From: Auanema rhodensis
Lineage: Eukaryota > Animalia > Nematoda
Assembly: GCA_964057225.1 (NCBI GenBank)
Contig: OZ059900.1
Span: 13,516,001 to 13,580,000, forward strand
Direction: 5' to 3'
Length of the DNA stretch: 64,000 nt
Part shown: one piece after another, positions 1 through 64,000 of the stretch
Numbering within the stretch: position 1 is the stretch's first letter
Layout: the number at the start of each line of letters is the position of its first letter
The notes under the pieces: generated by a model
What the model was told of the DNA's origin: nothing
The model's input: only the letters and a program-made list of their open reading frames with translations
The model's database searches: none
Made by a program: the position numbers and the translations under genes

Positions 1-20
1 ATTATAGTTTGACCGGATAA

Positions 21-50
21 AGCTTTGTATAGCTTTGTATAGCTTTGTAC
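21..50 (+). repeat. 10-bp minisatellite (AGCTTTGTAY) x3 in long units, x2 in short units
   Basis: agctttgtat agctttgtat agctttgtac at 21-50. There are only two copies in, for example, the units starting at 3202, 4356 and 6965. Confidence 0.97.
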
Positions 51-72
51 ACTGATCACATATACGGCGATA
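51..72 (+). promoter_or_regulatory. Candidate proximal sequence element (snRNA-type Pol II promoter), about -57 to -36
   Basis: Positional inference only. ACTGATCACATATACGGCGATA lies where nematode snRNA/SL upstream elements are expected, and its distance to +1 is constant in long and short units. Confidence 0.4.
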
Positions 73-107
73 GGCTAGAACAGTTCATAAGTTTCCTGAA
101 TAGATTT

Positions 108-129
108 GGTTTAATTACCCAAGTTAGAG
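108..129 (+). other. 22-nt spliced-leader mini-exon, SL1 variant with U19A
   Basis: GGTTTAATTACCCAAGTTAGAG versus canonical nematode SL1 GGTTTAATTACCCAAGTTTGAG: one mismatch at leader nt 19 (position 126). It ends in AG and is followed directly by GT. Confidence 0.95.
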
Positions 130-135
130 GTAGTA
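130..135 (+). promoter_or_regulatory. Trans-splice donor site (GAG/GTAGTA)
   Basis: GT directly follows the 22-nt leader and is paired in stem I with TTACC, as in SL1 RNAs. Confidence 0.9.
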
Positions 136-172
136 TCTCAATCTAACCAGAGAACTTCTGAGTTGGAAATAC

Positions 173-179
173 ATTTTGG
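173..179 (+). promoter_or_regulatory. Sm-protein binding site AUUUUGG of the SL RNA
   Basis: Single-stranded AU4GG between stem-loops II and III. It matches the nematode SL Sm site AAUUUUGG except for a preceding C. Confidence 0.88.
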
Positions 180-258
180 AAAGCACACCACGAGTGTGCA
201 ATATTGAAAACTGTCTGTCTTCGTATGATTATATGACACTATAGATGCCAAAGCAAAA

Positions 259-279
259 CAAATTTGAATATGAACATGA
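259..279 (+). repeat. Degenerate 6-bp repeat (TGAAyw) x3.5 in the spacer
   Basis: The consensus unit reads TGAATT TGAATA TGAACA TGA (e.g. 550-570). Copy 1 carries a variant first hexamer. Confidence 0.6.
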
Positions 280-398
280 CGCGTCTTTTACATTATAGTT
301 TGACCGGATAAAGCTTTGTATAGCTTTGTATAGCTTTGTACACTGATCACATATACGGCGATAGGCTAGAACAGTTCATAAGTTTCCTGAATAGATTT

Positions 399-491
399 GG
401 TTTAATTACCCAAGTTAGAGGTAGTATCTCAATCTAACCAGAGAACTTCTGAGTTGGAAATACATTTTGGAAAGCACACCACGAGTGTGCA
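399..491 (+). ncRNA. SL1: SL1-like RNA gene, copy 2
   Basis: Identical RNA region to copy 1, shifted by 291 bp. Confidence 0.92.
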
Positions 492-689
492 ATATTGAAA
501 ACTGTCTGTCTTAGTATGATTATATAACACTACCGATGCTAAAGCAAAATGAATTTGAATATGAACATGACGCGTCTTTTACATTATAGTTTGACCGGAT
601 AAAGCTTTGTATAGCTTTGTATAGCTTTGTACACTGATCACATATACGGCGATAGGCTAGAACAGTTCATAAGTTTCCTGAATAGATTT

Positions 690-782
690 GGTTTAATTAC
701 CCAAGTTAGAGGTAGTATCTCAATCTAACCAGAGAACTTCTGAGTTGGAAATACATTTTGGAAAGCACACCACGAGTGTGCA
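690..782 (+). ncRNA. SL1: SL1-like RNA gene, copy 3
   Basis: Identical RNA region to copy 1, shifted by 582 bp. Confidence 0.92.
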
Positions 783-3298
783 ATATTGAAAACTGTCTGT
801 CTTAGTATGATTATATAACACTATAGATGCCAAAGCAAAATGAATTTGAATATGAACATGACGCGTCTTTTACATTATAGTTTGACCGGATAAAGCTTTG
901 TATAGCTTTGTATAGCTTTGTACACTGATCACATATACGGCGATAGGCTAGAACAGTTCATAAGTTTCCTGAATAGATTTGGTTTAATTACCCAAGTTAG
1001 AGGTAGTATCTCAATCTAACCAGAGAACTTCTGAGTTGGAAATACATTTTGGAAAGCACACCACGAGTGTGCAATATTGAAAACTGTCTGTCTTAGTATG
1101 ATTATATAACACTATAGATGCCAAAGCAAAATGAATTTGAATATGAACATGACGCGTCTTTTACATTATAGTTTGACCGGATAAAGCTTTGTATAGCTTT
1201 GTATAGCTTTGTACACTGATCACATATACGGCGATAGGCTAGAACAGTTCATAAGTTTCCTGAATAGATTTGGTTTAATTACCCAAGTTAGAGGTAGTAT
1301 CTCAATCTAACCAGAGAACTTCTGAGTTGGAAATACATTTTGGAAAGCACACCACGAGTGTGCAATATTGAAAACTGTCTGTCTTAGTATGATTATATAA
1401 CACTATAGATGCCAAAGCAAAATGAATTTGAATATGAACATGACGCGTCTTTTACATTATAGTTTGACCGGATAAAGCTTTGTATAGCTTTGTATAGCTT
1501 TGTACACTGATCACATATACGGCGATAGGCTAGAACAGTTCATAAGTTTCCTGAATAGATTTGGTTTAATTACCCAAGTTAGAGGTAGTATCTCAATCTA
1601 ACCAGAGAACTTCTGAGTTGGAAATACATTTTGAAAAGCACACCACGAGTGTGCAATATTGAAAACTGTCTGTCTTAGTATGATTATATAACACTACCGA
1701 TGCTAAAGCAAAATGAATTTGAATATGAACATGACGCGTCTTTTACATTATAGTTTGACCGGATAAAGCTTTGTATAGCTTTGTATAGCTTTGTACACTG
1801 ATCACATATACGGCGATAGGCTAGAACAGTTCATAAGTTTCCTGAATAGATTTGGTTTAATTACCCAAGTTAGAGGTAGTATCTCAATCTAACCAGAGAA
1901 CTTCTGAGTTGGAAATACATTTTGGAAAGCACACCACGAGTGTGCAATATTGAAAACTGTCTGTCTTAGTATGATTATATAACACTATAGATGCCAAAGC
2001 AAAATGAATTTGAATATGAACATGACGCGTCTTTTACATTATAGTTTGACCGGATAAAGCTTTGTATAGCATTGTATAGCTTTGTACACTGATCACATAT
2101 ACGGCGATAGGCTAGAACAGTTCATAAGTTTCCTGAATAGATTTGGTTTAATTACCCAAGTTAGAGGTAGTATCTCAATCTAACCAGAGAACTTCTGAGT
2201 TGGAAATACATTTTGAAAAGCACACCACGAGTGTGCAATATTGAAAACTGTCTGTCTTAGTATGATTATATAACACTACCGATGCTAAAGCAAAATGAAT
2301 TTGAATATGAACATGACGCGTCTTTTACATTATAGTTTGACCGGATAAAGCTTTGTATAGCTTTGTATAGCTTTGTACACTGATCACATATACGGCGATA
2401 GGCTAGAACAGTTCATAAGTTTCCTGAATAGATTTGGTTTAATTACCCAAGTTAGAGGTAGTATCTCAATCTAACCAGAGAACTTCTGAGTTGGAAATAC
2501 ATTTTGGAAAGCACACCACGAGTGTGCAATATTGAAAACTGTCTGTCTTAGTATGATTATATAACACTACCGATGCTAAAGCAAAATGAATTTGAATATG
2601 AACATGACGCGTCTTTTACATTATAGTTTGACCGGATAAAGCTTTGTATAGCTTTGTATAGCTTTGTACACTGATCACATATACGGCGATAGGCTAGAAC
2701 AGTTCATAAGTTTCCTGAATAGATTTGGTTTAATTACCCAAGTTAGAGGTAGTATCTCAATCTAACCAGAGAACTTCTGAGTTGGAAATACATTTTGGAA
2801 AGCACACCACGAGTGTGCAATATTGAAAACTGTCTGTCTTAGTATGATTATATAACACTACCGATGCTAAAGCAAAATGAATTTGAATATGAACATGACG
2901 CGTCTTTTACATTATAGTTTGACCGGATAAAGCTTTGTATAGCTTTGTATAGCTTTGTACACTGATCACATATACGGCGATAGGCTAGAACAGTTCATAA
3001 GTTTCCTGAATAGATTTGGTTTAATTACCCAAGTTAGAGGTAGTATCTCAATCTAACCAGAGAACTTCTGAGTTGGAAATACATTTTGGAAAGCACACCA
3101 CGAGTGTGCAATATTGAAAACTGTCTGTCTTAGTATGATTATATAACACTATAGATGCCAAAGCAAAATGAATTTGAATATGAACATGACGCGTCTTTTA
3201 CATTATAGTTTGACCGGATAAAGCTTTGTATAGCTTTGTACACTGATCACATATACGGCGATAGGCTAGAACAGTTCATAAGTTTCCTGAATAGATTT

Positions 3299-3391
3299 GG
3301 TTTAATTACCCAAGTTAGAGGTAGTATCTCAATCTAACCAGAGAACTTCTGAGTTGGAAATACATTTTGGAAAGCACACCACGAGTGTGCA
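3299..3391 (+). ncRNA. SL1: SL1-like RNA gene, copy 12 (first 281-bp unit)
   Basis: Intact RNA region; the upstream minisatellite has two copies. Confidence 0.92.
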
Positions 3392-6300
3392 ATATTGAAA
3401 ACTGTCTGTCTTAGTATGATTATATAACACTATAGATGCCAAAGCAAAATGAATTTGAATATGAACATGACGCGTCTTTTACATTATAGTTTGACCGGAT
3501 AAAGCTTTGTATAGCTTTGTATAGCTTTGTACACTGATCACATATACGGCGATAGGCTAGAACAGTTCATAAGTTTCCTGAATAGATTTGGTTTAATTAC
3601 CCAAGTTAGAGGTAGTATCTCAATCTAACCAGAGAACTTCTGAGTTGGAAATACATTTTGGAAAGCACACCACGAGTGTGCAATATTGAAAACTGTCTGT
3701 CTTAGTATGATTATATAACACTATAGATGCCAAAGCAAAATGAATTTGAATATGAACATGACGCGTCTTTTACATTATAGTTTGACCGGATAAAGCTTTG
3801 TATAGCTTTGTATAGCTTTGTACACTGATCACATATACGGCGATAGGCTAGAACAGTTCATAAGTTTCCTGAATAGATTTGGTTTAATTACCCAAGTTAG
3901 AGGTAGTATCTCAATCTAACCAGAGAACTTCTGAGTTGGAAATACATTTTGGAAAGCACACCACGAGTGTGCAATATTGAAAACTGTCTGTCTTAGTATG
4001 ATTATATAACACTATAGATGCCAAAGCAAAATGAATTTGAATATGAACATGACGCGTCTTTTACATTATAGTTTGACCGGATAAAGCTTTGTATAGCTTT
4101 GTATAGCTTTGTACACTGATCACATATACGGCGATAGGCTAGAACAGTTCATAAGTTTCCTGAATAGATTTGGTTTAATTACCCAAGTTAGAGGTAGTAT
4201 CTCAATCTAACCAGAGAACTTCTGAGTTGGAAATACATTTTGGAAAGCACACCACGAGTGTGCAATATTGAAAACTGTCTGTCTTAGTATGATTATATAA
4301 CACTACCGATGCTAAAGCAAAATGAATTTGAATATGAACATGACGCGTCTTTTACATTATAGTTTGACCGGATAAAGCTTTGTATAGCTTTGTACACTGA
4401 TCACATATACGGCGATAGGCTAGAACAGTTCATAAGTTTCCTGAATAGATTTGGTTTAATTACCCAAGTTAGAGGTAGTATCTCAATCTAACCAGAGAAC
4501 TTCTGAGTTGGAAATACATTTTGGAAAGCACACCACGAGTGTGCAATATTGAAAACTGTCTGTCTTAGTATGATTATATAACACTATAGATGCCAAAGCA
4601 AAATGAATTTGAATATGAACATGACGCGTCTTTTACATTATAGTTTGACCGGATAAAGCTTTGTATAGCATTGTATAGCTTTGTACACTGATCACATATA
4701 CGGCGATAGGCTAGAACAGTTCATAAGTTTCCTGAATAGATTTGGTTTAATTACCCAAGTTAGAGGTAGTATCTCAATCTAACCAGAGAACTTCTGAGTT
4801 GGAAATACATTTTGAAAAGCACACCACGAGTGTGCAATATTGAAAACTGTCTGTCTTAGTATGATTATATAACACTACCGATGCTAAAGCAAAATGAATT
4901 TGAATATGAACATGACGCGTCTTTTACATTATAGTTTGACCGGATAAAGCTTTGTATAGCTTTGTATAGCTTTGTACACTGATCACATATACGGCGATAG
5001 GCTAGAACAGTTCATAAGTTTCCTGAATAGATTTGGTTTAATTACCCAAGTTAGAGGTAGTATCTCAATCTAACCAGAGAACTTCTGAGTTGGAAATACA
5101 TTTTGGAAAGCACACCACGAGTGTGCAATATTGAAAACTGTCTGTCTTAGTATGATTATATAACACTACCGATGCTAAAGCAAAATGAATTTGAATATGA
5201 ACATGACGCGTCTTTTACATTATAGTTTGACCGGATAAAGCTTTGTATAGCTTTGTATAGCTTTGTACACTGATCACATATACGGCGATAGGCTAGAACA
5301 GTTCATAAGTTTCCTTAATAGATTTGGTTTAATTACCCAAGTTAGAGGTAGTATCTCAATCTAACCAGAGAACTTCTGAGTTGGAAATACATTTTGGAAA
5401 GCACACCACGAGTGTGCAATATTGAAAACTGTCTGTCTTAGTATGATTATATAACACTACCGATGCTAAAGCAAAATGAATTTGAATATGAACATGACGC
5501 GTCTTTTACATTATAGTTTGACCGGATAAAGCTTTGTATAGCTTTGTATAGCTTTGTACACTGATCACATATACGGCGATAGGCTAGAACAGTTCATAAG
5601 TTTCCTGAATAGATTTGGTTTAATTACCCAAGTTAGAGGTAGTATCTCAATCTAACCAGAGAACTTCTGAGTTGGAAATACATTTTGGAAAGCACACCAC
5701 GAGTGTGCAATATTGAAAACTGTCTGTCTTAGTATGATTATATAACACTATAGATGCCAAAGCAAAATGAATTTGAATATGAACATGACGCGTCTTTTAC
5801 ATTATAGTTTGACCGGATAAAGCTTTGTATAGCTTTGTATAGCTTTGTACACTGATCACATATACGGCGATAGGCTAGAACAGTTCATAAGTTTCCTGAA
5901 TAGATTTGGTTTAATTACCCAAGTTAGAGGTAGTATCTCAATCTAACCAGAGAACTTCTGAGTTGGAAATACATTTTGGAAAGCACACCACGAGTGTGCA
6001 ATATTGAAAACTGTCTGTCTTAGTATGATTATATAACACTATAGATGCCAAAGCAAAATGAATTTGAATATGAACATGACGCGTCTTTTACATTATAGTT
6101 TGACCGGATAAAGCTTTGTATAGCTTTGTATAGCTTTGTACACTGATCACATATACGGCGATAGGCTAGAACAGTTCATAAGTTTCCTGAATAGATTTGG
6201 TTTAATTACCCAAGTTAGAGGTAGTATCTCAATCTAACCAGAGAACTTCTGAGTTGGAAATACATTTTGGAAAGCACACCACGAGTGTGCAATATTGAAA

Positions 6301-9300
6301 ACTGTCTGTCTTAGTATGATTATATAACACTATAGATGCCAAAGCAAAATGAATTTGAATATGAACATGACGCGTCTTTTACATTATAGTTTGACCGGAT
6401 AAAGCTTTGTATAGCTTTGTATAGCTTTGTACACTGATCACATATACGGCGATAGGCTAGAACAGTTCATAAGTTTCCTGAATAGATTTGGTTTAATTAC
6501 CCAAGTTAGAGGTAGTATCTCAATCTAACCAGAGAACTTCTGAGTTGGAAATACATTTTGGAAAGCACACCACGAGTGTGCAATATTGAAAACTGTCTGT
6601 CTTAGTATGATTATATAACACTATAGATGCCAAAGCAAAATGAATTTGAATATGAACATGACGCGTCTTTTACATTATAGTTTGACCGGATAAAGCTTTG
6701 TATAGCTTTGTATAGCTTTGTACACTGATCACATATACGGCGATAGGCTAGAACAGTTCATAAGTTTCCTGAATAGATTTGGTTTAATTACCCAAGTTAG
6801 AGGTAGTATCTCAATCTAACCAGAGAACTTCTGAGTTGGAAATACATTTTGGAAAGCACACCACGAGTGTGCAATATTGAAAACTGTCTGTCTTAGTATG
6901 ATTATATAACACTATAGATGCCAAAGCAAAATGAATTTGAATATGAACATGACGCGTCTTTTACATTATAGTTTGACCGGATAAAGCTTTGTATAGCTTT
7001 GTACACTGATCACATATACGGCGATAGGCTAGAACAGTTCATAAGTTTCCTGAATAGATTTGGTTTAATTACCCAAGTTAGAGGTAGTATCTCAATCTAA
7101 CCAGAGAACTTCTGAGTTGGAAATACATTTTGGAAAGCACACCACGAGTGTGCAATATTGAAAACTGTCTGTCTTAGTATGATTATATAACACTATAGAT
7201 GCCAAAGCAAAATGAATTTGAATATGAACATGACGCGTCTTTTACATTATAGTTTGACCGGATAAAGCTTTGTATAGCTTTGTACACTGATCACATATAC
7301 GGCGATAGGCTAGAACAGTTCATAAGTTTCCTGAATAGATTTGGTTTAATTACCCAAGTTAGAGGTAGTATCTCAATCTAACCAGAGAACTTCTGAGTTG
7401 GAAATACATTTTGGAAAGCACACCACGAGTGTGCAATATTGAAAACTGTCTGTCTTAGTATGATTATATAACACTATAGATGCCAAAGCAAAATGAATTT
7501 GAATATGAACATGACGCGTCTTTTACATTATAGTTTGACCGGATAAAGCTTTGTATAGCTTTGTATAGCTTTGTACACTGATCACATATACGGCGATAGG
7601 CTAGAACAGTTCATAAGTTTCCTGAATAGATTTGGTTTAATTACCCAAGTTAGAGGTAGTATCTCAATCTAACCAGAGAACTTCTGAGTTGGAAATACAT
7701 TTTGGAAAGCACACCACGAGTGTGCAATATTGAAAACTGTCTGTCTTAGTATGATTATATAACACTACCGATGCTAAAGCAAAATGAATTTGAATATGAA
7801 CATGACGCGTCTTTTACATTATAGTTTGACCGGATAAAGCTTTGTATAGCTTTGTACACTGATCACATATACGGCGATAGGCTAGAACAGTTCATAAGTT
7901 TCCTGAATAGATTTGGTTTAATTACCCAAGTTAGAGGTAGTATCTCAATCTAACCAGAGAACTTCTGAGTTGGAAATACATTTTGGAAAGCACACCACGA
8001 GTGTGCAATATTGAAAACTGTCTGTCTTAGTATGATTATATAACACTATAGATGCCAAAGCAAAATGAATTTGAATATGAACATGACGCGTCTTTTACAT
8101 TATAGTTTGACCGGATAAAGCTTTGTATAGCTTTGTATAGCTTTGTACACTGATCACATATACGGCGATAGGCTAGAACAGTTCATAAGTTTCCTTAATA
8201 GATTTGGTTTAATTACCCAAGTTAGAGGTAGTATCTCAATCTAACCAGAGAACTTCTGAGTTGGAAATACATTTTGGAAAGCACACCACGAGTGTGCAAT
8301 ATTGAAAACTGTCTGTCTTAGTATGATTATATAACACTACCGATGCTAAAGCAAAATGAATTTGAATAGGAAAATGACGCGTCTTTTACATTATAGTTTG
8401 ACCGGATAAAGCTTTGTATAGCTTTGTATAGCTTTGTACACTGATCACATATACGGCGATAGGCTAGAACAGTTCATAAGTTTCCTGAATAGATTTGGTT
8501 TAATTACCCAAGTTAGAGGTAGTATCTCAATCTAACCAGAGAACTTCTGAGTTGGAAATACATTTTGGAAAGCACACCACGAGTGTGCAATATTGAAAAC
8601 TGTCTGTCTTAGTATGATTATATAACACTACCGATGCTAAAGCAAAATGAATTTGAATATGAACATGACGCGTCTTTTACATTATAGTTTGACCGGATAA
8701 AGCTTTGTATAGCTTTGTACACTGATCACATATACGGCGATAGGCTAGAACAGTTCATAAGTTTCCTGAATAGATTTGGTTTAATTACCCAAGTTAGAGG
8801 TAGTATCTCAATCTAACCAGAGAACTTCTGAGTTGGAAATACATTTTGGAAAGCACACCACGAGTGTGCAATATTGAAAACTGTCTGTCTTAGTATGATT
8901 ATATAACACTATAGATGCCAAAGCAAAATGAATTTGAATATGAACATGACGCGTCTTTTACATTATAGTTTGACCGGATAAAGCTTTGTATAGCTTTGTA
9001 TAGCTTTGTACACTGATCACATATACGGCGATAGGCTAGAACAGTTCATAAGTTTCCTGAATAGATTTGGTTTAATTACCCAAGTTAGAGGTAGTATCTC
9101 AATCTAACCAGAGAACTTCTGAGTTGGAAATACATTTTGGAAAGCACACCACGAGTGTGCAATATTGAAAACTGTCTGTCTTAGTATGATTATATAACAC
9201 TACCGATGCTAAAGCAAAATGAATTTGAATATGAACATGACGCGTCTTTTACATTATAGTTTGACCGGATAAAGCTTTGTATAGCTTTGTACACTGATCA

Positions 9301-12300
9301 CATATACGGCGATAGGCTAGAACAGTTCATAAGTTTCCTGAATAGATTTGGTTTAATTACCCAAGTTAGAGGTAGTATCTCAATCTAACCAGAGAACTTC
9401 TGAGTTGGAAATACATTTTGGAAAGCACACCACGAGTGTGCAATATTGAAAACTGTCTGTCTTAGTATGATTATATAACACTATAGATGCCAAAGCAAAA
9501 TGAATTTGAATATGAACATGACGCGTCTTTTACATTATAGTTTGACCGGATAAAGCTTTGTATAGCTTTGTATAGCTTTGTACACTGATCACATATACGG
9601 CGATAGGCTAGAACAGTTCATAAGTTTCCTTAATAGATTTGGTTTAATTACCCAAGTTAGAGGTAGTATCTCAATCTAACCAGAGAACTTCTGAGTTGGA
9701 AATACATTTTGGAAAGCACACCACGAGTGTGCAATATTGAAAACTGTCTGTCTTAGTATGATTATATAACACTACCGATGCTAAAGCAAAATGAATTTGA
9801 ATAGGAAAATGACGCGTCTTTTACATTATAGTTTGACCGGATAAAGCTTTGTATAGCTTTGTATAGCTTTGTACACTGATCACATATACGGCGATAGGCT
9901 AGAACAGTTCATAAGTTTCCTGAATAGATTTGGTTTAATTACCCAAGTTAGAGGTAGTATCTCAATCTAACCAGAGAACTTCTGAGTTGGAAATACATTT
10001 TGGAAAGCACACCACGAGTGTGCAATATTGAAAACTGTCTGTCTTAGTATGATTATATAACACTACCGATGCTAAAGCAAAATGAATTTGAATATGAACA
10101 TGACGCGTCTTTTACATTATAGTTTGACCGGATAAAGCTTTGTATAGCTTTGTACACTGATCACATATACGGCGATAGGCTAGAACAGTTCATAAGTTTC
10201 CTGAATAGATTTGGTTTAATTACCCAAGTTAGAGGTAGTATCTCAATCTAACCAGAGAACTTCTGAGTTGGAAATACATTTTGGAAAGCACACCACGAGT
10301 GTGCAATATTGAAAACTGTCTGTCTTAGTATGATTATATAACACTATAGATGCCAAAGCAAAATGAATTTGAATATGAACATGACGCGTCTTTTACATTA
10401 TAGTTTGACCGGATAAAGCTTTGTATAGCTTTGTATAGCTTTGTACACTGATCACATATACGGCGATAGGCTAGAACAGTTCATAAGTTTCCTGAATAGA
10501 TTTGGTTTAATTACCCAAGTTAGAGGTAGTATCTCAATCTAACCAGAGAACTTCTGAGTTGGAAATACATTTTGGAAAGCACACCACGAGTGTGCAATAT
10601 TGAAAACTGTCTGTCTTAGTATGATTATATAACACTACCGATGCTAAAGCAAAATGAATTTGAATATGAACATGACGCGTCTTTTACATTATAGTTTGAC
10701 CGGATAAAGCTTTGTATAGCTTTGTACACTGATCACATATACGGCGATAGGCTAGAACAGTTCATAAGTTTCCTGAATAGATTTGGTTTAATTACCCAAG
10801 TTAGAGGTAGTATCTCAATCTAACCAGAGAACTTCTGAGTTGGAAATACATTTTGGAAAGCACACCACGAGTGTGCAATATTGAAAACTGTCTGTCTTAG
10901 TATGATTATATAACACTATAGATGCCAAAGCAAAATGAATTTGAATATGAACATGACGCGTCTTTTACATTATAGTTTGACCGGATAAAGCTTTGTATAG
11001 CTTTGTATAGCTTTGTACACTGATCACATATACGGCGATAGGCTAGAACAGTTTATAAGTTTCCTGAATAGATTTGGTTTAATTACCCAAGTTAGAGGTA
11101 GTATCTCAATCTAACCAGAGAACTTCTGAGTTGGAAATACATTTTGGAAAGCACACCACGAGTGTGCAATATTGAAAACTGTCTGTCTTAGTATGATTAT
11201 ATAACACTACCGATGCTAAAGCAAAATGAATTCGAATATGAACATGACGCGTCTTTTACATTATAGTTTGACCGGATAAAGCTTTGTATAGCTTTGTATA
11301 GCTTTGTACACTGATCACATATACGGCGATAGGCTAGAACAGTTCATAAGTTTCCTGAATAGATTTGGTTTAATTACCCAAGTTAGAGGTAGTATCTCAA
11401 TCTAACCAGAGAACTTCTGAGTTGGAAATACATTTTGGAAAGCACACCACGAGTGTGCAATATTGAAAACTGTCTGTCTTAGTATGATTATATAACACTA
11501 CCGATGCTAAAGCAAAATGAATTTGAATATGAACATGACGCGTCTTTTACATTATAGTTTGACCGGATAAAGCTTTGTATAGCTTTGTACACTGATCACA
11601 TATACGGCGATAGGCTAGAACAGTTCATAAGTTTCCTGAATAGATTTGGTTTAATTACCCAAGTTAGAGGTAGTATCTCAATCTAACCAGAGAACTTCTG
11701 AGTTGGAAATACATTTTGGAAAGCACACCACGAGTGTGCAATATTGAAAACTGTCTGTCTTAGTATGATTATATAACACTATAGATGCCAAAGCAAAATG
11801 AATTTGAATATGAACATGACGCGTCTTTTACATTATAGTTTGACCGGATAAAGCTTTGTATAGCTTTGTATAGCTTTGTACACTGATCACATATACGGCG
11901 ATAGGCTAGAACAGTTCATAAGTTTCCTTAATAGATTTGGTTTAATTACCCAAGTTAGAGGTAGTATCTCAATCTAACCAGAGAACTTCTGAGTTGGAAA
12001 TACATTTTGGAAAGCACACCACGAGTGTGCAATATTGAAAACTGTCTGTCTTAGTATGATTATATAACACTACCGATGCTAAAGCAAAATGAATTTGAAT
12101 AGGAAAATGACGCGTCTTTTACATTATAGTTTGACCGGATAAAGCTTTGTATAGCTTTGTATAGCTTTGTACACTGATCACATATACGGCGATAGGCTAG
12201 AACAGTTCATAAGTTTCCTGAATAGATTTGGTTTAATTACCCAAGTTAGAGGTAGTATCTCAATCTAACCAGAGAACTTCTGAGTTGGAAATACATTTTG

Positions 12301-15300
12301 GAAAGCACACCACGAGTGTGCAATATTGAAAACTGTCTGTCTTAGTATGATTATATAACACTACCGATGCTAAAGCAAAATGAATTTGAATATGAACATG
12401 ACGCGTCTTTTACATTATAGTTTGACCGGATAAAGCTTTGTATAGCTTTGTACACTGATCACATATACGGCGATAGGCTAGAACAGTTCATAAGTTTCCT
12501 GAATAGATTTGGTTTAATTACCCAAGTTAGAGGTAGTATCTCAATCTAACCAGAGAACTTCTGAGTTGGAAATACATTTTGGAAAGCACACCACGAGTGT
12601 GCAATATTGAAAACTGTCTGTCTTAGTATGATTATATAACACTACCGATGCTAAAGCAAAATGAATTTGAATAGGAAAATGACGCGTCTTTTACATTATA
12701 GTTTGACCGGATAAAGCTTTGTATAGCTTTGTATAGCTTTGTACACTGATCACATATACGGCGATAGGCTAGAACAGTTCATAAGTTTCCTGAATAGATT
12801 TGGTTTAATTACCCAAGTTAGAGGTAGTATCTCAATCTAACCAGAGAACTTCTGAGTTGGAAATACATTTTGGAAAGCACACCACGAGTGTGCAATATTG
12901 AAAACTGTCTGTCTTAGTATGATTATATAACACTACCGATGCTAAAGCAAAATGAATTTGAATATGAACATGACGCGTCTTTTACATTATAGTTTGACCG
13001 GATAAAGCTTTGTATAGCTTTGTACACTGATCACATATACGGCGATAGGCTAGAACAGTTCATAAGTTTCCTGAATAGATTTGGTTTAATTACCCAAGTT
13101 AGAGGTAGTATCTCAATCTAACCAGAGAACTTCTGAGTTGGAAATACATTTTGGAAAGCACACCACGAGTGTGCAATATTGAAAACTGTCTGTCTTAGTA
13201 TGATTATATAACACTATAGATGCCAAAGCAAAATGAATTTGAATATGAACATGACGCGTCTTTTACATTATAGTTTGACCGGATAAAGCTTTGTATAGCT
13301 TTGTATAGCTTTGTACACTGATCACATATACGGCGATAGGCTAGAACAGTTCATAAGTTTCCTGAATAGATTTGGTTTAATTACCCAAGTTAGAGGTAGT
13401 ATCTCAATCTAACCAGAGAACTTCTGAGTTGGAAATACATTTTGGAAAGCACACCACGAGTGTGCAATATTGAAAACTGTCTGTCTTAGTATGATTATAT
13501 AACACTACCGATGCTAAAGCAAAATGAATTTGAATATGAACATGACGCGTCTTTTACATTATAGTTTGACCGGATAAAGCTTTGTATAGCTTTGTACACT
13601 GATCACATATACGGCGATAGGCTAGAACAGTTTATAAGTTTCCTGAATAGATTTGGTTTAATTACCCAAGTTAGAGGTAGTATCTCAATCTAACCAGAGA
13701 ACTTCTGAGTTGGAAATACATTTTGGAAAGCACACCACGAGTGTGCAATATTGAAAACTGTCTGTCTTAGTATGATTATATAACACTATAGATGCCAAAG
13801 CAAAATGAATTTGAATATGAACATGACGCGTCTTTTACATTATAGTTTGACCGGATAAAGCTTTGTATAGCTTTGTATAGCTTTGTACACTGATCACATA
13901 TACGGCGATAGGCTAGAACAGTTTATAAGTTTCCTGAATAGATTTGGTTTAATTACCCAAGTTAGAGGTAGTATCTCAATCTAACCAGAGAACTTCTGAG
14001 TTGGAAATACATTTTGGAAAGCACACCACGAGTGTGCAATATTGAAAACTGTCTGTCTTAGTATGATTATATAACACTACCGATGCTAAAGCAAAATGAA
14101 TTCGAATATGAACATGACGCGTCTTTTACATTATAGTTTGACCGGATAAAGCTTTGTATAGCTTTGTATAGCTTTGTACACTGATCACATATACGGCGAT
14201 AGGCTAGAACAGTTCATAAGTTTCCTGAATAGATTTGGTTTAATTACCCAAGTTAGAGGTAGTATCTCAATCTAACCAGAGAACTTCTGAGTTGGAAATA
14301 CATTTTTGAAAGCACACCACGAGTGTGCAATATTGAAAACTGTCTGTCTTAGTATGATTATATAACACTACCGATGCTAAAGCAAAATGAATTTGAATAT
14401 GAACATGACGCGTCTTTTACATTATAGTTTGACCGGATAAAGCTTTGTATAGCTTTGTATAGCTTTGTACACTGATCACATATACGGCGATAGGCTAGAA
14501 CAGTTCATAAGTTTCCTGAATAGATTTGGTTTAATTACCCAAGTTAGAGGTAGTATCTCAATCTAACCAGAGAACTTCTGAGTTGGAAATACATTTTGGA
14601 AAGCACACCACGAGTGTGCAATATTGAAAACTGTCTGTCTTAGTATGATTATATAACACTACCGATGCTAAAGCAAAATGAATTTGAATATGAACATGAC
14701 GCGTCTTTTACATTATAGTTTGACCGGATAAAGCTTTGTATAGCTTTGTACACTGATCACATATACGGCGATAGGCTAGAACAGTTCATAAGTTTCCTGA
14801 ATAGATTTGGTTTAATTACCCAAGTTAGAGGTAGTATCTCAATCTAACCAGAGAACTTCTGAGTTGGAAATACATTTTGGAAAGCACACCACGAGTGTGC
14901 AATATTGAAAACTGTCTGTCTTCGTATGATTATATGACACTATAGATGCCAAAGCAAAACAAATTTGAATATGAACATGACGCGTCTTTTACATTATAGT
15001 TTGACCGGATAAAGCTTTGTATAGCTTTGTATAGCTTTGTACACTGATCACATATACGGCGATAGGCTAGAACAGTTCATAAGTTTCCTGAATAGATTTG
15101 GTTTAATTACCCAAGTTAGAGGTAGTATCTCAATCTAACCAGAGAACTTCTGAGTTGGAAATACATTTTGGAAAGCACACCACGAGTGTGCAATATTGAA
15201 AACTGTCTGTCTTAGTATGATTATATAACACTATAGATGCCAAAGCAAAATGAATTTGAATATGAACATGACGCGTCTTTTACATTATAGTTTGACCGGA

Positions 15301-18300
15301 TAAAGCTTTGTATAGCTTTGTATAGCTTTGTACACTGATCACATATACGGCGATAGGCTAGAACAGTTCATAAGTTTCCTGAATAGATTTGGTTTAATTA
15401 CCCAAGTTAGAGGTAGTATCTCAATCTAACCAGAGAACTTCTGAGTTGGAAATACATTTTGGAAAGCACACCACGAGTGTGCAATATTGAAAACTGTCTG
15501 TCTTAGTATGATTATATAACACTATAGATGCCAAAGCAAAATGAATTTGAATATGAACATGACGCGTCTTTTACATTATAGTTTGACCGGATAAAGCTTT
15601 GTATAGCTTTGTATAGCTTTGTACACTGATCACATATACGGCGATAGGCTAGAACAGTTCATAAGTTTCCTGAATAGATTTGGTTTAATTACCCAAGTTA
15701 GAGGTAGTATCTCAATCTAACCAGAGAACTTCTGAGTTGGAAATACATTTTGGAAAGCACACCACGAGTGTGCAATATTGAAAACTGTCTGTCTTAGTAT
15801 GATTATATAACACTACCGATGCTAAAGCAAAATGAATTTGAATATGAACATGACGCGTCTTTTACATTATAGTTTGACCGGATAAAGCTTTGTATAGCTT
15901 TGTACACTGATCACATATACGGCGATAGGCTAGAACAGTTCATAAGTTTCCTGAATAGATTTGGTTTAATTACCCAAGTTAGAGGTAGTATCTCAATCTA
16001 ACCAGAGAACTTCTGAGTTGGAAATACATTTTGGAAAGCACACCACGAGTGTGCAATATTGAAAACTGTCTGTCTTAGTATGATTATATAACACTATAGA
16101 TGCCAAAGCAAAATGAATTTGAATATGAACATGACGCGTCTTTTACATTATAGTTTGACCGGATAAAGCTTTGTATAGCTTTGTATAGCTTTGTACACTG
16201 ATCACATATACGGCGATAGGCTAGAACAGTTCATAAGTTTCCTGAATAGATTTGGTTTAATTACCCAAGTTAGAGGTAGTATCTCAATCTAACCAGAGAA
16301 CTTCTGAGTTGGAAATACATTTTGGAAAGCACACCACGAGTGTGCAATATTGAAAACTGTCTGTCTTAGTATGATTATATAACACTACCGATGCTAAAGC
16401 AAAATGAATTTGAATATGAACATGACGCGTCTTTTACATTATAGTTTGACCGGATAAAGCTTTGTATAGCTTTGTACACTGATCACATATACGGCGATAG
16501 GCTAGAACAGTTCATAAGTTTCCTGAATAGATTTGGTTTAATTACCCAAGTTAGAGGTAGTATCTCAATCTAACCAGAGAACTTCTGAGTTGGAAATACA
16601 TTTTGGAAAGCACACCACGAGTGTGCAATATTGAAAACTGTCTGTCTTAGTATGATTATATAACACTATAGATGCCAAAGCAAAATGAATTTGAATATGA
16701 ACATGACGCGTCTTTTACATTATAGTTTGACCGGATAAAGCTTTGTATAGCATTGTATAGCTTTGTACACTGATCACATATACGGCGATAGGCTAGAACA
16801 GTTCATAAGTTTCCTGAATAGATTTGGTTTAATTACCCAAGTTAGAGGTAGTATCTCAATCTAACCAGAGAACTTCTGAGTTGGAAATACATTTTGGAAA
16901 GCACACCACGAGTGTGCAATATTGAAAACTGTCTGTCTTCGTATGATTATATGACACTATAGATGCCAAAGCAAAACGAATTTGAATATGAACATGACGC
17001 GTCTTTTACATTATAGTTTGACCGGATAAAGCTTTGTATAGCTTTGTATAGCTTTGTACACTGATCACATATACGGCGATAGGCTAGAACAGTTCATAAG
17101 TTTCCTTAATAGATTTGGTTTAATTACCCAAGTTAGAGGTAGTATCTCAATCTAACCAGAGAACTTCTGAGTTGGAAATACATTTTGGAAAGCACACCAC
17201 GAGTGTGCAATATTGAAAACTGTCTGTCTTAGTATGATTATATAACACTACCGATGCTAAAGCAAAATGAATTTGAATATGAACATGACGCGTCTTTTAC
17301 ATTATAGTTTGACCGGATAAAGCTTTGTATAGCTTTGTATAGCTTTGTACACTGATCACATATACGGCGATAGGCTAGAACAGTTCATAAGTTTCCTGAA
17401 TAGATTTGGTTTAATTACCCAAGTTAGAGGTAGTATCTCAATCTAACCAGAGAACTTCTGAGTTGGAAATACATTTTGGAAAGCACACCACGAGTGTGCA
17501 ATATTGAAAACTGTCTGTCTTAGTATGATTATATAACACTATAGATGCCAAAGCAAAATGAATTTGAATATGAACATGACGCGTCTTTTACATTATAGTT
17601 TGACCGGATAAAGCTTTGTATAGCTTTGTACACTGATCACATATACGGCGATAGGCTAGAACAGTTCATAAGTTTCCTGAATAGATTTGGTTTAATTACC
17701 CAAGTTAGAGGTAGTATCTCAATCTAACCAGAGAACTTCTGAGTTGGAAATACATTTTGGAAAGCACACCACGAGTGTGCAATATTGAAAACTGTCTGTC
17801 TTAGTATGATTATATAACACTATAGATGCCAAAGCAAAATGAATTTGAATATGAACATGACGCGTCTTTTACATTATAGTTTGACCGGATAAAGCTTTGT
17901 ATAGCTTTGTATAGCTTTGTACACTGATCACATATACGGCGATAGGCTAGAACAGTTCATAAGTTTCCTGAATAGATTTGGTTTAATTACCCAAGTTAGA
18001 GGTAGTATCTCAATCTAACCAGAGAACTTCTGAGTTGGAAATACATTTTGGAAAGCACACCACGAGTGTGCAATATTGAAAACTGTCTGTCTTAGTATGA
18101 TTATATAACACTACCGATGCTAAAGCAAAATGAATTTGAATATGAACATGACGCGTCTTTTACATTATAGTTTGACCGGATAAAGCTTTGTATAGCTTTG
18201 TACACTGATCACATATACGGCGATAGGCTAGAACAGTTCATAAGTTTCCTGAATAGATTTGGTTTAATTACCCAAGTTAGAGGTAGTATCTCAATCTAAC

Positions 18301-21300
18301 CAGAGAACTTCTGAGTTGGAAATACATTTTGGAAAGCACACCACGAGTGTGCAATATTGAAAACTGTCTGTCTTAGTATGATTATATAACACTATAGATG
18401 CCAAAGCAAAATGAATTTGAATATGAACATGACGCGTCTTTTACATTATAGTTTGACCGGATAAAGCTTTGTATAGCATTGTATAGCTTTGTACACTGAT
18501 CACATATACGGCGATAGGCTAGAACAGTTCATAAGTTTCCTGAATAGATTTGGTTTAATTACCCAAGTTAGAGGTAGTATCTCAATCTAACCAGAGAACT
18601 TCTGAGTTGGAAATACATTTTGGAAAGCACACCACGAGTGTGCAATATTGAAAACTGTCTGTCTTCGTATGATTATATGACACTATAGATGCCAAAGCAA
18701 AACAAATTTGAATATGAACATGACGCGTCTTGTACATTATAGTTTGACCGGATAAAGCTTTGTATAGCTTTGTATAGCTTTGTACACTGATCACATATAC
18801 GGCGATAGGCTAGAACAGTTCATAAGTTTCCTTAATAGATTTGGTTTAATTACCCAAGTTAGAGGTAGTATCTCAATCTAACCAGAGAACTTCTGAGTTG
18901 GAAATACATTTTGGAAAGCACACCACGAGTGTGCAATATTGAAAACTGTCTGTCTTAGTATGATTATATAACACTACCGATGCTAAAGCAAAATGAATTT
19001 GAATATGAACATGACGCGTCTTTTACATTATAGTTTGACCGGATAAAGCTTTGTATAGCTTTGTATAGCTTTGTACACTGATCACATATACGGCGATAGG
19101 CTAGAACAGTTCATAAGTTTCCTGAATAGATTTGGTTTAATTACCCAAGTTAGAGGTAGTATCTCAATCTAACCAGAGAACTTCTGAGTTGGAAATACAT
19201 TTTGGAAAGCACACCACGAGTGTGCAATATTGAAAACTGTCTGTCTTAGTATGATTATATAACACTATAGATGCCAAAGCAAAATGAATTTGAATATGAA
19301 CATGACGCGTCTTTTACATTATAGTTTGACCGGATAAAGCTTTGTATAGCTTTGTATAGCTTTGTACACTGATCACATATACGGCGATAGGCTAGAACAG
19401 TTCATAAGTTTCCTGAATAGATTTGGTTTAATTACCCAAGTTAGAGGTAGTATCTCAATCTAACCAGAGAACTTCTGAGTTGGAAATACATTTTGGAAAG
19501 CACACCACGAGTGTGCAATATTGAAAACTGTCTGTCTTAGTATGATTATATAACACTATAGATGCCAAAGCAAAATGAATTTGAATATGAACATGACGCG
19601 TCTTTTACATTATAGTTTGACCGGATAAAGCTTTGTATAGCTTTGTATAGCTTTGTACACTGATCACATATACGGCGATAGGCTAGAACAGTTCATAAGT
19701 TTCCTGAATAGATTTGGTTTAATTACCCAAGTTAGAGGTAGTATCTCAATCTAACCAGAGAACTTCTGAGTTGGAAATACATTTTGGAAAGCACACCACG
19801 AGTGTGCAATATTGAAAACTGTCTGTCTTCGTATGATTATATGACACTATAGATGCCAAAGCAAAACGAATTTGAATATGAACATGACGCGTCTTTTACA
19901 TTATAGTTTGACCGGATAAAGCTTTGTATAGCTTTGTATAGCTTTGTACACTGATCACATATACGGCGATAGGCTAGAACAGTTCATAAGTTTCCTTAAT
20001 AGATTTGGTTTAATTACCCAAGTTAGAGGTAGTATCTCAATCTAACCAGAGAACTTCTGAGTTGGAAATACATTTTGGAAAGCACACCACGAGTGTGCAA
20101 TATTGAAAACTGTCTGTCTTAGTATGATTATATAACACTACCGATGCTAAAGCAAAATGAATTTGAATATGAACATGACGCGTCTTTTACATTATAGTTT
20201 GACCGGATAAAGCTTTGTATAGCTTTGTATAGCTTTGTACACTGATCACATATACGGCGATAGGCTAGAACAGTTCATAAGTTTCCTGAATAGATTTGGT
20301 TTAATTACCCAAGTTAGAGGTAGTATCTCAATCTAACCAGAGAACTTCTGAGTTGGAAATACATTTTGGAAAGCACACCACGAGTGTGCAATATTGAAAA
20401 CTGTCTGTCTTAGTATGATTATATAACACTATAGATGCCAAAGCAAAATGAATTTGAATATGAACATGACGCGTCTTTTACATTATAGTTTGACCGGATA
20501 AAGCTTTGTATAGCTTTGTACACTGATCACATATACGGCGATAGGCTAGAACAGTTCATAAGTTTCCTGAATAGATTTGGTTTAATTACCCAAGTTAGAG
20601 GTAGTATCTCAATCTAACCAGAGAACTTCTGAGTTGGAAATACATTTTGGAAAGCACACCACGAGTGTGCAATATTGAAAACTGTCTGTCTTAGTATGAT
20701 TATATAACACTATAGATGCCAAAGCAAAATGAATTTGAATATGAACATGACGCGTCTTTTACATTATAGTTTGACCGGATAAAGCTTTGTATAGCTTTGT
20801 ATAGCTTTGTACACTGATCACATATACGGCGATAGGCTAGAACAGTTCATAAGTTTCCTGAATAGATTTGGTTTAATTACCCAAGTTAGAGGTAGTATCT
20901 CAATCTAACCAGAGAACTTCTGAGTTGGAAATACATTTTGGAAAGCACACCACGAGTGTGCAATATTGAAAACTGTCTGTCTTAGTATGATTATATAACA
21001 CTACCGATGCTAAAGCAAAATGAATTTGAATATGAACATGACGCGTCTTTTACATTATAGTTTGACCGGATAAAGCTTTGTATAGCTTTGTACACTGATC
21101 ACATATACGGCGATAGGCTAGAACAGTTCATAAGTTTCCTGAATAGATTTGGTTTAATTACCCAAGTTAGAGGTAGTATCTCAATCTAACCAGAGAACTT
21201 CTGAGTTGGAAATACATTTTGGAAAGCACACCACGAGTGTGCAATATTGAAAACTGTCTGTCTTAGTATGATTATATAACACTATAGATGCCAAAGCAAA

Positions 21301-24300
21301 ATGAATTTGAATATGAACATGACGCGTCTTTTACATTATAGTTTGACCGGATAAAGCTTTGTATAGCATTGTATAGCTTTGTACACTGATCACATATACG
21401 GCGATAGGCTAGAACAGTTCATAAGTTTCCTGAATAGATTTGGTTTAATTACCCAAGTTAGAGGTAGTATCTCAATCTAACCAGAGAACTTCTGAGTTGG
21501 AAATACATTTTGGAAAGCACACCACGAGTGTGCAATATTGAAAACTGTCTGTCTTCGTATGATTATATGACACTATAGATGCCAAAGCAAAACAAATTTG
21601 AATATGAACATGACGCGTCTTGTACATTATAGTTTGACCGGATAAAGCTTTGTATAGCTTTGTATAGCTTTGTACACTGATCACATATACGGCGATAGGC
21701 TAGAACAGTTCATAAGTTTCCTTAATAGATTTGGTTTAATTACCCAAGTTAGAGGTAGTATCTCAATCTAACCAGAGAACTTCTGAGTTGGAAATACATT
21801 TTGGAAAGCACACCACGAGTGTGCAATATTGAAAACTGTCTGTCTTAGTATGATTATATAACACTACCGATGCTAAAGCAAAATGAATTTGAATATGAAC
21901 ATGACGCGTCTTTTACATTATAGTTTGACCGGATAAAGCTTTGTATAGCTTTGTATAGCTTTGTACACTGATCACATATACGGCGATAGGCTAGAACAGT
22001 TCATAAGTTTCCTGAATAGATTTGGTTTAATTACCCAAGTTAGAGGTAGTATCTCAATCTAACCAGAGAACTTCTGAGTTGGAAATACATTTTGGAAAGC
22101 ACACCACGAGTGTGCAATATTGAAAACTGTCTGTCTTAGTATGATTATATAACACTATAGATGCCAAAGCAAAATGAATTTGAATATGAACATGACGCGT
22201 CTTTTACATTATAGTTTGACCGGATAAAGCTTTGTATAGCTTTGTATAGCTTTGTACACTGATCACATATACGGCGATAGGCTAGAACAGTTCATAAGTT
22301 TCCTGAATAGATTTGGTTTAATTACCCAAGTTAGAGGTAGTATCTCAATCTACCCAGAGAACTTCTGAGTTGGAAATACATTTTGGAAAGCACACCACGA
22401 GTGTGCAATATTGAAAACTGTCTGTCTTAGTATGATTATATAACACTATAGATGCCAAAGCAAAATGAATTTGAATATGAACATGACGCGTCTTTTACAT
22501 TATAGTTTGACCGGATAAAGCTTTGTATAGCTTTGTATAGCTTTGTACACTGATCACATATACGGCGATAGGCTAGAACAGTTCATAAGTTTCCTGAATA
22601 GATTTGGTTTAATTACCCAAGTTAGAGGTAGTATCTCAATCTAACCAGAGAACTTCTGAGTTGGAAATACATTTTGGAAAGCACACCACGAGTGTGCAAT
22701 ATTGAAAACTGTCTGTCTTAGTATGATTATATAACACTATAGATGCCAAAGCAAAATGAATTTGAATATGAACATGACGCGTCTTTTACATTATAGTTTG
22801 ACCGGATAAAGCTTTGTATAGCTTTGTATAGCTTTGTACACTGATCACATATACGGCGATAGGCTAGAACAGTTCATAAGTTTCCTGAATAGATTTGGTT
22901 TAATTACCCAAGTTAGAGGTAGTATCTCAATCTAACCAGAGAACTTCTGAGTTGGAAATACATTTTGGAAAGCACACCACGAGTGTGCAATATTGAAAAC
23001 TGTCTGTCTTAGTATGATTATATAACACTATAGATGCCAAAGCAAAATGAATTTGAATATGAACATGACGCGTCTTTTACATTATAGTTTGACCGGATAA
23101 AGCTTTGTATAGCTTTGTATAGCTTTGTACACTGATCACATATACGGCGATAGGCTAGAACAGTTCATAAGTTTCCTGAATAGATTTGGTTTAATTACCC
23201 AAGTTAGAGGTAGTATCTCAATCTAACCAGAGAACTTCTGAGTTGGAAATACATTTTGGAAAGCACACCACGAGTGTGCAATATTGAAAACTGTCTGTCT
23301 TAGTATGATTATATAACACTACCGATGCTAAAGCAAAATGAATTTGAATAGGAAAATGACGCGTCTTTTACATTATAGTTTGACCGGATAAAGCTTTGTA
23401 TAGCTTTGTATAGCTTTGTACACTGATCACATATACGGCGATAGGCTAGAACAGTTCATAAGTTTCCTGAATAGATTTGGTTTAATTACCCAAGTTAGAG
23501 GTAGTATCTCAATCTAACCAGAGAACTTCTGAGTTGGAAATACATTTTGGAAAGCACACCACGAGTGTGCAATATTGAAAACTGTCTGTCTTAGTATGAT
23601 TATATAACACTACCGATGCTAAAGCAAAATGAATTTGAATATGAACATGACGCGTCTTTTACATTATAGTTTGACCGGATAAAGCTTTGTATAGCTTTGT
23701 ACACTGATCACATATACGGCGATAGGCTAGAACAGTTCATAAGTTTCCTGAATAGATTTGGTTTAATTACCCAAGTTAGAGGTAGTATCTCAATCTAACC
23801 AGAGAACTTCTGAGTTGGAAATACATTTTGGAAAGCACACCACGAGTGTGCAATATTGAAAACTGTCTGTCTTAGTATGATTATATAACACTATAGATGC
23901 CAAAGCAAAATGAATTTGAATATGAACATGACGCGTCTTTTACATTATAGTTTGACCGGATAAAGCTTTGTATAGCTTTGTATAGCTTTGTACACTGATC
24001 ACATATACGGCGATAGGCTAGAACAGTTCATAAGTTTCCTGAATAGATTTGGTTTAATTACCCAAGTTAGAGGTAGTATCTCAATCTAACCAGAGAACTT
24101 CTGAGTTGGAAATACATTTTGGAAAGCACACCACGAGTGTGCAATATTGAAAACTGTCTGTCTTAGTATGATTATATAACACTACCGATGCTAAAGCAAA
24201 ATGAATTTGAATATGAACATGACGCGTCTTTTACATTATAGTTTGACCGGATAAAGCTTTGTATAGCTTTGTACACTGATCACATATACGGCGATAGGCT

Positions 24301-27300
24301 AGAACAGTTTATAAGTTTCCTGAATAGATTTGGTTTAATTACCCAAGTTAGAGGTAGTATCTCAATCTAACCAGAGAACTTCTGAGTTGGAAATACATTT
24401 TGGAAAGCACACCACGAGTGTGCAATATTGAAAACTGTCTGTCTTAGTATGATTATATAACACTATAGATGCCAAAGCAAAATGAATTTGAATATGAACA
24501 TGACGCGTCTTTTACATTATAGTTTGACCGGATAAAGCTTTGTATAGCTTTGTATAGCTTTGTACACTGATCACATATACGGCGATAGGCTAGAACAGTT
24601 TATAAGTTTCCTGAATAGATTTGGTTTAATTACCCAAGTTAGAGGTAGTATCTCAATCTAACCAGAGAACTTCTGAGTTGGAAATACATTTTGGAAAGCA
24701 CACCACGAGTGTGCAATATTGAAAACTGTCTGTCTTAGTATGATTATATAACACTACCGATGCTAAAGCAAAATGAATTCGAATATGAACATGACGCGTC
24801 TTTTACATTATAGTTTGACCGGATAAAGCTTTGTATAGCTTTGTATAGCTTTGTACACTGATCACATATACGGCGATAGGCTAGAACAGTTCATAAGTTT
24901 CCTGAATAGATTTGGTTTAATTACCCAAGTTAGAGGTAGTATCTCAATCTAACCAGAGAACTTCTGAGTTGGAAATACATTTTTGAAAGCACACCACGAG
25001 TGTGCAATATTGAAAACTGTCTGTCTTAGTATGATTATATAACACTACCGATGCTAAAGCAAAATGAATTTGAATATGAACATGACGCGTCTTTTACATT
25101 ATAGTTTGACCGGATAAAGCTTTGTATAGCTTTGTATAGCTTTGTACACTGATCACATATACGGCGATAGGCTAGAACAGTTCATAAGTTTCCTGAATAG
25201 ATTTGGTTTAATTACCCAAGTTAGAGGTAGTATCTCAATCTAACCAGAGAACTTCTGAGTTGGAAATACATTTTGGAAAGCACACCACGAGTGTGCAATA
25301 TTGAAAACTGTCTGTCTTAGTATGATTATATAACACTACCGATGCTAAAGCAAAATGAATTTGAATATGAACATGACGCGTCTTTTACATTATAGTTTGA
25401 CCGGATAAAGCTTTGTATAGCTTTGTACACTGATCACATATACGGCGATAGGCTAGAACAGTTCATAAGTTTCCTGAATAGATTTGGTTTAATTACCCAA
25501 GTTAGAGGTAGTATCTCAATCTAACCAGAGAACTTCTGAGTTGGAAATACATTTTGGAAAGCACACCACGAGTGTGCAATATTGAAAACTGTCTGTCTTC
25601 GTATGATTATATGACACTATAGATGCCAAAGCAAAACAAATTTGAATATGAACATGACGCGTCTTTCACATTATAGTTTGACCGGATAAAGCTTTGTATA
25701 GCTTTGTATAGCTTTGTACACTGATCACATATACGGCGATAGGCTAGAACAGTTCATAAGTTTCCTGAATAGATTTGGTTTAATTACCCAAGTTAGAGGT
25801 AGTATCTCAATCTAACCAGAGAACTTCTGAGTTGGAAATACATTTTGGAAAGCACACCACGAGTGTGCAATATTGAAAACTGTCTGTCTTAGTATGATTA
25901 TATAACACTATAGATGCCAAAGCAAAATGAATTTGAATATGAACATGACGCGTCTTTTACATTATAGTTTGACCGGATAAAGCTTTGTATAGCTTTGTAT
26001 AGCTTTGTACACTGATCACATATACGGCGATAGGCTAGAACAGTTCATAAGTTTCCTGAATAGATTTGGTTTAATTACCCAAGTTAGAGGTAGTATCTCA
26101 ATCTAACCAGAGAACTTCTGAGTTGGAAATACATTTTGGAAAGCACACCACGAGTGTGCAATATTGAAAACTGTCTGTCTTAGTATGATTATATAACACT
26201 ATAGATGCCAAAGCAAAATGAATTTGAATATGAACATGACGCGTCTTTTACATTATAGTTTGACCGGATAAAGCTTTGTATAGCTTTGTATAGCTTTGTA
26301 CACTGATCACATATACGGCGATAGGCTAGAACAGTTCATAAGTTTCCTGAATAGATTTGGTTTAATTACCCAAGTTAGAGGTAGTATCTCAATCTAACCA
26401 GAGAACTTCTGAGTTGGAAATACATTTTGGAAAGCACACCACGAGTGTGCAATATTGAAAACTGTCTGTCTTAGTATGATTATATAACACTACCGATGCT
26501 AAAGCAAAATGAATTTGAATATGAACATGACGCGTCTTTTACATTATAGTTTGACCGGATAAAGCTTTGTATAGCTTTGTACACTGATCACATATACGGC
26601 GATAGGCTAGAACAGTTCATAAGTTTCCTGAATAGATTTGGTTTAATTACCCAAGTTAGAGGTAGTATCTCAATCTAACCAGAGAACTTCTGAGTTGGAA
26701 ATACATTTTGGAAAGCACACCACGAGTGTGCAATATTGAAAACTGTCTGTCTTAGTATGATTATATAACACTATAGATGCCAAAGCAAAATGAATTTGAA
26801 TATGAACATGACGCGTCTTTTACATTATAGTTTGACCGGATAAAGCTTTGTATAGCATTGTATAGCTTTGTACACTGATCACATATACGGCGATAGGCTA
26901 GAACAGTTCATAAGTTTCCTGAATAGATTTGGTTTAATTACCCAAGTTAGAGGTAGTATCTCAATCTAACCAGAGAACTTCTGAGTTGGAAATACATTTT
27001 GAAAAGCACACCACGAGTGTGCAATATTGAAAACTGTCTGTCTTAGTATGATTATATAACACTACCGATGCTAAAGCAAAATGAATTTGAATATGAACAT
27101 GACGCGTCTTTTACATTATAGTTTGACCGGATAAAGCTTTGTATAGCTTTGTATAGCTTTGTACACTGATCACATATACGGCGATAGGCTAGAACAGTTC
27201 ATAAGTTTCCTGAATAGATTTGGTTTAATTACCCAAGTTAGAGGTAGTATCTCAATCTAACCAGAGAACTTCTGAGTTGGAAATACATTTTGGAAAGCAC

Positions 27301-30300
27301 ACCACGAGTGTGCAATATTGAAAACTGTCTGTCTTAGTATGATTATATAACACTACCGATGCTAAAGCAAAATGAATTTGAATATGAACATGACGCGTCT
27401 TTTACATTATAGTTTGACCGGATAAAGCTTTGTATAGCTTTGTATAGCTTTGTACACTGATCACATATACGGCGATAGGCTAGAACAGTTCATAAGTTTC
27501 CTTAATAGATTTGGTTTAATTACCCAAGTTAGAGGTAGTATCTCAATCTAACCAGAGAACTTCTGAGTTGGAAATACATTTTGGAAAGCACACCACGAGT
27601 GTGCAATATTGAAAACTGTCTGTCTTAGTATGATTATATAACACTACCGATGCTAAAGCAAAATGAATTTGAATATGAACATGACGCGTCTTTTACATTA
27701 TAGTTTGACCGGATAAAGCTTTGTATAGCTTTGTATAGCTTTGTACACTGATCACATATACGGCGATAGGCTAGAACAGTTCATAAGTTTCCTGAATAGA
27801 TTTGGTTTAATTACCCAAGTTAGAGGTAGTATCTCAATCTAACCAGAGAACTTCTGAGTTGGAAATACATTTTGGAAAGCACACCACGAGTGTGCAATAT
27901 TGAAAACTGTCTGTCTTAGTATGATTATATAACACTATAGATGCCAAAGCAAAATGAATTTGAATATGAACATGACGCGTCTTTTACATTATAGTTTGAC
28001 CGGATAAAGCTTTGTATAGCTTTGTATAGCTTTGTACACTGATCACATATACGGCGATAGGCTAGAACAGTTCATAAGTTTCCTGAATAGATTTGGTTTA
28101 ATTACCCAAGTTAGAGGTAGTATCTCAATCTAACCAGAGAACTTCTGAGTTGGAAATACATTTTGGAAAGCACACCACGAGTGTGCAATATTGAAAACTG
28201 TCTGTCTTAGTATGATTATATAACACTATAGATGCCAAAGCAAAATGAATTTGAATATGAACATGACGCGTCTTTTACATTATAGTTTGACCGGATAAAG
28301 CTTTGTATAGCTTTGTATAGCTTTGTACACTGATCACATATACGGCGATAGGCTAGAACAGTTCATAAGTTTCCTGAATAGATTTGGTTTAATTACCCAA
28401 GTTAGAGGTAGTATCTCAATCTAACCAGAGAACTTCTGAGTTGGAAATACATTTTGGAAAGCACACCACGAGTGTGCAATATTGAAAACTGTCTGTCTTA
28501 GTATGATTATATAACACTATAGATGCCAAAGCAAAATGAATTTGAATATGAACATGACGCGTCTTTTACATTATAGTTTGACCGGATAAAGCTTTGTATA
28601 GCTTTGTATAGCTTTGTACACTGATCACATATACGGCGATAGGCTAGAACAGTTCATAAGTTTCCTGAATAGATTTGGTTTAATTACCCAAGTTAGAGGT
28701 AGTATCTCAATCTAACCAGAGAACTTCTGAGTTGGAAATACATTTTGGAAAGCACACCACGAGTGTGCAATATTGAAAACTGTCTGTCTTAGTATGATTA
28801 TATAACACTATAGATGCCAAAGCAAAATGAATTTGAATATGAACATGACGCGTCTTTTACATTATAGTTTGACCGGATAAAGCTTTGTATAGCTTTGTAT
28901 AGCTTTGTACACTGATCACATATACGGCGATAGGCTAGAACAGTTCATAAGTTTCCTGAATAGATTTGGTTTAATTACCCAAGTTAGAGGTAGTATCTCA
29001 ATCTAACCAGAGAACTTCTGAGTTGGAAATACATTTTGGAAAGCACACCACGAGTGTGCAATATTGAAAACTGTCTGTCTTAGTATGATTATATAACACT
29101 ACCGATGCTAAAGCAAAATGAATTTGAATATGAACATGACGCGTCTTTTACATTATAGTTTGACCGGATAAAGCTTTGTATAGCTTTGTACACTGATCAC
29201 ATATACGGCGATAGGCTAGAACAGTTCATAAGTTTCCTGAATAGATTTGGTTTAATTACCCAAGTTAGAGGTAGTATCTCAATCTAACCAGAGAACTTCT
29301 GAGTTGGAAATACATTTTGGAAAGCACACCACGAGTGTGCAATATTGAAAACTGTCTGTCTTAGTATGATTATATAACACTATAGATGCCAAAGCAAAAT
29401 GAATTTGAATATGAACATGACGCGTCTTTTACATTATAGTTTGACCGGATAAAGCTTTGTATAGCTTTGTATAGCTTTGTACACTGATCACATATACGGC
29501 GATAGGCTAGAACAGTTCATAAGTTTCCTTAATAGATTTGGTTTAATTACCCAAGTTAGAGGTAGTATCTCAATCTAACCAGAGAACTTCTGAGTTGGAA
29601 ATACATTTTGGAAAGCACACCACGAGTGTGCAATATTGAAAACTGTCTGTCTTAGTATGATTATATAACACTACCGATGCTAAAGCAAAATGAATTTGAA
29701 TAGGAAAATGACGCGTCTTTTACATTATAGTTTGACCGGATAAAGCTTTGTATAGCTTTGTATAGCTTTGTACACTGATCACATATACGGCGATAGGCTA
29801 GAACAGTTCATAAGTTTCCTGAATAGATTTGGTTTAATTACCCAAGTTAGAGGTAGTATCTCAATCTAACCAGAGAACTTCTGAGTTGGAAATACATTTT
29901 GGAAAGCACACCACGAGTGTGCAATATTGAAAACTGTCTGTCTTAGTATGATTATATAACACTACCGATGCTAAAGCAAAATGAATTTGAATATGAACAT
30001 GACGCGTCTTTTACATTATAGTTTGACCGGATAAAGCTTTGTATAGCTTTGTACACTGATCACATATACGGCGATAGGCTAGAACAGTTCATAAGTTTCC
30101 TGAATAGATTTGGTTTAATTACCCAAGTTAGAGGTAGTATCTCAATCTAACCAGAGAACTTCTGAGTTGGAAATACATTTTGGAAAGCACACCACGAGTT
30201 TGCAATATTGAAAACTGTCTGTCTTAGTATGATTATATAACACTATAGATGCCAAAGCAAAATGAATTTGAATATGAACATGACGCGTCTTTTACATTAT

Positions 30301-33300
30301 AGTTTGACCGGATAAAGCTTTGTATAGCTTTGTATAGCTTTGTACACTGATCACATATACGGCGATAGGCTAGAACAGTTCATAAGTTTCCTGAATAGAT
30401 TTGGTTTAATTACCCAAGTTAGAGGTAGTATCTCAATCTAACCAGAGAACTTCTGAGTTGGAAATACATTTTGGAAAGCACACCACGAGTGTGCAATATT
30501 GAAAACTGTCTGTCTTAGTATGATTATATAACACTACCGATGCTAAAGCAAAATGAATTTGAATATGAACATGACGCGTCTTTTACATTATAGTTTGACC
30601 GGATAAAGCTTTGTATAGCTTTGTACACTGATCACATATACGGCGATAGGCTAGAACAGTTTATAAGTTTCCTGAATAGATTTGGTTTAATTACCCAAGT
30701 TAGAGGTAGTATCTCAATCTAACCAGAGAACTTCTGAGTTGGAAATACATTTTGGAAAGCACACCACGAGTGTGCAATATTGAAAACTGTCTGTCTTAGT
30801 ATGATTATATAACACTACCGATGCTAAAGCAAAATGAATTTGAATATGAACATGACGCGTCTTTTACATTATAGTTTGACCGGATAAAGCTTTGTATAGC
30901 TTTGTATAGCTTTGTACACTGATCACATATACGGCGATAGGCTAGAACAGTTCATAAGTTTCCTGAATAGATTTGGTTTAATTACCCAAGTTAGAGGTAG
31001 TATCTCAATCTAACCAGAGAACTTCTGAGTTGGAAATACATTTTTGAAAGCACACCACGAGTGTGCAATATTGAAAACTGTCTGTCTTAGTATGATTATA
31101 TAACACTACCGATGCTAAAGCAAAATGAATTTGAATATGAACATGACGCGTCTTTTACATTATAGTTTGACCGGATAAAGCTTTGTATAGCTTTGTATAG
31201 CTTTGTACACTGATCACATATACGGCGATAGGCTAGAACAGTTCATAAGTTTCCTGAATAGATTTGGTTTAATTACCCAAGTTAGAGGTAGTATCTCAAT
31301 CTAACCAGAGAACTTCTGAGTTGGAAATACATTTTGGAAAGCACACCACGAGTGTGCAATATTGAAAACTGTCTGTCTTAGTATGATTATATAACACTAC
31401 CGATGCTAAAGCAAAATGAATTTGAATATGAACATGACGCGTCTTTTACATTATAGTTTGACCGGATAAAGCTTTGTATAGCTTTGTACACTGATCACAT
31501 ATACGGCGATAGGCTAGAACAGTTTATAAGTTTCCTGAATAGATTTGGTTTAATTACCCAAGTTAGAGGTAGTATCTCAATCTAACCAGAGAACTTCTGA
31601 GTTGGAAATACATTTTGGAAAGCACACCACGAGTGTGCAATATTGAAAACTGTCTGTCTTAGTATGATTATATAACACTATAGATGCCAAAGCAAAATGA
31701 ATTTGAATATGAACATGACGCGTCTTTTACATTATAGTTTGACCGGATAAAGCTTTGTATAGCTTTGTATAGCTTTGTACACTGATCACATATACGGCGA
31801 TAGGCTAGAACAGTTTATAAGTTTCCTGAATAGATTTGGTTTAATTACCCAAGTTAGAGGTAGTATCTCAATCTAACCAGAGAACTTCTGAGTTGGAAAT
31901 ACATTTTGGAAAGCACACCACGAGTGTGCAATATTGAAAACTGTCTGTCTTAGTATGATTATATAACACTACCGATGCTAAAGCAAAATGAATTTGAATA
32001 TGAACATGACGCGTCTTTTACATTATAGTTTGACCGGATAAAGCTTTGTATAGCTTTGTATAGCTTTGTACACTGATCACATATACGGCGATAGGCTAGA
32101 ACAGTTCATAAGTTTCCTGAATAGATTTGGTTTAATTACCCAAGTTAGAGGTAGTATCTCAATCTAACCAGAGAACTTCTGAGTTGGAAATACATTTTTG
32201 AAAGCACACCACGAGTGTGCAATATTGAAAACTGTCTGTCTTAGTATGATTATATAACACTACCGATGCTAAAGCAAAATGAATTTGAATATGAACATGA
32301 CGCGTCTTTTACATTATAGTTTGACCGGATAAAGCTTTGTATAGCTTTGTATAGCTTTGTACACTGATCACATATACGGCGATAGGCTAGAACAGTTCAT
32401 AAGTTTCCTGAATAGATTTGGTTTAATTACCCAAGTTAGAGGTAGTATCTCAATCTAACCAGAGAACTTCTGAGTTGGAAATACATTTTTGAAAGCACAC
32501 CACGAGTGTGCAATATTGAAAACTGTCTGTCTTAGTATGATTATATAACACTACCGATGCTAAAGCAAAATGAATTTGAATATGAACATGACGCGTCTTT
32601 TACATTATAGTTTGACCGGATAAAGCTTTGTATAGCTTTGTATAGCTTTGTACACTGATCACATATACGGCGATAGGCTAGAACAGTTCATAAGTTTCCT
32701 GAATAGATTTGGTTTAATTACCCAAGTTAGAGGTAGTATCTCAATCTAACCAGAGAACTTCTGAGTTGGAAATACATTTTTGAAAGCACACCACGAGTGT
32801 GCAATATTGAAAACTGTCTGTCTTAGTATGATTATATAACACTACCGATGCTAAAGCAAAATGAATTTGAATATGAACATGACGCGTCTTTTACATTATA
32901 GTTTGACCGGATAAAGCTTTGTATAGCTTTGTATAGCTTTGTACACTGATCACATATACGGCGATAGGCTAGAACAGTTCATAAGTTTCCTGAATAGATT
33001 TGGTTTAATTACCCAAGTTAGAGGTAGTATCTCAATCTAACCAGAGAACTTCTGAGTTGGAAATACATTTTTGAAAGCACACCACGAGTGTGCAATATTG
33101 AAAACTGTCTGTCTTAGTATGATTATATAACACTACCGATGCTAAAGCAAAATGAATTTGAATATGAACATGACGCGTCTTTTACATTATAGTTTGACCG
33201 GATAAAGCTTTGTATAGCTTTGTATAGCTTTGTACACTGATCACATATACGGCGATAGGCTAGAACAGTTCATAAGTTTCCTGAATAGATTTGGTTTAAT

Positions 33301-36300
33301 TACCCAAGTTAGAGGTAGTATCTCAATCTAACCAGAGAACTTCTGAGTTGGAAATACATTTTGGAAAGCACACCACGAGTGTGCAATATTGAAAACTGTC
33401 TGTCTTAGTATGATTATATAACACTACCGATGCTAAAGCAAAATGAATTTGAATATGAACATGACGCGTCTTTTATATTATAGTTTGACCGGATAAAGCT
33501 TTGTATAGCTTTGTACACTGATCACATATACGGCGATAGGCTAGAACAGTTCATAAGTTTCCTGAATAGATTTGGTTTAATTACCCAAGTTAGAGGTAGT
33601 ATCTCAATCTAACCAGAGAACTTCTGAGTTGGAAATACATTTTGGAAAGCACACCACGAGTGTGCAATATTGAAAACTGTCTGTCTTAGTATGATTATAT
33701 AACACTACCGATGCTAAAGCAAAATGAATTTGAATATGAACATGACGCGTCTTTTACATTATAGTTTGACCGGATAAAGCTTTGTATAGCTTTGTACACT
33801 GATCACATATACGGCGATAGGCTAGAACAGTTCATAAGTTTCCTGAATAGATTTGGTTTAATTACCCAAGTTAGAGGTAGTATCTCAATCTAACCAGAGA
33901 ACTTCTGAGTTGGAAATACATTTTGGAAAGCACACCACGAGTTTGCAATATTGAAAACTGTCTGTCTTAGTATGATTATATAACACTATAGATGCCAAAG
34001 CAAAATGAATTTGAATATGAACATGACGCGTCTTTTACATTATAGTTTGACCGGATAAAGCTTTGTATAGCTTTGTATAGCTTTGTACACTGATCACATA
34101 TACGGCGATAGGCTAGAACAGTTCATAAGTTTCCTGAATAGATTTGGTTTAATTACCCAAGTTAGAGGTAGTATCTCAATCTAACCAGAGAACTTCTGAG
34201 TTGGAAATACATTTTGGAAAGCACACCACGAGTGTGCAATATTGAAAACTGTCTGTCTTAGTATGATTATATAACACTACCGATGCTAAAGCAAAATGAA
34301 TTTGAATATGAACATGACGCGTCTTTTACATTATAGTTTGACCGGATAAAGCTTTGTATAGCTTTGTACACTGATCACATATACGGCGATAGGCTAGAAC
34401 AGTTTATAAGTTTCCTGAATAGATTTGGTTTAATTACCCAAGTTAGAGGTAGTATCTCAATCTAACCAGAGAACTTCTGAGTTGGAAATACATTTTGGAA
34501 AGCACACCACGAGTGTGCAATATTGAAAACTGTCTGTCTTAGTATGATTATATAACACTATAGATGCCAAAGCAAAATGAATTTGAATATGAACATGACG
34601 CGTCTTTTACATTATAGTTTGACCGGATAAAGCTTTGTATAGCTTTGTATAGCTTTGTACACTGATCACATATACGGCGATAGGCTAGAACAGTTTATAA
34701 GTTTCCTGAATAGATTTGGTTTAATTACCCAAGTTAGAGGTAGTATCTCAATCTAACCAGAGAACTTCTGAGTTGGAAATACATTTTGGAAAGCACACCA
34801 CGAGTGTGCAATATTGAAAACTGTCTGTCTTAGTATGATTATATAACACTACCGATGCTAAAGCAAAATGAATTCGAATATGAACATGACGCGTCTTTTA
34901 CATTATAGTTTGACCGGATAAAGCTTTGTATAGCTTTGTATAGCTTTGTACACTGATCACATATACGGCGATAGGCTAGAACAGTTCATAAGTTTCCTGA
35001 ATAGATTTGGTTTAATTACCCAAGTTAGAGGTAGTATCTCAATCTAACCAGAGAACTTCTGAGTTGGAAATACATTTTTGAAAGCACACCACGAGTGTGC
35101 AATATTGAAAACTGTCTGTCTTAGTATGATTATATAACACTACCGATGCTAAAGCAAAATGAATTTGAATATGAACATGACGCGTCTTTTACATTATAGT
35201 TTGACCGGATAAAGCTTTGTATAGCTTTGTATAGCTTTGTACACTGATCACATATACGGCGATAGGCTAGAACAGTTCATAAGTTTCCTGAATAGATTTG
35301 GTTTAATTACCCAAGTTAGAGGTAGTATCTCAATCTAACCAGAGAACTTCTGAGTTGGAAATACATTTTGGAAAGCACACCACGAGTGTGCAATATTGAA
35401 AACTGTCTGTCTTAGTATGATTATATAACACTACCGATGCTAAAGCAAAATGAATTTGAATATGAACATGACGCGTCTTTTACATTATAGTTTGACCGGA
35501 TAAAGCTTTGTATAGCTTTGTACACTGATCACATATACGGCGATAGGCTAGAACAGTTTATAAGTTTCCTGAATAGATTTGGTTTAATTACCCAAGTTAG
35601 AGGTAGTATCTCAATCTAACCAGAGAACTTCTGAGTTGGAAATACATTTTGGAAAGCACACCACGAGTGTGCAATATTGAAAACTGTCTGTCTTAGTATG
35701 ATTATATAACACTACCGATGCTAAAGCAAAATGAATTCGAATATGAACATGACGCGTCTTTTACATTATAGTTTGACCGGATAAAGCTTTGTATAGCTTT
35801 GTATAGCTTTGTACACTGATCACATATACGGCGATAGGCTAGAACAGTTCATAAGTTTCCTGAATAGATTTGGTTTAATTACCCAAGTTAGAGGTAGTAT
35901 CTCAATCTAACCAGAGAACTTCTGAGTTGGAAATACATTTTTGAAAGCACACCACGAGTGTGCAATATTGAAAACTGTCTGTCTTAGTATGATTATATAA
36001 CACTACCGATGCTAAAGCAAAATGAATTTGAATATGAACATGACGCGTCTTTTACATTATAGTTTGACCGGATAAAGCTTTGTATAGCTTTGTATAGCTT
36101 TGTACACTGATCACATATACGGCGATAGGCTAGAACAGTTCATAAGTTTCCTGAATAGATTTGGTTTAATTACCCAAGTTAGAGGTAGTATCTCAATCTA
36201 ACCAGAGAACTTCTGAGTTGGAAATACATTTTGGAAAGCACACCACGAGTGTGCAATATTGAAAACTGTCTGTCTTCGTATGATTATTTGACACTATAGA

Positions 36301-39300
36301 TGCCAAAGCAAAACAAATTTGAATATGAACATGACGCGTCTTTTACATTATAGTTTGACCGGATAAAGCTTTGTATAGCTTTGTATAGCTTTGTACACTG
36401 ATCACATATACGGCGATAGGCTAGAACAGTTCATAAGTTTCCTGAATAGATTTGGTTTAATTACCCAAGTTAGAGGTAGTATCTCAATCTAACCAGAGAA
36501 CTTCTGAGTTGGAAATACATTTTGGAAAGCACACCACGAGTGTGCAATATTGAAAACTGTCTGTCTTCGTATGATTATATGACACTATAGATGCCAAAGC
36601 AAAACAAATTTGAATATGAACATGACGCGTCTTTTACATTATAGTTTGACCGGATAAAGCTTTGTATAGCTTTGTACACTGATCACATATACGGCGATAG
36701 GCTAGAACAGTTCATAAGTTTCCTGAATAGATTTGGTTTAATTACCCAAGTTAGAGGTAGTATCTCAATCTAACCAGAGAACTTCTGAGTTGGAAATACA
36801 TTTTGGAAAGCACACCACGAGTGTGCAATATTGAAAACTGTCTGTCTTAGTATGATTATATAACACTATAGATGCCAAAGCAAAATGAATTTGAATATGA
36901 ACATGACGCGTCTTTTACATTATAGTTTGACCGGATAAAGCTTTGTATAGCTTTGTATAGCTTTGTACACTGATCACATATACGGCGATAGGCTAGAACA
37001 GTTCATAAGTTTCCTGAATAGATTTGGTTTAATTACCCAAGTTAGAGGTAGTATCTCAATCTAACCAGAGAACTTCTGAGTTGGAAATACATTTTGGAAA
37101 GCACACCACGAGTGTGCAATATTGAAAACTGTCTGTCTTAGTATGATTATATAACACTACCGATGCTAAAGCAAAATGAATTTGAATATGAACATGACGC
37201 GTCTTTTACATTATAGTTTGACCGGATAAAGCTTTGTATAGCTTTGTACACTGATCACATATACGGCGATAGGCTAGAACAGTTTATAAGTTTCCTGAAT
37301 AGATTTGGTTTAATTACCCAAGTTAGAGGTAGTATCTCAATCTAACCAGAGAACTTCTGAGTTGGAAATACATTTTGGAAAGCACACCACGAGTGTGCAA
37401 TATTGAAAACTGTCTGTCTTAGTATGATTATATAACACTATAGATGCCAAAGCAAAATGAATTTGAATATGAACATGACGCGTCTTTTACATTATAGTTT
37501 GACCGGATAAAGCTTTGTATAGCTTTGTATAGCTTTGTACACTGATCACATATACGGCGATAGGCTAGAACAGTTTATAAGTTTCCTGAATAGATTTGGT
37601 TTAATTACCCAAGTTAGAGGTAGTATCTCAATCTAACCAGAGAACTTCTGAGTTGGAAATACATTTTGGAAAGCACACCACGAGTGTGCAATATTGAAAA
37701 CTGTCTGTCTTAGTATGATTATATAACACTACCGATGCTAAAGCAAAATGAATTCGAATATGAACATGACGCGTCTTTTACATTATAGTTTGACCGGATA
37801 AAGCTTTGTATAGCTTTGTATAGCTTTGTACACTGATCACATATACGGCGATAGGCTAGAACAGTTCATAAGTTTCCTGAATAGATTTGGTTTAATTACC
37901 CAAGTTAGAGGTAGTATCTCAATCTAACCAGAGAACTTCTGAGTTGGAAATACATTTTTGAAAGCACACCACGAGTGTGCAATATTGAAAACTGTCTGTC
38001 TTAGTATGATTATATAACACTACCGATGCTAAAGCAAAATGAATTTGAATATGAACATGACGCGTCTTTTACATTATAGTTTGACCGGATAAAGCTTTGT
38101 ATAGCTTTGTACACTGATCACATATACGGCGATAGGCTAGAACAGTTCATAAGTTTCCTGAATAGATTTGGTTTAATTACCCAAGTTAGAGGTAGTATCT
38201 CAATCTAACCAGAGAACTTCTGAGTTGGAAATACATTTTGGAAAGCACACCACGAGTGTGCAATATTGAAAACTGTCTATCTTAGTATGATTATATAACA
38301 CTACCGATGCTAAAGCAAAATGAATTTGAATATGAACATGACGCGTCTTTTACATTATAGTTTGACCGGATAAAGCTTTGTATAGCTTTGTACACTGATC
38401 ACATATACGGCGATAGGCTAGAACAGTTCATAAGTTTCCTGAATAGATTTGGTTTAATTACCCAAGTTAGAGGTAGTATCTCAATCTAACCAGAGAACTT
38501 CTGAGTTGGAAATACATTTTGGAAAGCACACCACGAGTGTGCAATATTGAAAACTGTCTGTCTTAGTATGATTATATAACACTACCGATGCTAAAGCAAA
38601 ATGAATTTGAATATGAACATGACGCGTCTTTTACATTATAGTTTGACCGGATAAAGCTTTGTATAGCTTTGTATAGCTTTGTACACTGATCACATATACG
38701 GCGATAGGCTAGAACAGTTCATAAGTTTCCTGAATAGATTTGGTTTAATTACCCAAGTTAGAGGTAGTATCTCAATCTAACCAGAGAACTTCTGAGTTGG
38801 AAATACATTTTGGAAAGCACACCACGAGTGTGCAATATTGAAAACTGTCTGTCTTAGTATGATTATATAACACTACAGATGCTAAAGCAAAATGAATTTG
38901 AATATGAACATGACGCGTCTTTTACATTATAGTTTGACCGGATAAAGCTTTGTATAGCTTTGTACACTGATCACATATACGGCGAGAGGCTAGAACAGTT
39001 TATAAGTTTCCTGAATAGATTTGGTTTAATTACCCAAGTTAGAGGTAGTATCTCAATCTAACCAGAGAACTTCTGAGTTGGAAATACATTTTGGAAAGCA
39101 CACCACGAGTGTGCAATATTGAAAACTGTCTGTCTTAGTATGATTATATAACACTACAGATGCTAAAGCAAAATGAATTTGAATATGAACATGACGCGTC
39201 TTTTACATTATAGTTTGACCGGATAAAGCTTTGTATAGCTTTGTACACTGATCACATATACGGCGAGAGGCTAGAACAGTTTATAAGTTTCCTGAATAGA

Positions 39301-42300
39301 TTTGGTTTAATTACCCAAGTTAGAGGTAGTATCTCAATCTAACCAGAGAACTTCTGAGTTGGAAATACATTTTGGAAAGCACACCACGAGTGTGCAATAT
39401 TGAAAACTGTCTGTCTTCGTATGATTATATGACACTATAGATGCCAAAGCAAAACAAATTTGAATATGAACATGACGCGTCTTTTACATTATAGTTTGAC
39501 CGGATAAAGCTTTGTATAGCTTTGTATAGCTTTGTACACTGATCACATATACGGCGATAGGCTAGAACAGTTCATAAGTTTCCTTAATAGATTTGGTTTA
39601 ATTACCCAAGTTAGAGGTAGTATCTCAATCTAACCAGAGAACTTCTGAGTTGGAAATACATTTTGGAAAGCACACCACGAGTGTGCAATATTGAAAACTG
39701 TCTGTCTTCGTATGATTATATGACACTATAGATGCCAAAGCAAAACAAATTTGAATATGAACATGACGCGTCTTTTACATTATAGTTTGACCGGATAAAG
39801 CTTTGTATAGCTTTGTATAGCTTTGTACACTGATCACATATACGGCGATAGGCTAGAACAGTTCATAAGTTTCCTGAATAGATTTGGTTTAATTACCCAA
39901 GTTAGAGGTAGTATCTCAATCTAACCAGAGAACTTCTGAGTTGGAAATACATTTTGGAAAGCACACCACGAGTGTGCAATATTGAAAACTGTCTGTCTTC
40001 GTATGATTATATGACACTATAGATGCCAAAGCAAAACAAATTTGAATATGAACATGACGCGTCTTTTACATTATAGTTTGACCGGATAAAGCTTTGTATA
40101 GCTTTGTATAGCTTTGTACACTGATCACATATACGGCGATAGGCTAGAACAGTTCATAAGTTTCCTGAATAGATTTGGTTTAATTACCCAAGTTAGAGGT
40201 AGTATCTCAATCTAACCAGAGAACTTCTGAGTTGGAAATACATTTTGGAAAGCACACCACGAGTGTGCAATATTGAAAACTGTCTGTCTTCGTATGATTA
40301 TATGACACTATAGATGCCAAAGCAAAACAAATTTGAATATGAACATGACGCGTCTTTTACATTATAGTTTGACCGGATAAAGCTTTGTATAGCTTTGTAT
40401 AGCTTTGTACACTGATCACATATACAGCGATAGGCTAGAACAGTTCATAAGTTTCCTTAATAGATTTGGTTTAATTACCCAAGTTAGAGGTAGTATCTCA
40501 ATCTAACCAGAGAACTTCTGAGTTGGAAATACATTTTGGAAAGCACACCACGAGTGTGCAATTTTGAAAACTGTCTGTCTTAGTATGATTATATAACACT
40601 ACCGATGCTAAAGCAAAATGAATTTGAATATGAACATGACGCGTCTTTTACATTATAGTTTGATCGGATAAAGCTTTGTATAGCTTTGTATAGCTTTGTA
40701 CACTGATCACATATACGGCGATAGGCTAGAACAGTTCATAAGTTTCCTGAATAGATTTGGTTTAATTACCCAAGTTAGAGGTAGTATCTCAATCTAACCA
40801 GAGAACTTCTGAGTTGGAAATACATTTTGGAAAGCACACCACGAGTGTGCAATTTTGAAAACTGTCTGTCTTAGTATGATTATATAACACTACCGATGCT
40901 AAAGCAAAATGAATTTGAATATGAACATGACGCGTCTTTTACATTATAGTTTGATCGGATAAAGCTTTGTATAGCTTTGTATAGCTTTGTACACTGATCA
41001 CATATACGGCGATAGGCTAGAACAGTTCATAAGTTTCCTTAATAGATTTGGTTTAATTACCCAAGTTAGAGGTAGTATCTCAATCTAACCAGAGAACTTC
41101 TGAGTTGGAAATACATTTTGGAAAGCACACCACGAGTGTGCAATTTTGAAAACTGTCTGTCTTAGTATGATTATATAACACTACCGATGCTAAAGCAAAA
41201 TGAATTTGAATATGAACATGACGCGTCTTTTACATTATAGTTTGACCGGATAAAGCTTTGTATAGCTTTGTATAGCTTTGTACACTGATCACATATACGG
41301 CGATAGGCTAGAACAGTTCATAAGTTTCCTGAATAGATTTGGTTTAATTACCCAAGTTAGAGGTAGTATCTCAATCTAACCAGAGAACTTCTGAGTTGGA
41401 AATACATTTTGGAAAGCACACCACGAGTGTGCAATTTTGAAAACTGTCTGTCTTAGTATGATTATATAACACTACCGATGCTAAAGCAAAATGAATTTGA
41501 ATATGAACATGACGCGTCTTTTACATTATAGTTTGACCGGATAAAGCTTTGTATAGCTTTGTATAGCTTTGTACACTGATCACATATACGGCGATAGGCT
41601 AGAACAGTTCATAAGTTTCCTGAATAGATTTGGTTTAATTACCCAAGTTAGAGGTAGTATCTCAATCTAACCAGAGAACTTCTGAGTTGGAAATACATTT
41701 TGGAAAGCACACCACGAGTGTGCAATTTTGAAAACTGTCTGTCTTAGTATGATTATATAACACTACCGATGCTAAAGCAAAATGAATTTGAATATGAACA
41801 TGACGCGTCTTTTACATTATAGTTTGACCGGATAAAGCTTTGTATAGCTTTGTATAGCTTTGTACACTGATCACATATACGGCGATAGGCTAGAACAGTT
41901 CATAAGTTTCCTGAATAGATTTGGTTTAATTACCCAAGTTAGAGGTAGTATCTCAATCTAACCAGAGAACTTCTGAGTTGGAAATACATTTTGGAAAGCA
42001 CACCACGAGTGTGCAATTTTGAAAACTGTCTGTCTTAGTATGATTATATAACACTACCGATGCTAAAGCAAAATGAATTTGAATATGAACATGACGCGTC
42101 TTTTACATTATAGTTTGACCGGATAAAGCTTTGTATAGCTTTGTATAGCTTTGTACACTGATCACATATACGGCGATAGGCTAGAACAGTTCATAAGTTT
42201 CCTGAATAGATTTGGTTTAATTACCCAAGTTAGAGGTAGTATCTCAATCTAACCAGAGAACTTCTGAGTTGGAAATACATTTTGGAAAGCACACCACGAG

Positions 42301-45300
42301 TGTGCAATATTGAAAACTGTCTGTCTTAGTATGATTATATAACACTACAGATGCTAAAGCAAAATGAATTTGAATATGAACATGACGCGTCTTTTACATT
42401 ATAGTTTGACCGGATAAAGCTTTGTATAGCTTTGTACACTGATCACATATACGGCGAGAGGCTAGAACAGTTTATAAGTTTCCTGAATAGATTTGGTTTA
42501 ATTACCCAAGTTAGAGGTAGTATCTCAATCTAACCAGAGAACTTCTGAGTTGGAAATACATTTTGGAAAGCACACCACGAGTGTGCAATATTGAAAACTG
42601 TCTGTCTTAGTATGATTATATAACACTACAGATGCTAAAGCAAAATGAATTTGAATATGAACATGACGCGTCTTTTACATTATAGTTTGACCGGATAAAG
42701 CTTTGTATAGCTTTGTACACTGATCACATATACGGCGAGAGGCTAGAACAGTTTATAAGTTTCCTGAATAGATTTGGTTTAATTACCCAAGTTAGAGGTA
42801 GTATCTCAATCTAACCAGAGAACTTCTGAGTTGGAAATACATTTTGGAAAGCACACCATGAGTGTGCAATATTGAAAATTGTCTGTCTTAGTATGATTAT
42901 ATGACACTATAGATGCCAAAGCAAAACAAATTTGAATATGAACATGACGCGTCTTTTACATTATAGTTTGACCGGATAAAGCTTTGTATAGCTTTGTACA
43001 CTGATCACATATACGGCGATAGGCTAGAACAGTTCATAAGTTTCCTGAATAGATTTGGTTTAATTACCCAAGTTAGAGGTAGTATCTCAATCTAACCAGA
43101 GAACTTCTGAGTTGGAAATACATTTTTGAAAGCACACCACGAGTGTGCAATATTGAAAACTGTCTGTCTTAGTATGATTATATAACACTACCGATGCTAA
43201 AGCAAAATGAATTTGAATATGAACATGACGCGTCTTTTACATTATAGTTTGACCGGATAAAGCTTTGTATAGCTTTGTATAGCTTTGTACACTGATCACA
43301 TATACGGCGATAGGCTAGAACAGTTCATAAGTTTCCTGAATAGATTTGGTTTAATTACCCAAGTTAGAGGTAGTATCTCAATCTAACCAGAGAACTTCTG
43401 AGTTGGAAATACATTTTGGAAAGCACACCACGAGTGTGCAATATTGAAAACTGTCTGTCTTCGTATGATTATATGACACTATAGATGCCAAAGCAAAACA
43501 AATTTGAATATGAACATGACGCGTCTTTTACATTATAGTTTGACCGGATAAAGCTTTGTATAGCTTTGTATAGCTTTGTACACTGATCACATATACGGCG
43601 ATAGGCTAGAACAGTTCATAAGTTTCCTGAATAGATTTGGTTTAATTACCCAAGTTAGAGGTAGTATCTCAATCTAACCAGAGAACTTCTGAGTTGGAAA
43701 TACATTTTGGAAAGCACACCACGAGTGTGCAATATTGAAAACTGTCTGTCTTCGTATGATTATATGACACTATAGATGCCAAAGCAAAACAAATTTGAAT
43801 ATGAACATGACGCGTCTTTTACATTATAGTTTGACCGGATAAAGCTTTGTATAGCTTTGTATAGCTTTGTACACTGATCACATATACGGCGATAGGCTAG
43901 AACAGTTCATAAGTTTCCTTAATAGATTTGGTTTAATTACCCAAGTTAGAGGTAGTATCTCAATCTAACCAGAGAACTTCTGAGTTGGAAATACATTTTG
44001 GAAAGCACACCACGAGTGTGCAATTTTGAAAACTGTCTGTCTTAGTATGATTATATAACACTACCGATGCTAAAGCAAAATGAATTTGAATATGAACATG
44101 ACGCGTCTTTTACATTATAGTTTGATCGGATAAAGCTTTGTATAGCTTTGTATAGCTTTGTACACTGATCACATATACGGCGATAGGCTAGAACAGTTCA
44201 TAAGTTTCCTGAATAGATTTGGTTTAATTACCCAAGTTAGAGGTAGTATCTCAATCTAACCAGAGAACTTCTGAGTTGGAAATACATTTTGGAAAGCACA
44301 CCACGAGTGTGCAATATTGAAAACTGTCTGTCTTAGTATGATTATATAACACTATAGATGCCAAAGCAAAATGAATTTGAATATGAACATGACGCGTCTT
44401 TTACATTATAGTTTGACCGGATAAAGCTTTGTATAGCTTTGTATAGCTTTGTACACTGATCACATATACGGCGATAGGCTAGAACAGTTCATAAGTTTCC
44501 TGAATAGATTTGGTTTAATTACCCAAGTTAGAGGTAGTATCTCAATCTAACCAGAGAACTTCTGAGTTGGAAATACATTTTGGAAAGCACACCACGAGTG
44601 TGCAATATTGAAAACTGTCTGTCTTAGTATGATTATATAACACTACCGATGCTAAAGCAAAATGAATTTGAATATGAACATGACGCGTCTTTTACATTAT
44701 AGTTTGACCGGATAAAGCTTTGTATAGCTTTGTATAGCTTTGAACACTGATCACATATACGGCGATAGGCTAGAACAGTTCATAAGTTTCCTGAATAGAT
44801 TTGGTTTAATTACCCAAGTTAGAGGTAGTATCTCAATCTAACCAGAGAACTTCTGAGTTGGAAATACATTTTGGAAAGCACACCACGAGTGTGCAATATT
44901 GAAAACTGTCTGTCTTAGTATGATTATATAACACTACCGATGCTAAAGCAAAATGAATTTGAATATGAACATGACGCGTCTTTTACATTATAGTTTGACC
45001 GGATAAAGCTTTGTATAGCTTTGTATAGCTTTGTACACTGATCACATATACGGCGATAGGCTAGAACAGTTCATAAGTTTCCTGAATAGATTTGGTTTAA
45101 TTACCCAAGTTAGAGGTAGTATCTCAATCTAACCAGAGAACTTCTGAGTTGGAAATACATTTTGGAAAGCACACCACGAGTGTGCAATATTGAAAACTGT
45201 CTGTCTTAGTATGATTATATAACACTACCGATGCTAAAGCAAAATGAATTTGAATATGAACATGACGCGTCTTTTACATTATAGTTTGACCGGATAAAGC

Positions 45301-48300
45301 TTTGTATAGCTTTGTACACTGATCACATATACGGCGATAGGCTAGAACAGTTCATAAGTTTCCTGAATAGATTTGGTTTAATTACCCAAGTTAGAGGTAG
45401 TATCTCAATCTAACCAGAGAACTTCTGAGTTGGAAATACATTTTGGAAAGCACACCACGAGTGTGCAATATTGAAAACTGTCTGTCTTCGTATGATTATA
45501 TGACACTATAGATGCCAAAGCAAAACAAATTTGAATATGAACATGACGCGTCTTTTACATTATAGTTTGACCGGATAAAGCTTTGTATAGCTTTGTATAG
45601 CTTTGTACACTGATCACATATACGGCGATAGGCTAGAACAGTTCATAAGTTTCCTTAATAGATTTGGTTTAATTACCCAAGTTAGAGGTAGTATCTCAAT
45701 CTAACCAGAGAACTTCTGAGTTGGAAATACATTTTGGAAAGCACACCACGAGTGTGCAATTTTGAAAACTGTCTGTCTTAGTATGATTATATAACACTAC
45801 CGATGCTAAAGCAAAATGAATTTGAATATGAACATGACGCGTCTTTTACATTATAGTTTGACCGGATAAAGCTTTGTATAGCTTTGTATAGCTTTGTACA
45901 CTGATCACATATACGGCGATAGGCTAGAACAGTTCATAAGTTTCCTGAATAGATTTGGTTTAATTACCCAAGTTAGAGGTAGTATCTCAATCTAACCAGA
46001 GAACTTCTGAGTTGGAAATACATTTTGGAAAGCACACCACGAGTGTGCAATTTTGAAAACTGTCTGTCTTAGTATGATTATATAACACTACCGATGCTAA
46101 AGCAAAATGAATTTGAATATGAACATGACGCGTCTTTTACATTATAGTTTGATCGGATAAAGCTTTGTATAGCTTTGTATAGCTTTGTACACTGATCACA
46201 TATACGGCGATAGGCTAGAACAGTTCATAAGTTTCCTGAATAGATTTGGTTTAATTACCCAAGTTAGAGGTAGTATCTCAATCTAACCAGAGAACTTCTG
46301 AGTTGGAAATACATTTTGGAAAGCACACCACGAGTGTGCAATATTGAAAACTGTCTGTCTTAGTATGATTATATAACACTATAGATGCCAAAGCAAAATG
46401 AATTTGAATATGAACATGACGCGTCTTTTACATTATAGTTTGACCGGATAAAGCTTTGTATAGCTTTGTATAGCTTTGTACACTGATCACATATACGGCG
46501 ATAGGCTAGAACAGTTCATAAGTTTCCTGAATAGATTTGGTTTAATTACCCAAGTTAGAGGTAGTATCTCAATCTAACCAGAGAACTTCTGAGTTGGAAA
46601 TACATTTTGGAAAGCACACCACGAGTGTGCAATATTGAAAACTGTCTGTCTTAGTATGATTATATAACACTACCGATGCTAAAGCAAAATGAATTTGAAT
46701 ATGAACATGACGCGTCTTTTACATTATAGTTTGACCGGATAAAGCTTTGTATAGCTTTGTATAGCTTTGTACACTGATCACATATACGGCGATAGGCTAG
46801 AACAGTTCATAAGTTTCCTGAATAGATTTGGTTTAATTACCCAAGTTAGAGGTAGTATCTCAATCTAACCAGAGAACTTCTGAGTTGGAAATACATTTTG
46901 GAAAGCACACCACGAGTGTGCAATATTGAAAACTGTCTGTCTTAGTATGATTATATAACACTACCGATGCTAAAGCAAAATGAATTTGAATATGAACATG
47001 ACGCGTCTTTTACATTATAGTTTGACCGGATAAAGCTTTGTATAGCTTTGTATAGCTTTGTACACTGATCACATATACGGCGATAGGCTAGAACAGTTCA
47101 TAAGTTTCCTTAATAGATTTGGTTTAATTACCCAAGTTAGAGGTAGTATCTCAATCTAACCAGAGAACTTCTGAGTTGGAAATACATTTTGGAAAGCACA
47201 CCACGAGTGTGCAATTTTGAAAACTGTCTGTCTTAGTATGATTATATAACACTACCGATGCTAAAGCAAAATGAATTTGAATATGAACATGACGCGTCTT
47301 TTACATTATAGTTTGACCGGATAAAGCTTTGTATAGCTTTGTATAGCTTTGTACACTGATCACATATACGGCGATAGGCTAGAACAGTTCATAAGTTTCC
47401 TGAATAGATTTGGTTTAATTACCCAAGTTAGAGGTAGTATCTCAATCTAACCAGAGAACTTCTGAGTTGGAAATACATTTTGGAAAGCACACCACGAGTG
47501 TGCAATTTTGAAAACTGTCTGTCTTAGTATGATTATATAACACTACCGATGCTAAAGCAAAATGAATTTGAATATGAACATGACGCGTCTTTTACATTAT
47601 AGTTTGATCGGATAAAGCTTTGTATAGCTTTGTATAGCTTTGTACACTGATCACATATACGGCGATAGGCTAGAACAGTTCATAAGTTTCCTGAATAGAT
47701 TTGGTTTAATTACCCAAGTTAGAGGTAGTATCTCAATCTAACCAGAGAACTTCTGAGTTGGAAATACATTTTGGAAAGCACACCACGAGTGTGCAATATT
47801 GAAAACTGTCTGTCTTAGTATGATTATATAACACTATAGATGCCAAAGCAAAATGAATTTGAATATGAACATGACGCGTCTTTTACATTATAGTTTGACC
47901 GGATAAAGCTTTGTATAGCTTTGTATAGCTTTGTACACTGATCACATATACGGCGATAGGCTAGAACAGTTCATAAGTTTCCTGAATAGATTTGGTTTAA
48001 TTACCCAAGTTAGAGGTAGTATCTCAATCTAACCAGAGAACTTCTGAGTTGGAAATACATTTTGGAAAGCACACCACGAGTGTGCAATATTGAAAACTGT
48101 CTGTCTTAGTATGATTATATAACACTACCGATGCTAAAGCAAAATGAATTTGAATATGAACATGACGCGTCTTTTACATTATAGTTTGACCGGATAAAGC
48201 TTTGTATAGCTTTGTATAGCTTTGTACACTGATCACATATACGGCGATAGGCTAGAACAGTTCATAAGTTTCCTGAATAGATTTGGTTTAATTACCCAAG

Positions 48301-49980
48301 TTAGAGGTAGTATCTCAATCTAACCAGAGAACTTCTGAGTTGGAAATACATTTTGGAAAGCACACCACGAGTGTGCAATATTGAAAACTGTCTGTCTTAG
48401 TATGATTATATAACACTACCGATGCTAAAGCAAAATGAATTTGAATATGAACATGACGCGTCTTTTACATTATAGTTTGACCGGATAAAGCTTTGTATAG
48501 CTTTGTACACTGATCACATATACGGCGATAGGCTAGAACAGTTCATAAGTTTCCTGAATAGATTTGGTTTAATTACCCAAGTTAGAGGTAGTATCTCAAT
48601 CTAACCAGAGAACTTCTGAGTTGGAAATACATTTTGGAAAGCACACCACGAGTGTGCAATATTGAAAACTGTCTGTCTTAGTATGATTATATAACACTAC
48701 CGATGCTAAAGCAAAATGAATTTGAATATGAACATGACGCGTCTTTTACATTATAGTTTGACCGGATAAAGCTTTGTATAGCTTTGTACACTGATCACAT
48801 ATACGGCGATAGGCTAGAACAGTTCATAAGTTTCCTGAATAGATTTGGTTTAATTACCCAAGTTAGAGGTAGTATCTCAATCTAACCAGAGAACTTCTGA
48901 GTTGGAAATACATTTTGGAAAGCACACCACGAGTGTGCAATTTTGAAAACTGTCTGTCTTAGTATGATTATATAACACTACCGATGCTAAAGCAAAATGA
49001 ATTTGAATATGAACATGACGCGTCTTTTACATTATAGTTTGACCGGATAAAGCTTTGTATAGCTTTGTACACTGATCACATATACGGCGATAGGCTAGAA
49101 CAGTTCATAAGTTTCCTGAATAGATTTGGTTTAATTACCCAAGTTAGAGGTAGTATCTCAATCTAACCAGAGAACTTCTGAGTTGGAAATACATTTTGGA
49201 AAGCACACCACGAGTGTGCAATATTGAAAACTGTCTGTCTTAGTATGATTATATAACACTACCGATGCTAAAGCAAAATGAATTTGAATATGAACATGAC
49301 GCGTCTTTTACATTATAGTTTGACCGGATAAAGCTTTGTATAGCTTTGTACACTGATCACATATACGGCGATAGGCTAGAACAGTTCATAAGTTTCCTGA
49401 ATAGATTTGGTTTAATTACCCAAGTTAGAGGTAGTATCTCAATCTAACCAGAGAACTTCTGAGTTGGAAATACATTTTGGAAAGCACACCACGAGTGTGC
49501 AATATTGAAAACTGTCTGTCTTAGTATGATTATATAACACTACCGATGCTAAAGCAAAATGAATTTGAATATGAACATGACGCGTCTTTTACATTATAGT
49601 TTGACCGGATAAAGCTTTGTATAGCTTTGTACACTGATCACATATACGGCGATAGGCTAGAACAGTTCATAAGTTTCCTGAATAGATTTGGTTTAATTAC
49701 CCAAGTTAGAGGTAGTATCTCAATCTAACCAGAGAACTTCTGAGTTGGAAATACATTTTGGAAAGCACACCACGAGTGTGCAATATTGAAAACTGTCTGT
49801 CTTAGTATGATTATATAACACTACCGATGCTAAAGCAAAATGAATTTGAATATGAACATGACGCGTCTTTTACATTATAGTTTGACCGGATAAAGCTTTG
49901 TATAGCTTTGTATAGCTTTGTACACTGATCACATATACGGCGATAGGCTAGAACAGTTCATAAGTTTCCTTAATAGATTT

Positions 49981-50073
49981 GGTTTAATTACTCAAGTTAG
50001 AGGTAGTATCTCAATCTAACCAGAGAACTTCTGAGTTGGAAATACATTTTGGAAATCACACCACGAGTGTGCA
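49981..50073 (+). ncRNA. Divergent SL1-like copy 174 (leader C12T, stem III G>T)
   Basis: Leader GGTTTAATTACTCAAGTTAGAG (49992); GCACAC>TCACAC at 50056. Confidence 0.75.
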
Positions 50074-53000
50074 ATTTTGAAAACTGTCTGTCTTAGTATG
50101 ATTATATAGCACTACCGATGCTAAAGCAAAATGAATTTGAATATGAACATGACGCGTCTTTTACATTATAGTTTGATCGGATAAAGCTTTGTATAGCTTT
50201 GTACACTGATCACATATACGGCGATAGGCTAGAACAGTTCATAAGTTTCCTGAATAGATTTGGTTTAATTACCCAAGTTAGAGGTAGTATCTCAATCTAA
50301 CCAGAGAACTTCTGAGTTGGAAATACATTTTGGAAAGCACACCACGAGTGTGCAATTTTGAAAACTGTCTGTCTTAGTATGATTATATAGCACTACCGAT
50401 GCTAAAGCAAAATGAATTTGAATATGAACATGACGCGTCTTTTACATTATAGTTTGACCGGATAAAGCTTTGTATAGCTTTGTATAGCTTTGTACACTGA
50501 TCACATATACGGCGATAGGCTAGAACAGTTCATAAGTTTCCTGAATAGATTTGGTTTAATTACCCAAGTTAGAGGTAGTATCTCAATCTAACCAGAGAAC
50601 TTCTGAGTTGGAAATACATTTTGGAAAGCACACCACGAGTGTGCAATATTGAAAACTGTCTGTCTTAGTATGATTATATAACACTACCGATGCTAAAGCA
50701 AAATGAATTTGAATATGAACATGACGCGTCTTTTACATTATAGTTTGACCGGATAAAGCTTTGTATAGCTTTGTACACTGATCACATATACGGCGATAGG
50801 CTAGAACAGTTCATAAGTTTCCTGAATAGATTTGGTTTAATTACCCAAGTTAGAGGTAGTATCTCAATCTAACCAGAGAACTTCTGAGTTGGAAATACAT
50901 TTTGGAAAGCACACCACGAGTGTGCAATATTGAAAACTGTCTGTCTTAGTATGATTATATAACACTACCGATGCTAAAGCAAAATGAATTTGAATATGAA
51001 CATGACGCGTCTTTTACATTATAGTTTGACCGGATAAAGCTTTGTATAGCTTTGTACACTGATCACATATACGGCGATAGGCTAGAACAGTTCATAAGTT
51101 TCCTGAATAGATTTGGTTTAATTACCCAAGTTAGAGGTAGTATCTCAATCTAACCAGAGAACTTCTGAGTTGGAAATACATTTTGGAAAGCACACCACGA
51201 GTGTGCAATATTGAAAACTGTCTGTCTCAGTATGATTATATAACACTACCGATGCTAAAGCAAAATGAATTTGAATATGAACATGACGCGTCTTTTACAT
51301 TATAGTTTGACCGGATAAAGCTTTGTATAGCTTTGTACACTGATCACATATACGGCGATAGGCTAGAACAGTTCATAAGTTTCCTGAATAGATTTGGTTT
51401 AATTACCCAAGTTAGAGGTAGTATCTCAATCTAACCAGAGAACTTCTGAGTTGGAAATACATTTTGGAAAGCACACCACGAGTGTGCAATATTGAAAACT
51501 GTCTGTCTTAGTATGATTATATAACACTACCGATGCTAAAGCAAAATGAATTTGAATATGAACATGACGCGTCTTTTACATTATAGTTTGACCGGATAAA
51601 GCTTTGTATAGCTTTGTACACTGATCACATATACGGCGATAGGCTAGAACAGTTCATAAGTTTCCTGAATAGATTTGGTTTAATTACCCAAGTTAGAGGT
51701 AGTATCTCAATCTAACCAGAGAACTTCTGAGTTGGAAATACATTTTGGAAAGCACACCACGAGTGTGCAATATTGAAAACTGTCTGTCTTAGTATGATTA
51801 TATAACACTACCGATGCTAAAGCAAAATGAATTTGAATATGAACATGACGCGTCTTTTACATTATAGTTTGACCGGATAAAGCTTTGTATAGCTTTGTAC
51901 ACTGATCACATATACGGCGATAGGCTAGAACAGTTCATAAGTTTCCTGAATAGATTTGGTTTAATTACCCAAGTTAGAGGTAGTATCTCAATCTAACCAG
52001 AGAACTTCTGAGTTGGAAATACATTTTGGAAAGCACACCACGAGTGTGCAATATTGAAAACTGTCTGTCTTAGTATGATTATATAACACTACCGATGCTA
52101 AAGCAAAATGAATTTGAATATGAACATGACGCGTCTTTTACATTATAGTTTGATCGGATAAAGCTTTGTATAGCTTTGTACACTGATCACATATACGGCG
52201 ATAGGCTAGAACAGTTCATAAGTTTCCTGAATAGATTTGGTTTAATTACCCAAGTTAGAGGTAGTATCTCAATCTAACCAGAGAACTTCTGAGTTGGAAA
52301 TACATTTTGGAAAGCACACCACGAGTGTGCAATTTTGAAAACTGTCTGTCTTAGTATGATTATATAGCACTACCGATGCTAAAGCAAAATGAATTTGAAT
52401 ATGAACATGACGCGTCTTTTACATTATAGTTTGACCGGATAAAGCTTTGTATAGCTTTGTATAGCTTTGTACACTGATCACATATACGGCGATAGGCTAG
52501 AACAGTTCATAACTTTCCTGAATAGATTTGGTTTAATTACCCAAGTTAGAGGTAGTATCTCAATCTAACCAGAGAACTTCTGAGTTGGAAATACATTTTG
52601 GAAAGCACACCACGAGTGTGCAATATTGAAAACTGTCTGTCTTAGTATGATTATATAACACTATAGATGCCAAAGCAAAATGAATTTGAATATGAACATG
52701 ACGCGTCTTTTACATTATAGTTTGATCGGATAAAGCTTTGTATAGCTTTGTACACTGATCACATATACGGCGATAGGCTAGAACAGTTCATAAGTTTCCT
52801 GAATAGATTTGGTTTAATTACCCAAGTTAGAGGTAGTATCTCAATCTAACCAGAGAACTTCTGAGTTGGAAATACATTTTGGAAAGCACACCACGAGTGT
52901 GCAATATTGAAAACTGTCTGTCTTAGTATGATTATATAACACTATAGATGCCAAAGCAAAATGAATTTGAATATGAACATGACGCGTCTTTTACATTATA

Positions 53001-55700
53001 GTTTGACCGGATAAAGCTTTGTATAGCTTTGTATAGCTTTGTACACTGATCACATATGCGGCGATAGGCTAGAACAGTTCATAAGTTTCCTGAATAGATT
53101 TGGTTTAATTACCCAAGTTAGAGGTAGTATCTCAATCTAACCAGAGAACTTCTGAGTTGGAAATACATTTTTGAAAGCACACCACGAGTGTGCAATATTG
53201 AAAACTGTCTGTCTTAGTATGATTATATAACACTATAGATGCCAAAGCAAAATGAATTTGAATATGAACATGACGCGTCTTTTACATTATAGTTTGACCG
53301 GATAAAGCTTTGTATAGCTTTGTATAGCTTTGTACACTGATCACATATACGGCGATAGGCTAGAACAGTTCATAAGTTTCCTGAATAGATTTGGTTTAAT
53401 TACCCAAGTTAGAGGTAGTATCTCAATCTAACCAGAGAACTTCTGAGTTGGAAATACATTTTGGAAAGCACACCACGAGTGTGCAATATTGAAAACTGTC
53501 TGTCTTAGTATGATTATATAACACTACCGATGCTAAAGCAAAATGAATTTGAATATGAACATGACGCGTCTTTTACATTATAGTTTGATCGGATAAAGCT
53601 TTGTATAGCTTTGTACACTGATCACATATACGGCGATAGGCTAGAACAGTTCATAAGTTTCCTGAATAGATTTGGTTTAATTACCTAAGTTAGAGGTAGT
53701 ATCTCAATCTAACCAGAGAACTTCTGAGTTGGAAATACATTTTGGAAAGCACACCACGAGTGTGCAATATTGAAAACTGTTTGTCTTAGTATGATTATAT
53801 GACACTATAGATGCCAAAGCAAAACAAATTTGAATATGAACATGACGCGTCTTTTACATTATAGTTTGATCGGATAAAGCTTTGTATAGCTTTGTACACT
53901 GATCACATATACGGCGATAGGCTAGAACAGTTCATAAGTTTCCTGAATAGATTTGGTTTAATTACCCAAGTTAGAGGTAGTATCTCAATCTAACCAGAGA
54001 ACTTCTGAGTTGGAAATACATTTTGGAAAGCACACCACGAGTGTGCAATATTGAAAACTGTTTGTCTTAGTATGATTATATGACACTATAGATGCCAAAG
54101 CAAAACAAATTTGAATATGAACATGACGCGTCTTTTACATTATAGTTTGACCGGATAAAGCTTTGTATAGCTTTGTATAGCTTTGTACACTGATCACATA
54201 TACGGCGATAGGCTAGAACAGTTCATAAGTTTCCTGAATAGATTTGGTTTAATTACCCAAGTTAGAGGTAGTATCTCAATCTAACCAGAGAACTTCTGAG
54301 TTGGAAATACATTTTTGAAAGCACACCACGAGTGTGCAATATTGAAAACTGTCTGTCTTAGTATGATTATATAACACTACTGATGCTAAAGCAAAATGAA
54401 TTTGAATATGAACATGACGCGTCTTTTACATTATAGTTTGACCGGATAAAGCTTTGTATAGCTTTGTATAGCTTTGTACACTGATCACATATACGGCGAT
54501 AGGCTAGAACAGTTCATAAGTTTCCTGAATAGATTTGGTTTAATTACCCAAGTTAGAGGTAGTATCTCAATCTAACCAGAGAACTTCTGAGTTGAAAATA
54601 CATTTTGGAAAGCACACCACGAGTGTGCAATATTGAAAACTGTCTGTCTTAGTATGATTATATAACACTACCGATGCTAAAGCAAAATGAATTTGAATAT
54701 GAACATGACGCGTCTTTTACATTATAGTTTGACCGGATAAAGCTTTGTATAGCTTTGTATAGCTTTGTACACTGATCACATATACGGCGATAGGCTAGAA
54801 CAGTTCATAAGTTTCCTTAATAGATTTGGTTTAATTACCCAAGTTAGAGGTAGTATCTCAATCTAACCAGAGAACTTCTGAGTTGGAAATACATTTTGGA
54901 AAGCACACCACGAGTGTGCAATTTTGAAAACTGTCTGTCTTAGTATGATTATATAACACTACCGATGCTAAAGCAAAATGAATTTGAATATGAACATGAC
55001 GCGTCTTTTACATTATAGTTTGATCGGATAAAGCTTTGTATAGCTTTGTATAGCTTTGTACACTGATCACATATACGGCGATAGGCTAGAACAGTTCATA
55101 AGTTTCCTGAATAGATTTGGTTTAATTACCCAAGTTAGAGGTAGTATCTCAATCTAACCAGAGAACTTCTGAGTTGGAAATACATTTTGGAAAGCACACC
55201 ACGAGTGTGCAATATTGAAAACTGTCTGTCTTAGTATGATTATATAACACTATAGATGCCAAAGCAAAATGAATTTGAATATGAACATGACGCGTCTTTT
55301 ACATTATAGTTTGACCGGATAAAGCTTTGTATAGCTTTGTATAGCTTTGTACACTGATCACATATACGGCGATAGGCTAGAACAGTTCATAAGTTTCCTG
55401 AATAGATTTGGTTTAATTACCCAAGTTAGAGGTAGTATCTCAATCTAACCAGAGAACTTCTGAGTTGGAAATACATTTTGGAAAGCACACCACGAGTGTG
55501 CAATATTGAAAACTGTCTGTCTTAGTATGATTATATAACACTACCGATGCTAAAGCAAAATGAATTTGAATATGAACATGACGCGTCTTTTACATTATAG
55601 TTTGACCGGATAAAGCTTTGTATAGCTTTGTATAGCTTTGTACACTGATCACATATACGGCGAGAGGCTAGAACAGTTTATAAGTTTCCTGAATAAACTT

Positions 55701-55793
55701 GGTTTAATTACCCAAGTTAGAGGTAGTATCTCAATCCAACCAGAGAACTTCTGAGTTGGAAATACATTTTGGAAAGCACACCATGAGTGTGCA
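55701..55793 (+). ncRNA. SL1-like RNA subtype copy 194 (stem II CCAAC, loop III CATGA)
   Basis: T>C at 55737, C>T at 55784, upstream AATAAACTT instead of AATAGATTT. Confidence 0.85.
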
Positions 55794-58570
55794 ATATTGA
55801 AAATTGTCTGTCTTAGTATGATTATATGACACTATAGATGCCAAAGCAAAACAAATTTGAATATGAACATGACGCGTCTTTTACATTATAGTTTGACCGG
55901 ATAAAGCTTTGTATAGCTTTGTATAGCTTTGTACACTGATCACATATACGGCGATAGGCTAGAACAGTTCATAAGTTTCCTGAATAGATTTGGTTTAATT
56001 ACCCAAGTTAGAGGTAGTATCTCAATCTAACCAGAGAACTTCTGAGTTGGAAATACATTTTGGAAAGCACACCACGAGTGTGCAATATTGAAAACTGTCT
56101 GTCTTAGTATGATTATATAACACTACCGATGCTAAAGCAAAATGAATTTGAATATGAACATGACGCGTCTTTTACATTATAGTTTGACCGGATAAAGCTT
56201 TGTATAGCTTTGTATAGCTTTGTACACTGATCACATATACGGCGATAGGCTAGAACAGTTCATAAGTTTCCTGAATAGATTTGGTTTAATTACCCAAGTT
56301 AGAGGTAGTATCTCAATCTAACCAGAGAACTTCTGAGTTGGAAATACATTTTGGAAAGCACACCACGAGTGTGCAATATTGAAAACTGTCTGTCTTAGTA
56401 TGATTATATAACACTACCGATGCTAAAGCAAAATGAATTTGAATATGAACATGACGCGTCTTTTACATTATAGTTTGACCGGATAAAGCTTTGTATAGCT
56501 TTGTACACTGATCACATATACGGCGAGAGGCTAGAACAGTTTATAAGTTTCCTGAATAGATTTGGTTTAATTACCCAAGTTAGAGGTAGTATCTCAATCT
56601 AACCAGAGAACTTCTGAGTTGGAAATACATTTTGGAAAGCACACCACGAGTGTGCAATATTGAAAATTGTCTGTCTTAGTATGATTATATGACACTATAG
56701 ATGCCAAAGCAAAACAAATTTGAATATGAACATGACGCGTCTTTTACATTATAGTTTGACCGGATAAAGCTTTGTATTGCTTTGTATAGCTTTGTACACT
56801 GATCACATATACGGCGATAGGCTAGAACAGTTTATAAGTTTCCTGAATAGATTTGGTTTAATTACCCAAGTTAGAGGTAGTATCTCAATCTAACCAGAGA
56901 ACTTCTGAGTTGGAAATACATTTTGAAAAGCACACCACGAGTGTGCAATATTGAAAACTGTCTGTCTTAGTATGATTATATAACACTACCGATGCTAAAG
57001 CAAAATGAATTTGAATATGAACATGACGCGTCTTTTACATTATAGTTTGACCGGATAAAGCTTTGTATAGCTTTGTACACTGATCACATATACGGCGAGA
57101 GGCTAGAACAGTTTATAAGTTTCCTGAATAGATTTGGTTTAATTACCCAAGTTAGAGGTAGTATCTCAATCTAACCAGAGAACTTCTGAGTTGGAAATAC
57201 ATTTTGGAAAGCACACCACGAGTATGCAATATTGAAAACTGTCTGTCTTAGTATGATTATATAACACTATAGATGCCAAAGCAAAATGAATTTGAATATG
57301 AACATGACGCGTCTTTTACATTATAGTTTGACCGGATAAAGCTTTGTATAGCTTTGTATAGCTTTGTACACTGATCACATATACGGCGATAGGCTAGAAC
57401 AGTTCATAAGTTTCCTGAATAGATTTGGTTTAATTACCCAAGTTAGAGGTAGTATCTCAATCTAACCAGAGAACTTCTGAGTTGGAAATACATTTTGGAA
57501 AGCACACCACGAGTGTGCAATATTGAAAACTGTCTGTCTTAGTATGATTATATAACACTACCGATGCTAAAGCAAAATGAATTTGAATATGAACATGACG
57601 CGTCTTTTACATTATAGTTTGACCGGATAAAGCTTTGTATAGCTTTGTACACTGATCACATATACGGCGATAGGCTAGAACAGTTCATAAGTTTCCTGAA
57701 TAGATTTGGTTTAATTACCTAAGTTAGAGGTAGTATCTCAATCTAACCAGAGAACTTCTGAGTTGGAAATACATTTTGGAAAGCACACCACGAGTGTGCA
57801 ATATTGAAAACTGTCTGTCTTAGTATGATTATATAACACTACCGATGCTAAAGCAAAATGAATTTGAATATGAACATGACGCGTCTTTTACATTATAGTT
57901 TGACCGGATAAAGCTTTGTATAGCTTTGTATAGCTTTGTACACTGATCACATATACGGCGATAGGCTAGAACAGTTCATAAGTTTCCTGAATAGATTTGG
58001 TTTAATTACCCAAGTTAGAGGTAGTATCTCAATCTAACCAGAGAACTTCTGAGTTGGAAATACATTTTGGAAAGCACACCACGAGTGTGCAATATTGAAA
58101 ACTGTCTGTCTTAGTATGATTATATAACACTACAGATGCTAAAGCAAAATGAATTTGAATATGAACATGACGCGTCTTTTACATTATAGTTTGACCGGAT
58201 AAAGCTTTGTATAGCTTTGTACACTGATCACATATACGGCGAGAGGCTAGAACAGTTTATAAGTTTCCTGAATAGATTTGGTTTAATTACCCAAGTTAGA
58301 GGTAGTATCTCAATCTAACCAGAGAACTTCTGAGTTGGAAATACATTTTGGAAAGCACACCACGAGTGTGCAATATTGAAAACTGTCTGTCTTAGTATGA
58401 TTATATAACACTACAGATGCTAAAGCAAAATGAATTTGAATATGAACATGACGCGTCTTTTACATTATAGTTTGACCGGATAAAGCTTTGTATAGCTTTG
58501 TATAGCTTTGTACACTGATCACATATACGGCGAGAGGCTAGAACAGTTTATAAGTTTCCTGAATAAACTT

Positions 58571-58663
58571 GGTTTAATTACCCAAGTTAGAGGTAGTATC
58601 TCAATCCAACCAGAGAACTTCTGAGTTGGAAATACATTTTGGAAAGCACACCATGAGTGTGCA
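58571..58663 (+). ncRNA. SL1-like RNA subtype copy 204 (same haplotype as copy 194)
   Basis: T>C at 58607, C>T at 58654, upstream AATAAACTT. Confidence 0.85.
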
Positions 58664-61600
58664 ATATTGAAAATTGTCTGTCTTAGTATGATTATATGAC
58701 ACTATAGATGCCAAAGCAAAACAAATTTGAATATGAACATGACGCGTCTTTTACATTATAGTTTGACCGGATAAAGCTTTGTATAGCTTTGTATAGCTTT
58801 GTACACTGATCACATATACGGCGATAGGCTAGAACAGTTCATAAGTTTCCTGAATAGATTTGGTTTAATTACCCAAGTTAGAGGTAGTATCTCAATCTAA
58901 CCAGAGAACTTCTGAGTTGGAAATACATTTTGGAAAGCACACCACGAGTGTGCAATATTGAAAACTGTCTGTCTTAGTATGATTATATAACACTACCGAT
59001 GCTAAAGCAAAATGAATTTGAATATGAACATGACGCGTCTTTTACATTATAGTTTGACCGGATAAAGCTTTGTATAGCTTTGTATAGCTTTGTACACTGA
59101 TCACATATACGGCGATAGGCTAGAACAGTTCATAAGTTTCCTGAATAGATTTGGTTTAATTACCCAAGTTAGAGGTAGTATCTCAATCTAACCAGAGAAC
59201 TTCTGAGTTGGAAATACATTTTGGAAAGCACACCACGAGTGTGCAATATTGAAAACTGTCTGTCTTAGTATGATTATATAACACTACCGATGCTAAAGCA
59301 AAATGAATTTGAATATGAACATGACGCGTCTTTTACATTATAGTTTGACCGGATAAAGCTTTGTATAGCTTTGTACACTGATCACATATACGGCGAGAGG
59401 CTAGAACAGTTTATAAGTTTCCTGAATAGATTTGGTTTAATTACCCAAGTTAGAGGTAGTATCTCAATCTAACCAGAGAACTTCTGAGTTGGAAATACAT
59501 TTTGGAAAGCACACCACGAGTGTGCAATATTGAAAACTGTCTGTCTTAGTATGATTATATAACACTACCGATGCTAAAGCAAAATGAATTTGAATATGAA
59601 CATGACGCGTCTTTTACATTATAGTTTGACCGGATAAAGCTTTGTATAGCTTTGTACACTGATCACATATACGGCGAGAGGCTAGAACAGTTTATAAGTT
59701 TCCTGAATAGATTTGGTTTAATTACCCAAGTTAGAGGTAGTATCTCAATCTAACCAGAGAACTTCTGAGTTGGAAATACATTTTGGAAAGCACACCACGA
59801 GTGTGCAATATTGAAAATTGTCTGTCTTAGTATGATTATATGACACTATAGATGCCAAAGCAAAACAAATTTGAATATGAACATGACGCGTCTTTTACAT
59901 TATAGTTTGACCGGATAAAGCTTTGTATTGCTTTGTATAGCTTTGTACACTGATCACATATACGGCGAAAGGCTAGAACAGTTTATAAGTTTCCTGAATA
60001 GATTTGGTTTAATTACCCAAGTTAGAGGTAGTATCTCAATCTAACCAGAGAACTTCTGAGTTGGAAATACATTTTGAAAAGCACACCACGAGTGTGCAAT
60101 ATTGAAAACTGTCTGTCTTAGTATGATTATATAACACTACCGATGCTAAAGCAAAATGAATTTGAATATGAACATGACGCGTCTTTTACATTATAGTTTG
60201 ACCGGATAAAGCTTTGTATAGCTTTGTACACTGATCACATATACGGCGAGAGGCTAGAACAGTTTATAAGTTTCCTGAATAGATTTGGTTTAATTACCCA
60301 AGTTAGAGGTAGTATCTCAATCTAACCAGAGAACTTCTGAGTTGGAAATACATTTTGGAAAGCACACCACGAGTGTGCAATATTGAAAACTGTCTGTCTT
60401 AGTATGATTATATAACACTACAGATGCTAAAGCAAAATGAATTTGAATATGAACATGACGCGTCTTTTACATTATAGTTTGACCGGATAAAGCTTTGTAT
60501 AGCTTTGTACACTGATCACATATACGGCGAGAGGCTAGAACAGTTTATAAGTTTCCTGAATAAACTTGGTTTAATTACCCAAGTTAGAGGTAGTATCTCA
60601 ATATAACCAGAGAACTTCTGAGTTGGAAATACATTTTGGAAAGCACACCATGAGTGTGCAATATTGAAAATTGTCTGTCTTAGTATGATTATATGACACT
60701 ATAGATGCCAAAGCAAAACAAATTTGAATATGAACATGACGCGTCTTTTACATTATAGTTTGAACGGATAAAGCTTTGTATAGCTTTGTACCCTGATCAC
60801 TTATACGGCGATAGGCTAGAACAGTTCATAAGTTTCCTGAATAGATTTGGTTTAATTACCCAAGTTAGAGGTAGTATCTCAATCTAACCAGAGAACTTCT
60901 GAGTTGGAAATACATTTTGGAAAGCACACCACGAGTGTGCAATATTGAAAACTGTCTGTCTTAGTATGATTATATAACACTACCGATGCTAAAGCAAAAT
61001 GAATTTGAATATGAACATGACGCGTCTTTTACATTATAGTTTGACCGGATAAAGCTTTGTATAGTTTTGTATAGCTTTGTACACTGATCACATATACGGC
61101 GATAGGCTAGAACAGTTCATAAGTTTCCTGAATAGATTTGGTTTAATTACCCAAGTTAGAGGTAGTATCTCAATCTAACCAGAGAACTTCTGAGTTGGAA
61201 ATACATTTTGGAAAGCACACCACGAGTGTGCAATATTGAAAACTGTCTGTCTTAGTATGATTATATAACACTACCGATGCTAAAGCAAAATGAATTTGAA
61301 TATGAACATGACGCGTCTTTTACATTATAGTTTGACCGGATAAAGCTTTGTATAGCTTTGTATAGCTTTGTACACTGATCACATATACGGCGATAGGCTA
61401 GAACAGTTCATAAGTTTCCTGAATAGATTTGGTTTAATTACCCAAGTTAGAGGTAGTATCTCAATCTAACCAGAGAACTTCTGAGTTGGAAATACATTTT
61501 GGAAAGCACACCACGAGTGTGCAATATTGAAAACTGTCTGTCTTAGTATGATTATATAACACTACCGATGCTAAAGCAAAATGAATTTGAATATGAACAT

Positions 61601-62283
61601 GACGCGTCTTTTACATTATAGTTTGACCGGATAAAGCTTTGTATAGCTTTGTACACTGATCACATATACGGCGAGAGGCTAGAACAGTTTATAAGTTTCC
61701 TGAATAGATTTGGTTTAATTACCCAAGTTAGAGGTAGTATCTCAATCTAACCAGAGAACTTCTGAGTTGGAAATACATTTTGGAAAGCACACCACGAGTG
61801 TGCAATATTGAAAATTGTCTGTCTTAGTATGATTATATGACACTATAGATGCCAAAGCAAAACAAATTTGAATATGAACATGACGCGTCTTTTACATTAT
61901 AGTTTGACCGGATAAAGCTTTGTATTGCTTTGTATAGCTTTGTACACTGATCACATATACGGCGATAGGCTAGAACAGTTTATAAGTTTCCTGAATAGAT
62001 TTGGTTTAATTACCCAAGTTAGAGGTAGTATCTCAATCTAACCAGAGAACTTCTGAGTTGGAAATACATTTTGGAAAGCACACCACGAGTGTGCAATATT
62101 GAAAACTGTCTGTCTTAGTATGATTATATAACACTACCGATGCTAAAGCAAAATGAATTTGAATATGAACATGACGCGTCTTTTACATTATAGTTTGATC
62201 GGATAAAGCTTTGTATAGCTTTGTACACTGATCACATATACGGCGATAGGCTAGAACAGTTCATAAGTTTCCTGAATAGATTT

Positions 62284-62376
62284 GGTTTAATTACCCAAGT
62301 GAGAGGTAGTATCTCAATCTAACCAGAGAACTTCTGAGTTGGAAATACATTTTGGAAAGCACACCACGAGTGTGCA
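62284..62376 (+). ncRNA. SL1-like RNA copy 217 with leader T18G
   Basis: Leader reads GGTTTAATTACCCAAGTGAGAG (G at 62301). Confidence 0.8.
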
Positions 62377-63718
62377 ATATTGAAAACTGTCTGTCTTAGT
62401 ATGATTATATAACACTACAGATGCTAAAGCAAAATGAATTTGAATATGAACATGACGCGTATTTTACATTATAGTTTGACCGGATAAAGCTTTGTATAGC
62501 TTTGTACACTGATCACATATACGGCGAGAAGCTAGAACAGTTTATAAGTTTCCTGAATAGATTTGGTTTAATTACCCAAGTTAGAGGTAGTATCTCAATC
62601 TAACCAGAGAACTTCTGAGTTGGAAATACATTTTGGAAAGCACACCATGAGTGTGCAATATTGAAAATTGTCTGTCTTAGTATGATTATATGACACTATA
62701 GATGCCAAAGCAAAACAAATTTGAATATGAACATGACGCGTCTTTTACATTATAGTTTCACCGGATAAAGCTTTGTATAGCTTTGTATAGCTTTGTACAC
62801 TGATCACATATACGGCGATAGGCTAGAACAGTTCATAAGTTTCCTGAATAGATTTGGTTTAATTACCCAAGTTAGAGGTAGTATCTCAATCTAACCAGAG
62901 AACTTCTGAGTTGGAAATACATTTTGGAAAGCACACCACGAGTGTGCAATATTGAAAACTGTCTGTCTTAGTATGATTATATAACACTATAGATGCCAAA
63001 GCAAAATGAATTTGAATATGAACATGACGCGTCTTTTACATTATAGTTTGACCGGATAAAGCTTTGTATAGCTTTGTATAGCTTTGTACACTGATCACAT
63101 ATACGGCGATAGGCTAGAACAGTTCATAAGTTTCCTGAATAGATTTGGTTTAATTACCCAAGTTAGAGGTAGTATCTCAATCTAACCAGAGAACTTCTGA
63201 GTTGGAAATACATTTTGGAAAGCACACCACGAGTGTGCAATATTGAAAACTGTCTGTCTTCGTATGATTATATGACACTATAGATGCCAAAGCAAAACAA
63301 ATTTGAATATGAACATGACGCGTCTTTTACATTATAGTTTGACTGGATAAAGCTTTGTATAGCTTTGTACACTGATCACATATACGGCGATAGGCTAGAA
63401 CAGTTCATAAGTTTCCTGAATAGATTTGGTTTAATTACCCAAGTTAGAGGTAGTATCTCAATCTAACCAGAGAACTTCTGAGTTGGAAATACATTTTGAA
63501 AAGCACACCACGAGTGTGCAATATTGAAAACTGTCTGTCTTAGTATGATTATATAACACTACCGATGCTAAAGCAAAATGAATTTGAATATGAACATGAC
63601 GCGTCTTTTACATTATAGTTTGACCGGATAAAGCTTTGTATAGCTTTGTATAGCTTTGTACACTGATCACATATACGGCGATAGGCTAGAACAGTTCATA
63701 AGTTTCCTTAATAGATTT

Positions 63719-63811
63719 GGTTTAATTACCCAAGTTAGAGGTAGCATCTCAATCTAACCAGAGAACTTCTGAGTTGGAAATACATTTTGGAAAGCACACC
63801 ACGAGTGTGCA
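63719..63811 (+). ncRNA. SL1: SL1-like RNA gene, copy 222 (last complete; donor +5 T>C)
   Basis: Intact leader; GTAGC at 63741-63745; Sm site and stems II/III intact. Confidence 0.88.
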
Positions 63812-64000
63812 ATTTTGAAAACTGTCTGTCTTAGTATGATTATATAACACTACCGATGCTAAAGCAAAATGAATTTGAATATGAACATGACGCGTCTTTT
63901 ACATTATAGTTTGATCGGATAAAGCTTTGTATAGCTTTGTATAGCTTTGTACACTGATCACATATACGGCGATAGGCTAGAACAGTTCATAAGTTTCCTG

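What the first reader, a model, noticed from the sequence alone, without database searches (positions are those of the whole stretch)
1..64000. An apparent satellite is a stand-alone mega-array of at least 222 spliced-leader RNA genes in ultra-compact 291-bp units
Seen: every unit holds a complete SL RNA architecture (22-nt leader, GT donor, three stem-loops, Sm site), with only about 190-200 bp of spacer, over more than 64 kb. Established: SL1 RNA donates its leader to pre-mRNAs in nematode trans-splicing, and in C. elegans the SL1 genes lie in a roughly 1-kb repeat shared with 5S rRNA at about 100 copies. Inference: this is a nematode SL locus with a much shorter unit and a higher copy number. 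Repeat-masking would file it as satellite DNA.
Basis: partly seen in the sequence, partly recalled or inferred. Interest (0 to 1): 0.9.

Follow-up and report, generated by a model that had tools for sequence, protein, structure and literature searches.

The report
Tandem array of variant SL1 genes
The whole 64-kb window is a head-to-tail array of 222 short units, each holding a complete-looking nematode spliced-leader (SL1-type) RNA gene with a one-letter change in the leader; short SL-gene "satellites" like this are already known from root-knot nematodes, so it is a new example, not a new kind.

Summary
Observation confirmed. The window is one uninterrupted, single-strand array with 222 leader starts. 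Of the 221 complete units, 151 are 291 bp and 70 are 281 bp. Each unit has a 22-nt SL1-like leader (U19A), a GT donor, a short stem I, stem II, an AUUUUGG Sm site and stem III. There is no 5S, tRNA or other Rfam family.

The Rfam SL1 hit (36.7 bits) is below the gathering score of 75. However, 24 of 25 scored SL1 hits, at canonical leader + Sm-site genes on soil-metagenome contigs, also fall below it (36.6-63.5 bits). The low score therefore does not refute the reading.

Support for live genes:
- A leader-less profile of environmental SL1 bodies hits the right place.
- An upstream 12-mer at -53 is identical, at the same offset, to one in an unrelated SL1 locus.
- The gene is the least variable part of the unit.

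Not shown: a discrete transcript, or use of the variant leader on mRNAs. About 9% of units have a damaged Sm site.

The "much shorter stand-alone unit" is not new. Meloidogyne MelSat01/INC is a 295-bp SL1-variant gene satellite. Earlier scan notes place this genome as Auanema rhodense (X chromosome, programmed DNA elimination) and list the same family in other windows. I did not test that identity. The 2026 preprint on that genome never mentions SL genes. Interest is moderate.

The parts
1..64000 (+). Head-to-tail array with 222 leader starts, running off both window ends. Of the 221 complete units, 151 are 291 bp and 70 are 281 bp. Multi-unit blocks are duplicated within it.
   Evidence: The string of unit types shows recurring multi-unit motifs, and unit identity peaks at lag 10.
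399..420 (+). 22-nt leader exon GGTTTAATTACCCAAGTTAGAG of a representative unit (SL1 with U19A). It recurs every 291 or 281 bp, first at 108-129.
   Evidence: Exact in 218 of 222 copies. None has the canonical T at position 19.
421..422 (+). GT splice donor immediately after the leader.
   Evidence: All 218 exact copies read GAG|GTAG. The donor lies inside stem I in the canonical fold.
399..493 (+). Predicted SL RNA gene of about 95 nt: stem I (nt 7-12 with 22-27), stem II (nt 35-60), Sm site AUUUUGG (nt 66-72), stem III (nt 76-92).
   Evidence: Rfam SL1 full-length match, model positions 1-103, 36.7 bits. Folds. A leader-less nhmmer profile of 27 environmental SL1 bodies hits 429-477, E 0.0024 per 2.9 kb.
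346..357 (+). Candidate proximal promoter element ATCACATATACG at -53..-42.
   Evidence: Exact in 218 of 221 units. The identical 12-mer sits at the same offset in environmental SL1 locus L060, whose remaining upstream sequence is 28% identical. ATC at -53/-52 occurs in 8 of 24 independent SL1 upstream lineages, against 0.41 expected per position. Columns -73..-42 are the least variable part of the spacer.
316..325 (+). Middle of three AGCTTTGTAT copies (312-340). One copy is missing in the 281-bp units. The indel lies upstream of the -53 element, so promoter-to-gene spacing is unchanged.
492..502 (+). AATATTGAAAA just after stem III: candidate 3'-end formation signal (weak).
   Evidence: The same 11-mer or near-copies follow stem III in the L005 family, L050 and L038. 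A loose pattern matches 11 of 46 distinct downstream regions.

Best explanation
This is an array of SL1-type spliced-leader RNA genes in a nematode. An earlier scan note names the species as Auanema rhodense (X chromosome); I did not test that.

Proposed mechanism:
- Each 281/291-bp unit is a self-contained snRNA-type transcription unit.
- An upstream element at about -53, possibly together with the leader itself, directs RNA polymerase II to start at the first G of the leader.
- The RNA, roughly 95 nt, folds into a short stem I around the splice donor, then stem II, a single-stranded Sm site and stem III. It is bound by Sm proteins.
- It donates its 22-nt leader (GGUUUAAUUACCCAAGUUAGAG) to pre-mRNAs.

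The array grows and is homogenised by unequal exchange of single units and multi-unit blocks.

Shown: the anatomy, the family resemblance of the RNA body, the conserved -53 motif and the lower variability of the gene. Inferred: transcription, capping, Sm binding and use of the variant leader.
For: - The gene matches Rfam SL1 over its full length at every unit.
- The score of 36.7 bits lies inside the 36.6-63.5 range of SL1 genes with canonical leader and Sm site on metagenome contigs.
- A leader-less profile finds the body in register on the right strand.
- The body aligns column for column with the environmental TCTGACCAG...TGTGTTGGA / AATTTTGGAA family.
- Stems II and III are as stable as in those genes and beat shuffles at z about -4.
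- The -53 12-mer is identical to that of L060 at the same offset, amid otherwise random-level similarity. It is exact in 218 of 221 units.
- Diversity pi is 0.0035 in the gene against 0.0189 in the spacer. The gene is the minimum of all 291 circular 95-column windows. Variants carried by at least 11 units: 1 of 95 gene sites against 12 of 186 spacer sites, p = 0.03.
- 187 of 221 genes are identical.
- The unit sequence is held by independent DNA runs from a second study.
- Precedent: a 295-bp SL-gene satellite with a conserved gene and a variable spacer (PMC9673304).
Against: - No discrete transcript is seen. RNA-run contigs span the spacer and the unit junction at depth 2-8, which fits DNA carry-over or read-through. 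Contigs cannot show small non-polyadenylated RNAs well.
- The variant leader was not found in any searchable paper or in metagenome contigs. Its use on mRNAs is unproven.
- 20 of 221 units have a mutated Sm-site GG.
- The number of segregating sites does not differ significantly between gene and spacer (p = 0.10).
- The Sm site has C where R is usual, and stem I is only 6 bp.
- Scan notes (unchecked) say this genome is full of satellites built from 5S fragments, tRNA and U4 genes. Amplification of a small-RNA gene therefore need not mean function.
Confidence: 0.68

Rival explanations
1. SL-gene-derived satellite. An SL1 gene was captured and amplified like other small-RNA genes in this genome, possibly in germline-restricted DNA where selection is weak. 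The copies look intact because amplification and homogenisation are recent, not because they are used. The organism's working SL RNA comes from other loci.
For: The array shows satellite dynamics, with block duplications and 281/291 length classes. Nine percent of units have a broken Sm site, four of them adjacent. No discrete transcript is seen. Unchecked scan notes describe 5S-fragment, permuted-5S, 5S+U4 and tRNA-Asp satellites in the same genome, and a germline-restricted tRNA array 657 kb away. The preprint reports 5S, tRNA and U2 arrays in eliminated DNA.
Against: Unlike the 5S-fragment satellites, the gene here is complete, with its promoter-like element at the canonical offset. The gene is the least variable part of the unit and the common variants lie in the spacer. 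The RNA body has diverged to about 65% identity with any environmental SL1 yet keeps stems II and III and the Sm site, which implies a long history as a working SL RNA. No canonical-leader copy is in the window.
Confidence: 0.22
2. Structural chromosome repeat. The array's main role is as chromosome-specific satellite DNA, for example X-specific pairing or segregation, or heterochromatin and small-RNA production. The SL gene content is incidental.
For: The preprint speculates that chromosome-specific tandem repeats aid homolog recognition and X behaviour (Discussion). Scan notes place several arrays of this family within about 620 kb on one piece, one of them inverted. RNA contigs cover the whole unit at low level.
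Against: Nothing in the sequence points to this. It does not explain the conserved -53 motif or the low variability of the gene. It is also compatible with, not exclusive of, SL RNA production.
Confidence: 0.07
3. Assembly artefact: a few copies inflated into a long array.
For: Long near-identical arrays are hard to assemble, and copy number was not verified here from read depth.
Against: There are 61 distinct unit variants arranged in non-random blocks. Independent runs hold 75-98% of the sampled words. The 291-bp circular junction appears in contigs of other runs.
Confidence: 0.03

Closest known systems
Meloidogyne MelSat01 / INC satellite (= Mi-SL1b gene), 295-bp unit (PMC9673304; Abad et al. 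2008 as cited there)
   Same: Head-to-tail satellite with one SL1-variant gene of about 90 nt per unit. It has no 5S, and the leader differs from canonical SL1 by a single base near the 3' end (...GTTTAAG there, ...GTTAGAG here). The gene and Sm site are more conserved than the spacer. It sits at several chromosomal sites. The unit size is almost the same (295 against 291/281).
   Different: There is no sequence similarity outside the leader and Sm site. The MelSat01 consensus has an AT-rich spacer and a much shorter RNA body. It comes from a different nematode lineage, so the arrangement arose independently. In M. incognita the satellite-borne SL1b is reported as the minor leader in ESTs, with SL1a the most frequent; usage here is unknown.
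C. elegans 5S-SL1 cluster (about 110 copies, 1-kb unit)
   Same: A monomorphic tandem SL1 gene array that supplies the major leader. The RNA architecture is the same.
   Different: That unit is about 1 kb and carries a 5S rRNA gene. This unit is 281/291 bp with no 5S. The leader here has U19A. There are at least 222 copies in this window alone.
SL1 genes of soil nematodes on metagenome contigs (L001-L061)
   Same: Same leader except position 19, same donor, same stem II / Sm / stem III layout. The closest bodies are about 65% identical (L005/L035 family). The -53 ATC(A) element is shared with 8 of 24 lineages.
   Different: All 61 loci have the canonical T19. Repeats, where visible, are 700-1100 bp and usually include 5S, U2, U6 or rDNA. 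None has a unit of about 290 bp.
Compact SL RNA gene arrays outside nematodes (trypanosomatid mini-exon repeats; Ciona repeat of about 264 bp). From my own knowledge, not checked here.
   Same: Hundreds of short tandem units, each a Pol II SL RNA gene.
   Different: Unrelated leaders and RNAs; independent origins.

Membership tests
Nematode SL1 RNA (Rfam RF00198) | 22-nt leader GGUUUAAUUACCCAAGUUUGAG at the 5' end | tested here: inconclusive
   21 of 22 positions match. U19A is fixed in all 222 copies. Single-base SL1 variants are accepted members in Meloidogyne and others (PMC1657053).
Nematode SL1 RNA (Rfam RF00198) | GU splice donor directly after the leader, inside stem I | tested here: met
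   GAG|GUAG in 218 exact copies. Stem I of 6 bp (nt 7-12 with 22-27) encloses the donor in the -23.5 kcal/mol fold. The MFE is an alternative helix that also pairs the donor.
Nematode SL1 RNA (Rfam RF00198) | Sm-binding site (AAUUUUGG) single-stranded between stem-loops II and III | tested here: met
   ACAUUUUGGAA lies between stem II (-9.8) and stem III (-8.8). It has C instead of A one base before AUUUUGG. Twenty of 221 units have the GG mutated.
Nematode SL1 RNA (Rfam RF00198) | Score at or above Rfam's gathering threshold (75 bits) | tested here: not met
   36.7 bits, E 4e-4 per 3 kb; nothing at gathering. The threshold also rejects 24 of 25 scored environmental SL1 hits (36.6-63.5 bits), so it is a poor membership criterion.
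Nematode SL1 RNA (Rfam RF00198) | RNA body homologous to SL1 bodies independent of the leader | tested here: met
   A leader-less nhmmer profile hits 138-186 and its periodic repeats on the + strand, E 0.0024. The MAFFT alignment with 13 environmental bodies is colinear.
Nematode SL1 RNA (Rfam RF00198) | Leader found spliced onto mRNAs; TMG cap; Sm protein binding | not testable with these tools
   The single read-laying run gave only contigs that cover the whole unit. No raw RNA reads were available.
snRNA-type Pol II gene | Proximal sequence element about 50-65 bp upstream | tested here: inconclusive
   ATCACATATACG at -53..-42 is conserved in 218 of 221 units, identical in L060, and of the ATC class found in 8 of 24 lineages. 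It could not be compared with this genome's own U1/U2/U4/U5 genes.
SL-gene satellite of the MelSat01 type | Tandem unit of about 290-295 bp holding one SL gene and no other gene, with the gene more conserved than the spacer | tested here: met
   compared with PMC9673304. Spacer homology to MelSat01 is absent, so this is analogy, not shared descent.
5S-SL1 linked repeat (C. elegans, Ascaris, Brugia type) | 5S rRNA gene in the same repeat unit | tested here: not met
   No 5S at the gathering threshold or at E up to 1. 5S was readily found next to SL1 in the control loci.

The most novel reading that the evidence does not exclude
The arrays may lie in germline-restricted DNA that Auanema rhodense discards from body cells at the 12-cell stage. 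Most of the animal's SL1-type genes, all encoding a variant leader, would then exist only in the germline and very early embryo. That would be either a programmed change in SL gene dosage, or a germline-specific leader distinct from the somatic one.
Probability: 0.15. Interest if true: 0.8.

Novelty: new member of a known kind. Interest (0 to 1): 0.45.

Why it matters
- One of the large "satellites" of this genome would be relabelled as a gene family. The family totals at least about 185 kb if the other scan notes hold.
- If the species is Auanema rhodense, the list of non-coding RNA arrays in its 2026 genome description (5S, tRNA, U2) lacks SL genes. The likely reason is that Rfam's SL1 threshold is too strict, and that point applies to any nematode annotation.
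- A leader variant fixed over hundreds of copies in a rhabditine would be a rare departure from a 22-nt sequence described as largely invariant across the phylum (PMC1657053).
- Whether the arrays are kept or eliminated in the soma bears on what programmed DNA elimination removes.

Tried and rejected
- Literature search for the variant leader as DNA and RNA strings, full 22-mer and 13-mer. No relevant paper.
- Tested whether the window is Meloidogyne MelSat01. Rejected: the consensus differs in leader and spacer.
- Tested the four FISH probes of the Auanema preprint (AT-1, XR-1, XT-1, XT-2) against the unit. No match within 8 edits. The array is therefore none of those four families, and the species could not be confirmed this way. 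The preprint's tables are images and no supplement is held.
- Tried to decode the organism by looking up the two short ORFs of the unit in the gene-position collection. Not on record.
- RNAalifold on a MAFFT alignment of 27 SL1 bodies gave no consensus structure, because stems of different length are misaligned. I folded the segments one by one instead and did not build a covariance model.
- RNA evidence: the single read-laying run returned contigs only, with no discrete transcript and no way to see 22-nt leaders on mRNAs.
- Metagenome scan for the variant leader gave 0 hits.
- tRNA scan gave 0.
Full report
**What is there**

Tandem Repeats Finder reports a single array over the whole window: period 291, 222.3 copies, 97% matches. 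Anchoring on the leader core gives 218 exact and 222 approximate starts. All are on the + strand, spaced 291 bp (151 times) or 281 bp (70 times). The short form lacks one of three AGCTTTGTAT copies at -83..-74 from the next leader.

The array runs off both ends of the window. There are 61 distinct unit sequences. Their order shows recurring multi-unit motifs and a peak of unit identity at lag 10, as expected from unequal exchange of blocks. No tRNA, 5S or other Rfam family is present on either strand.

**The gene**

Each unit starts with GGTTTAATTACCCAAGTTAGAG|GTAG. This is the nematode SL1 leader with A instead of U at position 19, followed by a GT donor. No copy has the canonical base.

Rfam's SL1 model matches full length (model positions 1-103) at every unit, with 36.7 bits and E 4e-4 per 3 kb. 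This is below the gathering score of 75. To judge that number I fetched 61 metagenome contigs carrying GGTTTAATTACCCAAGTTNGAGGT; all have T at N. I then scanned 20 of them with Rfam. Of the 25 SL1 hits on them, which fall at the leader + Sm-site genes listed, the scores are 36.6-63.5 bits and only one (L046, 80.3) passes. The sub-threshold score is therefore normal for real SL1 genes. It also explains why an Infernal-based annotation would call this array a satellite.

**The RNA body**

- A profile built from 27 environmental SL1 bodies without the leader hits the units at 138-186 and every period thereafter, on the + strand, with E 0.0024 per 2.9 kb.
- In a MAFFT alignment with 13 bodies, ours is colinear with the TCTGACCAG...TGTGTTGGA / AATTTTGGAA family. 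The best pairwise identity is about 65%.
- The whole-RNA MFE (-26.3 kcal/mol, z -3.4) pairs the leader's 3' half and the donor with nt 47-59.
- The classical three-stem-loop form lies 2.8 kcal/mol higher. It has a 6-bp stem I around the donor, a 10-bp stem II and a 6-bp stem III.
- Folded alone, stem II (-9.8) and stem III (-8.8) match the environmental medians (-10.1 and -10.6). They beat shuffles at z about -4.
- The Sm site reads ACAUUUUGGAA.

**Signs of a working transcription unit**

- The 12-mer ATCACATATACG sits at -53..-42 in 218 of 221 units.
- The identical 12-mer sits at the same offset upstream of the SL1 gene on contig L060. The rest of that upstream region is 28% identical to ours, which is random level.
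- ATC at -53/-52 occurs in 8 of 24 independent SL1 upstream lineages, against 0.41 expected per position.
- The 10-bp length polymorphism lies upstream of this element, so its distance to the start site is constant.
- After stem III comes AATATTGAAAA, also seen behind several environmental genes. This is a weak candidate for a 3'-end signal.

**Variation within the array**

- Diversity is 0.0035 in the 95-nt gene against 0.0189 in the spacer. The gene is the minimum of all 291 circular windows of that length.
- Variants carried by at least 11 units occupy 1 of 95 gene sites and 12 of 186 spacer sites (p = 0.03).
- The plain count of segregating sites does not differ significantly (p = 0.10).
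- 187 of 221 genes are identical.
- Twenty have a change in the Sm-site GG (G71T 13 times, G72A 7 times) and are probably dead.

**What is not shown**

They cover the whole unit, spacer and unit junction included, at depth 2-8. This fits DNA carry-over or read-through and shows no discrete SL RNA. These contigs carry T at gene nt 84, a minor allele here (5 of 221 units), so they stem mostly from other copies of the family.

I could not test whether mRNAs carry the variant leader. The variant string is absent from all searchable papers and from metagenome contigs.

**Comparison with the known**

The environmental loci show the same habit: SL1 sits next to 5S, U2, U6 or rDNA in repeats of 700-1100 bp.

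A stand-alone short unit is already published, however. Meloidogyne MelSat01/INC is a 295-bp satellite that is the Mi-SL1b gene. Its leader also differs by a single base near the 3' end (...GTTTAAG). Its gene and Sm site are conserved, its spacer is variable, and it shows six FISH sites (PMC9673304). Its sequence is unrelated to ours outside the leader and Sm site, so the two arose independently. P. pacificus SL1 genes are also unlinked from 5S, but they are dispersed.

**Context from earlier scan notes (unchecked by me)**

- The same family fills other windows: 370 kb upstream (on the minus strand), 556 kb upstream (a 39-kb array of 281-bp units) and on another piece (18.5 kb).
- Follow-up agents identified the genome as Auanema rhodense, this piece as the X chromosome, and a germline-restricted tRNA-Asp array next to an elimination break site 657 kb downstream.
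- The genome also has satellites made of 5S fragments, permuted 5S and 5S+U4.
- The 2026 preprint on A. rhodense (10.64898/2026.08.27.747507) reports 5S, tRNA and U2 arrays in eliminated DNA. It used Infernal and never mentions spliced leaders.
- Its four FISH probes do not match this unit.

I could neither confirm the species from this window nor tell whether this array is eliminated or retained.

**Verdict**

The reading as SL1-type genes is well supported by sequence, and function is likely but unproven (0.68). The main rival is an amplified SL-gene-derived satellite that is not used (0.22). The kind is known, and this is a new member with a fixed U19A leader. Its interest depends on two untested points: whether the leader is used, and whether the arrays are germline-restricted.

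Noticed in passing
L003-L050 (20 loci): Rfam's SL1 gathering score (75 bits) rejects 24 of 25 scored SL1 hits, at canonical leader + Sm-site genes on soil-metagenome contigs (36.6-63.5 bits; only L046 passes at 80.3). Annotations made at that threshold will miss SL1 genes.
   Followed up: partly
L017:359-7645: An environmental nematode contig carries a full rDNA unit (28S, 5.8S, 18S on the minus strand) with an SL1 gene at 7548-7645 on the plus strand. Here SL1 is linked to the large rDNA, not to 5S.
   Followed up: no
L006, L008, L015, L034: Mixed small-RNA repeats in soil nematodes: 5S + SL1 + U2, with U6 as well in L006 and L008, all within 2-4 kb.
   Followed up: no
window, units about 112-115 (near 32.4-33.6 kb) and scattered: Twenty units have a substitution in the Sm-site GG (G71T 13 times, four of them adjacent; G72A 7 times). 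These are probably dead copies spread by local duplication.
   Followed up: partly
window 191 (gene nt 84, loop of stem III): Contigs of three putative RNA runs carry T here, an allele held by only 5 of 221 units in this window. They mostly represent other copies of the family elsewhere in the genome.
   Followed up: no
window 108-166 (RNA nt 12-59): The minimum-energy fold is not the classical one. The leader's 3' half plus the donor pair with the 3' strand of stem II (12+4 bp), and the variant A19 pairs with U52. With U19 restored in silico the fold changes. This may be an alternative conformation, or it may be chance.
   Followed up: partly
L011, L018, L020, L022, L041, L049: The leader plus GT is followed by sequence with no Sm site or stems. 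L041 runs into an ATG-started reading frame. These are likely trans-spliced mRNAs in metatranscriptome assemblies, not SL RNA genes.
   Followed up: no
one search run table: Runs labelled as four other organisms (B, C, D, E) hold 23-73% of the sampled 31-mers of this unit. Either the array is nearly identical in sister species, or the same species is filed under several names. The codes could not be resolved.
   Followed up: no

Follow-up and report, generated by a model that had tools for sequence, protein, structure and literature searches.

The 22-nt SL1 leader is among the most conserved of nematode sequences and is found on the 5′ end of most nematode mRNAs. Caenorhabditis elegans carries ~110 SL1 genes in a 1-kb tandem repeat shared with 5S, Pristionchus pacificus has 187 dispersed SL1 loci with a dominant leader and a few minor variant loci, and in Oscheius tipulae SL1 and 5S are unlinked. 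Strongyloides ratti has 19 SL1-like leaders, and single-substitution SL1 variants, each seen once, are described in Ascaris, Brugia and Nippostrongylus; together with the P. pacificus loci, a first-pass annotation of the present DNA likewise states that variants of SL1 are known in some lineages. C. elegans reportedly tolerates many SL1 leader mutations in vivo, and in Ascaris leader-donor pairing is dispensable in vitro. With variants of SL1 so well known and these tolerances in view, a fixed one-base leader variant is plausible.

Auanema rhodense provides a second point of comparison. Its germline genome of 181 Mb loses 61% of its sequence from body cells, its tandem repeat families measure 167-504 bp, the eliminated DNA includes tandem arrays of 5S, tRNA and U2 genes, and large repeat blocks are retained on the two somatic X-derived chromosomes; read depth is given as ~236-fold for the retained and 29-fold for the eliminated DNA (bioRxiv 10.64898/2026.08.27.747507).

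Here we describe a window, by which we mean the whole 64,000-nt stretch of DNA analyzed, that consists of one unbroken head-to-tail array of 222 SL RNA gene units (1-64000, + strand) extending past both window ends. We consider it probable that this array is the lineage's own SL1 gene family, in which a U19A change has been fixed by concerted evolution, amplified to satellite scale and probably still donating its leader.

The tandem array and its genes

A two-mismatch search of the window returned 222 leader copies, all of them on the + strand, and the same search of dinucleotide shuffles (n=100) gave 0 leader matches. Successive leaders are spaced by 291 bp in 151 cases and by 281 bp in 70, and TRF assigns the whole of 1-64000 to one array (period 291, 97% matches). 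The two unit lengths differ because the 281-bp units hold two 10-bp spacer repeats rather than three. The density of 281-bp units rises toward the 3′ end of the window. Runs of unit variants recur along the array (e.g., ...HID..., ...QGB... and ...AEHID..., with one letter per unit variant), and multi-unit blocks have therefore been duplicated inside it. When the short ORFs of the window were looked up in public assemblies for related arrays, they were not on record.

By exact count, GGTTTAATTACCCAAGTTAGAG followed by GT accounts for 218 of the 222 leaders. One further leader carries T18G on the A19 background, and the other three are C-to-T variants (C12T once, at 49981; C13T twice, at 53674 and 57708). 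The canonical ending AAGTTTGAG (GTTTGAG) and its reverse complement occur 0 times on either strand of the 64-kb window. The census given in the first-pass annotation, with GTTAGAG fixed, a single GTGAGAG and the canonical form absent, is therefore accurate in every detail when all 222 copies are counted, and the interval from which it started, 108-129, is exactly the first leader. The features of the unit, with the evidence for each, are as follows.

21..50, + strand: three 10-bp direct repeats (AGCTTTGTAT/C) in the spacer (sequence, unit comparison)
57..75, + strand: CACATATACGGCGATAGGC, candidate promoter element upstream of the leader, at -51 to -33 relative to its start (position only)
108..129, + strand: first leader, GGTTTAATTACCCAAGTTAGAG, 22 nt, U19A relative to canonical SL1 (sequence and copy count)
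130..131, + strand: GT splice donor immediately 3′ of the leader, kept in 222/222 copies (all read ...GAG then GT)
108..202, + strand: SL RNA gene, matching RF00198 (Rfam SL1) over the whole model, positions 1-103 (36.7 bits, E 1.3e-4, gathering score 75)
173..179, + strand: Sm-binding site AUUUUGG (ACAUUUUGGAA), SL RNA nt 66-72, unpaired in the predicted fold (Rfam alignment, folding)
183..199, + strand: 3′ hairpin GCACAC-CACGA-GUGUGC, 6 bp, SL RNA nt 76-92 (Rfam alignment, folding)
62284..62305, + strand: lone ...AAGTGAGAG leader, GTGAGAG, T18G on the A19 background (exact count)

The units are SL1-type SL RNA genes in a compact, 5S-free repeat. The alignment to RF00198, obtained with E-value reporting, covers the leader, the GU donor, the Sm site and the 3′ hairpin (stem III), and fits stems I and II poorly; of the 10 pairs modelled in stem I, only 6 are standard pairs here. 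Leader identity to the Rfam consensus is 21/22, the sole difference being U19A. SL1 is the best family of its clan under clan competition and SL2 (RF00199) has no listed match, while 5S, tRNA and other Rfam families are absent from the unit, where they give chance-level matches only, at E up to 10. At Rfam gathering thresholds no family is called anywhere in the 64 kb. The gathering score of 75 for RF00198 is an operational cut-off and not a biological feature, and because 36.7 bits falls below it, standard Infernal/Rfam annotation sees the array as a plain, anonymous satellite. Upstream of the gene, the position of the 57..75 element suggests it as a candidate proximal sequence element for Pol II transcription of the SL RNA gene.

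Base 19 and the predicted fold of the RNA

The first-pass annotation had proposed that U19A removes an A14-U19 pair at the top of stem I. This does not hold for the Rfam SL1 consensus, which has no such pair and in which nt 13-21 form the loop of stem I. A different role for base 19 is predicted by folding of the native RNA, whose minimum-energy fold (-26.3 kcal/mol, z = -2.7) merges model stems I and II into one long hairpin and leaves the donor paired. Three segments of the unit enter into the comparison of folds.

119..131, + strand: 5′ arm of the predicted long hairpin, leader nt 12-22 plus donor GU (folding)
135..141, + strand: AUCUCAA, SL RNA nt 28-34, perfect complement of canonical UUGAGGU, nt 18-24 (in-silico folding)
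154..166, + strand: 3′ arm ACUUCUGAGUUGG, SL RNA nt 47-59, complementary to nt 12-24 (12/13 positions paired; duplex energy)

The long hairpin is kept in every suboptimal fold within 3 kcal/mol, and its A19-U52 pair has a probability of 0.89. The complementarity of nt 12-24 and 47-59 is greater than expected by chance, since, when the intron segment is shuffled, only 1/2000 sequences match the duplex energy of -15.9 kcal/mol and 11/2000 equal the fold energy of nt 1-62. Putting U back at position 19 in silico weakens the long hairpin from -17.5 to -13.3 kcal/mol, a loss of 4.2, and the most stable fold is then a canonical-like one of three hairpins, at -16.4 kcal/mol, with nt 18-24 paired perfectly to nt 28-34. 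With the native A19, the same canonical-like fold reaches only -12.2 kcal/mol as against -17.5 for the long hairpin, because A19 then faces A33, so that the U19-A33 pair is lost and A33 is left uncompensated. The intron carries complements to both leader versions, A19 and U19, and base 19 is predicted to decide between two mutually exclusive folds of the SL RNA (nt 1-62, window 108-169).

Within the mature 22-nt leader, the cap-proximal 3-bp stem (nt 1-3 with nt 10-12) is unchanged by U19A. This stem is needed for the translation of trimethylguanosine-capped mRNAs, according to PMC3203607 (citing Wallace 2010). U19A gives rise to no AUG. It abolishes the canonical UGA (nt 19-21) and introduces a UAG (nt 18-20; window 125-128), so that a different reading frame is open through the leader.

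Variation among copies, public reads and leader catalogues

Over the 103-nt RNA part, 172 of the 222 copies are identical. Variable columns number 13/98 in the RNA and 38/183 in the spacer (indel left out); all nine variant columns with at least 17 copies lie in the spacer, and no variant of the RNA part exceeds 8% frequency. Among RNA-part variants at functional sites, G71T, with 13 copies, and G72A, with 7, are the most frequent; both fall in the Sm site, which still reads A-U(n)-G-R. No compensatory double changes were found among the array variants, C12T and G59A sitting in separate copies. Singleton mutations have much the same density in the RNA part as in the spacer, and selection on individual copies is therefore not detectable. 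Taken as a whole, the variation is consistent with, without proving, a constraint on which variants spread (rough P ~0.02 to 0.08, by linked-site counting). A96T, just past the 3′ hairpin, occurs in a run of consecutive units at 40468-44803 and elsewhere, in 15 copies alone and in 2 more in combination.

Public reads were compared with one 291-letter unit, using three small runs from organism A, whose kind was guessed to be RNA, and one large run from organism B. Both organisms yielded whole-unit contigs that include the spacer, wrap across the repeat junction as circles and have a flat, low depth, which looks like what trace or contaminating DNA of a high-copy repeat gives. Because the whole unit and its spacer are present at flat depth, these contigs say nothing on transcription or trans-splicing. 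Their sequences are nevertheless informative on the units themselves. None of the run contigs has T at window position 126 (leader position 19), and the organism B contig, whose spacer has diverged by four listed changes and a 10-bp deletion, keeps the A19 leader, the donor and the Sm site unchanged. In the organism A runs the most common variant has T at window 191 (SL RNA nt 84, in the 3′ hairpin loop), a base found in just 5/222 copies here, and other arrays must therefore dominate the organism A libraries. A gap at 183-206 in run X5 was considered as a deletion and rejected, as it represents the two ends of one wrapped contig.

To look for trans-spliced mRNAs, metagenomes were scanned for leaders with a base other than G immediately 3′ of them; this returned 13 matches, none of them in an SL or mRNA-like context. 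Twelve of the 13 belong to one unrelated interspersed repeat (JGI metagenome contigs L001-L005 and L007-L013), which has AAGAAT or AAGATT upstream rather than GG; it matches nt 3-22 of the A19 leader exactly over 20 nt, continues with TACAAAATCGCG and lacks the SL RNA body. We read this as a chance match multiplied by the copy number of the repeat. The remaining match is an unrelated contig without SL context. A scan of viral contigs gave two identical phage-like chance matches only, and the bacterial and archaeal genomes scanned gave no leader match.

Exact-sequence and RNA-letter searches did not find the leader ...AAGTTAGAG in paper texts, and the supplements to the SL catalogues of SLIDR, of Guiliano and Blaxter and of Heterodera do not contain it. 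Three literature text matches to a 12-mer of the leader were set aside as unrelated primers or phage sequences. The first-pass annotation had allowed that the variant might already be catalogued as the normal SL1 of this clade; in the SL catalogues and supplements searched we did not find it, and by that measure the fixed A19 leader appears to be an unreported one-base variant, SL1 variants as such being well known.

A replaced SL1, a silent satellite or a second leader family

Two origins had been put forward for the array in the first-pass annotation, namely replacement of the main SL1 by concerted evolution or separate amplification of a distinct SL family. The fixation of the variant across intact-looking SL RNA genes, with 218/222 leaders identical, stands, and of the two origins we favor replacement. 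In this model, the window belongs to a very large tandem array of SL1-type genes, free of 5S, in which one substitution, U19A (...AAGUUAGAG), would have become fixed through unequal crossing-over and gene conversion. Each ~95-nt gene retains the parts that an SL RNA needs, these being the 22-nt leader, the GU donor, the Sm site (single-stranded in the predicted fold) and the 3′ hairpin, and the array would constitute the working SL1 family, or a portion of that family amplified recently, whose A19 leader would be donated to mRNAs by trans-splicing. We infer both that the A19 leader is transcribed and trans-spliced and that the rest of the genome lacks a canonical SL1 locus.

The array is probably a working SL1 family because every gene keeps its leader, donor, Sm site and 3′ hairpin. 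The near-identity of the leaders, the absence of a canonical copy and the full-length Rfam SL1 alignment point the same way, as do the identity of most RNA parts, the confinement of high-frequency variants to the spacer, the preservation of the Sm consensus by the variants that touch it, the cap-proximal stem that U19A leaves alone, the retention of the A19 leader, donor and Sm site in the organism B contig and the tolerance of leader mutations reported for C. elegans. Several observations argue against such a family. The runs labelled 'RNA?' look like contaminating DNA, given their circular whole-unit unitig and flat low depth; the Rfam score is half of the cut-off, with poor stems I and II; singletons are as dense in gene as in spacer; the copy number is satellite-like, lying far above the ~110 to 190 of C. 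elegans and P. pacificus; and, if the genome is that of A. rhodense, comparable arrays of tRNA, 5S and U2 genes lie in DNA that the soma discards.

Some of these observations lend weight to a reading that we regard as rather unlikely, in which one U19A copy was amplified to arrays of megabase scale, largely or entirely silent because they are heterochromatic or else restricted to the germline and discarded from the soma, and the working SL RNA comes from smaller loci elsewhere. A total of 222 copies in the window alone would be far above need, the even density of singletons across gene and spacer is what such arrays would show, and A33, the partner of canonical U19, has been left without compensation. 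T191, which predominates among unit variants in the public runs, is scarce in the window; this too favors silent arrays, as does the presence of 5S, tRNA and U2 tandem arrays in the eliminated DNA of A. rhodense (bioRxiv 10.64898/2026.08.27.747507). Against amplification of a silent copy stand the donor, intact in every copy, and the Sm site, which is kept or changed within its consensus only. It is very unlikely, in our estimation, that the A19 arrays instead form a separate SL family that exists beside canonical SL1 genes and tags distinct mRNAs, for example those of the germline or early embryo, especially if the arrays exist only before DNA elimination. Specialized or multiple SL1-like leaders do occur in other nematodes, and a base that picks between exclusive folds in silico could alter snRNP assembly or usage; however, one leader base is a small difference and the functional cap-proximal stem is untouched. 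We would likewise be surprised if the A19 arrays proved to lie in DNA confined to the germline and early embryo, giving a stage-specific leader or a differently folded leader RNA there while the soma uses a different and much smaller SL1 set. Were this germline-only arrangement true, genome elimination would reprogram both the supply and the identity of SL RNA.

The A. rhodense preprint makes no mention of SL1 or spliced leaders (bioRxiv 10.64898/2026.08.27.747507), a silence that fits the sub-threshold Rfam score of the array, as the ncRNAs of that study were annotated with Infernal. The four FISH probes of the preprint have no match in the window, even at 6 mismatches (bioRxiv 10.64898/2026.08.27.747507). 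If the genome is that of A. rhodense, the fate of the array in the soma, kept or discarded, bears on the role of the large repeat blocks of this species.

A working family with U19A in every gene copy, which we prefer to the readings above, would show in a clade V species that position 19 can change freely in nature. Fixed U19A would also provide a natural test of the leader as a promoter element, as a structural partner of the donor or as a translation element. There are practical consequences as well: standard pipelines will label A19 arrays as satellite, given a score below the Rfam cut-off, and where a pipeline considers only the canonical form, its counts of trans-splicing may be too low for this species. 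The interest of the array grows if such arrays are confined to the germline or if base 19 truly switches the fold of the RNA.

The closest parallels in scale are the 5S, tRNA and U2 arrays of A. rhodense, which resemble the SL array in placing small-RNA genes head-to-tail at satellite scale in a setting of programmed DNA elimination; those arrays lie in eliminated DNA, whereas the SL1 array is not mentioned in the preprint and the probes do not match it. At the level of the RNA, the array departs from the RF00198 SL1 model through its predicted long-range stem (nt 12-24 with nt 47-59) in place of stems I and II. Lineage-specific departures from the canonical 22-mer are shared with the S. ratti SL1-like family, Aphelenchus avenae, Meloidogyne SL1M and the Globodera and Heterodera SLs; those systems comprise many different leaders, mostly in clade IV, that have been demonstrated on mRNAs, whereas here we describe a single one-base variant fixed across the genes. 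The uncoupling of SL1 genes from 5S is shared with P. pacificus and O. tipulae, both of clade V. In P. pacificus the loci are dispersed and the dominant leader is one reported earlier, in contrast to the homogeneous mega-array described here, whose dominant leader was not found catalogued. With the SL1/5S repeat of C. elegans the array has in common the GU donor, the Sm site AUUUUGG, the 3′ hairpin, the tandem layout and an RNA of ~95-100 nt, and it differs in carrying U19A in every copy, in being without 5S, in its unit of 281/291 bp and in its far more numerous copies.
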